Shown: positions 1 through 64,000, counted from the stretch's first letter. The stretch is DNA of 64,000 nt from Eledone cirrhosa (GCA_964016885.1 OZ024740.1:119412001-119476000), one strand, 5' to 3'. A program made the numbers and translations. Notes: a model not told the origin generated them from the letters alone.

Positions 1-465
1 CCAGCATCGTTGATGTCATTAATGACACTCCGATTAGTTTTACGGTAATGCATAGTTATATCATTATGTAGCAGTTGATGGGAAGTACTGCGTTCCACTT
101 GATATAGATTGTCAGTTTTGTCGGGGTGGACGTGCACGGCACTAGAATCCTTAATAGAACGAATTCTATTCTTCAGGTCCTGCTGGAAGGAATTGCACCT
201 ATTTTGAAATTTGATACTCCGTATGAGTTCCAAGACATCATTTTCGAAGGTTAGAAATGCTGGGTTACTCGGAGGGTTAATGTACATTTTAAACCCAAAT
301 TTATCCTGTTTTGTTGTCCGCTTTTTCCTGATTATCGAAATAAAAGGCATGCCAACGCAACCTTTTAATGAACTTGTCTGTTTTCTGTATCAGGAGTTTT
401 AGGTATGTCTTCCTGTTTGGTACGAGTATGTTCTTAGTAGAAATATTCAGATGTTGTTTCTGCAT
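1..465 (-). pseudogene. N-terminal part of a Naiad-type Penelope-like element ORF (frameshifted; continues beyond window start)
   Basis: Manual minus-strand translation: MQKQHLNISTKNILVPNRKTYLKLLIQKTDKFIKRLRWHAFYF, a frameshift near 310, then KFGFK..FENDVLELIRSIKF..VHPDKTDNLY..LLHNDITMHY. This matches the PLE N-terminal RW / FGFK / DK(T/G) motifs. Confidence 0.8.
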
Positions 466-600
466 GATGAATATATGTCAATAGAGTGCTCAACCGAGGG
501 AGCCAAATAGTAATAATAATAAATTTGAAGACAAAAATCCAAAGAAGGCTCGATAAGGATGAATAAATATCAAATATATAAGAACCGTGGAGCAAATATT

Positions 601-716
601 TATTAAAATAACAGATTAAAGTTTAAGCAAAGAATCGCTGCTTTCACCCTTAACGGGATCTTCTGAAACTAAAAACAATCAATCTGGGAACGTAGAAGTA
701 AATATTTTGAAAAACG
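601..716. repeat. Probable PLE pLTR segment, repeated at ~18820-18934
   Basis: Near-identical 'tattaaaataacagattaaag..aatcgctgctttcacccttaa..gaagtaaatattt' at both sites. Confidence 0.7.
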
Positions 717-1128
717 GTGCAACCGAAGGAAGACAGGAAGAAGATATTTTAAAGATATACGACATGTTTAATAAATAAACATTTTGAAAACACATTTATG
801 AATATTGAAAAGCTGGCAGCTATATTGAGTTCCAGCAGAGAGCAGTGTAATGTAGCACTCTCTTTATAACGACCAGAATCAGAAACGATGTTTGTAGTCG
901 ATAGTTACCCCTCATTTGCTTCTGCTGGAATCCGCTACATGGCGCTACGTCATCAGTTTCCAAATTCATAGCTGAAGGCTCTCAAATCGTTTATTCATAA
1001 ACATACGGTATAGCGCTAGATATACAAAATACTAATACTTATATGTATTATACAGCAATGTTCGAGCGAACACCTTAATTATATATATATATAATATAAG
1101 ATCAAAAGATGGTTAAATGAGTTCCATG

Positions 1129-1199
1129 TATTTTATTATGCGCATTTCAAAAACAAATATCATCATGCAATAATATTTGTGTTTTCATCAGATAAAATA
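1129..1199 (-). ncRNA. Type I hammerhead ribozyme (PLE-associated)
   Basis: Minus strand: tattttat-CTGATGA-[stem II aaacacaaatat..atatttgttttt]-GAAA-t gcgc a-TA^-ataaaata. Complete core, 8-bp stem I, palindromic stem III loop. Confidence 0.85.
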
Positions 1200-1261
1200 G
1201 GAGAACATGATATGAAGGTTAAAAATACTTGTGGATAGTGCAGTTTTAAATCAACACCTCC

Positions 1262-1308
<47 letters not shown>

Positions 1309-1348
1309 GATATTAAATAAATGGAAACTATATTTATAAAACCATATT

Positions 1349-1414
1349 TATTTCATTATATATATTTCAGGGATATCATATTAACAATATGCTATGCCTT
1401 CCTCAGACAAAATA
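1349..1414 (-). ncRNA. Type I hammerhead ribozyme (left palindrome arm)
   Basis: Reverse complement of the 1566-1631 motif. Confidence 0.8.
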
Positions 1415-1565
1415 TAATATAGACAGTTTTATAGATAAATAGATTTGACATACCGTTCAACATCGACTTGTATTTGAAAAGTTGATTTGGCAGATCAACT
1501 TTTCAAATACAAGTCGATGTTGAACGGTATGTCAAATCTATTTATCTATAAAACTGTCTATATTG

Positions 1566-1631
1566 TATTTTGTCTGAGGAAGGCATAGCATATTGTTAAT
1601 ATGATATCCCTGAAATATATATAATGAAATA
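1566..1631 (+). ncRNA. Type I hammerhead ribozyme (right palindrome arm)
   Basis: tattttgt-CTGAGGA-[aggcatagcatattgttaatatgatatccct]-GAAA-t atat a-TA^-atgaaata. Confidence 0.8.
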
Positions 1632-1987
1632 AATATGGTTTTATAAATATAGTTTCCATTTATTTAATATCGTAAATATACTCCAAATACTTGTCGAGTG
1701 CTTTTATATCAGTTATAAATATTTACTAGTTGTAACCCAACAATTTAAATATAACTTTCCATATATATATATATATATATATATACACATGTAAGTGTGC
1801 AGTGGATGCTGTTGCCGTACAGTGAAATGTTAGTTTTGAAGAACGTGCTAAATGCATAATATAAATTTTTAACTCATTTGCTGGGTATTTACCGAAATAC
1901 GTTAGGCAAGAATCTGTTGTAACACATTTAGTTGTAGACACACACGCGCACACACATATATGTGCGTATAAATACACACACACACAC

Positions 1988-2027
<40 letters not shown>

Positions 2028-2077
2028 GCTGCGGTTTAATCAAATATTCAGTTAATCTGTGACTACGAATTGAATTT

Positions 2078-2300
2078 TGCCATTTGAACTCTGTTCATAT
2101 ATATGAACCCCCCCCCCCCTCTCTACTTTCGTTTATTTACTTGGACTACCTTTGATCTTCTGTATATCCCGTTTCTATTTTAGTACTCCTGATAAAGTGA
2201 TAAAGCTCTACACGTCGAACTTTCTTTCCCATTTTCCATACAAAGCATGAATCTAATAAGACTTTTTGTATAGTACTTCTGTTTGTCGTTTCCTTGAACT
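2078..2300 (+). mobile_element. Decayed 3' end of a Neptune-like PLE
   Basis: Shares 'ccatttgaactctgttc' and a similar terminal tract with 12787-12937; has an eroded hammerhead-like core (ctgataa..acgtcg); ends at (TA)n. Confidence 0.5.
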
Positions 2301-2574
2301 ATATATATATTTATATATATATATATAAAGAGTCAGGACCCTGACGGCTGAGCTCCGTCTGTTTTGACAGCTATATCAATTACCCTGTTAGTTTCCCTAT
2401 AACTATAAGCAGCACTAATCACAAGCTCCTATATCGTAATCAATCAAACATTAAATAGATTGGTCCTCTCATCATTTATAGTTTTGGATTTTTAAGAAAT
2501 TTAATATAAACAAATATCTTTTAAAAATAGTACTGCTTCCGGAAATAACTAAATAATGGTTTTTGACTTAAGCA

Positions 2575-2770
2575 TAAAGCCAACAGTTGTGTTGGCGGTG
2601 ATTCGATTAACTCCATCCAATGCGTTATAGTACTTTATTCTATCGATCCCATAGGATTATAAGGAAAAGTTAACTCCGGTGCGATTTGAACTCAGAACGT
2701 AGAGGGACATAACTATATGTCGCAAAGCATGTTGCCCGACACTCTACCGATTCTACCAATCCAACACCTT
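2575..2770 (-). mobile_element. tRNA-derived SINE (diverged)
   Basis: Reverse complement resembles 58262-58438 and includes the B-box 'gagttcaaatcgc'. Confidence 0.7.
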
Positions 2771-3027
2771 GGAAATAATTAAATAATAATAAACAAAAAC
2801 GCCTACATATATATTTAGCAGATTTGTAGTTGCTGTTGATGTTTGACGAAGGGTATTAGTAAATAATTGTTAGATCTAATAACAAGAATGGCCGATTTAC
2901 TTTATATATAAAGGTTTACTTCACTTCAGTCAAAAAGAACAATAAACAAGTTACCATGAGTTGCGAAGGTTGTTGTTGGTTCATGAGGCTGGTGTAGTCT
3001 GCGTCCAAGAGAGAGAGAGAGAGAGAG

Positions 3028-3097
<70 letters not shown>

Positions 3098-3106
3098 TAA
3101 TGGTAT

Positions 3107-3375
3107 GTAGACCTCTGAATGGTCTGTAGTTGAATGTAGACCACTGTGGCCTGTAGATAGCGGTGAATCTTTAACATAGCTTGTAATAGCGTACTGCTCC
3201 GATCGCTCTGTTTGTCTGTAGACCTCTGGGCCTGAAGGTAGCAGTGAATCTTTCACATGGCTTGTCTGTATCATGGTGCTCCGATCTCTCTGTATTTCTG
3301 TAGACCTCTGGGGCCTGAAGGTAGCGGTGAATCTTTCACATGGCTTGTCTGTATCGTGGTGCTCCGATCTCTCTC
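3107..3375. repeat. Tandem repeat, ~82-bp unit x ~3, next to (GA)n
   Basis: Recurring 'tgtagacctctgggcctgaaggtagcggtgaatctttcacatggcttgtctgtatc..gctccgatc'. Confidence 0.8.
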
Positions 3376-4949
3376 AATCTAAGGTGGGAAAATATAGGCT
3401 TTATATACCTGTCGCTTTCTGTCTCCCAACTTGAGGAGATAGCCCACGCATGAACCTGTTCACACCAAAAGAGTGGTGACCTAGAGTTTGACCTTTAGGT
3501 TTCACCCAAGGTTCAAGGCGTAGACAGATCTCGCTACAGATATTGGTCATTAGAACGTTGGATATTTGTTTTCACTAATTGCACAGAGATTCACTTTGTT
3601 TTTCAGGCTTTCGGATCAGTGCAGAGAAGGCGAGAGTGTCACAATATCTGCTTGTGACTGGATCGTCACCTAAATACCTAAGTGAGAGCATGATACATAC
3701 TACAAAGTCATACTCGATTGCAAGTGACGGTTGTAGTTTTACTATAAATTGATAAAACATCATGTGATATAGAATTCCATTCGAAATATATTTTATATCA
3801 TATAATAAAAGATGAGATTTTCTTATGAGTTTCGCCTTTTGATGGCGTTACTGATTGTTCTTTGGGTTCAGAGTCTATTTCTTTTATAGTCTTGAATACT
3901 GGTCACGACCATTGTGTGAGTTCTATTTTGAATGGTCTATTGGTTGCGGAAGGAGGTTGGTGAAATCTATTTGATTGTAAACCATAAGTTTTATTGTTTT
4001 CAATCAGCACCACTGACTGACAGTTTGGTAGTGAGCGTGGGTGGGAAAGAAGAATATATATTGCAGGTGTGGAGTATATATGTTTATATGCATATGTGTG
4101 TATGTGTACTTCAGTGTGCATCTTTGTACATATGTGTCACCAGTTATGTCTGAATGCTTGTTTGAATTGTATGTATTTTTGATGTGTGCGCGTGCGGTTT
4201 TTATTAATGTGTGTGAAAAGTTGGTATGGTTAGAAGAATTTTAATGTAAGTTATTTTTAGAAATTTGTAATGTGAGGCTGGATTTGGAATCACAAGGAAA
4301 TGTTAAAGTAGAAGAAATGATAGAATTCTATGTGGATGGGAATCGTAGTAATTGTGGCTTAGAATGTTATGTGGGCTGATAATCTACAGAATATGACTTA
4401 AAATAAGCTAATCTTAAATTTGGCGCCATAATCTCAGATTTGTCTTCAATTTGTTGACGAATCCTAGCCGATTTCGTTGGTGCTTGTCTACACCTAAGGA
4501 TTGAAACTTTCCTCACGCTATATGGTTAATAACCCTGCCTCCTGGGGTTCAAGAAGGACCACGCTCGCCTACAGTTTCTATTTTATTTTTTCCTCTATTA
4601 ATCCCTAAACGAATCCTAGGGCCACACAAATATTGAGGTAGGACTCCGGCCTTGCCTTTTTTTCCCTTGGATTTTCCACATTTCTTCAATTACTCCTTGG
4701 AAATATAATTCTTATATGTTTCTTATCATATTCTATGTCTTTGAGCGACTATCAATTTTGTGAGACATATTATGCGTTGGCAGAGTCTAATCTTAGGACT
4801 TTCCCTATACCACACATTTGGTTCTTTGCCCTTTATTTCTACTTCTGTACCATTTCTTGTTTACTTAATAATAATCTATCTCCAGCCTCAATTTTACTTT
4901 ACCTTTCGTTCATATGTCAACACTAATTCTTGACTAATTCTACACACTG

Positions 4950-5135
4950 GTCATTGCGGCAGTATCGGTAGAGCGTTAGACACCATGCTTTACAGCATAG
5001 AGTTATGACCCTTTACATTCTGAGTTCAAATCCCGTCGAGGTTAGCTTTGCTTTTAATCCTTACGAGGTCGATAAAATAAATTACCAGTAATGCACTGGG
5101 GTATTGCTAGTCTTGTGCCAAGAGTAAAAACAATT
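4950..5135 (+). mobile_element. tRNA-derived SINE
   Basis: A-box-like 'ggcagtatcgg' and B-box 'gagttcaaatccc'; colinear with 58262-58438. Confidence 0.85.
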
Positions 5136-5171
5136 ATTCTTATTCTATAACTACTACTATTACTACTACCA

Positions 5172-5445
5172 TTGTTACTGGGGCCAACTGCCACTCCTAA
5201 CAAACTAAAGTATCATCGGTCATTGTTGCTATCGAAAACAATTCCATCTCACACAGCAACACCTCCCATACCATCCTCCGGGAAAACGCCTTCTCCATTC
5301 TGTCCGCCGGGGCTGTGCGTAGGCCAGCACGTGGGACCCCATTTGCTTACCATACAGAGAGATGGGGAGGGCGAGAGAGATGTAGGCGATGACAGTCGGA
5401 GTTCGGCTCTTCCAGGGTGGACTATATCCTTGTGTTGTGTTCACT
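5172..5445 (+). mobile_element. 3' remnant of a CRE-clade non-LTR retrotransposon, flanked by (CTA)n
   Basis: Encodes TILRENAFSILSAG, homologous to the C-terminus TVIRGNIFSILSA of the 16024-16392 ORF. Confidence 0.55.
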
Positions 5446-6997
5446 ACTACTACTATTTCCACATTTTATAAAATGTTTCCTCATTAAGGTCAGTCCCTGA
5501 CTGACTTGATGCCTTAACAAGTTGAAGGCAATTCTTAGTCCATCAAATTGAAATGACTTGATGTTATGGTGAAGCTAATTCTGACCAATAGGTGGTGACC
5601 TTATAAACTCCTTTTGCTGATGCCTTCAGGTTGTTTATTCTGAGTGATATGTTACCGGTGCTTTGAGAAAGCAACGCCAAATATCAGCCTGGCGTCTGTC
5701 AATGTATCGAAACACAAAACAGCGTTTATGAATACTTTCATTATAAATATACTTCGGAGTAAACAGACTAACTTGTGTCTTTCATCGAGTGCTCTACCCT
5801 GCCTACTAAAGTATCGGTAATAAATTAAGACACGCACGCACACAACACACACACACAAACACATACACACACATATATATATTTATTTATTTATCTATAT
5901 TTATGTCTGTGCGTATATGTCAAATATACCAGCCTACCAACCAGGCAATCACGTGTTTAACATTTATTTGGCCACGAGCCCAGTGGTCGATCTAGGAAAA
6001 TGTGAATTGATGGCGCCGAGGTAATTCTGACGTCACATGACATTACGCCAGAGAAGGCTTTCCAAATGCACAGCACAATATTTTTTCTTCCAACACCTCC
6101 AAGTGGAAAGATATATCAATAAATAATTTACATGTGTGCATGTATACACTACTTTTAATATAGCCAAGAGTCACTCCAATTGTATAGATGGAAGCTATAG
6201 TGACTGTACAGGTAATTCAAATATCTAAATTTTTTTCGCACACAAATGCTGAGTTTACTGGATACTTATTTCAATGGTATATATGTCTCAGCTAGTTTGC
6301 ATGATAATTCAGTTATTACACGATGCGTGTGTTCGAAAATTCGAACTCCCATAAGTTGTTCTAGAAAAAAGAGTCCATCATAAACACGCACACACACACA
6401 CCTATATATATAGAGAGAGGGAGAGTGAGAAAGAGAGGTCACATCTACAGTGTTTGAATTAAAGGTTTCATTCTGAAACAATAGCGTGTACATTTTCCCC
6501 GTGTTTCTGTACACAGAAAAACATACAACTGTCTTTATGCATTTCGGAAATAATTTTTTCAACAATAGGAAATGGAATTTATTGGTAAATCTTTGTATAG
6601 CATCTTTATATATGTGAATATGTGAAGCAGGATGTAAAGTGTAGCAAAGATTATCAGTTTAATTTGTATGACATGCATGCGTTTGGCAACGTAATTAATT
6701 AAATAATAAATACTTATGCTAGAATATAGCATTCATTAAATTATTTAACATAGATCCATATATATATATATATATATACGGGGTAACAGATAATAGTTAT
6801 ATGCAGTCCACTTAGGTGTAGTCCAGTTATGGTATTCCGGGTAGTGGATGATATCAACGCTTGGCTAAGTTTCACTCAACAAGGCGTTTTCATAGTGATG
6901 TTGAGAGTATGCTGAAATTCCTATGTTGTAAACACTTGGAGTAATATAAATCAGGAAAGAAGATTGACACGGTTTGCTATACAAAAAAGGTTTTTAA

Positions 6998-7118
6998 TCT
7001 CATTGCTGACAATTGTTTCTCTGAACTGGTAGGTCTAGAGATCGATATTCGCTTGTTTTCACGTTACTCGATCGCCAATACAAAATTATAACCAGTCAGT
7101 TCTTCGGAGCATGCGAGA
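6998..7118 (-). ncRNA. Atypical hammerhead with long stem II and CCGAAGA core
   Basis: Reverse complement of 13471-13591. Confidence 0.6.
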
Positions 7119-7575
7119 ATGAAGAGGATATACAGGCTACTATATGAAGTAGTAATGGCATTCAGTTAGAACAATAACAACAATTACAACAATGCTAGTT
7201 ATAAATTATTTGAGATGATCCTGACATTATACTAGGTGTGTGTGTGTGTGGGGGGGGGGGGGTATAGTGTATCTAAGATTTTGGCGTGTAAAACTAGCTG
7301 ACATGAAGCAGAAGTATAAAGTTGACATGTAAAGCGTGTCGTAGGGTGTATTATATCAATTTTAAAAATAAGCCGGTGTTTATAAACAATGTAGGTCAGA
7401 TGGCCGTAATGTTCAGTTTTTATCTGACCGACGAAGCATTTATCACTGAGTAGAATTTGTGTGGTCTACATTAGATGAGAATGTAGTCTTTCTTTTCCAT
7501 CCTCAATAACATACACGTATAGGACAATACTGTCAAAGCTAAATAATGGGCAAGTTAATACAGAGGTTAAGGAGG

Positions 7576-7646
<71 letters not shown>

Positions 7647-7980
7647 CACACACGCACGTGCACACAGACATATACATACACATCAATACACTCTCGTACA
7701 AATACATACATACATGCAAAGAGAAAAAACATGCTGACTATAATTATGGCAAGAGGAAGGTAAAGTTACATTGTAGTAGTGTTTTGAAACATTCTTGGAT
7801 TTAGGATCAAGTGGTGGCAGCAGCTGAGAAGGAATAAATTTATGGGTTGATGAGGTACTTACAGACATTTGTGTGGTATAGAACTGAGAAGGCTAGAATG
7901 TACTTAATGAGTATATTTCTGTGGTGATTCATGCGGGGTTGTGGGTATCCTGGTTTAAAGCTATGTTATGTTGGTTCGAT

Positions 7981-9430
7981 TCACGGAGGTTTGAATCTTA
8001 TGAATTTAGTGGCAATTCTATGTCTGCAGAATATAGATCTTTCTAAGTTATTGTTAAGTAGCCTTTTTACATTTTAAGGATATACATTAGTTCTAGATTA
8101 CATAGCCCGCAGTGGGACATACCTCTACTATAGGTTTTAGCAGCCGACAACCTCGACCAGTTAATACTGTAGTTAGTGTTGTTGTCCCTCAGTTCCCATA
8201 TTTTTTTGGCGAGGGTTGTGGAACCCATAAGTGCACGATTTTTCATCGAGTGCCTGTGCACATACCATCTTTTTTTAAAAGAACCCGCGGTGGATTCAAT
8301 GTAATTCCAGGTGGAGTTATCCGAGTTGGCCGTGCACATGTACACTAGGCTCGAATCGAGACATCTATTCGCCAATGGGCACCTATCCGGTAGGTGACAG
8401 TTATAGTTTGAGGTGCAATTTTGTGCAGCTTCTACATTGCTGTTTAGTACTATGTTATAGGTAGGTTGTGATTTATGTCCATTGGGGTTCTGCTGCTGCG
8501 CGTTTGTATGCGCTTGCGGTTGTGATACTGTGATGTGTTTATGCTTATAATTTGGTGCTACGTTGCGCATAGGTGCGGCTGATTTACTAGAGATATTTCT
8601 GTGGTTGATCTTGCGTATGTGCGATTCTATATTTGCTGCCATCGAGTATGAGAATTTTATAGTATTTCTATTGAGTATTTTATGATATCTATGTGAAATA
8701 GGGAAGTGTTTATCTATTAGTTTAAAGAATGTTGAAGGCAGTCTGGTTTTTATAGAGGAGTTGAAGATTGTGTTGAACCATAGGTATTTTCTTTCTCTGA
8801 TTCTTCTATTGTTTCTTGGGTTTACGTTATTAGTGTTTTGACCGTTCACTCCGGGTGCTACGTTCCTAACCCTATGTCTAGTCCAGTTACTTCTATTATT
8901 GTGTGAGCGGTTGGTGTAGTTGCTATTAAGATTGTTTACGTTGTCTTTATTCACTATATACTGCAGTTTATCTTTATGTCCGGCCCTACGTAATGCTGCA
9001 TTTTAATAGTTAGCATGTTCGTTAAAGATTTCTAGGTTAGAGGATAAGCGGGATATTCGAAGGTATATACTACGTGCTATGGATCTGATTATGGATTTGG
9101 GGTGGTTTGAGTTATAACTAATGTAGGCTAGATTTTCATTATTTTTGTGGAAAGGTTCTATTAATCCCGTATTTAGATTTAGAGTCACATCTAGAAAGTT
9201 TACCTTCTGATGGTTCAGTTCGTAGGTAATGCTTAGGCCTAGTTTTTTGAAGAATATTCTAATGTTTTTTCTTAATTTTTCCATGCTCTGGTTGTTTAAG
9301 TTCTTAGCTATAAGTAGCGTGTCGTCCCTATAAATTCCTCCTTGGAGGTTACTGAATTCCTTATGTAGGTTGCGTGCTATGCATAGCCCCACGATATCTG
9401 TGATTTGCGCAGAGTCACTTGATCCCATTA
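7981..9430 (-). pseudogene. PLE reverse transcriptase / GIY-YIG endonuclease, disrupted
   Basis: ORFs 9003-9488 and 8067-8954 are in the same frame, separated by one TAA (HANY*NAALRRAGH). A frameshift near 8060 precedes ..FCRHRIATKFIRFKPP*. Confidence 0.88.
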
Positions 9431-9710
9431 AGTACATTCTAGCCTTCTCAGTTCTATACCACACAAATGTCTGTAAGTACCTCATCAACCCATAAACTTA
9501 TTTCTTCTCAGCTGCTGTCATCACATGATCCTAAATCCAAGAATTTTTCAAAACACTACTACAATGTAACTTTATCTTCCTCTTGCCATAATTATAGTCA
9601 GCATATTTTTCCCTTTGCATGTATGTATGTATTTGTACGAGAGTGTATTGATGTGTATGTATATGTCTGTGTGCACGTGCGTGTGTGTCTATATATGTGT
9701 GTATATATAT

Positions 9711-11291
9711 AACCCGACAACCCCGGCCGCCTCATCGTCTCCGCTTGCAACTGCCCCACCGAACTCATGTCCGCCTTTCTCGACTCCATCCTCGCCCCCC
9801 TTGTCACCACCCTCCCCTCCCACATCTCCGACACCACCCTCCCCTCCCACATCTCGAACACCAAACACGCCCTGCGCCTTTTCGACTCCTTCACCTACCC
9901 ACCCGGCCCACAGCCCTTCCTCTTCACCCTAGACATCAAGTCCCTCTATACCGTCATCCCCTACGCCGACGGCCTACGCGCCCTCAAACACTACCTCGAC
10001 CTTCGCCCCTCCCCCATTCCCTCCACCCCCACCCTCCTTCGCCTCGCCGAGCTGGTCCTCACCCTGAATTGTTTCTCCTTCTCGGGTGAGTTTTACCAAC
10101 AGGTCACGGGGGTAGCCATGGGTACAAGAACGGGCCCAAACTATGCCAACCTTTTTGTTGGCCATGTTGAGGCCCAAATCTTTTCCCAGTACACCGGCCC
10201 CTCGCCCGAACTGTACGGTCGTTACATTGACGACTGTATCGGAGCCACGACCCTCACCCGAGAACAGCTCGACTCCTTTCTCTCCTTCTTCTGCTCCTTC
10301 CACTCCTCCCTCCACTTCACCACCTTTATCTCCACCACCCACGTCCACTTCTTAGACATCTCCGTCGCCTTCGACCCCTCCCACCACTCCCTCGTCACCT
10401 CCGCCTTCTTCAAACCCACCAACTCCCACTCTTACCTCGACTTCACCTCTTCCCACCCCACCCACACTAAACACTCCATTCCCTACTCCCAACTTCTCAG
10501 GATCCGCCGCCTCTGTAGCCGAGATGCTGACTTTGAGTCCCAGGCCCTTTCCCTAGACAGCCATTTCATCCGCAGAGGTTACCCCCCTCTCTCGTCCACA
10601 CCGCTCTCACCCACGCCCGTGCTGTCTCCCGCACCACCACCCTCACCCCACGCCACCGCACACCCACCCACCGTCTCCCCTTCCCCATCACCTACCACCC
10701 CTCCACCTTACCCCTCCACCTTACCCCTCCACCGCACCATCCGCCGCCTCTTCCGACGCCTCCAGTCCGACCCCTCCACCTCCCACATCTTCCCAACCCC
10801 ACAACTACCTCCTTCAAACGGGCACGCAATCAACGCACCCTCCTCGTCCACAGCTCCCTACCCCCCAACCCACGCTCTGTTTCCCCCCCGGTTCCTTTCC
10901 CTGTTCTAGGCCCCGCTGCAACACCTGTCCCCACATCACCAACACCACTACCTTCCAGGGTCCCAACGGCCACTCTCTCTCTCTGTCCGGCATGCCTTCC
11001 GCTGCACCTCCTCCAACCTAGTCTACGGACAGCGCGACTTATGTCGGACAGACGGGACGTCGCCTGGCGGACCGATTCACTGAGCACCTCCGGGATATTC
11101 GTCTCGGGGGTAGTTCCCCCATCGCCCGCCACTTTGGTGACCCTGGACATTCCGCACGCCATCTCACAGTCTGGGGTCTACTCCAGTGCCACGGAACACC
11201 CGCCAATCGCCTTAGAGTCGAACAAAGAACTATCTTCATCTTACAGACCCACATTCCCCCCGGCCTGAACTCCCCACCCTTATTCCTTTAG
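9711..11291 (+). pseudogene. PLE RT-endonuclease, frameshifted
   Basis: ORF 9767-10909 is RT up to IRRGYP and then out of frame; the endonuclease is recovered in other frames. Confidence 0.85.
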
Positions 11292-12811
11292 CCTTCTACC
11301 CCCCCCCCCCCCCCGCCCCTCCCAAACACTTATCCCCCACTAACACCACTAACACCCCCCCCGTTTTCACCGCCCACCCCACAACTAGCAATACTAACAC
11401 CTCCACTCCACCCCTCATCTGACCACCCTTCCCCAACTAACATACTAACATCCCTCCCTTCTTCTCCTCCTCCCCCTCCTTATCACACGCACACACCCAC
11501 CGGCACATATATACACGCGCTCACACTAAACACACACCCTACTACCACCACTAACCCTCACCCCACACCTCTCACCCCCACACCTCCATCCCACCACCCC
11601 GCAACTAACCTCACTAACACCCCCTGACCCCAAGCACACGAACACACGCACCCACTTACACCACCCACCCCACACGCAACTAACATCACTAATCCCCCAA
11701 CCCCACGCACACGTACCCACACACCCTCGTACACCACCAACTCTACACACCCTACCACCACTAACCCCCACTCACACCTGCATTCAACCCTTCCCCACCT
11801 CCCGTATACTAACACCCACTAACACCCCTTCATCCAACTACACACACACCAGTACACCACACTCCCTCCATAGAACTACACACACCCTCCTCTCCCCGCT
11901 CCACCCACACCCTCGCTCCACACTCACTCATCCCACTAACACCTCTACTAATACACACACACACACCATCCCCACTCCAACTTTCACACCTACCCATCCT
12001 CGCCCCTTTACCATTCCACAGACTGCTGCTATGCCCTCTGACCACCTCTCAGCACAAACAGACACACAGCACTCCCACTGCTTGACCACTTCCTGTTGCG
12101 CGCGCACCCCACATCTCTCCTCTTCCGACCATCGCTTCATGGAATACTCGTACGTAGAACTTGACCACCACAGAATCCACTAAACATCATAGGATTTTAC
12201 CAACTTTTCAACCATCCTCTTACGTAATCACCTATATAACTCACCCACACACACACCCCAAAAACATTTTTTTCTCCACACGCCACCTACACCCACAACA
12301 CGCTTAAACCCCACACACGTGCTTTCCACCACATATTTACACCCTCAGCCTCCTGATTCCTCTCCCCCCACCACTCTATCCACACACGCACAGACACTCC
12401 GACCTACAACCCCCCCCCACTCACACACACACACCTCTTCCTGAACATGCAACCCCGTTCTTCCCCCAACCCTTACTTTCACATACACACACACACACAC
12501 ACGTACACCTACACACACACACCACCTTCAGCCCTCCCCGCTCGGACACCCCGTCTCCCTCTCCCCACTCCACTCGCCACCACCCCTACATCCCCCAGAC
12601 CCTTCCACCACCTGTTTTACCCCCCTTTTAATTTCAGTTTAGTTTATTTTGATCATGCTTTTATATTTAAATTTATTTCATTCCTTGTATTTTGATCATG
12701 CTTTATTTTTATTTTTATTTTTATTTTTAATTTCATTCGCACCGTTTCCTTTCGCTATATGTGTCTCTCCACCACTCCCCTACACACCATTTGAACTCTG
12801 TTCCCACACAC

Positions 12812-12850
12812 TTCTCACCTGAGGAAGGGCTTATGCCCGAAACGTCGTTC
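12812..12850 (+). ncRNA. Minimal hammerhead-like motif of the Neptune-type element
   Basis: CTGAGGA-a-gggc ttat gccc-GAAA-cgtc; stem II is perfect, stems I and III are weak. Confidence 0.65.
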
Positions 12851-12936
12851 CCCACCAACACCCCACTCTCCGGAGCGTGAAATTAATAAACATTCGTTGT
12901 ACTGCCTCTCTGTTTTGTTCCTGTTCAAATTTTTCC

Positions 12937-13017
<81 letters not shown>

Positions 13018-13470
13018 CCTCCTTAACCTCTGTATTAACTTGCCCATTATTTAGCTTTGACAGTATTGTCCTATACATGTATGTTATTGAGGATGGAAAA
13101 GAAAGACTACATTCTCATCTAATATAGACCACACACATTCTACTCAGTGATAAATGCTTCGTCGGTCAGATAAAAACTGAACATTACGGCCACCGACCTA
13201 CATTGTTTCTAAACACCGGCTTATCTTTAAAATTGATATAATACACCCTACGACACTCTTTACTTGTCAACTTTATACTTCTGCTTCATGTCAGCTAGTT
13301 TTACACGCTAAACTCTATACACTATACCCCCCACCTAGTATAATGTCAGGATCATCTCAAATAATTTATTACTAGCATTGTTGTAATTGTTGTTATTGTT
13401 CTAACTGAATGCCATTACTACTTCATATAGTAGCCTGAATATTCCCTTCATGCCTGTATATCCTCTTCAT

Positions 13471-13591
13471 TCTCGCATGCTCCGAAGAACTGACTGGTTA
13501 TAATTTTGTATTGGCTATCGAGTAACGTGAAAACAAGCGAATATCGATCTCTAGACCTACCAGTTCAGAGAAACAATTGTCAGCAATGAGA
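13471..13591 (+). ncRNA. Atypical hammerhead with long stem II and CCGAAGA core
   Basis: tctcgcatgct-CCGAAGA-actgactgg..ccagttcaga-GAAA-c aatt g-TC^-agcaatgaga. Confidence 0.6.
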
Positions 13592-13633
13592 TTAAAAACC
13601 TTTTTTGTATAGCAAACCGTGTCAATTTTCTTT

Positions 13634-13665
<32 letters not shown>

Positions 13666-14629
13666 TGCTCTAAATCTCTTATTTGCACAGGTATACCTTT
13701 TTTTCTCTTATCAGATGCATGGGAACTGAAGAATCTCAGGAGCCATGTTCTTCATTCTTTGGCAAGGTCGTGTAAACCACTTTGAAATTTAAATTCTATA
13801 GAATCATTCTTCTTTATTTGGATTTCGACACACTTCTGTTATCAGTAACAACAAATCTAGAATTTTCACTCATATCAGGTGGATATTGGAAATCGACAGA
13901 ACAACAATTGCTTGAAATTTAATTTGCACTATGATTAGTGGATTAGATTAACAGGATATACCATTTTCTTACAATCAAATATAATTTCAAGTCATGAAAT
14001 AATATAAGTGAAATGCGTTGCAGTATCTTAGAATAAAAAAGAAATGGATGTAGCTCATAATTCCATGGCAACCTTGATTTTTACGGTTCTTGTAAGTTAA
14101 CAAAAAACACAATATCAAAAATCAAGACTTTCAATCTTATTGAAAATTACGTTTTCTTTTTTACTTCGTTCTCTTAAATGAAGTTTCTTACATGCAAAAC
14201 TAGACTTGAAGTAAAATTTAATTAAAGAGTAGAACAATCATTACTTTTTACTGATAAATAATGTAAAAAGAATTTGGTTGTTTTGTTTTTGAATTTTGCG
14301 TTTTTCATTTTTACATGTGTTTATATGGAGGGCAGGCATTTGATATAAAAGCATACAGGATTGAATGAGAAATACGTATAGAAGAAAGTTAAAACATACA
14401 AGAATGATTGATCCACCAACGAAAGCGAACGTCAAGTTAAAGGATACAAGCTATACACGGGTAAATGAAAAAAGTAATGTCATGCAAAAATATGACGCCA
14501 AAAGAAAGAAGCTACCTACAAATGTGTGTAGGATACCTGTATCAAAAATCAATCAATTTTTATTTTTTATTTTTGATACAAACCGAACCAAATTCCTACT
14601 TACTGTAATCAGGATAGAGATGCCTATCC

Positions 14630-14715
14630 ATAAGAACGATCTCAGCGAGTGGGACTGGCTATTTCAGCAGATCTTCGCTGTCTCTCGGGTTAACACATTT
14701 GCTATTCCGTCCACC
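14630..14715 (+). mobile_element. Short CRE-clade C-terminal remnant
   Basis: EWDWLFQQIFAVSRVNTFAI resembles EVEWLFQHISLTVIRGNIFSI. Confidence 0.4.
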
Positions 14716-16023
14716 ACATATATCTGATGTTTATTAAAAAATATAATAGTGTTTTCCCCGATAAATATAGCTGGGATTAGTAAAACAATAGGAACAAGGT
14801 ATGTGGAATTCATAGAAATACGAAATTTTTAAAAATGAAATACCTACCTGAAACTATTTTAATTTTCTGTTAAGAAAGGTCAAATGGGAATATCAACCAG
14901 TTTTAATAAAGCTAAACGTATTGCTTATAAAAACGTTCTCATGAGCATTTAAGGGTTCACCGTTAAGATACCCAGTGTTCTGGCTCCACATTTGGCTGAG
15001 GAAAATGGAAGTCCAGGTAGAGAAGAAACAGCCCCGTATGTTAGAATGGTTATGTAGTAAATATCGCTGGCTTTTCTCCACTGTAATGCTTACGCCATCT
15101 TGTTCAAGGGGTGCAGCAAGGATATGACACTCAACCAAGGGTATAGTGTTTGCTTCCTTACAATTTCCTTTTGTCTCTACGATACTATAAACGTATTTGG
15201 TGTATATGTATATATTTATTTATAACCACATTAGAAATATGGCAAACATTAAACCAGTTACGATCTTAGTAATGAAATAATTAATAATTAACGGCTCATA
15301 TTCTCTTACAATATTATTTAGTTGCTCATTGTAATGATTTCTTATCAAAACTGCTTTTCATAGAATAATCTTGTCGAAAGATATTTCTATCAGCAGTCAA
15401 ATGAATTTTATATATTTCAAAAGTTTTGGTCACTTGTAGCATTATTTTAAGGGTTCTTAGCAACCTCTCTAGGCCACTAATAAAATCTCAAGTTGGATTT
15501 ACATGCACCATATTGCGTTTTGCGTAATCTGTTTTGATACTTTTATAAAATAATTGTTTCTAATTGGAATTATTTTTTTCCGTTTATCCTACCTAATTTT
15601 ATGAAAAGACTTCCATGCACTCTTAATGCATGCCGTACAAAGTGTCACCTACGTTCAGTGTCATGATTCACACGCCAATACAAGTTTGATTTTACGCTTT
15701 TATCAGATTTGTAACTCAGTTTCTCAATTTTATATATTTTATTTGAATGATAAGTTTAGAATCAGTATTTTAAACATATTATAAGGGAAATAAAATCTAC
15801 ATCTCCCTACAATGACCTTCGAGTCCAGACAGTGAGTGAAAGTAGCGCTTGCTAATGATATCTTTGCGGGTAATCTACTATATCTTCTCGAACCAGAAAA
15901 GATAATGGCAAGGATACTGTAGAAGAAATGTTAGTTTATTCATAGTATTATATGATTTCACTTGCTTGCTGATCATGCTTATGGAAGTAGAGTTATTCCA
16001 CATGCCACCATCATAAACAAAAC

Positions 16024-16600
16024 CTATGTGTTAGTCGGTCTCGTGGTTTCTGCCGACAGGATAGAGAAGATATTGCCCCGGATTACAGTGAGGGAGATGT
16101 GCTGGAACAGCCACTCCACCTCGCAGAGCTCACACCTGCAGGCAGCCAACTTTGATGTGGTCCGCGTACCATAAATGTCGGACGTCTCCACTGCTACAGG
16201 CTCAACTACAATCCTATGAGAGATCAGCCAATACTTTGACAGATTTCTTTCGTCGGCCTGGAGGGCAGCAAAGCCTGGGCTTGTAACCAAACGTACCATG
16301 GTGCCGCTAGAAATGGTGTTACAACATGTAGTATACCAAACGCGGGACCTACTACCTCCATGGAACTGGAAGATAGTCATGTCGTCTGGCATGTTGCCGT
16401 CCTCTCAGTTCAATCTGGCTGAATTGAGCGGGGAAGGAAAGCTTCAGTCGTCCAGGTCCTGATATAGGCCCGTCTATCGTCGCATCGTCTAGGTATCAGA
16501 TTTTAAGGCTTCGAGCAACGTTGTCTATCCCAAGAGTGAAGTGGTGGGGTCCCATGTATCACCCTGTTGGACACCGTTTGAAATTGACTTTGATAGGATT
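16024..16600 (-). pseudogene. CRE-clade non-LTR restriction-like endonuclease remnant
   Basis: EDGNMPDDMT (PD motif) ..KY.. EPVAVET ..WLFQHISLTVIRGN, the typical CRE RLE pattern. Confidence 0.7.
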
Positions 16601-17549
16601 TGAACACAGTATGAAAAGATGCAGGACTACATAATGCTGATTCTCTGTCGATTCTGTCAATTTGCGCATCACATGTTAATGTTATAGTGTGAAAATAATC
16701 GAATTGAATAAGAAATATATCGAATAAAAAGAGTTCATCTAAATAAATTAATTTTATCTGAGATTGGAATTCCAAAGATTATATTTTTTCATGGCGTCAC
16801 GCTATTTTGTAAGTGTCGCTTATAAAGTTGTCACAAAGTGTTAAAGGCAATAGTTCTATTCCCAATCAAGAATTGTTTACCAAGTCTTTCCAGTAGGGTT
16901 CTCTTTTGAAGAACTATAAACCACACCATTCCTTTCTGTAATTAATGTGATAAATTCCGTTCCCTTTTACATCTCTCTCTTATCTAAACACTTTAGATTC
17001 TATATAACGTTATTTGCTGGAGGGCTCTATTATCTTGGATCAAAATCATATTAGCGACTCTTGCTGATAAAGATAGCGACTTTTATATCATTACCTCTTT
17101 ATATTCTCAAACAAAAAAAAACATGCTAATATGTGAGAATATGAGAGACTATACAAACGAAAGATTTCTTTCTCATAGAGCTCTTTGTATGAGAACGATT
17201 CGTTTTATTTTGTTTTAATGTAAACATGTTTTCACCCTTCAATCCTATATTATAATCAACAATAAATTCAATGTAGTTACGAAACTATTATATATCGCTT
17301 TGATTTGTTTGTTTGGTCACTTCTATTATATTTTCCTTTTTAACTCTGGAATACATCACGAAACTTCGGGTCACCCATTCGAGTCAACAAATGAGCCTCC
17401 TGGTGAACTCTACCTGATAGATATATTAACCAGATATAGCTCAAATTATAACATATAGTTTTAACAAAAGATACAAAGATACACGATATTTTGTGCATTC
17501 CTAATGCCCGAAAGGAAGGTGGGTTAATATAACCAAAATGCTTTTCATC

Positions 17550-17960
17550 CTTTCATCGTCATCAACATCATCTTTTAACCTCTATTTTCCATGTCTGCAT
17601 GGTTTAAACAGGTTGTCACGTTTTGAATCTAGACCGGACAGGTGAACATATCTAGCTCATATGTTTCTTTTTAGGCTTGGTTTCAATGGCTGAATGCCAC
17701 TTCTAACGCCAACCATTTACAGCGTGTACTAGCAGCATTTTATCATGGCACCAGCACTACCATTTTCAGGGTGGCTTAGTTGCATTGTATCGTATCACCA
17801 GCACTGCCACTTTACAGAGTGGGTTGAATGCATTTTATCGTGGCATCAGCACTACCCATTACAACATTGGGGCGCTGGTTCCTCAGCCAGGTTCCAAAAG
17901 CAGTGATGGGAGCGTCTGTGCGAGCGTACTGCTTTTGTATTAGCCCCACTGCCACCAAAT
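17550..17960 (-). mobile_element. Diverged SINE-like repeat with a (GAT)n-like tail
   Basis: Core 'ggttggcgttagaagtggcattcagcc' on the minus strand resembles V-SINE-type cores; internal ~55-bp repeats containing 'gcattttatc..ccagcact'. Confidence 0.45.
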
Positions 17961-18378
17961 ACTCTTTGGTCCATGACAGAATTTGTTACTGAAGGTTCAT
18001 ATATTTGACATTTAAGAACTTTCCGATTACTTACCCGTCGTGGAAATGGTTCGTAGATCTGCTGATGTTAATTTAATTATTAAACGTGGGCATGAAGTAA
18101 TGAGCCAAGACATTTTAATTAAGTAAAATTTCAACTGTGACAAAGGAAATATTGTTAATGTAATAATTAATTCTGGCTTAAGATAACAGTATAAATTAAT
18201 TAAAAACTAAGATGTATTAGTGATTTTTTTGCGCTTTTTTATGTATACTTTTCCTTCTCCAAACAACTGATACATTACGTTGATTGATGCACTTTTAAAT
18301 GTCTCATCACCACTTGTTTTGTTGGGGTAATGTTGGATAAGTAATCCATATCACATCATCATTTCTATTTTGATATAT

Positions 18379-19240
18379 TACTAGCAGAATGCCTCGGGAT
18401 TCTAAACATAGATTGGCATGTTTATCCCTCTTTCTGAAACAGTTTCGTCGTATGTTCACCAATTGATGCAGAAGTCAATAAAAAGTGAAGACGCCTTGAG
18501 TGAATAGGCAAATAATTTTCCATTAATTTTTTTCAAAAGCATGTAATTGCGTTCCCTCTTTTTTATTGTTGTTTTGCTGCTGTTGGTGTGATACCGGCCG
18601 TTGGTCGTACTACTAACACAGTCTCGTTCTTCGTCAGCCAATCGTGTATATGCCCTTCTACCTCGTCAGCAATGAGAACAATATTTTCTCTAGGGTTCTC
18701 ATATATTTGATATATATTTATCCTTATCGAGCGTCGTGAAATAAATACGTGTGTTTATATTTTGTTATTGTGTATGCAAAAATATCTGTTCACGAATATA
18801 TAATTATATATATATATATATATTAAAATAACAGATTAAAGCTTAAGCGAAGAATCGCTGCTTTCACCCTTAATGGGATCTTCTGAAACTAAAAAAAATC
18901 AATCTATGAACGCAGAAGTAAATATTTCGAAAAACGTTACACACACTATATATATATACATATACACACTATATATACATATACATACACACACACAGAT
19001 AGTGATATAATGTCGTAATGCAGACAGCCAGACATACAAACATATATTATAAAGGCGCGACGATATAGCTATCTAATGCGGTCCCTAGGGCATTGAAAAT
19101 TTGAAATATATTTTGCTCAGAACACTCACACAATCATAAGTATTACATGTGTAAATTTGAAAAAAATCGGTTGGGTGGTTCTCGAGATTTAGTGAGTCAG
19201 AGAGACAGACAGAGAGACATTCTTTGTTTTAGATTATATA
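18379..19240 (-). mobile_element. Non-autonomous Helitron-like element
   Basis: CTAG-like end ('tactagcagaat') at left; 'aaatcggttg..gagacagacagagagacattc..tata' at right; layout typical of Helitron-derived short elements. Confidence 0.45.
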
Positions 19241-22059
19241 TTGCATTTATTTATTATGATATGCTATCTTCTGTCATGTGTCGGTAGTCATAACACGGTG
19301 GAAAATGTAATAATGCTTTCTTTATTAGCTACATTGGCTTGTATGTTGAATACAGTAATCATAATCATAGGGATTTTAAAACTTGGGATTTTGGAGAAAC
19401 AAAGCGCTGTAAAACGAGGCTAAGAACAAAGACGTCACGAACTAGACGGATAAATTTCATAAAACATGGAAAATATATAAGCATTATCAAACACGATAGT
19501 TGATACAGGTTATAATATAAAAACATAAAAACACATTTACGGTTACCCAAACACACACACACATGGGAACTCACTAGTTAGGACACTCCAGAGTGATATA
19601 ACTTCACATGTGTGAAATTATAAATCGTTATATTGTCAAGTAACACCATGTTAAATTCCAGCTGACTGATCCATAACTACCCGTTGTGATATCGCTCCCA
19701 GCTCGCCTGCGCGCGTCAATCCAGTTCATGAAAATTATGAACAGAAGAATGGAGAGCACACAACCTTGGCAGAGTCCGATTCCCACATTGAATGGTTTCG
19801 ATTTGGCACCATTTATTGAAAGTCATTGAATACGTATAGTTCTGGTAATTATGTTTGAAACTACATATGCTACATTTGATTGCCACTCTTGTGTAGAAAA
19901 CCAAATCCGTAGAAAGTAAATAAATCCTAAACGATGCAGCCTCTTATATGTATAGCTATGTTTTCATTTTACAGCAATTAATCCCAGTAGGCTTTGATAA
20001 GGTTCAAGGTGGAGAGTAAAGTATTTAGTACAGACCTTGGGAAATATAAGGACCGGGATAATCAGTGATTAGGTGAGGGCATGAGTTGAATTTAATTATT
20101 TATATACACGAAATATGAGTGTTAATTTAGAATGATGTTTAACAACATTGTGTTACTTATACTTCGATAACATGATTAAAAGATGTAAAAAGACAGAAAA
20201 TGGGAAATAATTTGGAAGGAAACTACACTCTCTGCAGGGCAACAGGTCTTACATGCGCTTCGCGGAGAAAAGGGCCAAATTGTTGCCTCAAAGAGCCACC
20301 AGCGGTTCCCACAACATCACTCATTCTACACATAGGGTCCTTCCTCACACGTGATGTCATCATCCAGTTTAATGGTGAAAGCCCACAGTTCAAGGGCCGA
20401 GCCTAGTGGAGGTTTCAAATTTGACTAGCAAAAAATGAATAAGTCAGTCAATGCCTAGTATATGGTCATCTTCTGCTACTCCCCGTTACAAGTGACAGCT
20501 CAAAATCCTTTAACAGTATATTATTTTATTATATCAGTAGTGAACAAAGCAAAGCCAGGGTTACATACAACCGACTATGTGTGTGATTCGGATTCAATTC
20601 TGACGTAATTTATCTCATGAATGCCTTTGAAAAAGTGATGTATTTTATGCAATACCATTCTTCACGTTAGAGAATATCTAAGTAAAAGAATTCAATATCA
20701 ATTGTCACCATAAATTCATATAGTAAAATCGAAAAGGTTCATGATATGAAATTTGTTTAATTTTATTTCATATTATTGCGACTTACTTCCATAGATTCGG
20801 TTATATTCAACCCAATATAGATTTTATATTTTCACTTTTGTGCGTAGGTTTTAAAAGCCATCCAATCTCTAGTAGTTCTACACCAAATGCATGAACGATA
20901 TTGGAAATAATTGTTTCCATTGACTGATAACGAGATTTATAAAAAGCAACACTAATTTAATATTAAGGACTGCAAGTGTTTTATAGAGGATTTAAATCTG
21001 AACACAAGTTTTGTACAGATCAAAGTTTACAACATAAGTTTTAGTGGACACGAAATATTAAAGAAAAATATATTAACCACGCCCATATAGTTTTTGTTGT
21101 TTTGTTTGCAAGTGAATAATATCAATTTGTTCTTATAGTTTTGTCGATACGACATATCAAAAAGATTGCGACGTACACATATATATATATAAACGATATA
21201 AGCTCCCGTTGTAGATTTTGTCGTGGCTTCCCATTATTAAGCCTTTTAACTTTAATACTTTAATACGTTTCTCATCATACATGTTTTGCCATATACTTAC
21301 TATAAATTTCAGCAGTGAGATTCTCACATAAACTTGTTTATTATTTTGTTATGTTTTCTTTTATTATTTTATTTCAGATTTCAAACAACCACGATAAGCG
21401 TATAATATTTTAATATTGGATTTTAAAACTTCTTTTCTTCCCGCAATTGATCTATCGTACGACGGAAATCTAAAAACCAGATATATCGACATATAAAAGA
21501 GACTGAATATTTCATTTTTCGGATTTTCAATCTTCAAAAATTGTTAGAAATTATCTGAAAAAAAAATTCCTTATTCTTTAATTTCGATAAAAGAATTCTG
21601 TAAATGGTATTACGACAGGAACGAAGCTTTCAAATAATATTGAGCTATGATTAATATTTTAAAAAGCTACGGAACAGAACATTTCTTGTGACGTCTTATG
21701 CATGGAATCCTAATAGTTAAGTGGATGCTAACATACTTAATGTGGTGCACGTCACATACAGAAAACGTCCCGTTCGTTTTGTCATCCCAGTAGTGTGCAT
21801 TAACTGTTAGTCATCTAGGCAAGTAATTTTAAAATAAAATTATAGAAAACAAACCATGTAAAAGAGCAAAATATGTTGAAATAACTGTGGATTTCTATAC
21901 CTTAAAACCGATATTTTAACATCGAAGAAAGGGGAAAATATCCCTCTTCCTATTAACGTGAAATGACTGCGTTGACACTATCATGCATTCAATGCTGAGT
22001 ATCACATCCAGTTAATTTGTCTCAATTTCACCCTCTCACATTCATTAACATATATTTGT

Positions 22060-23799
22060 TTCTCCTATCTTCTCTGAATTTCTGCAACTACTCACATTGC
22101 TGGCCAAGCCACCGACAAACCAAGCACATTCGATGTCTTTTCTTCCTTCAAACACAATCTCTGCTAAACATATAGGTGCAAGCACACACCAATGTCCACT
22201 TCCCCAGACCCTATTTTAATTTAATTCAGCTAACTGGTCGAAGGCCTATCAATTCCATGCTAACTATCCCAGGAAGCATATGTGCTTCACCTTGATGTAA
22301 CAGAAATACCTAGGTGGTTGCTTCCATTCTCTGCTTCTTGGATATGCTCTTCCGCATTCTACACGCAATCAGTCTGATAATCCTAAGATCTTCAAGGGTT
22401 CACTCATAGCTGCTATGCAGCAGTTCAGGCTACGAAGATGTCCTACAACACGCACCGAGTATCATCTACCCCTTACAAACCTCTGAAACACTAATATCTA
22501 AACTGCTAAGAATGCCTCCGGGTAGACAATCATTTAAGCCTCGTGCCAAAAGTATCTTCACCAAATTTGCAGAATCCTTCTTCCTGCCACTTCTACAGCA
22601 TGATGGCCTTGAAAAGACCGTCTCTACATTTGCTACCTGATTTGAATCAAATTCTACGTTGCACTCACAAGATAAATCTCTTTACGAACTACATCTTTTC
22701 CAATCCACCTGCTTCCCTATAAAATGTACGTACATGTAAAGAGCAAAAGTACATCCTCTCACCTCAAACCAGCAAAGCCGCTAGTTCCGACAATGTCGCA
22801 GCTATGACGCTCAAGCAATGCATTAGTCATTCTCATTCTCACCCCTCTCTCTCACACACACTTTCCATCCCTCTCTGTCAAACTTAATTGTCCCTCATGG
22901 ATGTATTCCGATCTCTATTAACACACTTCAGTTTGTTCTATTTATAATAAAGACAATCTCTCTAATCTTGGCAATTATCCTCTTATTGTACTGACCTCTT
23001 GCATTTCAGAGTTGATAGAGACAGTCATTAACATCTTTGGCCATCACCTTGAATGTATTTCCATATTTAAAGACCATGAGATTATCTTTTGTAAAGCCAG
23101 ATCTACAGGAGATTTATATATCACTCACAAGTGAGCTCTCATCAATTATAAACTTGCTAAAAACAGTGTTGTTGCCTTTGACATCAGCAATGCTTTCGAT
23201 GGAGTCTGGAACGAACACCACCTGCAAAAATAACCCTCTACTTGCCCTATTTGTCTCTCATATTCTGGATCAGTCGCTTCCAGTCATCCCGCACGTACAA
23301 GACGTGCAATGTTGGAGCTCTTTATGACCCATATTCTATTGAACTTAACGTTTACCAGTGTTTCCAACACATCAATGACCTACTTACAATCAAATCCAAC
23401 AATTCCTACAACTATGCCGATGATGCCACTCTTCATTACACCCTTACACTACACACCCTAACATCACCCACCAGGAGATTACATACTCCACACTAAATCT
23501 AGTTTTACTTTAATTTACAACGACTACGACAACATATTCTAATGGGATCATGCCAATATAGTCTCATTCAGCAGCATAAAATAACAATCATTTTGCACAT
23601 TAACGAAAAAGACACCAACAATCCTCTCCTTTAGCTCACAGACGTTATTTCATCACTATCTTCTTTTTCTACCACTACTACAGGGACACCTACACCTCGA
23701 GCAGCCTTATGCCTCCTCCATTCAGGAACACTCGCATCACTTGTCTTTCCAATTCTCGTCACCATTTTGTGACCTATCCGGCCCCTCTCTAAAGTCTTC
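22060..23799 (+). pseudogene. Decayed CR1/Jockey-group LINE (RT); likely continues after the hAT at 31392-~31560
   Basis: Fragments SKAASSDNV..LKQC, NY..IVLTSCISELIE, VAFDISNAFD.VW and NYADDATL. Confidence 0.75.
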
Positions 23800-24390
23800 A
23801 TCTAGTTCAAAGATTCTCAACCCATTTCGGCCAAATTGTTGCTCCTCAAAATCACGAAACGCCCCCCCCCCATTTTTCTATTCTTCAATATACTACTGAT
23901 TTTGATATCAGTAGATTACTAAAAAAAAATTGATTAACGATATTCAAAAGTATAAATACATTCCTTGAATGGAAGTATATACATTTCAAAAAAAGAAACA
24001 TAAATGTTCTTTTTTATGAATAAGGACCAGTTGAATTTGTTATATTCCCACCAGACGATACCAGCTATTTTGAACATTTATACAAGAGCAACTCTGTTTA
24101 TCCAAAGAGTGTTCTTATCTGAAAGAAAGTGGCAATTGTATTATTTCAAAGCTTTCCAATTTTCCCTTTAATGAAACGGACGTAATAAATGTTGATATCT
24201 AACTTGATGTCCCCTCTGCTTTGTGAGCTTAGAGACCACGGAAGAGGATTTTCATGACCACGTAAGAGGGTATATTCATTAGTAAACGGTAAAATATATA
24301 CAACAAATGAGTAAGTGAATTGTGGTACATGGTTTCCAGTCCTGTCAGACTGCAACTACAAATAAAAAATCGACTTACTTTGACCTCGTT

Positions 24391-26175
24391 TCAATGGGAC
24401 CCTTGAGCTTCATGGAATTTAGCTAACTCTTTGACGTCAGGCTAGATTTCGTAAGATGTAGCCGGAGATCTCCACGTGCAATCACATTGTAGCGGTTGCG
24501 AGCCTTACTATGCAGTCTGGGAACAGCGCCAAACCCCCGTCTCGATTAAGTATGAGCTAGGAAAAGGCAAAGCAAATCTCTTAGCCTCTGCATGTAGAAG
24601 TGGAAATCGGCGCTGAATTTCCTGTTGCATCCAAAAAGGGGGTTCACCTATTTTGGAAAATTTAATTTTGATAATGTCATCTGTCTGAAGTTCAATTAAT
24701 TCTTCCTGAAATTTAACGTCCAAATCGTCGATGTTAGCTATGAAGGGATCTGCTATCCTCATTGGGATGTCTATCTTCAAAAGGTCGACAAACCGTTCTC
24801 TCATGTTGTATTGTAGTGCACGGAGGTGTGCGGTATAAATTTGGAGTTGGTCATCGCTCACAATGTTTTGAACATTGGCGACACTAAGAAAATTATAGAA
24901 TTCCCGTCAACAAAGATTCTTTTCGATGAGTTTTAATTTGACCATGAATATTTTCACAGCATACCTTGCTTTAAATAAGGTGATTTTCTCCCTCTGCAAA
25001 GCCATAATGAGGCTATTGCATTTGTCGAAGATGTCGGCGAGGTAGGCACAGTCTTGCCTCACATCGAGGGTTTTTTTTATACAGTTCTGTGTTGCGTCCT
25101 CGAAGAAAATAAATGATAGACTCGAACAGTTCAAAGAAGCGAGTAAGGCACTTGCCCTTTGAAAGCCACCTCACTTCAGTATGAAGGAGCAACTCGACGA
25201 ATTCTTCGTCATTATCTTCGCACAGTTGCCGGAAAATTCGTTCATTGAGGGCATGGCGTTTGATATAATTGATGACATCAATGGCTACCTGCAAAGACTT
25301 GCTCAGCGACTCGCTGAGTTTCTTCGTAGCCACGTGTTGTCGATGAATGACACAATGAACAGCAAATACAGATGGATTTTCCCTCTTCAGAAGAGAGACG
25401 AAACCCTTATGTTGGCCGACCATTGCTCTTGCGCCGTTCGTAGCACATGATACAATATTGTTAAGAGGTATCTCTTCTTTTCTTCGAGCTATCCCTTGAC
25501 AGATTCAAAGATCGTGGCACCTTTAGTATCTGTGGCTAGATTCAGAGTGAAGAGAAGCTCCTCGTGCATTTCGTTTTGGTGGAAAAATCGCACGTATCCC
25601 AGTAGTAAGGACTGATTCCCGGAAAGTGTGCTTTCATCAAGTTGCAAAGCAAATTGTGTCGATTTCAAGATGTTACATAATTGTTGTTCAACATTTTCCG
25701 CCATTTCGTCGATGCGTCTCTTTATTGAGTTCTTACTCAACGGAATATATTTCAAGGTCGTTAACGGGTTCTGACGTAGTACTGTTGAAAGAACTTCTGA
25801 CATGACAGGGGCTACCAATGTTTCACCCAAGGAATGGGGCTTGCCACACTTTGCGATTATGTTGGCAATATTGTAAGATGCGACAATTTCATCAACATTT
25901 GAAGCTTCAACTTTTGAAAAGGCAGAAGAAATTAGTGTTGTTTTCTGAAATTTGTTCCTAAGAGACTGAAAGTATGCTAAATCTTTATATCTCTTAAAGG
26001 GGTGCCTCACCTCCAGGTGTCTACTCAAACGCGATGGCGTCATCGCCTCATTCGAAATAGACTCCTTGCAAATTAAACACATGGGTGACAGGTGGTTCGA
26101 CGGCGATGAAAGGAATCTGAACCGTAAGTAATCGACGCCGTACTGCCTGCATTTTTTCTACATTGCTAAGACCAT
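24391..26175 (-). pseudogene. hAT-Buster transposase (ZBED5/SCAND3-like), disrupted
   Basis: BED-like CLIC..H..H, LQLDEST, HCVIHR, EVRWLS, FPSSYL and C-terminal AQGSH*; several frameshifts and stops. Confidence 0.9.
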
Positions 26176-26902
26176 TTTCTGTTTATCGAATGAGTTTGGT
26201 AAAATTACGCAAAGATTTGCCTATATACGCCTATAAAATTATGTATAAGGAACTTACTATAATGAGTCCTGTTCCAGTATGATAAAGTTTCAAGTAATGT
26301 TCTGGAATAACGCTTTGTAATAAACACAACTGCAATGAAAGACACAAATACTGTCATTAATTAACCAAGTCGAGACAAGTTATATATGAAGATTAACCAG
26401 TCTTTCATGTAGGAATAGTAATAACTTAGCTTGAGGGAATTAAGGTGGCAGACTCAATAAAGGATCAATGAGGCAACGAGTTTAATAGAACTTAATGCAA
26501 GAATGACTAGTAATGTGCTATTTTGAAATGGAATTCATCAATTAAGCACGTAGTGATAAGACGCGATAATACTAAGTTAAGACATTACTTATTAGTCAGA
26601 GTTACTCAAATTATCGCCCTTACCTTAATGCATCACTGTGATATTCTTGTAATGGTGCTGCAATTATAATGGATGACTGTTGAAGACTACAAAAGCCAAG
26701 ACTTGATCGTAGTATAAACAGTCAGTTTATATAGGAATAGCAACAACCTAGTTATAGAATAAATGATGTGGAAACGCAATGAAGAGAAGATGGGGTCAAG
26801 CAAACCGAATGTTAATAAGAATAAGCTGAAGTATCGAGGTCAAGCCGAACACGGTGATGAACGGGTCAGTGAATTCAATTCATGAATAATGTTGCTCTTT
26901 TC

Positions 26903-28410
26903 CAGGGGCCTCGTTTGCCTTTAAAATGTGAGGGGGACAAACCAACATTTGTTGGAGCATTTTAGTATTACTTATGGTGTCTTTCCTGAACCCTATCACA
27001 TAAGTAAAATTTTACGCTAATTAAATTTTATATATTCAAATGAAGTTCAGATATAAAAATATAAGCTTAAAAAGTATTTATTATATCAAATAAACAAAGA
27101 ATAAAACATAGACGTTTGAATAAAAATCATATAAAGTAAATTTATTGTCTTTTAGAACTTTCCAAATGTATCACATCTCGCATCATTGGTGTCAATAAAT
27201 AATTTAGCAACTTCTTCACAACTAATCTTTTTCAAAACGTCTCTATGAACGTGGCATATTAGAATATGATGCAACCTTTGCTGAGTCATGGTCGATCGCA
27301 AACAAGTTTTGAGTCTCTGCAGAGTGCTAAAAGATCTTTCAGCTTCTAAAGAACTGTTTAGAAACACTAAAAGTAGCCTGAGCAATCGCTCAATATTTAG
27401 AAACATGCGACGGACTTCTGATTGCATTTCACCCAATATTTTACGATGATCCTCGAGAGATAATCCATTATGATGATTTCTATAAAAAAGTATTTCGTTC
27501 TTTAAAGAAAATTCATCAAACTCTGGATAGTGCATGATCACTTCAGCACAAAAATTTCCATTGAGTAAAATATTGTTCAGTTTTTCATAATCTGCTAAAT
27601 CCTGTGAAAAGAAATAATCTTTCAAATTTGATATTGCAGAATCCACTACCTGCAAATACTGCACTCTGTAATGATCCAAAGCAGTGCAGTGTTGATATTT
27701 TAACGCATTTCCTTCCTGGTATCTTTTAGGAACTTTTCGTTGCCTGGGTAGCTCCAAAGGAGAAATATCGAGTTGATAAATCATTTTTTTTACTGTATTG
27801 AACAGCTCCTGAAGTTTTTCTTCACTGCGTAGATTTTTTTAGCTCCTCCTGCACCAGTTTGACACTATGCAACATGCTACCTAGATTGAAGGTGGTACTT
27901 TGAAAAGATCTGTTCAATCCTTCAAGGGATTGAAGTAATGGAACTACAACGTGCAATCCAAGAACACATTGGCCTGGAGAGTGACACGTAAGAGTAACAT
28001 TAGCTCTGGATGCAATGTTGGTGCCAAACTCATGTGTTGCCTCTTGTAAAGAAATAGGGACGTCTGAATAATTGTCAAGAAGGGCTTTGACTGCAGAAAG
28101 TCGTGTTAGCCATCGAGTAGGGCACACAGGTTTTAAGGAGCGTGGTGACGATACTTCATTTTCTCCATCATGTCGTGATAAATACGCGTGCTTAAATTAC
28201 CCTGATGTACTATATAGTTTCCGAAAATCTAGAACATTTTTAATAAGTTTAGCTTGTTGTACGGACTTAGCTATAAGAAGTTGAGAAATATGAATGCCGC
28301 AGTGCACGTAATGGGCCAACTCAAGTTGTGTTAGAATCTTTAAAATGATCTTTAAAAAATACCCGTACGAATTAAATACAAAAAAAGTTTCAGTCCAAAA
28401 CAAAAACAAA
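26903..28410 (-). pseudogene. Second hAT transposase remnant (ZMYM1-like), nested in the Buster element
   Basis: YVHC..H, CPTRW and AERSFSTL.RLKT.LRSTMTQQRL dimerisation motif; hAT-like end 'caggggcctcg' at 26903. Confidence 0.85.
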
Positions 28411-28940
28411 CTATTTCAAATTATATATTTTTGAAAAATAGACGTGAATGTTCACAAAGACTTGATTTCAGTCTAAAAACTTTTTTCTAAATTATATATT
28501 TCACTGTTAGCTGTTGTAATATTTTGATTGGATAAACAATTCTACAATTCAAACTGTAAAGTCAAAATACAAAAGATGTAAAATATGTAGAATTTCTTAC
28601 CTTTCTCTGAAATCACAAACTCAGGGGAAAAATAGTACCTTGAAAATAAAATACCTCGTAGCAAAATAAAATGCTTAGAAACGAATGAATTAAGAAGCTT
28701 GGTGACAGTGAGAAAGTAGTATTTGTATCCCTTATATATATATACATAGATAGATACACAGACACACACACACACACATACACGCGCAGGCATACACACA
28801 CAGATACACATATACATATACATACACACACAAACTTGTGTGTGTGTATGCCTTGGTTTGGGTACAGAAAGAATTATGTCTAGTCTTTTATTGCCAAGTC
28901 AAAGGCCACTGCTCTTTTCAACAACGCCAAATAACAACGC

Positions 28941-29049
<109 letters not shown>

Positions 29050-29132
29050 GAAGAGAGAAAGAGGGAGGGACAGAGTGAGTAAGAAATGTGTGTTTGTGTT
29101 TGGTACACATCTATCTATCTATCTATCTCCAA

Positions 29133-29535
29133 CAGGGGGCTCAAACATGCGGCTCGCGAACTACTTTTCTGTGGCCCGTGGTAGAACCAATATTTCATAA
29201 TGCATTATAACTGGTGAAAATAAGGCGGTGAGCTGGTGGAATCGTTAGCACATCTGGCGAAATTCTTAACGTTACTTCTTCCATTTTTACGTTCTAAGTT
29301 CAAATTCCGCCGATCTCAACTTTGCCTTTCATCCCTTTGGGGTCGATGAATTAAGTACCAGTTCTGTACTAGGATCGATGCAATCGACTGAACCCTAAAT
29401 GCCAAATTTCATGCCTTGTTCCTGTAGTAGAAAGGATTATAACTGGTTAAATGTTCACCCCCACAACGTCTGGCCCATTGTGCCTCTCCTCCAGGACGCA
29501 ATGGCCCTTTAATGTCCTTGAATTTGAGACCCCTC
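29133..29535. mobile_element. Charlie-like hAT MITE containing a SINE
   Basis: Termini cagggggctcaaa / tttgagacccct; subterminal 'ggccc' motifs; TSD not clearly preserved. Confidence 0.6.
29222..29440 (+). mobile_element. tRNA-derived SINE
   Basis: ggcggtgagctggtggaatcgttag..gttcaaattccgcc..tttgcctttcatcc..gtaccag; related to 58262-58438. Confidence 0.8.
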
Positions 29536-29559
29536 TTCTACACACACACACATATGTTT

Positions 29560-29815
29560 TACATTGTTTCGGTCTCTGGACTACGCCCATGCTGGAGCAT
29601 CACCTTGGTAAGTTATGGGGACATCAACAAACCAACAAGAATTGGTGGGAGGGCAAACACAAACGCAAAGACACACACAGACATATATACATATATACGA
29701 CGGGCCTCTTTTAGTTTCGGTCTATCAAATCCACTCACAGGGCTTTGGTCGGCCCGAGCATTGGGACTGAACCCGGAAATATGTGGTTGGGAAGCAAGCT
29801 TCTTGTCACACTGCG
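29560..29815 (-). mobile_element. tRNA-derived SINE with a Meta-domain-like core
   Basis: Minus strand has B-box 'gggttcagtccc' and 'gtgagtggatttgatagaccgaaactaaaagaggcccgtcg'. Confidence 0.65.
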
Positions 29816-29846
29816 TATATATATATATATGTGTGTGTGTGTGTAA

Positions 29847-29897
<51 letters not shown>

Positions 29898-29898
29898 A

Positions 29899-30576
29899 CC
29901 TTACACACTTAAATATGAATGCATGTATATATATACAAATATATAAATGCATAGCTATATACATACGGAAATGTATGTATGTATATATGTATGTATGTAG
30001 ATTTATATATATATATATGTATGTATTTACGTAGACAACGAGGCGTATGCGCATAAACGCACCTGCACCGTGTCGTATTTGTGACAGTATTGTATTAGCT
30101 CAATGTACAAGAACAGAGCCGTTATATGTAAAAGAAATCAAAGAACGCCTACATACTCATACACTTTTTATTTGCTGACAATGTTTCATCCATACCATGG
30201 GGCAGGAATCATTAGAGCGTTATAAACAAAAATATAGTGCTGAGTATAAGCTCTACCAAGCTTAGTCACCCGAACATTAGTTATACAGTACAGGATAATA
30301 AGAGAGAGATTGGAAATGGAAAGGATGGAGAGAATGCGTAATGGGGTTGTTATTCAACATTACAGCTACATAAGAGGATATAGGCAGATTTTCTCACAAG
30401 AGGCGGAGGAACATGAGGGCACACAGAAACAAATAGAGCATTTAAGGATAGTTAAAAAATATAATAATAATAAAGTAGTATGTATGTAGATTTATATATA
30501 TGTATGTATGCAGATTTATATATATATATATGTATATAGATTTATATATATATATGTATATAGATTTTTATATATA

Positions 30577-30643
<67 letters not shown>

Positions 30644-30726
30644 GTGTGTGTGTGTGTGTGTTGAATAGATAACACACTAGAGAGAGAGATAGTGCCCCAT
30701 CAATCAGACAGGGAAAAACCACCAGT

Positions 30727-30762
<36 letters not shown>

Positions 30763-30850
30763 CTACATACATACATTCATTTACGTATGTATATAGCTAG
30801 GCATTTATACATTTGTATATATACATGCATTTATATTTAAGTGTGTAAGG
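29899..30850. repeat. Inverted repeat pair (~29899-30005 / ~30758-30850) around a PLE-type segment
   Basis: 'ccttacacacttaaatat..' versus '..atatttaagtgtgtaagg'. Confidence 0.7.
30173..30219 (-). ncRNA. Degenerate hammerhead (CTAATGA core)
   Basis: gct-CTAATGA-ttcctgcc ccat ggtatggat-GAAA-cattg-TC-agc; the G5A change is expected to inactivate it. Confidence 0.55.
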
Positions 30851-31679
30851 ATGTTGATATGATCTATGTGTTCTTTTTTGGTAAGAGAAACATTTTGTCG
30901 CCAGAATTTATTACCTAGGGAGGTAAATACCACACTTCTGGCTGAACGCTGACCGGGTTCTGAACCTCATCAAACACTAACGCCAGCCTGTGTGTGTGTG
31001 TATATATGTGTGTGTATGAATGTATGTGTGAGTATGTTCACCACCATTGCTTCTTTTTGTTGTCATTTCTGTTGAAGTATTCCTTATTTTCATTCTCTTT
31101 GATTTCTTTTGATTTTCTTTTATCTCCCTAGGGAATTCATTGACAAGCTTCTTTTATATATTTTCTTCGTTTTCTTCATTCAAATTCATTCACACTGGCT
31201 GTCTAAGAGACGTACAAATATAACTTATAAAACTTACCAAACTAAAGGGGCTTCAAGCGGCCCCAAAGTTTCAAACGCTCCCCTAACGCCCCCTTACTGC
31301 ATAACGCCCCCCTGGAGCTACGAAAGCACCCCGGGGGAGGGTGGGGGGGGGGGGGGGCATATACCCCCCGTTGAGAAACTTTGATCTAGTTCATCCTCTA
31401 CAGAAGCTCGAGACTCTAGAATTCGTTCCTTGCACAGGTCTTCTTCTGTAGCTGCTGATATTAAACATGTTAATCTTAAGAGATGGGTAGATATTTTGAA
31501 TTGGACACAACCTCTTCCTCCAGACCAGATCTATAAGTAAACAGTAAACAGTTTTCTTCTTCTATGATGAGTTAATCGTGTCAATCTATGCATTGGCTAT
31601 ATATATATATATATATATAGCCAATGCATAGATATATATATATATATATATACATATCAATTCATATATATATATACGT

Positions 31680-33159
<1,480 letters not shown>

Positions 33160-33427
33160 TATATATATATATATATTCATATATATATATATATATATAA
33201 TATTCATATATATATATATATATTCATATATATAGATATACATATATATAGATATACATTCATATATATACATACATATATATATACATATATGTAGAGG
33301 TTATATTTAATTTGTTGGGATACAACAAGCAAAATATTTTTTATAACTGATATAAAGCACTCAACAAATTATTGGAGTAAATATACAATATATTAACAAA
33401 TGGAAACTATATTTATAAAACCACATT

Positions 33428-33482
33428 TATTTCATTATACATATTTCAAGGGCCATCAAGTGCGCTTTCATCAGATAAAATA
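33428..33482 (-). ncRNA. Type I hammerhead in a pLTR fragment (33295-33520) of the 1306-1760 family
   Basis: tattttat-CTGATGA-aagcgcacttgatggccctt-GAAA-t atgt a-TA^-atgaaata. Confidence 0.75.
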
Positions 33483-33573
33483 TAATATAGATTAGTTTTA
33501 TAAATAAATATTGACATACCCTGAAAAATGCAACCTTCACGGTTGGACTCTCCTGGATAGTATATATATATAC

Positions 33574-33607
<34 letters not shown>

Positions 33608-34424
33608 CTGCTTGTATGTATTTTATTCTATACTTGTGTTGAATACTCCATTTTTTAAATCTAAATTCCTTTACAGTACATGTGTGTGTGATTCTCTTTT
33701 ATATATTTATGGCTAAGCAGACACAAAAGAGAACGAAAAATTTCATACACAAACCTTCAAACCTATTATACACATTTACACACAAATACACAGAAATGCA
33801 TTATTGTCTTCGTTTTCAATTTAATCTTATTTTGGCTAAGTTTCCTTATTTATTCAGAACATGGTTATGAAAAATATATAATTTAATGAACAAGCATCAA
33901 AATTAACCATTCCTACTATATTACATTATCTACGTATAATAAAATTATTACTTCATCAAACTGGCCAATTCCAATTAGATTTCTATTCAGAAGGTCAGAG
34001 AAAGAGACAATGGAGTGTAAAAGGGCTTATATCTAAATTAAAACATTTGACAGTGTCAAGACTGAGTGCTATTGATCACATCGTGTCATATCAGTAACAG
34101 TAACACCATCCTCCTACAATACAATCTTATCTACTTACCGAGCAGATACACAAACTCTAAGTCAGTTCTATCTCTTAATCATTTCAATTTATTCCATTAT
34201 TAATTTCCTTTTCAGCCAAACTGGCTGCTCTGAAGCCAAGACTTTCTCGTAAGAATATTCCTATTAAGTTGTTTCAATGACAACACAGCAGTTTGTTAAT
34301 TCTACTTGTACTATCTTTCAATGGTATTGTTGTCATGTCAAAATTTATGGAAGCTTAACGTGTTGTGATACATTTTCAATATGAATAAAAAAAAGAAACG
34401 AATAATGAATAAATGAATAAATAA

Positions 34425-34514
<90 letters not shown>

Positions 34515-35596
34515 TTGTAATGTCATTGCAGGCTAATCAGTAAGGAATCGGCCTCATGAGAATGAAATATTGTCTCTTGTTGATATGTGAATTCTCTGAC
34601 GCCTATCTTACTACGACCAGAACGGTTAGTTATTATCTCAGAAAATATATTGGATCAGTAGAAAGAATCCATGATGATATGGCCGTCTAATGTGTATAGC
34701 CAAAACAATTTAAGCAGAAAAAAAAGAGCTATGGATTGTTAGCAGAATGAAGCATATATAGAGGTACGATTAGGTAGACCTATTACATTAGTCTTTTGAA
34801 AATTGCTGGACAGCAATTACTGATGATATACTGTTGTGTAAATTGATGAAGCTATGACAGCACGAAGTAAAGTAAATGCATTTTCAAACCCTGACTACGA
34901 TTTTGGCAGTAGTGATGATACTGATGAGTGGTGGTTTTAGGATGTAAATCTAATCCTTAATTTAAAAATGCTCCCCAAATAGAATAAATCAGTGCGGCAC
35001 GAAAAGAAAATTCTAACGGCTCAAGCAGAAGTCTACTTTTCTCTATGAAAAAATACATATATTCTATTTGAGAGAACCATCCAGCTATCTATGCAGTCAA
35101 GAAGAAAAAATATATGATCCCGAAGATTTTCTTTCAATTCTTATTAGTTCCTTTCTATGTAATGTTTTATGAACATCATGCTATATCGCAATCTCACACA
35201 GACATCACTCCACAGAATTAAAGAAATGATTAAATGCAAGAATAAGATCCTGATGCAGTAATATCACCATAGAAATGGTTCAGAGTAGGTTAGATTGAAG
35301 AAAACGTACAGTGTTTACATATATGCTTTAACAACTACGTTTTAGGTAAATTTTGTTTTATCATTATAACAGAGTCGATAAAATATACACCAGTCAACTA
35401 CTGGGAACAATTAAATTGATCACAAATCCTTCCTTCAATTTAGAAGCCTTGTTTGAAATAAGTGTTTTAGTCATTCTAGCCAGTATTCAAAACTGCCACA
35501 TGTTCTTGTGTAACTAAAAATTAACTTACGTAATGTAATACGTGAAGTAAAATAATTAGCTTTAGATAATATCATTTTAGGGGATATATTTATATT

Positions 35597-35627
<31 letters not shown>

Positions 35628-35650
35628 GTGTGTGAGAGAGAGAGAGAGAA

Positions 35651-35740
<90 letters not shown>

Positions 35741-38700
35741 TGTGTGTGTACGTGAATATACACATCACATTCTGATATATATAATAGCCTTCTATCTACA
35801 GTCTCAACATCTATAAAGACGGGATTGGTAGCCAGCGGCTCATTAGTGAGGTAGTCAACGAAATTCATATACTTATATGCATACAGCTATGTCGGAGCAA
35901 AACTTGAATTATATATATATAAATATATTAGAATGTTTAATAAATTTACCGAACGTATGAAACATCAATGCAGTCAGTGGTAAAAATACACCAATCAGCT
36001 TTGTAGGACCCACAGTTAAATATTGATTTCACCAAAATAACCACATACATTTCTTCTTTGTACTGCATTGATCTCAGGCTTTCTCTCAGATAGGTATATT
36101 GTCATGACAAAGCTCTCTCTGACCCACACATATGAACTTTTCCATTCCTGAAATTTCGGTTTTGCCTTCAATAACTTTTATTTTATAAATTGATGATCTA
36201 CTTGCTATGGTTTTTAAGAATACACACTTTTATAATACTTTCATATGTTCACAGATTGGTCCACATGCAATCTAGACACTGCATTGCTTCCAAAAATTAT
36301 TTTAGTAGAAACATATTAAACTAGTCATTTTAACAGCACATAGACACAATTACTACAAATATGAAGGAAAGTATATTGAACTTCACACATTCCTTGGTAT
36401 TGAACAACCTGAACCACTATCTGAATCACTGTCTTTCTATAAAGTTTAAGAGCCACATTAGGTTATTGATTTTATATGTGGAACGGTGTTGCTTCTAAAC
36501 ACACACACGCAGTTTCCTACATTCCAGTGAGCACCCAAAGAAAGCTTATTATATTTAAAATGCAGAGCTCGCGTGAAGCAATACTTAATAGCTGAGACTT
36601 TCTCAACTCTATCCAAAATTCGTCACTCCACATTCGAAACAATCGTTGACTACTTTCTCACTTCTCTTTCTTTTTTCATTCAGTCATTAAGCTGCAAGAA
36701 TACAAACTGATCACGTTACTTTTTAAAACTTATTTAAAACCTTATATATACACATATATAAGGTAATAATAGCTTCTTACACCATACAAAACAGTGAAAA
36801 CATTATAAGCAAAGCAACATTGACCACAAGAACAATATGTAAAATATATCTAGTTAATGTGTTGAAGCAGATTTTGAAAACATCTTTCCTTCTCTCGTTT
36901 AATTGTCTGTACGAGATTTCAGTTACTTATGCGGTAATGACGAGATTTTGTTTATACATGTAGACCAAACAGCATTGAGAGTGTTTAATGTTCTACAACT
37001 ATTGAACTTTTCACTCTATTAGGTTTTGCATTTCTAAATGATGTGTTCATCATCATGTATGCATTTATCGCTTTGTAGGCACAAGATAACAGAGACACGC
37101 AAAATTAAGTAAATAAAACGGGATTATTTCAATATTGTGTGTTATTCAATGAAAGTTTCCTTTTAATTTCCCTATCAGTTATTCGGTTCTGTAGTTTTGG
37201 AATTAAAAGGAACCATGCAAATCTTGCACGAACATACATCAACTTGGTTAACAGATATCTAAGACTTTTTTTCTACCTTATATATAACTATACTTGAAAA
37301 TAAAATAAATTACCAACGGAAATATATCTATATTAAAAACAATAGTGGTGACTTCCGGTGTTTCTGGACCGCCCTGCTCACTGCTGATGCGAGCCCCATA
37401 AGTTGAAGTGGCTGTTCTACACGTCTCCCTCGCTGTCTTCGGGAAATGTCTTCTCCATTCTATCGCCCAGGACCACGAGGCGGACTGATCATTAAGTTTC
37501 ATTTATGGTGTTGACATGTGGATAAGATTTACTTCCATAAGCATGATTAGTATGAAAGTGAAAACATTAATAGTAACTCCCATACCCTCCATCGCTATAT
37601 ACATAGTTACGTTAATGTTGGTTTATTTAATGCCATTAGAATCAAAACACGAATGAAAACATATATTGACGAAAGGAAGCATAGCCTAATAGCAAGTTAC
37701 ATTTTCCACATTTTGACAAATAAGACACAAATTTAGATAAGTTTCCTCTTTTTAATTCTGTCCAGCAAAATGTAGATAGAGCAGAAAAGTGTGTGGTTAG
37801 CCGAGGAACGCAAAATAGAATGAAAAGTGACCAAATTTGTCTTTGTGTTTTCCTGAAATTATTAAAATAATATTAGTTATTGGAGAACTAATTCTTTCTC
37901 CTCACCAGATCATGATATTTAATTAATGCTTGATTGCATTTGTATATATATTGTTCATCAAGCCATAGGATGATGATCATAAAATGATGCCAAAGCTTAC
38001 GTCTGAATTGGATTTAAGAAAGATGGTGTTACAGAACATCAGCCTAACTTTCTCATCCAGGTGTGCCTTGATATAGAGGTAAGGAAGTTGGTATCTCTGG
38101 ATGCAGTGGATCATCAAAATACCGACAGAGTATTGATACACTCTTAGCATTCCACAATGCAATCTGATCTTTAGTTCGATTGTTCCTCTCCTTTACTGAG
38201 ATCGACCATAATCATGATAGAGTAGACATGACTTAACCACACGAGGGTTTTGAGAGCTGGCGATCGACTCCACTTGATTTAATCCTCCTGCGTTAGTGGT
38301 TTGCTGGGTGTAGGTATCAGGTGGAGTCCAAATGTGGACGATATTTTTGCGAAACATAGCAAAACATGCCATTTGAGATGTTTTCCACCCAACACCTGAT
38401 TAAGTATAATTTACGCCAACTTAGATATTTAGTGATAATGTTAGTCATGTAATGCTATTCAATGGATGTCTGAGGAAAGATGCCTCCAGAAATGAGTTCG
38501 TTAAACCTCCTCAGCGTAGCATAGACTTTACCTCGGAAGTTATTTCACGTACATATTCAAATGATAAAATTAGCATCAGCCATTAAGGAAGTTGAAATCA
38601 ATGGGAAATTGGTGGATAAAGACATATGGTCATGCAGATTGAATGGATTCTACTATAGGACGATGGGTTAGTTATCAATACTATTAAAGAGACTGTATTC

Positions 38701-39289
38701 ACTAACGCTTTGGTCTATAAACAGTCATGAATTTTTCTGGTCTTTTAATCTCTCTTATACTCTTTTTAGGTCAGTCATTCTTCTATATTGATTCTTGTAC
38801 ATCACCTATATATTGTAGTAAACGTCTTAAATCGGAAGCAAGTTTCGTTTCAGTTGACAGCTGTCCTTACCGAAATGTATCCAAATCTCTAAAAAAAATA
38901 CAGTCCATTCTCCTTAGTCATATTCCTGGCCTTGTCAACTACTATTTTATCACTAACATCCAACGGTGGTGGAAACCAAGAAAAATGATTAACTCTTGCA
39001 CCGTCTCAAATTGTTTGCCCGTTTGAATTTATGGAAAAGAAATCCCTTGATACTGAATGATGTTTTGATCATGTAGTGTTGTGGAAAGCATTGTAAACCT
39101 AGCTAATCAAGTGTTCCCAATTTTGGAATCCCCCATTCCAACAAAGAGTAGCTGTGTGAAAGAGTAATCCGTGCCCAACAAAATATTACAGTGAATGCCA
39201 TGAACAAATATCTCTAGCAAATGATCCCTGGAGGTAGGCAGACCTAAAATTCTGCCGACAAATTGTCGGTTGTTCATTATCGCATTTTC

Positions 39290-39938
39290 TGGAATCATCC
39301 AGTATGCTGTCGCACGTCCTTGATTTGAAGAATGGAACAGTCAGCATGCTACGCAGAAATCTGGATCAGCCATGGTTGAGAAATAGGATGCGTATGGCTG
39401 TGACTGAACAGCCTTATATTACCGAAGACAAAATCCTCACTGGATGTGATAAGGGAGACTTCGTATTTATACCTAGAATACCACTAGTACCAACCGATGT
39501 CCTCTTTTGTTTGAAAATATTGCAATTTCCGGCAGGAGTCAGTTACGCAAGGTCAATTAATAAGTCCCAAGGTTAAACACTGCAGGATGCTGGTTTCCAT
39601 CTAGAATAGGGTTGTTTCTCAGGTGATCAATTGTATGTATATTGTTCCAGAGTATGAAGCCCTTACAACCTCTTCATATATATGAAATACGTTTAACTTT
39701 TTTCTTTGCATATACTGAAGTTCTGAAAATGTTTTAAAATTTTCTTAGAAAACATATTTCGATTATTTTCTTTATTACGTTCTGTATTTAAATATTCTAA
39801 ATAAATTATAAAAATTATTTGAAGCAATATTTAAATACCATTTAAATTGTTTTTATTTTAAAGAAAAGGGGCATTACGATAGATGCCAATAAGTGCCTTA
39901 TGAAAAGATTTGAGCACGGTACAGACCGGAAGACCGAT

Positions 39939-39942
<4 letters not shown>
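39290..39942 (+). pseudogene. Helitron 3' remnant (PIF1-like helicase C-terminus)
   Basis: ML.RNL, VFIPRIPL, LQFP, SINKSQG*TL, CFS..QLYV.CSRV; GC-rich subterminal stretch before 'atagt' and (TA)n. Confidence 0.8.
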
Positions 39943-39984
<42 letters not shown>

Positions 39985-40124
39985 TAAAGGTAAACAAGGT
40001 TCAATGAATAAATCAAAGAATAAAGTTTTACAATAGATTAGAAGCACTCCACAGTTTTGGTTTTCCGGAGTTATTAATATTAATTCAAAATATAAAGAAA
40101 AATAGACATTCGTGTGATCAAGTA

Positions 40125-40191
40125 TAGTTTATTATACATTTTTCAGAGGTACTGAGCTATCTTCAACAGTACATCCTCATCAGATAAAATA
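40125..40191 (-). ncRNA. Type I hammerhead ribozyme
   Basis: tattttat-CTGATGA-ggatgtactg..cagtacctct-GAAA-aatgta-TA^-ataaacta; stem III has a mismatch. Confidence 0.7.
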
Positions 40192-40539
40192 ATAATGATG
40201 CATGACATACCCTGACTAAGTAGATGGTTAAAATTCATTCATGGCAGTGAATAAGATATGACAAAACTCAATATTTATATACCTTAAGATTGAGACATGA
40301 AAAAATTACATATAATACAGAGGGTGCGTGTGAGAAAGCTTATAAAAATACATAATAATAACCAGCTACTAATATAATAGAAATTTACATAACTGTTAGA
40401 GATTCAAATAATTTAAATTATTGAAGAAAGAAGAAAGACAGAGAGAGAAACAGATGAGGAAAAAACACATATTTCATTAATTCTTTATAGCGTAAATGCC
40501 CCTTTAAGTATAAATAACTTACAAATAAGTCCAACCCCA

Positions 40540-41055
40540 ACCTAATATAACCTACTTCCCTTATCTCTCCCAGTCTCCTTTCCACTCACTTCTCTTTGAC
40601 AAACCGATGACCAACAGAAAAGCCCTACCCCTAGTACAGCACTGCACCCTTCCATCTCCCATCACGCATAGCCCTACTACATCCACACTACACCCAGCAC
40701 TTCCACCGCATCACGTACTTGCCAAAATTTATATGATAAGCTAAAACACCACACCCCCGCAACTCACATCAACCATCGATCCCCACCACCACCTCGTCAT
40801 TATATTCATCCCCCCACCCATGACACATGTCAAACCACCAATCAAAACAACCTATACTGACCACCATATGGCTGTGAAACATTACTGACATTTCTATGCT
40901 TTATATGTTCATTGTGTCATTATCACAGCAGAGATCCGACGACCATTTGTTTCCAGAGTTGGGCCAGACCGATACAGATCGAACCTTGAGTTGATCAATA
41001 GCGAAACGCGCGTCACTAACCAATAAACGTAATGAAGACATAACAAATCGTCCTT
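40540..41055 (+). mobile_element. C-rich PLE-like 3' end with a decayed hammerhead
   Basis: 'gaaacgcgcgtc' right half-core followed by AATAAA; the left core is not recognisable. Confidence 0.45.
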
Positions 41056-41073
41056 TTATTATTATTATTATTA

Positions 41074-41466
41074 CAGTTGCATTTATCTTGCTTTATGTTC
41101 ATACGAGTTATCACCATGTCACAACCAATGACCTCAAGAGACAACAAGATCCGCCATGTTCAAGAAAGAACATACATACATCTTTAGGTGTTTAGACTTG
41201 TGATGTACTTATATTGACAGAATCTTCCTTAGTATATAGGCAGTTCCCATTAGTACTATCTTTTGTATTTCTCCTATACGAGGGTCTCCTGGGATTTGCG
41301 ATAAGTAATCATTAGACCCCTTAGGTATCATTACTAGAGCGCCCTCAACCACTGGTATTGTTTTAGTTCTCAATTTCCACATTTTTCCAATTTCTATCTC
41401 CAGGTCCTTATACTTGCTCAATTTTTCAAATGTTTTTATAGATACATTCTTGTCCATTGGAACGGA

Positions 41467-41468
<2 letters not shown>
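41074..41468 (-). mobile_element. R4/Dong-like family B, copy B1 (3' ~400 bp)
   Basis: EKLSKY..PVV.GAL..LRKILSI* plus the shared 3' UTR; (TAA)n on both sides. Confidence 0.92.
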
Positions 41469-41501
<33 letters not shown>

Positions 41502-41502
<1 letters not shown>

Positions 41503-41953
41503 TCTTCGGCCAACCCCTCATCAACTTCTTCAAGTTTCACCTGGAAAGGGAGGTGAGGATGGAGAGAGAAGTGCTGCCCCCCCCCCCCCCCCCCCCAGTA
41601 CACTTGCTGAAAGGTGGGTGAATGTGGCGAGAATGGCTCGTGTGAATGGGCCTACTCTCACCATGCACCTGTAGGCTAACTAACTTGAGGAGAGGGGTGC
41701 TCTCCCTGGGTGCCCTAGAAGCGCAGGGTGATTCGGGATTGGTGGAGTAATCGAGTCACCCCGGGGTCGTCCACCCCCTATCGTGGAATTTATTTTGTTA
41801 TATTTATGCATAGTTTATTTTATATTTTTATATTTTCATTGTTAAATTAGTCTTGCCATTGTGCACTTTTACTCGACCTTATTGTAAAACCCCACTGATC
41901 CTCTCTTTGTATTGTCCACTACATGTCGGCTCTTGTGGCTAATAAATGAAATC
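41502..41953 (+). mobile_element. 3' end of a probable Tx1-like LINE, opposite orientation to the array
   Basis: ..GQPLINFFKFHLE..ERWVNVARMARVNGPTLTMHL*, 3' UTR, AATAAA, then an (ATT)n tail; clade assigned from recalled similarity. Confidence 0.6.
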
Positions 41954-41971
41954 ATTATTATTATTATTATT

Positions 41972-44900
41972 CTTTGAGTCTCAGTCATTGATGTTATTTA
42001 ACTGGAAAGTTTGTTGAAATGAATATCAAGCCACTACCAGCAGCCTCAGATATTCAGGATGTATCGGAGGGTTCTTGCTGTTCCAAGCAAGCATTCCTTT
42101 TGAAGCGTTCCAAAAAGCGTGAAGGGGCCAATTTTCTTTAACCATCCCTGTAAACATTTTGAGATAGTACCTAGTGCGCCTATGACAATCGGGACCACTT
42201 TGACTTCATGGCAGTTCCAAATCCTTTTTACCTCCCACTTTAAGTCCTGGTATCGGTTAATTTTCTCCCTCTCCTTCTCTTGCACTCACGTGTCGAATGG
42301 GCAGGCCACATCCACAATCAGGCACGATCTTTTTTCTTTGTCCACAACCACCAGGTCAGGTCTATTGTGTTCCAGTTTCTTGTCCGTCTGTATCCTAAAA
42401 TCCCACAGCACCTTCACCTGATCGTTTTCTATCACCGACTCTGGCTTATGCTCATACCACTTCTCAGAATGTGGTAAATTGTTTACTTTGTATAGGTGCC
42501 AGTGGATCAGCCTGCCCATCACATCATGTCTCCAGCCCTTATAGTGAGTCTGGGCTAGGTGTTTACACTCGGATTCAATGTGAGCCACAGTCTCCTCTCT
42601 CTCTCTCCATAGAACCTGCACAGTGGGCTAGCCTCCTCCTTGTAAATATGGTGTTTCAAACACTTCGTTTTGAGAGCCAGCTCTTGCGCAGCCATTAACA
42701 TTCCTTCAGTAGCCTTTTTAAGGTCTCCTCTTTTCAACCAGTTCCATGTCTGTGGATCTCTGAATTCAGTTTTCTCAAAGAAGGTACTGTGAAGGGATTT
42801 TTCCTGAAGGCTGCTCTTTCTCCGTGTTGTTATTTCCTCCTTGGACATCCCCTGGTCTATTGTCCTCTCCTTCAGTACAGTTCTGATCATTGGCTCCTTA
42901 CTATCAGTCACGTATTTGTGTAGGTTGTTTTTCTCCATCTGAACACAGTCCTCTATGCTGATAAGACCTCTTCCACCTTCAGATCTCCTTAAGTAGAGTC
43001 TATCGACATCACTCCTCTTGTGGAACATGTTGTAGATAGTCAATAGCTTCCTAGGCTTCCTATCCATTTCTTTTTGTTCAGCAACATTCCATCTCATAAT
43101 TCCCGCACTGTACATAATAATAGAGACAGCTCGAGAATTTACTGCACTTATGGCATTCCTACTATTCAGATGTTACTTTAATACGCTCCTTACTCTCCGA
43201 ATGTATTCAGTTCTTATCAATTCCTTCAATTTTTTGTTCTTGATGTCATCAGCCTCCAGAACTCCCAAATATTTGTATCCTTCTTCAGTGTCAATTTCCT
43301 TTATCATCCCACCTGTTGGCACCTGGATTCCGTTACTTCTGCTCAATTTACACCTCTTCATCACAAGGACTCCACACTTACTAATACCAAATTGCATACA
43401 TATATCATTGCTGAAAATACGGACAGTGTCAACAAGCACACCCAACTCCTTCTCACTCTTCCCGAAGAGCTTAAGATCGTCCATGAAGAGGAGGTGAATG
43501 ATGGTAAGCTCTCCCTTTCCCAACTTGTATCCTGCTCTCACTTTTCGCAGTATAATGGTCAGGGGCATCAGGGCAAGGACAAACAAGAGGGGACAGACTA
43601 TCTCCCTGGAAGATACCTCTCTTGATCTTCACGCCTCCCAAGGATTCTCCACCTGATCTTAACTCTGTTTCCCAGGACTTCATACTTTTGCCCAACAACT
43701 GTCTGCTGTCATCTGCCACCCTGAAGATCTCTAGGCTTTTGGTGATCCAAGAATGAGGCACCATGTCAAATGCCTTTTTGTAGTCTATCCATCCCATGGC
43801 AAGACCAGTGTGTCTCCTCTTGCAGTTCCTCATTACCATCTTATCAATAAGTAACTGGTCCTTTGTACCACGGGACTTCTTTTGGCATCCTTTCTGTTCG
43901 TCCGGTAACAAGTTGTTTGTGTGGAGGTGATGGTAGATTTCCTCAGACATAATGCTTGTCAACAGTTTCCACACTACGGACAGACATGTGATAGGTCTAT
44001 AGTTGGTAACATCATTACCCTTGATTCGGTCTTTCCTTATCAGAATTGTGGTACCTTTTGTCAACCACTCTGATACCTCACCAGACATCAAGCAGTCATT
44101 GAACATGGTTCTCAGTTTCGGGTTAAGGGATGTTATATTTTTATTCCTATACCCATGCACACCATCCGGGCCTGGTGATTTCCAGTTGGTTAGTTTTGGG
44201 GCCTGCCCCTTAAGAGTTTCAACTGTGATACTCAAATCAGTTTGTTGGTGTGCTTGTTCACTAATCTCCCTCTGTACTGTCTCAATCCACACTGCCTGGT
44301 CATTATGTTTAACATCCTGCTCCAATATTCCTCTCCAGAATGTTTTAGTTTGTTCCGCCTCAGGGATCAAGTCGTTGCCTCTTTCTTTCCCTTCAAGCTG
44401 TCCAAACAGCATCTTCTGGTTGTTGTCAAACATGCGGTCCTGTCTATACTGACTGACTCTGCTCTCGTATCGCCTAATTTTTGCACTCTTTGCTACAATG
44501 CGTTGCTTCAGTTCCTCTATGATAATATTTAGCTTTTTCCTCCTAGTTTGTACTTTAGTTCCAGTCTATTTTTAGTGTCTATGTTTTTAGGTGTCCCATT
44601 CAGTAGGGCCTCAAGCTTTCCAATGTCATTTCTCATTTCCCTGATTTGACCACTCAGTCGTTTCTTCCACCAAGGTTCTGATCTTTCTTGTTTGTTGTTT
44701 CCTCTCGCTTTTATACCAAGTAATTTCCTCACCGTATTTGCTGTTGCTTTGAGGATATTATTGCACTGGTGAAGGCTCCTCGCCTCAAGGTATGGGATGA
44801 CTTTGTTTACCTTAGCTGTTGTTTCTTTTAACTTTTTCCTGTCTACAAATCTTAGGTTCATAGGTTTCCCACTAACATTGTTCAATTCATGTCCCACTAA

Positions 44901-46888
44901 GTTTAAGATATCTACCAAATCTTGTCCTAGCCCGTCACCATTCATCTCCTCAATGGCCGTATCTTTGTTCCAGGTATTATTTATTTCAGCATTCAGATCA
45001 TTGTCTGCTTCGGATGGTTCCTCCGTTCTCTCAACCTCTTCACCTTCATTTCCAACTGGCTCGTTTGCGTGTCATACTCCACTCTCCATTTCCAAGCTAA
45101 TCTATCTGCTCAGTTCCTCCAGTTCCAGCTCGCTTATCCACCCATTAGTTCTTCTTACCCGAGCCTGCCCGGCCAATTTTTGTTCATCTAATTTAAATAG
45201 ACCAATCTCGTTCCAGATGTTATGCATCCGTTTCCTATTGATTTTCTCCTTGGGGTTACTCTTCAGGTAACATTGCATAACAGTTCTATTCAATTCTTTC
45301 GTCCAGTTGGTTCTGGTCCCTTTCCTTCTTCTTCTTCCTCCGACACCAGCAGTATTTAGTTGACAGCCAGGTCCCTGCTGCTGAGCCAGGGAGCACCTGC
45401 TGGGTGAGTGTCTGTCACATGACATTCTAGTCTCCACTTCACCGTTATTCTAACTGTTTAGGTTCGACATTTAAACACTCTTATCGAGGATTGGTGAATG
45501 TATAGTTACATAACCACCGGTGATTTCATCACCTCCGGTGATTTCGTCACTCCTGGTGATTTTTGTGTGGCACTATCACGCTGTAGACGAACATAAATAA
45601 ACAAACGAACAAACAGGCAAAAAAAAAACAAAAAAAACAATAAGCATAAATTTTATTGTAATGTAATGTTTGAATGTCTGACTTAGTTTTTCCCTTCCCT
45701 TCTCTGTCCGTCTGTTTCTTTTTCTTTTCATTTTTCTTTTCTTTACGTTTTTCGTTGTTGCTGTGCTGCTTTTATTTTTATTTTTTTTTATTTTTATTTT
45801 TTGACCGGGTCATCAAATCAGTCTATTTATATATGTTGATGCCTTCCTCTTTTAGTGGGGACACTACGATGTAGCAGGAGGTAGTGGGAGAGAATTGCGG
45901 CGGTAGTGATAATGATGCAGTGGTGGTGGTGGTGGTGGTGGTGGTGCTGTGCTAGTAGTACTTAGCAGGAGATAGTGGGAGAGAATAGCGGCAGTAGCTA
46001 TAATGAGGTGGTGGTGGTGTGATCGTAGTACTGTTAAAGTTGAAGTAGAAATAGAAGTTGAGGTAACTTGACTAGAGTTTTCAGCGTGGTAGTGGTGGTG
46101 GTGTTGGCGGTGAAATTATCTTCGCTGTCCAGTTAGCCATTTAGCTATTTAGCTATATAGTCATTTTGCCATTTTCCTCCTTTTCGACTCTAACACTCCT
46201 GATCCAAAATTAAATATTAATACTGTTTATTAATATTGTCTAGTGATACCGCCACCTTCCCCTGTCGTATGTTAACAGAAGGTAATGGGGGAATAGCGGT
46301 GGTAGCAATGAAGGAGTGGTGGCGGCGGTGATGGGATAATGGTAGCAATGATGGATGGAGTGGTGGCGGCGGTGACTATAGTGATGGCGTTGTCGTTACT
46401 GAGTTTTGTTGGAAAGACTGTAGTTTGGTTGATCGGCGTATCTATGCGGTTAGTCGCATATGTTTAATATATGTGTTGACATATTTCTTTAATATTGGAA
46501 TTAAACATTTTGTGAAAACTTGAGACAATAATAATAGTAATTATTATTATTATGCTGGGATTTGTGGTGGTGGTGGTGAAATTGCCGTTATCTGGCTGTT
46601 GTATTTAGTATACACAGAGGGGTGATGGGATAGGTGGTGTATCTAGTATGTGGTGTTGATGAAATTGCTGTTATTTGGCTGTTCTATATAGTTTAGACAG
46701 AGGGGGTTTTCTTCCATTTATAACCATTTTCTTTTTTGAATATATAATGTATAATACAAAATTAAATATTTGAGAGATATAACAGAATATTATGGATCCG
46801 AATTTTCTGAGACTTTAATCTGGTGCTTTACGTATCATTTGTACTAAGAATTGTTATTTCACAATTGATTTAAATATGTTAAAAATCA

Positions 46889-46889
<1 letters not shown>
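41972..46889 (-). mobile_element. R4/Dong-like family A, copy A1 (near full length, multiple frameshifts)
   Basis: ORF pieces 45437 to 42046 are colinear with A2; long 5' leader; lacks the first ~45 nt of the element. Confidence 0.93.
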
Positions 46890-46945
<56 letters not shown>

Positions 46946-47031
46946 GTTATTGTTATTCCTTGAATCTCAGTCATTGATGTTGGTTAACTGGAAAGTCCGT
47001 TGGATTGAATATCAAGCCACTACCTGAAGCC

Positions 47032-50000
47032 TCAGATATTCAGGACGTATCGGAGGGTTCTTGCTGTTCCAAGCAAGCATGCCTTTTGAAGCGTTCCAAA
47101 AAGCGTGAAGGGGCCGATTTTCTTTAACCATCCCTGGAAACTTTTGGAGATAGTCCCCAGTGCGCCTATGACAATCGGGATCACTTTGACTTCATGGCAG
47201 TTCCAGATCCTTTTCACCTCCCACTTTAGGTCCTGGTATCGGCTAATTTTCTCCCTCTCCTTCTCTTGCACTCTCGTGTCGAACGGGCAGGCCACATCCA
47301 CAATCAGGCACGATCTTTTTTCTTTGTCCACAACCACCAGGTCAGGTCTATTGTGTTCCAGTTTTTTGTCCGTCTGTATCCTAAAATCCCACAGCACCTT
47401 CACCTGATTGTTCTCCATCACCGCCTCTGGCCTATGCTCATACCATTTCTCAGAATGTGGTAGATTGTTTACTTTGCACAGGTGCCAGTGGATCACCCTG
47501 CCCATCACATCGTGTCTCCAGCCCTTATAGTGGGTCTGGGCTAGGTGTTTACACTCGGACACAATGTGAGCCACAGTCTCCTCTCTCTCTCCACAGATCC
47601 TGCACAGTGGGCTGGCCTCCTCCTTGTGGATATGGTGCTTCAACCACTTCGTCTTGAGGGCCTGCTCCTGCGCAGCCATTAGCATTCCTTCTGTAGCCTT
47701 TTTGAGGTCTCCTCTTCTCAACCAGTTCCATGTCTGTGGATCTCTAAATTCAGTTTTCTCAAAGAAGGTACTATGAAGGGGTTTTCCCTTAAGGCTGCTC
47801 TTCCTCCTTGATGTTATTTCCTCCCTGGACATCCCCTGGCCTACTGTCCCCTCCTTCAGTACAGCTCTGAGCATTGGCTCCTTACTATAGGTCACGTATT
47901 TGTATAGGTTGTTTTTCTCCATCTGAACACAGTCCTCTATGCTGATAAGACCTCTTCCACCCTCAGATCTCCTTAGGTAGAGTCTATCGACATCAATCCT
48001 CTTGTGGAACATGTTGTAGATAGTCAATAGCTTCCTAGTCTTCCTATCCATTTCTTTCTGTTCAGCAACATTCCATCTCAGAATTCCCGCACTGTACCTA
48101 ATAATAGACACAGCTCGGGAATTTACTGCGCTTATGGCATTTCTGCTGTTCAGATGTGACTTCAATACGCTCCTTACTCTCCGAATGTATTCAGTTCTTA
48201 ACAATTCCTTCATTTTTTTGTTCTTTATGCCATCAGCCTCCAGAACGCCCAAATACTTGTATCCTTCCTCAGAGTCAATTTCCTTTATCATCTCACCTGT
48301 TGGTATCTGGATTCCGTTACTTCTGCTCAACCTACCCCTCTTCATCACAATGACTCCACATTTACCAATACCAAACTGCATACATATATCACTGCTGAAA
48401 ATACGGACAGTGTCAACAAGCACATCCAACTCCTTCTCACTTTTCCCGAAGAGCTTAAGATCGTCCATGAAGAGGAGGTGATTGATGGTAAGCTCTCCCC
48501 TTCCCAACTTGTATCCTGCTCTCACTTTTCGCAGCATAATGGTCAAGGGCATCAGGGCAAGGACAAACAACAGAGGGGACAGGCTATCTCCCTGGAAGAT
48601 ACCTCTCTTGATCTTCACGCTTCCCAAGGATACTCCAGTTGATGTCAACTCTGTCTCCCAGGACCCCATACTCCTGCCTAGCAACTGTCTGATGTTATCT
48701 GCCACCCTGAAGATCTCCAGGCTTTTGGTGATCCAGGAATGAGGCACCATGTCAAATGCCTTTCTGTAGTCTATCCATCCCATGGCAAGATCAGTGTGTC
48801 TCCTCCTGCAATTCCCCATTACCATCTTATCAATAAGCAACTGGTCCTTTGTACCACGTGACTTCTTTCGGCATCCTTTCTGTTCGTCCGGTAACAAGTT
48901 GTTTGTGTGGAGGTGATGGTAGATTTCCTCAGACACAATGCTCGTCAACAGTTTCCACATTACGGGCAGACATGTGATAGGTCTATAGTTGGTAGCATCA
49001 TTACCCTTGATTCGGTCTTTCATTATCAGAACTGTGGTACCTTTTGTCAACCACTCTGGCACCTCACCCGACACCAAGCAGTCATTGAACATGGCCGTCA
49101 GCTTCGGGTGGAGGGATGATAGATGTTTAATCCAATACCCCTGCACACCATCTGGGCCTGGTGATTTCCAGTTGGTTAGTTTTTTGGCTTGCCCCTTAAG
49201 AGTTTCAACTGTGATACTCAAATCAGTCTGTTGCTGTGCCTGCTCACCGATCTCCCTCTGTACTGTCTCAATCCACCCTGCCTGGGCATTGTGTCTAACA
49301 TGCTGCTCCCATATTCCTCTCCAGAATGTTTTAGTTTGCTCCGCCCCAGGGATCAAGTCGTTGCCTCCTTATTTGCCCTCAAGCTGTCCAAACAGCATCT
49401 TCTGGTTGTTGTCGAACATGCGGTTCTGTTTATACTGACTGACTCTGTTCTCGTATCGCCTGATTTTTGCACTCTTTGCTACAATGCGTTGCTTCAATTC
49501 CTCTATGATAATATTTAGCTTTTTACTCCTAGTTTTGTATTTTATTTCCAGTCTATTTTTAGTGCCTATGTTTTTTAGTGTCCCATTCAGTAGTGACTCA
49601 AGCTTTCCTATGTCATTTCTCATTTCCCCGATTTGCCCACTCAGTCGCTTCTTCCACCACGGCTCTGCTCTTTCTTGTCTGTTGTTTCCTCTCGCTTTTA
49701 TACCAAGTAGTTTCCTCACCGTATTTGCTGTTGCTCTGAGGATATTGTTGCACTGGTGAAGGCTCCTCGCCTCAAGGTATGGGATGACTTTGTTTACCTT
49801 AGCTGTTGTTTCTTTTAACTTTTTCCTGTCTACAAATCTTAGGTTCATAGGTCTCCCACTATCATTGTTCAATTCATCTACCACTAAATTTAGGATGTCA
49901 ACCGAATCTTGTCCTAGCCCGTCAGCATTCATCTCCTCAGTGGCCGTATCTCTGTTCCAGGTATTATTTATCTCAGTACTCAGATCATTGTCTGCTTCGG

Positions 50001-50424
50001 GTGGTTCCTCCGTTCTCAGGACCTCCTCACCTTCATTTCCCACCGGCTCGCTTGTCTGGCATACTACACCCGCCATCTCCAAGCCATTCTCTCTGCTCAG
50101 TTCCTCCAGTTCCAGCTCGCTTATCCACCCATTAGTTCTTATTACACGAGCCTGCCCGGCCAATTTTTGTTCATCTAATTTAAATAAACCAATCTCGTTC
50201 CAGATGTTATGCATCCGTCTCCTGTAGCCCCTCTCCTTGGGGTTACTTTTCAGGTAGCATTGCATAACAGTTCTATTCAATTCTTTCGTCCAGTTGGTTC
50301 TGGCCCCTTTCCTTCTTCTCCTTCCTCCAACATCAGCAGTATTTGGTTGACAGTCAGGTTCCTGCTGCTGAGCCAGGGGGCACCTGTTGGGTGAGAGTCT
50401 GTCACATGACGTTCTAGTCTCCAT
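47032..50424 (-). pseudogene. RT + CCHC + restriction-like endonuclease polyprotein (~1130 aa) with one premature stop
   Basis: ORFs 49369-50424 and 47032-49356 are in frame, with TAA where other copies have GAA. Motifs: Myb-like WTKELN, SPGPDG, YRPITCL, QGDSLSP, FMDD, CRIC-x8-H-x4-C, RPD..VDVAC..EK..Y. Confidence 0.95.
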
Positions 50425-50492
50425 TTCACCGTTATTCGAACTGTTTATGTTCGATATTTAAACACTCTTATCGAGGATTGGCGAATGTATGT

Positions 50493-50723
50493 TTACATAG
50501 CCATCTGTGGATCCGCCATCCCACTTGGCCCTTGTGTGGCATTATCACCACGCTGTATACGAACACACATAAACAAACAAACACACAGGCAGAAAGGGCC
50601 CCAGAAATGAATAAGCATAAGTTTCATTGTAATGTAGTGTTCGAATGTCTGACTTAGTTTTAGTTTTTTAAGTTTTACTTTTTCCCCCCTCTTCTCTGTC
50701 CGTCCGCCTGCTTCTCTCTTCAT
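50493..50723 (-). CDS. Candidate upstream ORF (76 aa): basic N-terminus plus hydrophobic segment
   Basis: Homologous 75-aa ORF at 55337-55564 differs by frame-preserving indels; A1 has the same ORF with one homopolymer frameshift. Confidence 0.35.
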   Translation of the reverse strand: MKREAGGRTEKRGEKVKLKKLKLSQTFEHYITMKLMLIHFWGPFCLCVCLFMCVRIQRGDNATQGPSGMADPQMAM

Positions 50724-50726
50724 TCT

Positions 50727-52023
50727 TATTTTCTTTACGTTTTTGGGGTTTCTTTTTTTTTGTTTTTGTTTTTCTCTGTTTGTTTTTCTCGTTTTTTGCT
50801 GTTGTTGCTGTGCTGCTTTGGTTTTGTTGTTTGTTTTTTTTTTTTTCTTTTGGGTCTATATATATATTTTGATGCCTTCCTCTTTGTTAGTAGTAGGAAT
50901 TCTATAATGTGGAAGTAGCAGCCAGCAGGGAAGTGGGAGACTGGCGGCGTTAGCGATACTGAGACAGTGGTGGTGGTGATGTCGATACCGAGGCAGTGGT
51001 GGCGGTGATGTGACCGTATTACTGTAGTGATGGTGCTGTAGCGGAGTCAAGGGGTGGTGGCGGCGGTGATGGGATAGTGGTGGTAATGATGGCCGTAGTG
51101 AGCGGTGGCGGTGAAGGTGAAAATGTGTCGTTATCTGGCTGTTGTGTTTAGTGTACACAGATGATGGGGTGGGTGGTGTATCTAGTTTCTGGTGTTGGTG
51201 AGTTTAGCTGTCCTATATAGTGTAGCCAGAGGAGAGGAGGGGAGGGGTTCTTCTTCCATTTATAGCCATTTTTTGGGGGGGGATATACAGTGTACAATAC
51301 AAAGTTGAATATTTGAATATTTGAGCCTTATAACAATATATTTTCTTTACGTTTTGAGCCTTATAACAATATATTTTCTTTACGTTTTGAGCCTTATAAC
51401 AATATATTTTCTTTACGTTTTTGGGGTTTCTTTTTTTTGTTTTTGTTTTTCTCTGTTTGTTTTTCTCGTTTTTTGCTGTAGTTGCTGTGCTGCTTTGGTT
51501 TTGTTGTTTGTTTTTTCTTTTTTCTTTTGGGTCTATCTATATATTTTGATGCCTTCCTCTTTGTTAGTGGTAGGAATTCTATAATGTGGAAGTAGCAGCC
51601 AGCAGGGAAGTGGGAGACTGGCGGCGTTAGCGATACTGAGACAGTGGTGGTGGTGATGTCGATACCGAGGCAGTGGTGGCGGTGATGTGACCGTATTACT
51701 GTAGTGATGGTGCTGTAGCGGAGTCAAGGGGTGGTGGCGGCGGTGATGGGATAGTGGTGGTAATGATGGCCGTAGTGAGCGGTGGCGGTGAAGGTGAAAA
51801 TGTGTCGTTATCTGGCTGTTGTGTTTAGTGTACACAGATGATGGGGTGGGTGGTGTATCTAGTTTCTGGTGTTGGTGAGTTTAGCTGTCCTATATAGTGT
51901 AGCCAGAGGAAAGGGGGGGGGGGGTTCTTCTTCCATTTATAGCCATTTTTTTTTTTTTTGGATATACAGTGTACAATACAAAGTTGAATATTTGAATATT
52001 TGAGCCTTATAACAATATATTTT
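50727..52023. repeat. Direct duplication (~620 bp x2) in the A2 leader, with a 33-bp triplicated junction
   Basis: ~50727-51343 repeats as ~51405-52023; 'ttgagccttataacaatatattttctttacgtt' occurs x3 at 51321-51420. Confidence 0.93.
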
Positions 52024-52160
52024 GGGTCCGAATTTACGTAGCATTTGTGCTAAGAGTTGTTATTTCACAAATGGTTTAAATATGTTAAAAATTCAAAACT
52101 TACGGGAGCGATTTCATGACCTCCGTCACCTCGTGCGTCTTCTTCTTCTTCTTCTTCTTC

Positions 52161-52195
<35 letters not shown>

Positions 52196-52219
52196 ATTAT
52201 TATTATTATTATTATTATT

Positions 52220-55200
52220 CCTTGAATCTCAGTCATTGATGTTGGTTAACTGGAAAGTCCGTTGGAATGAATATCAAGCCACTACCTGCAGCCTCAGATA
52301 TTCAGGACGTATCGGAGGGTTCTTGCTGTTCCCAGCAAGCATGCCTTTTGAAGCGTTCCAAAAAGCGTGAAGGGGCCGATTTTCTTTAACCATCCCTGGA
52401 AACTTTTGGAGATAGTCCCCAGTGCGCCTATGACAATCGGGATCACCTTGACTTCATGGCAGTTCCAAATCCTTTTTACCTCCCACTTTCAGTCCTGGTA
52501 TCGGTTAATTTTCTCCCTCTCCTTCCCTTGCACTCTCGTGTCGAATGGGCAGGCCACATCCACAATCAGACACGCTCTTTCTTCTTTGTCCACAACCACC
52601 AGGTCAGGTCTATTGTGTTCCAGTTTCTTGTCCGTCTGTTTCCTAAAATCCCACAGCACCTTCACCTGATCGTTCTCCATCAGCGCCTCTGGCCTATGCT
52701 CATACCATTTCTCAGAATGTGTTAAATTGTTTACTTTGCGCAGGTGCCAGTGGATCACCCTGCCCATCACAACATGTCTCCAGCCCTTATAGTGGGTCTG
52801 GGCTAGGTGTTTACACTCGGATACAATGTGAGCCACAGTCTCCTCTCTATCTCTCCACAGATCCTGCACAGTGGGCTAGCCTCCTCCTTGTAAATATGGT
52901 GTTTCAACCACTTCGTTTTGAGGGCCTGCTCCTGCGCAGCCATTAACATTCCTTCTGTAGCCTTTTTGAGGTTTCCTCTTCTCAACCAGTTCCATGTCTG
53001 TGGATCTCTAAATTCAGTTTTCTCAAAGAAGGTACTATGAAGGGATTTTCCCTGAAGGCTGCTCTTTCTCCTTGATGTTATTTCCTCCTTGGACATCCCC
53101 TGGCCTACTGTCCCCTCCTTCAGTACAGTTCTGAGCATTGGCTCCTTACTATCAGTCACGTATTTGTGTAGGTTGTTTTTCTCCATCTGAACACAGTCCT
53201 CTATGCTGATAAGACCTCTTCCACCCTCAGATCTCCTTAGGTAGAGTCTATCGACATCACTCCTCTTGTGGAACATGTTGTAGATAGTCAATAGCTTCCT
53301 AGTCTTCCTATCCATTTCTTTTTGTTCAGCAACATTCCATCTCAGAATTCCCGCACTGTACCTAATAATAGACACAGCTCGGGAATTTACTGCGCTTATG
53401 GCATTTCTGCTGTTCAGATGTGACTTCAATACGCTCCTTACTCTCCGAATGTATTCAGTTCTTAACAATTCCTTCATTTTTTTGTTCTTTACGCCATTAG
53501 CCTCCAGAACGCCCAAATACTTGTATCCTTCCTCAGAGTCAATTTCCTTTATCATCTCACCTGTTGGTATCTGGATTCCGTTACTTCTGCTCAACCTACC
53601 CCTCATCATCACAATGACTCCACACTTACTAATACCAAACTGCATACATATATCACTGCTGAAATTACGGACAGTGTCAACAAGCACATCCAATTCCTTC
53701 TTACTCTTCCCGAAGAGCTTATGATCGTCCATGAAGAGGAGGTGATTGATGGTAAGCTCTCCCTTTCCCAACTTGTATCCTGCTCTCACTTTCCGCAGCA
53801 TAATGGTCAAGGGCATCAGGGCAAGGACAAACAACAGAGGGGACAGACTATCTCCCTGGAAGATACCTCTCTTGATCTTCACACTTCCCAAGGATTCTCC
53901 AGTTGATGTCAACTCTGTCTCCCAGGACTCCATACTCCTGCCCAGCAACTGTCTGATGTTATCTGCCACCTTGAAGATCTCCAGGCTTTTGGTGATCCAA
54001 GAGTGAGGCACCATGTCAAATGCCTTTCTGTAGTCTATCCATCCCATGGCAAGATCAGTGTGTCTCCTCCTGCAATTCCCCATTACCATCTTATCAATAA
54101 GTAACTGGTCCTTTGTACCACGTGACTTCTTTCGGCATCCTTTCTGTTCGTCCGGTAACAAGTTGTTTGTGTGGAGGTGATAGTAGATTTCCTCAGACAG
54201 AATGCTCGTCAACAGTTTCCACATTACGGACAGACATGTGATAGGTCTATAGTTGGTAACATCATTACCCTTGATTCGGTCTTTCATTATCAGAACTGTG
54301 GTAAATTTTGTCAACCACTCTGACACCTCACCCGACACCAATCAGTCATTGAACATGGCCGTCAGTTTCGAGTGGAGGGATGTTAATGTTTAATCCAATA
54401 CCCCTGCACACCATCTGGGCCTGGTAATTTCCAGTTGGTTACTTTTTTTGCCTGCCCCTTAAGAGTTTCAACTGTGATACTCAAATCAGTTTGTTGGTGT
54501 GCCTGCTCACCGATCTCCCTCTGTACTGTTTCAATCCACCCTGCCTGGTCATTATGTCTAACATCCTGCTCCCATATTCCTCTCCAGAATGTTTTAGTTT
54601 GTTCCGCCTCAGGGATCAAGTCGTTGCCTCTTTCTTTCCCCTCAAGCTGTCCAAACAGCATCTTCTGGTTGTTGTCGAACATGCGGTTCTGTTTATACTG
54701 ACTGACTCTGTTCTCGTATCGCCTGATTTTTGCACTCTTTGCTGCAATGCGTTGCTTCAGTTCCTCTATGATAATATTTAGCTTTTTCCTCCTAGTTTTG
54801 TACTTTATTTCCAGTCTATTTTTAGTACCTATCTTTTTAGTGTCCCATTCTGTAGTGACTCAAGCTTTCCTATGTCATTTCTCATTTCCTTGATTTGACC
54901 ACTCAGTCGTTTCTTCCACCAAGGCTCTGCTCTTTCTTGTCTGTTGTTTCCTCTCGCTTTTATACCAAGTAGTTTCCTCGCCGTATTTGCTGTTGCTTTG
55001 AGGATATTGTTGCACTGGTGAAGGCTCCTCGCCTCAATCTCGTTCCAGATGTTATGCATCCGTCTCTTATAGCCCCTCTCTTGGGGTTACTTTTCAGGTA
55101 ACATTGCATAACAGTTCTATTCAATTCTTTCGTCCAGTTGGTTCTGGCCCCTTTCCTTCTTCTTCTTCCTCCAACACCAGCAGTATTTGGTTGACAGTCA

Positions 55201-56523
55201 GGTTCCTGCTGCTGAGCCAGGGAGCACCTGTTGGGTGAGAGTCTGTCACATGACGTTCTAGTCTCCATTTCACCGTTATTCGAACTGTTTAGGTTCGATA
55301 TTTAAACACTCTTATCGAGGATTGGCAAATGTATGGTTACATAGCCATCTGTGGATTCACCGTTTCCGGTGGTTGCGCCGTTCCATTTGGCACTTGTGTG
55401 GCATTATCACCACGCTGTAGACGAACACAAATAAACAAACAAACACACAGGCATAAAAAACCCCCAAAATGAATAAGCATAAGTTTCATTGTAATGTAGT
55501 GTTCGAATGTCTGACTTAGTTTTTCCCCTCTCTTCTCTGTCCGTCCGCTTGTTTCTCTCTTCATTCTTATTTTCTTTACGTTTTTTTTTTGTTTTTTGTT
55601 TTTGTTTTTCTCTGTTTGTTTTTCTCGTTTTTTGCTGTTGTTGGTGTGCTGTTTTGGGTTTGATATTTGTTTTTTCTTTTTTCTTTTGAGTCTATCTATA
55701 TATTTTGATGGCTTCCTCTTTTTTAGTAGGAATTCTATAATGTGGTGGCAGCAACTAGCAGAAGCAATGGGAGACAGTAGCGGCAGTAGCGATACTGCGA
55801 CAGTGGTGGTGGTGATGTCGATACCGAGGCAGTGGTGGCGGTGATGTGATCGTATTACTGTAGTGATGGTGTTGTAGCGGTGGTAGCAATGAAGGAGGAG
55901 TGGTGGCGGCGGTGATGGTGGGATAGTGGTAGTAATGATGGCAGCAGTGATGGTGTTGTTGTAGCGGTGGTAGCAATGAAGGACTGATGTCCGTTCGGTG
56001 AATCTATGGGGTTAGTCGCGTATATGTGTGTTGACCTAAATTCCCTTAATGTTGGGATTAAACAGTTTGTTAAGACTTGGGACAATAATAATAGTATTTA
56101 TTATTATCCTTATTATGTTAAGATTGGTTGTGGTGGTGGTGAAATTGCCGTTATCTGGCTGTTGTGTTTAGTGTACACAGAGAGGTGATGGGGGTAGGTG
56201 GTGTATCTAGTTTCTAGTGTTGGTGAGATTGGTGTTGTTTGGCTGTTCTATATAGTGTAGACAGAGGAGAGGGGGGGTTCTTCTTCCATTTATAGCCATT
56301 TTCCTTTTTTGAATATACAATGTACAATACAAAGTTGAATATTTGAATATTTGAGCCTTATAACAATATATTTTGGGTCCGAATTTTTTTTGGGCTCAAG
56401 CCGGATGCTTTACGTAGCATTTGTGCTAAGAGTTGTTATTTCACAAATGATTTAAATATGTTAAAAATTCAAAACTTACGGGAGCGATTTCATGACCTTC
56501 TACCACCTCGTGCGTCTTCTTCC
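52220..56523 (-). mobile_element. R4/Dong-like family A, copy A3 (both ends present, ~415-bp internal deletion)
   Basis: Colinear with A2; deletion junction at ~55037; frameshifts. Confidence 0.93.
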
Positions 56524-56594
56524 CTATATATTATTATATAATATTATTATTATTATATAATATTATTATTATTATATAATATTATTATTATTAT

Positions 56595-58243
56595 TTGCAT
56601 TTATCTTGCTTTATGTTTATACGAGTTATCACCAAGTCACAACCAGTGACCTCAAGAGACAACAAGGTCCGCCATGTTCAAGAAAGAACATACATATTCA
56701 CACATGCATCCTTAGTGTTTAGACTTGTGATGTACTTATATTGACAGGATCTTCCTTAGTATATGGGCAGTTCCCATTAGTACTATCTTTTGTATTTCTC
56801 CTATACGCGGGTTTCCTGGGATTTGCGATAAGTAGTCGTTAGACCCCTTAGGTATCATGCCCAGAGCGCCTACAACTACTGGTATTGTTTTAGTTCTCAA
56901 TTTCCACATTTTTCCAATTTCTATCTCCAGGTCCTTATACTTGCTCAATTTTTCAAATGTTTTTATAGATACATTCTTGTCTATTGGAACAGACATATCA
57001 ATTAGCAGGCATACCCTCCTTTGAAAGTCCTTCAATATTATATCAGGTCTATTTGCATCTATTTTTCGGTCTGTTTGGATGCTAAAGTTCCACAAGATTG
57101 AGATGTGATCTTTTTCAAGTATGGGAGGTGGTTGATGCTCCCACCAATTCTTTTGATGGGGCAGGTCAAAATGCTTACACATTATCCAATGTATGTATTG
57201 TGCAGCTCTGTCATGCCTGTTTAGGTATTCGGTTGGAGCTATAGGACTGCACATTGAAATTATATGGTCAATGGTCTCTGGTTGTTTTTTGCATACACGG
57301 CATAATGGGCTGCACCCATTTTTTATTATGTTGGCTTGGTAATTTTTTGTTGGCAGACACTGATCTTGTGCCGATATAATCAGTCCTTCAGTCTCCGATT
57401 TCAGTCCAGAGGATGCCAACCACTGATGTGTTAAAGTTTTGTCAACATCAGGATTGTTAGCTCGCTCTGGGTATTTTCCATACAGAGGCTTTTCTTGCCA
57501 TTTCTTAGCCAGTTTCTGTAACAGTTCTTTCTTTGCAGTTACTTTTACCTGCTTTGCTTTTTCTGTGTTTTCCATTTCAGCAGTAAATGGGACTTCTGAA
57601 ATTTGTAGTCCATTACTGTATCTTTGTGCATCTTTTGTAATGGAATATGATCTTTTGGTGCTTTCGTGTTTCAAAACGAGTTTGATCATCCAATCATGTG
57701 ATTCCCTTAGATATGTGGATAATCCAATTGTTGCAGTTTTCAACGCAATGTCTAACTGGATTAACCCACGTCCTCCTTTCCTAGGGAGATATATTCTATC
57801 TATGTCTGCCTTAGGATGATGCATTCTGTGCATGGTTAAGAATTTTCGGATTTTTGTATCGAGCCTACGGATCTCTGTGCTTGACCAGTTGATGACATTG
57901 TAACTGTAGGTTACTACTGGTATGGCAAGCGTGTTTATGGCATCGATCCTATTCCTTGCATTCAATTCCGTTCTTAAGATTGCTCTGACTCTGCGGTAAC
58001 ATTCCTTCCTTTCCCTCATTGTCGAGTGCTTGATTCCGTCTCCTTCACAAACACCTAGATATTTGTAAGTTTTTTCTTGATCAAGCTCTCTTATCACGTT
58101 CCCCCGATCAAGATTAATGTCTGAACTCTTCAGCAGCTTTCCTCTGGTGAACGTTGCTTTGGCGCATTTATCCAGTCCAAACTCCATTTTAATGTCATCA
58201 CTGAACTGCTTCACAGGGGATAATAGCCCTTGCAATTGTTCAT
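56595..58243 (-). mobile_element. R4/Dong-like family B, copy B2 (5'-truncated)
   Basis: FGLDKC, YKYLG, GGRGL, CRVC..HIISMC, RPDII..IDMS..EKLSKY. Confidence 0.93.
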
Positions 58244-58261
58244 TATTATTATTATTATTAT

Positions 58262-58437
58262 GGCGGTGGATTGGCAGTATCGGTAGAAGGTCGGACGCCA
58301 TGCTTCGACGCATAGAGTTACGGCCCTTGCCATTCTGAGTTCAAATCCCGCCGAGGTCAACTTTGCCTTTCATCCTTACGGGGTCGATAAAATAAAGTAC
58401 CAGTAATGCACTGGGTAATGTGCCAAAAGTAGAAACA

Positions 58438-58438
<1 letters not shown>
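58262..58438 (+). mobile_element. tRNA-derived SINE inserted in (TTA)n
   Basis: A-box-like tggcagtatcgg, B-box gagttcaaatccc (58338-58350), (ATT)n tail. Confidence 0.88.
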
Positions 58439-58485
<47 letters not shown>

Positions 58486-58487
58486 GT

Positions 58488-59041
58488 TCTTTGAGTCTCA
58501 GTCATTGATGTTAGTTAACTGGAAAGTTTGTTGAAATGAATATCAAGCCACTACCTGCAGCCTCAGATATTCAGGACGTATCGGAGGGTTCTTGCTGTTC
58601 CCAGGTCTATAGTTGGTAACATCATTACCCTTGATTCGGTCTTTCATTATCAGAACTGTGGTACCTTTGGTCAACCACTCTGGTACCTCACCTGACATCA
58701 AGCAGTCATTGAGCATGGTTGTAAGTTTCGGGTTAAGGGATGTTATATTTTTAATCCAATACCCCTGCACACCATCTGGGCCTGGTGATTTCCAGTTGGT
58801 TAGTTTTTGGGCCTGCCCCTTAAGAGTTTCAACTGTGATACTCAAGTCAGTTTGTTGGTGTGCCTGTTCACTAATCTCCTTGTGTACTGTCTCAATCCAC
58901 ACTGCATGGTCATTATGTTTAACATCCTGCTCCCATATTCCTCTCCAGAATGTTTTAGTTTGTTCCGCCTCAGGGATCAAGTGATTGCCTCTTTCTTTCC
59001 CCTCAAGCTGTCCAAACAGCATCTTCTGGTTGTTATCAAAG
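58488..59041 (-). mobile_element. Family A copy A4: 5'-truncated with a ~1.9-kb internal deletion
   Basis: Junction near 58603 fuses NYRP of the RT N-terminus to the last ~115 bp of the element. Confidence 0.9.
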
Positions 59042-59042
59042 A

Positions 59043-59093
<51 letters not shown>

Positions 59094-59106
59094 CATTGTT
59101 ATTACT

Positions 59107-60909
59107 CTTTGAGTCTCAGTCATTGATGTTAGTTAACTGGAAAGTTTGTTGAGATGAATATCAAGCCACTACCTGCAGCCTCAGATATTCAGGACGTATC
59201 GGAGGGTTCTTGCTGTTCCCATCAAGTATGCCTTTTGAAGCGTTCCAAAAAGCGTGGCGGGGCCAATTTTTTTTAACCATCCCTGGAAACTTTTTGAGAT
59301 AGTATTTAGTGCGCCTATGACAATTGGGACTACTTTGACTTCGTGGTAGTTCCAAATCCATTTTATCTCCCACTTTAAGTCCTAGTATCAGTTAATTTTC
59401 CCCCTCTCCTTCTCTTGCACTCTCGTGTCGAATGGGCAGGCCACATCCACAATCAGGCACGATCTTTTTTCCTTGTCCAAAACCACCAGGTCAGGCCTAT
59501 TGTGTTCCAGTTTCTTGTCCGTCTATATCCTAAAATCCCACAGCTCCTTCACCTGATCGTTTTCTATCACCACCTCTGGCTTATGCTCATACCACTTCTC
59601 AGAATGTGGTAAATTGTTTACTTTGCATAGGTGCCAGTGGATCAGCCTGCCCATCATATCATGTCTCCAGCCCTTATAGTGGGTCTGGGCTAGGTGTTTA
59701 CACTCGGATACAATGTGAGCCACAGTCTCCTCTCTCTCTCCACAGATCCTGCACAGTGGGCTAGCCTCCTCCTTGTAAATGTGGTGTTTCAACCACTTCG
59801 TTTTGAGGGCCTGCTCCTGCGCAGCCATTAACATTCCTTCTGTAGCCTTTTTAAGGTCTCCTCTTTTCAACCAGTTCCATGTCTGTGGATCTCTAAATTC
59901 AGTTTTCTCAAAGAAGGTACTATGAATGGATTCTTCCTGAAGGCTGCTCTTTCTCCTTGATATTATTTCCTCCTTGGACATCCCCTGGCCTATTGTCCCC
60001 TCCTTCAGTACAGTTCTGAGCATTGGCTCCTTACTATCAGTCACGTATTTGTGTAGGTTGTTTTTCTCCATCTGAACACAGTCCTCTATGCTGATAAGAC
60101 CTCTTCCACCCTCAGATCTCCTTAAGTAGAGTCTATCAACATCACTCCTCTAGTGGAACATATTGTAGATAGTCAATAGCTTCCTAGGCTTCCTATCCAT
60201 TTCCTTTTGTTCAGCAACATTCCATCTCAGAATTCCCGCACTGTACCTAATAATAGAAACAGCTCGGGAATTTACTGCACTTATGGCATTCCTACTGTTC
60301 AGATGTGACTTTAATACGCTCCTTACACTCCGAAGGTATTCAGTTCTTATCAATTCCTTCATTTTTTTGTTCTTGATGTCATAAGCATCCAGAACGCCCA
60401 AATACTTGTATACTTCCTCAGAGTCAATTTCTTTTATCATCTGTTGGTATCTGGATTCCGTTACTTCTGCTCAACTTACCCCTCCTCATCACAATAACTC
60501 CACACTTACTAATACCAAATTGCATACATATATCATTGCTGAAATTACGGACAGTGTCAACAAGCACATCCAACTCCTTCTCACTCTTCCCGAAGAGCTT
60601 AAGATCGTCCATGAAGAGGAGGTGATTGATGGTAAGCTCTCCCTTTCCCAACCTGTATCCTGCTCTCACTTTTCGCAGTACACTGGTCAGGGGAACCAGG
60701 GCAAGGACAATCAACAGAGGGGACAGACTATCTCCCTGGAAGATACCTCTCTTGATCTTCACGCCTCCCAAGGATTCTCCAGTTGATGTTAACTCTGTTT
60801 CCCAGGACTTCATACTTTTGCCCAACAACTGCCTGATGTTATCTGCCACCTTGAAGATCTCCTGGCTTTTGGTGATCCAAGAATGAGGCACCATGTCAAA
60901 TGCCTTTTT

Positions 60910-60912
<3 letters not shown>
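59107..60912 (-). mobile_element. Family A copy A5 (5'-truncated within RT)
   Basis: Begins at KAFDMVPH; frameshifts; shared 3' UTR. Confidence 0.92.
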
Positions 60913-60942
<30 letters not shown>

Positions 60943-60990
60943 GTAGTAGTAGTAGTAGTAGTAGTATTATTATTATTATTATTATTATTA

Positions 60991-62865
60991 CAGTTGCATT
61001 TATCTTGCTTTATGTTCATACGAGTTATCACCAAGTCACAACCAGTGACCTCAAGAGACAACAAGGTCCGCCATGTTCAAGAAAGAACATACATATTCAC
61101 ACATGCATCTTTAGTGTTTAGACTTGTGATGTACTTATATTGACAGAATCTTCCTTAGTATATGGGCAGTTCCCATTAGTACTATCTTTTGTATTTCTCC
61201 TATACGCGGGATTCCTGGGATTTGCGATAAGTAATCATTAGACCCCTTAGGTATCATTCCTAGGGCGCCTACAACCACTCGTATTGTTTTAGTTCCTAAT
61301 TTCCACATTTTTCCAATTTCTATCTCCAGGTCCTTATACTTGCTCAATTTTTCAAATGTTTTTATAGATACATTCTTGTCTATTGGAACAGACATATCAA
61401 TTAGCAGGCATACCCTCTTTTGAAAGTCCTTCAATATTATATCAGGTCTATTTGCATCTATTTTTCGGTCTGTTTGGATGCTAAAGTTCCACAAGATTGA
61501 GATGTGATCTTTTTCAAGTATGGGAGGTGGTTGATGCTCCCACCAATTCTTTTGATGGGGCAGGTCAAAATGCTTACACATTATCCAATGTATCTATTGT
61601 GCAGCTCTGTCATGCCTGTTTAGGTATTCGGTTGGAGCTATAGGACTGCACATTGAAATTATATGGTCAATGGTCTCTGGTTGTTTTTTGCATACATGGC
61701 ATAATGGGCTGTACCCATTTTTTATTATGTTGGCTTGGTAATTTTTTGTTGGCAGACACTGATCTTGTGCCGATATAATCAGTCCTTCAGTCTCCGATTT
61801 CAGTCCAGAGGATGCCAACCACTGATGGGTTAAAGTTTTGTCAACATCAGGATTGTTAGCTCGCTCTGGGTATTTTCCATACAGAGGCTTTTCTTGCCAT
61901 TTCTTAGCCAGTTTCTGTAGCAGTTCTTTCTTTGCAGTTACTTTTACCTGCTTTGCTTTTTCTGTGTTTTCCATTTCAGCAGTAAATGGGACTTCTGAAA
62001 TGTGTAGTCCATTACTGCATCTTTGTGCATCTTTTGTAATGGAATATGATCTTTTGATGCTTTCGTGTTTCAAAACGAGTTTGATCATCCAATCATGTGA
62101 TTCCCTTAGATATGTAGATAATCCAATTGTTGCAGTTTTCAACGCAATGTCTAACTGGATTAACCCACGTCCTCCTTCTTTCCTAGGGAGCTATATTCTA
62201 TCTATATCTGCCTTACGGTGATGCATTCTGTGCATGGTTAAGAATTTTCGAATTTTTGTATCGAGCCTACGGATCTCTATGCTTGACCTGTTGATGACAT
62301 TGTAACTGTAGGTTACTACTGGTATGGCAAGCGTGTTTATGGCATCGATCCTATTCCTTGCATTCAATTCGGTTCTTAAGATTGCTCTTACTCTGCGGTA
62401 ACATTCCTTCCTTATCCTTTCCCTCATTGTCGAATGCTTGATTCCGTCTCCTTCACAAACACCTACATATTTGTAAGTTTTTTCTTGATCAAGTTCTCTT
62501 ATCACGTTCCCCCGATCAAGATTAATGTCTGAACTCTTCAGCAGCTTTCCTCTGGTGAACGTTGCTTTGGCGCATTTATCTAGTCCAAACTCCATTTTAA
62601 TGTCATCACTGAACTGCTTCACAGTGGATAATAGCCCTTGCAATTGTTCATCATTTTTTGCAAATAGTTCGGGTCATCCATGTAGAACAGGTGATTAATG
62701 GTTTTGTCATAGACTTTATATCCATGTTTTGTTTCATTGAGCATTTTACTTAATGGTATAAGTGCGATGCAGAATAAAAGCGGTGATAATGAGTCACCCT
62801 GAAAAATTCCACAATTAATATTAACTTCTCCAGCTTCCAGTGATTTTGTTTCACTATTCAAAAGG

Positions 62866-62868
<3 letters not shown>
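60991..62868 (-). mobile_element. Family B copy B3 (5'-truncated)
   Basis: QGDSLSP and FYMDD through to LRKILSI*; one frameshift plus stops. Confidence 0.92.
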
Positions 62869-62923
<55 letters not shown>

Positions 62924-62924
<1 letters not shown>

Positions 62925-64000
62925 AGCTACATTTATCTTGCTTTATGTTCATACGAGTTATCACCAAGTCACAACCAGTGACCTCAAGAGACAACAAATT
63001 CCGCCATGTTCAAGAAAGAACATACATATCCACACATGCATCTTTAGTGTTTAGACTTGTGATGTACTTATATTGACAGAATCTTCCTTAGTATATGGGA
63101 AGTTCCCATTAGTACTATCTTTTGTATTTCTCCTATATGCGGGATTCCTGGGATTTGCGATAAGTAATCATTAGACCCCTTAGGTATCATTCCTAGGGCG
63201 CCTACAACCACTCGTATTGTTTTAGTTCCTAATTTCCACATTTTTCCAATTTCTATCTCCAGGTCCTTATACTTGCTCAATTTTTCAAATGTTTTTATAG
63301 ATACATTCTTGTCTATTGGAACGGACAATTAGCAGGCATACCCTCTTTTTAAAGTCCTTCAATATTATATCAGGTCTATTTGCATCTATTTTTCGGTCTG
63401 TTTGGATGCTAAAGTTCCACAAGATTGAGATGTGATCTTTTTCAAGTATGGGAGGTGGTTGATGCTCCCACCAATTCTTTTGATGGGGTAGGTCAAAATG
63501 CTTACACATTATCCAATGTATGTAATGTGCAGCTCTGTCATGCCTGTTTAGGTATTCGGTTGGAGCTATAGGACTGCACATTGAAATTATATGGTCAATG
63601 GTCTCTGGTTGTTTTTTACATACACGACATAATGGGCTGCATCCATTTTTTTATTATGTTGGCTTGGTAATTTTTTGTTGGCAGACACTGATCTTGTGCT
63701 GATATAATCAGTCCTTCAGTCTCTGATTTCAGTCCAGAGGATGCCAACCACTGATGGGTTAAAGTTTTGTCAACATCAGGATTGTTAGCTCGTTCTGGGT
63801 ATTTTCCATACAGAGGCTTTTCTTGCCATTTCTTAACCAGTTTCTATAGCAGTTCTTTCTTTGCAGTTACTTTTACCTGCTTTGCTTTTTCTGTGTTTTC
63901 CATTTCAGCAGTAAATGGGACTTCTGAAATGTGTAGTCCATTACTGTATCATTCGTGTTTCAAAACGAGTTTGATCATCCAATCATGTGATTCCCTTAGA
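62924..64000 (-). mobile_element. Family B copy B4 (runs beyond window end)
   Basis: Near-identical to B2/B3 with small deletions. Confidence 0.92.

What the first reader, a model, noticed from the sequence alone, without database searches (positions are those of the whole stretch)
41056..64000. Unidirectional array of two R4/Dong-like retrotransposon families stacked in (TAA)n (at least 23 kb)
Seen: nine copies (B1, A1, A2, A3, B2, A4, A5, B3, B4), all on the minus strand, head-to-tail, each separated by a (TTA)n tract. Copies differ in 5' truncation point and mutations, and two A subtypes exist (3' ends ctttgagtc vs ccttgaatc). Known: Dong (R4 clade) targets TAA repeats. Inference: every insertion leaves (TAA)n on both sides, regenerating the target, so one microsatellite grew by serial insertion into a strand-polarised cluster shared by two families. 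The result resembles telomeric HeT-A/TART or TRAS/SART arrays, or a unistrand piRNA cluster. The polarity implies strand-specific nicking of the repeat.
Basis: partly seen in the sequence, partly recalled or inferred. Interest (0 to 1): 0.75.

Follow-up and report, generated by a model that had tools for sequence, protein, structure and literature searches.

The report
Jumping genes stacked in TAA repeat
Nine copies of two Dong-type jumping genes lie head-to-tail in one TAA repeat, likely because each insertion leaves fresh repeat for the next; such stacks are common in this genome, an unrelated jumping gene enters the same repeats facing the other way, and the two Dong families carry a shared front end that they likely swapped.

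Summary
The array is real: nine R4/Dong-type copies, all on the minus strand, 41,056 to 65,954 (24.9 kb, ending 2 kb past the window), bounded by (TTA)n at both ends. Serial insertion is supported: the copies differ in age and truncation point, each has a closer relative elsewhere, and Dong 5' ends with no Dong neighbour sit on (TAA)n (19 of 20). Three corrections. (1) It is not purely unidirectional: a Tx1-like LINE tail and a SINE lie inside on the plus strand. Around 29 sampled sites Dong reads TAA-sense (114 of 114) and Tx1 reads ATT-sense (46 of 47). (2) It is not a special locus: 5 of those 29 chains reach 20 kb and one also holds nine Dong copies; the site is interstitial. (3) Polarity does not prove strand-specific nicking; pairing of the RNA tail with the primer would give the same pattern. 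Extra finding: families A and B (37-40% protein identity) share a 0.55-0.7 kb 5' leader that likely changed hands at least twice. TAA targeting by Dong is published. This scan noted the arrays, the Tx1 polarity and the shared leader before on other DNA of this genome.

The parts
40509..41055 (+). Repeat P, 3' part of a dispersed element (Penelope-like by inference) whose (T)TT(ATT)n tail likely gave the first target
   Evidence: Dispersed family. 7 of 20 other copies are followed by (ATT)3 or more. A contig C10 locus has the same P-(TTA)-B junction with P 76% and B 92-96% alike, so likely independent.
41056..41073 (.). (TTA)6, left boundary tract
41074..41467 (-). B1: family B, last 394 bp only
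   Evidence: best outside match 94.6%
41502..41953 (+).
   Evidence: Encodes the ORF2 C-terminus of the full-length APE-RT family; a 91% copy is the tail of such an element in L045
41972..46888 (-). A1: near full-length older A, V-type leader lacking about the first 55 nt, ORF broken
   Evidence: its leader is 90-96% like that of a B copy over 600 nt
46958..52160 (-). A2: full-length young A (99% to dispersed copies), U-type leader with a 0.68-kb duplication also seen in other copies, one frameshift in the ORF
52220..56525 (-). A3: full-length ends, internal deletion near 55036, intermediate leader
   Evidence: the first 500 nt of a full-length B are 96-97% like this leader
56595..58241 (-). 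B2: family B, last 1,647 bp
58260..58437 (+).
   Evidence: no ARAGORN or Rfam match
58487..59042 (-). A4: truncated A with a large internal deletion (113 bp of 3' end joined to 440 bp of ORF)
59106..60910 (-). A5: last 1,805 bp of an older A
60989..62869 (-). B3: last 1,881 bp of B
62924..64000 (-). B4: last 2,992 bp of B; runs to window-equivalent 65915, followed by (TTA)13 to 65954, the right boundary

Best explanation
This is a stack of nine R4/Dong-type retrotransposon copies in one (TAA)n microsatellite, likely built by independent insertions over a long time. Shown: Dong copies across the genome have (TAA)n on the sense strand at both ends, copies sharing a tract face the same way, and the window's copies are of different ages and lineages. 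Inferred steps: (1) the ATT tail of repeat P likely supplied the first tract; (2) the Dong protein would nick the (TTA)n strand and prime reverse transcription there, helped by pairing with the (UAA)n-type RNA tail; (3) each insertion splits the tract and adds a tail, so the number of targets grows and later copies land in the same orientation; (4) a Tx1-like APE LINE and a SINE with (AUU)n tails would prime on the other strand and so enter the same tracts facing the opposite way. Full-length A and B copies share a 5' leader that likely moved between the families at least twice, probably by template switching, and likely serves as promoter (untested).
For: Sense (TAA)n follows 67 of 69 Dong 3' ends and precedes 36 of 39 young 5' junctions in the 29 anchor regions. 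It precedes 19 of 20 young 5' ends with no Dong neighbour, so it is target and not only tail. Tract neighbours: Dong TAA-sense 114 of 114, Tx1 ATT-sense 46 of 47, SINE ATT-sense 13 of 14. 30 of 30 Tx1 heads follow (ATT)n and 18 of 30 abut a Dong copy head-to-head. All nine window copies have a closer match outside the array. Window A copies are rejected as a clade (4 against 49 rows, p-AU 2e-154), window B copies too (3 against 17, p-AU 0.013). A pairs share 0-2 private sites. Imperfect tail units recur at many loci (20 and 11 of the 64 A ends in the commonest classes), so the tail is copied from RNA. Leader: 88% over 594 columns between a full-length A and B whose bodies have no nucleotide match; same head in 20 of 30 B loci and 15 of 30 A loci; the leader tree needs at least 3 A/B changes and rejects an A clade at p-AU 0.0003.
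Against: B3 and B4, which are adjacent, share 5 private sites against at most 3 in 378 outside pairs, and are unstarred sisters in the tree, so a local duplication or conversion may have touched this pair. True tandem duplications occur inside other stacks (contig C2 near 353.6 Mb, period 4,911; L042; L049). One of 29 chains has Dong on both strands, fused head-to-head without a tract (R113). Older copies show (TAA)n at the 5' junction in only 13 of 25 cases. The anchor regions were chosen on A 3' ends from the first 47 Mb of one contig. The assembly was not checked with long reads. The leader tree assumes no recombination within the 400 nt used.
Confidence: 0.85

Rival explanations
1. Polarity comes from RNA-tail pairing, not from a strand-specific endonuclease: either strand may be nicked, but only a nick on the strand complementary to the RNA tail gives an insertion. 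This is a rival for step 2 only; the serial model stands.
For: Orientation matches tail sequence in all three element classes. The SINE has only a weak preference (an ATT tract on a side in 9 of 30 loci, none TAA) yet keeps the same polarity. In R2, 3' homology partly rescues priming in vitro (PMC10499050, passages).
Against: R2's RLE nicks the bottom strand sequence-specifically and does not need 3' homology (same passages). Near-complete target fidelity of Dong (19 of 20) and Tx1 (30 of 30) fits enzyme recognition.
Confidence: 0.3
2. The array arose mainly by tandem duplication or unequal exchange of a few inserted copies.
For: B3-B4 share 5 private sites. Such duplications exist in other stacks.
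Against: No two copies share a truncation point. Every copy has a closer relative elsewhere. In each of six 300-nt bins B3 has an outside copy closer than B4. Window copies are rejected as clades.
Confidence: 0.04
3. The stack is kept or shaped by selection as a unistrand piRNA cluster.
For: Dense, polarised transposon content; nothing else.
Against: Polarity is explained by the target. The same architecture recurs at many sites on both strands (4,740 and 4,752 A ends) and includes opposite-strand Tx1.
Confidence: 0.06
4. The array is an assembly artefact that strings repeats together through (TAA)n tracts.
For: Not checked with long reads.
Against: Copies are 86-98% alike with distinct junctions and private mutations, which mis-joining of near-identical repeats would not give. 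Both ends are anchored in non-Dong sequence.
Confidence: 0.03

Closest known systems
Dong (Bombyx mori), DongAg, DongBg and ostracod Dong1/2; R4 clade (PMC3812793, PMC7998251, passages read)
   Same: Single ORF with RT and restriction-like endonuclease, no N-terminal zinc finger, insertion into (TAA)n. Dong-R4 families are recently active in Octopus vulgaris (5 families, 1,129 recent insertions; PMC13282606, first third read).
   Different: At least 13,000 3' ends here, often in 10-29 kb mixed stacks. A 0.55-0.7 kb leader is shared between two distant families. No HDV-like ribozyme was detected at the 5' end, whereas silkworm Dong has one (PMC3774820, passages).
Tandem elements by double insertion at a preserved target (McGurk and Barbash, bioRxiv 10.1101/158386, passages read); R1 tandems; Utopia tandems in U2 genes (PMC4640811, passages)
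   Same: Insertion keeps and duplicates the target, neighbours have distinct 5' truncations, and later unequal exchange can expand a dimer.
   Different: Here the target is a microsatellite that the element's own tail lengthens, stacks reach nine Dong copies, and they mix unrelated clades in opposite orientation.
Microsatellite-specific Tx1 families Kibi (TC)n, Koshi (TTC)n, crocodilian (TTCC)n/(TTTC)n (PMC4494074, passages read)
   Same: APE-type LINE inserted in a simple repeat with fixed orientation.
   Different: The target is (ATT)n, the same repeat that Dong uses from the other strand; I found no such target in the passages read.
5' UTR recruitment and transfer in mouse L1 (PMC3600994, passages) and tobacco RTE (bioRxiv 2022.11.04.512097, abstract and section 12)
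   Same: The leader is exchanged while the body is kept; template switching is the proposed route.
   Different: There, exchange is among close subfamilies and co-existing lineages tend to have non-homologous leaders. Here, two families at 37-40% protein identity carry the same leader at the same time.
Telomeric arrays HeT-A/TART/TAHRE and TRAS/SART (recalled, not read here)
   Same: Polarised arrays of non-LTR elements; TRAS and SART use one repeat from opposite strands (recalled).
   Different: This site is interstitial (119 Mb of 443 Mb), one of many, and no chromosome-end role is indicated.

Membership tests
R4/Dong clade (family A and B) | One ORF with RT domain | tested here: met
   Stop-free 1,141-aa frame in a dispersed A copy; RVT_1 E 8e-23 (A) and 6e-28 (B). 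All window copies are broken or truncated.
R4/Dong clade (family A and B) | C-terminal CCHC knuckle and PD..D..K restriction-like endonuclease, no APE domain | tested here: met
   Motifs at 952 and 1037, conserved in 24 aligned homologues; also visible in B. Best sequence and fold matches are R2 proteins. The motif patterns are recalled.
R4/Dong clade (family A and B) | No N-terminal C2H2 zinc finger (unlike R2) | tested here: met
   No C2H2 pattern in A; B's N-terminus was not tested
R4/Dong clade (family A and B) | Divergent N-terminal SANT/Myb-like domain (PMC7998251) | tested here: inconclusive
   Conserved helical domain at residues 53-129, pLDDT about 80-90; no Pfam Myb match; the lone-domain model was too poor to search
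R4/Dong clade (family A and B) | Insertion into (TAA)n in fixed orientation | tested here: met
R4/Dong clade (family A and B) | RT phylogeny groups with named Dong/R4 elements | not testable with these tools
   None of the 120 listed homologues carries a clade name; no named reference was available
R4/Dong clade (family A and B) | HDV-like ribozyme at the 5' end (silkworm Dong, R4) | tested here: inconclusive
   No Rfam match in 40000-64000; 0 of 23 leaders fit a recalled descriptor that had no positive control; head fold z 0.76
Tx1 clade (X1 and its family) | ORF1 plus ORF2 with APE endonuclease and RT | tested here: met
   Exo_endo_phos E 3e-14 and RVT_1 E 2e-17 in a full-length relative; X1 matches its C-terminus
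Tx1 clade (X1 and its family) | RT phylogeny within Tx1 rather than L1 proper | not tested
   The label rests on domain order, 3' structure and recall
Telomeric retrotransposon array | Located at a chromosome end or in telomeric repeat | tested here: not met
   C1:119.45-119.48 Mb of 442.9 Mb
Unistrand piRNA cluster | Single-strand precursor and uniquely mapping piRNAs | not testable with these tools
   No small-RNA data were available

The most novel reading that the evidence does not exclude
The TAA stacks are exchange sites for retrotransposon parts: because Dong A, Dong B and Tx1 pile up head-to-tail and head-to-head in the same tracts, read-through transcripts and template jumps repeatedly fuse one family's leader to another's body. 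One promoter module, first taken from Tx1, then sweeps through both Dong families, so a shared microsatellite target drives co-evolution across clades.
Probability: 0.3. Interest if true: 0.7.

Novelty: new variant of a known kind. Interest (0 to 1): 0.42.

Why it matters
The stack itself is what published Dong biology and the double-insertion model predict, so it is not surprising alone. Its scale matters for this genome: Dong and Tx1-like sequence make up 3.4% and 4.2% of 300 kb sampled at even steps, and 15 of 18 tracts of six or more units there abut an element, so these microsatellites are mostly insertion sites. Two unrelated endonuclease types using one three-base repeat from opposite strands give a simple substrate to ask whether the enzyme or the RNA tail sets orientation. 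The leader shared by two distant co-active families runs against the L1 pattern of non-homologous leaders in co-existing lineages and can be tested with reporters.

Tried and rejected
Reads: no RNA holder was listed. Laying four runs on 40000-46880 gave only short contigs and reduced-representation reads; no piece spans a junction usefully, so it says nothing for or against the assembly or for polymorphism. A third Dong family suspected from a recurring flank proved to be the head of a Tx1-like element read antisense. The idea that the SINE is (ATT)n-specific was rejected: 18 of 30 loci have no tract on either side, and many show short duplications that start with ATTAT. A recent duplication B4 to B3 was rejected; shared ancestry or conversion stays open. 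A copied P+B1 block on contig C10 was rejected because P is 76% and B 92-96% alike and the truncations differ. Ribozyme searches found nothing, without a positive control. The Myb-like domain could not be confirmed. The original Dong paper is not held; Kojima and Fujiwara 2004 and Repbase were not seen, so an (ATT)n Tx1 family or Dong tandem arrays may be recorded there. Eight library searches listed no paper on multi-copy Dong stacks, on Dong and Tx1 sharing TAA, or on a leader shared by Dong families; most hits were seen only as listings. No supplements were read; those of PMC4494074 and PMC13282606 may bear on targets and family lists.

Full report
Setting. The window is G000:C1:119,412,001-119,476,000 in a 3.0-Gb animal genome. 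No tool named the organism; the SINE and repeat content look octopod to me (recalled), as earlier scan notes also suggest.

Observation. Self-comparison and segmentation at the tracts recover the nine copies in the stated order, all on the minus strand. The array continues 1,954 bases past the window: B4 is 2,992 bp, 5'-truncated, and ends on (TTA)13; no further A or B sequence was found in the next 56 kb or in the 41 kb to the left. Total length is 24.9 kb. Two inserts were missed, both plus strand with tracts on either side: X1 (41502-41953) and S1 (58260-58437).

What A and B are. A dispersed A copy has a stop-free 1,141-aa frame with RT, a CCHC knuckle and a PD..D..K nuclease motif, and no C2H2 finger. 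Its best solved relatives by sequence and fold are R2 proteins. A conserved helical N-terminal domain fits the Myb-like domain described for R4/Dong, but I could not confirm that fold (PMC7998251, passages). A and B proteins are 37-40% identical. Exact 24-nt 3'-end patterns occur 9,492 times for A and 3,506 times for B, evenly on both strands, and 0 times reversed. Dong's TAA target is published for insects, molluscs and cnidarians (PMC3812793; PMC7998251), and Dong-R4 is recently active in Octopus vulgaris (PMC13282606). No named reference was available for a tree.

Target and polarity. I took every third of the first 100 listed A ends on C1 as anchors (30 anchors, 29 regions, 600 kb). Sense (TAA)n follows 67 of 69 Dong 3' ends, never the antisense tract; it precedes 36 of 39 young and 13 of 25 older 5' junctions. 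With the 30 evenly spaced regions added and junctions next to another Dong left out, 19 of 20 young 5' ends still sit on (TAA)n, so the tract is target and not only tail. Imperfect tail units recur across loci, so part of the 3' tract is copied from RNA. Each insertion therefore likely splits a tract and adds a tail.

The other strand. Unannotated stretches between tracts proved to be full-length APE-RT LINEs of Tx1 type; X1 is a truncated 3' end of this group. All 30 fetched heads of one such family follow (ATT)n, and 18 of 30 abut a Dong copy head-to-head. Over 126 tracts in the anchor regions, Dong neighbours were TAA-sense 114 of 114, Tx1 ATT-sense 46 of 47 and SINE ATT-sense 13 of 14. The SINE is only weakly tied to tracts (9 of 30 loci, one of them the window's own). 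The stacks are thus bidirectional, with orientation fixed by family. That pattern cannot separate strand-specific nicking from pairing of the RNA tail with the primer; R2 shows both specific bottom-strand nicking and rescue by 3' homology (PMC10499050, passages). Tx1 families specific for (TC)n, (TTC)n, (TTCC)n and (TTTC)n are published (PMC4494074, passages).

Serial insertion or duplication. No two window copies share a truncation point. Each has a closer match outside the array, from 94.6% (B1) to 99.2% (A2, B2); the margin for B4 is only 97.3 against 97.2, and some outside loci were fetched twice. Trees reject a window clade for A (p-AU 2e-154; A4 left out as too short) and for B (p-AU 0.013; B1 left out). 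Against this: B3 and B4 share 5 private sites where 378 outside pairs share at most 3, and B3 was the top non-self hit for B4's 3' end among 40 scored candidates. They still differ at 50 of 1,835 sites and B3 has closer outside copies in all six bins, so this pair is old common ancestry, an old duplication or patchy conversion. Real tandem duplications are seen in other stacks, as the double-insertion model expects (bioRxiv 10.1101/158386, passages).

How special is this locus. After extending the 13 chains that ran off their regions, 19 of 29 chains hold two or more Dong 3' ends, 15 reach 10 kb, 5 reach 20 kb, 19 include Tx1, and one, at C1 2.79-2.81 Mb, has nine same-strand Dong copies over 25.3 kb. 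One chain has Dong on both strands. These come from 47 Mb of one contig and are size-biased, so the window's array is in the upper tail, and tens of equals genome-wide are likely (rough inference). Earlier scan notes report arrays of 19-60 kb elsewhere in this genome (unreviewed).

Founder. The left flank is repeat P, which ends directly on the first tract. Seven of 20 other P copies end in (ATT)3 or more, and one on contig C10 carries a B copy at the same junction, with P only 76% alike. P's tail as the first target is likely but inferred.

Shared leader. A full-length A and a full-length B match at 88% over the first 594 columns and nowhere else. The same head, starting right after (TAA)n, was found in 20 of 30 B loci and 15 of 30 A loci picked by body sequence; the others showed no head within the 1.5-kb flank. 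A B copy is 96-97% like window A3 over 500 nt, and another B copy is 90-96% like window A1 over 600 nt. In a tree of 54 leaders (first 400 nt; four rows dropped as mis-set, duplicate or truncated) A and B interleave, well-supported branches force at least three label changes, and an A clade is rejected at p-AU 0.0003. Leader exchange is known among close L1 and RTE subfamilies (PMC3600994; bioRxiv 2022.11.04.512097). I reached this before consulting the scan's notes, which report it too and add a Tx1 origin. My test of that lead gave weak support: scores 162-201 against shuffle means 108-125, with 0-4 of 300 shuffles as high. Promoter function is untested.

Verdict. It is a new variant of a known kind. 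The surprising parts are genome-wide properties, the opposite-strand Tx1 partner and the shared leader, which this window illustrates (X1; A1 and A3 leaders).

Noticed in passing
G000:C2:353.61-353.64 Mb (L059-L065, L287-L289): Seven or more near-identical full-length B copies at a 4,911-bp period, grown inside a mixed Tx1-A-A-B stack: a Dong tandem array likely made by unequal exchange.
   Followed up: partly
L005/L040, L007/L008/L042, L011/L046, L014, L073: Some young A 5' junctions carry a short inverted (TTA)n between the target (TAA)n and the element (4 of 98 junctions), perhaps a snap-back or second-strand priming mark.
   Followed up: no
L043:5600-5690 (B 5' UTR): B's 5' UTR holds about 55 bp matching the SINE's tail region in the same sense, so B likely captured a SINE piece.
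   Followed up: no
L087:1-4700: A 45-bp satellite of at least 100 units made from the SINE head.
   Followed up: no
window 50727-52023: The 0.68-kb duplication in A2's leader is also present in dispersed A copies (L045, L107, L130), so it marks a subfamily and is not a local event.
   Followed up: partly
L043:6591-6714: Two tiny units made of the first 43 nt of the Dong leader fused to the antisense Tx1 head, each between TAA tracts; the break lies at leader position 44.
   Followed up: no
L031:3957-4125 (right flank): A palindromic dispersed repeat directly beyond the right boundary tract.
   Followed up: partly
window 8067-9497 (-), 9713-10909 (+), 25013-27838 (-): Decayed Penelope-like RT frames and hAT-type transposase fragments (weak RVT_1, zf-BED and Dimer_Tnp_hAT matches).
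   Followed up: partly
L107, L139, L037: A further unclassified repeat sits between TAA tracts in several stacks.
   Followed up: no
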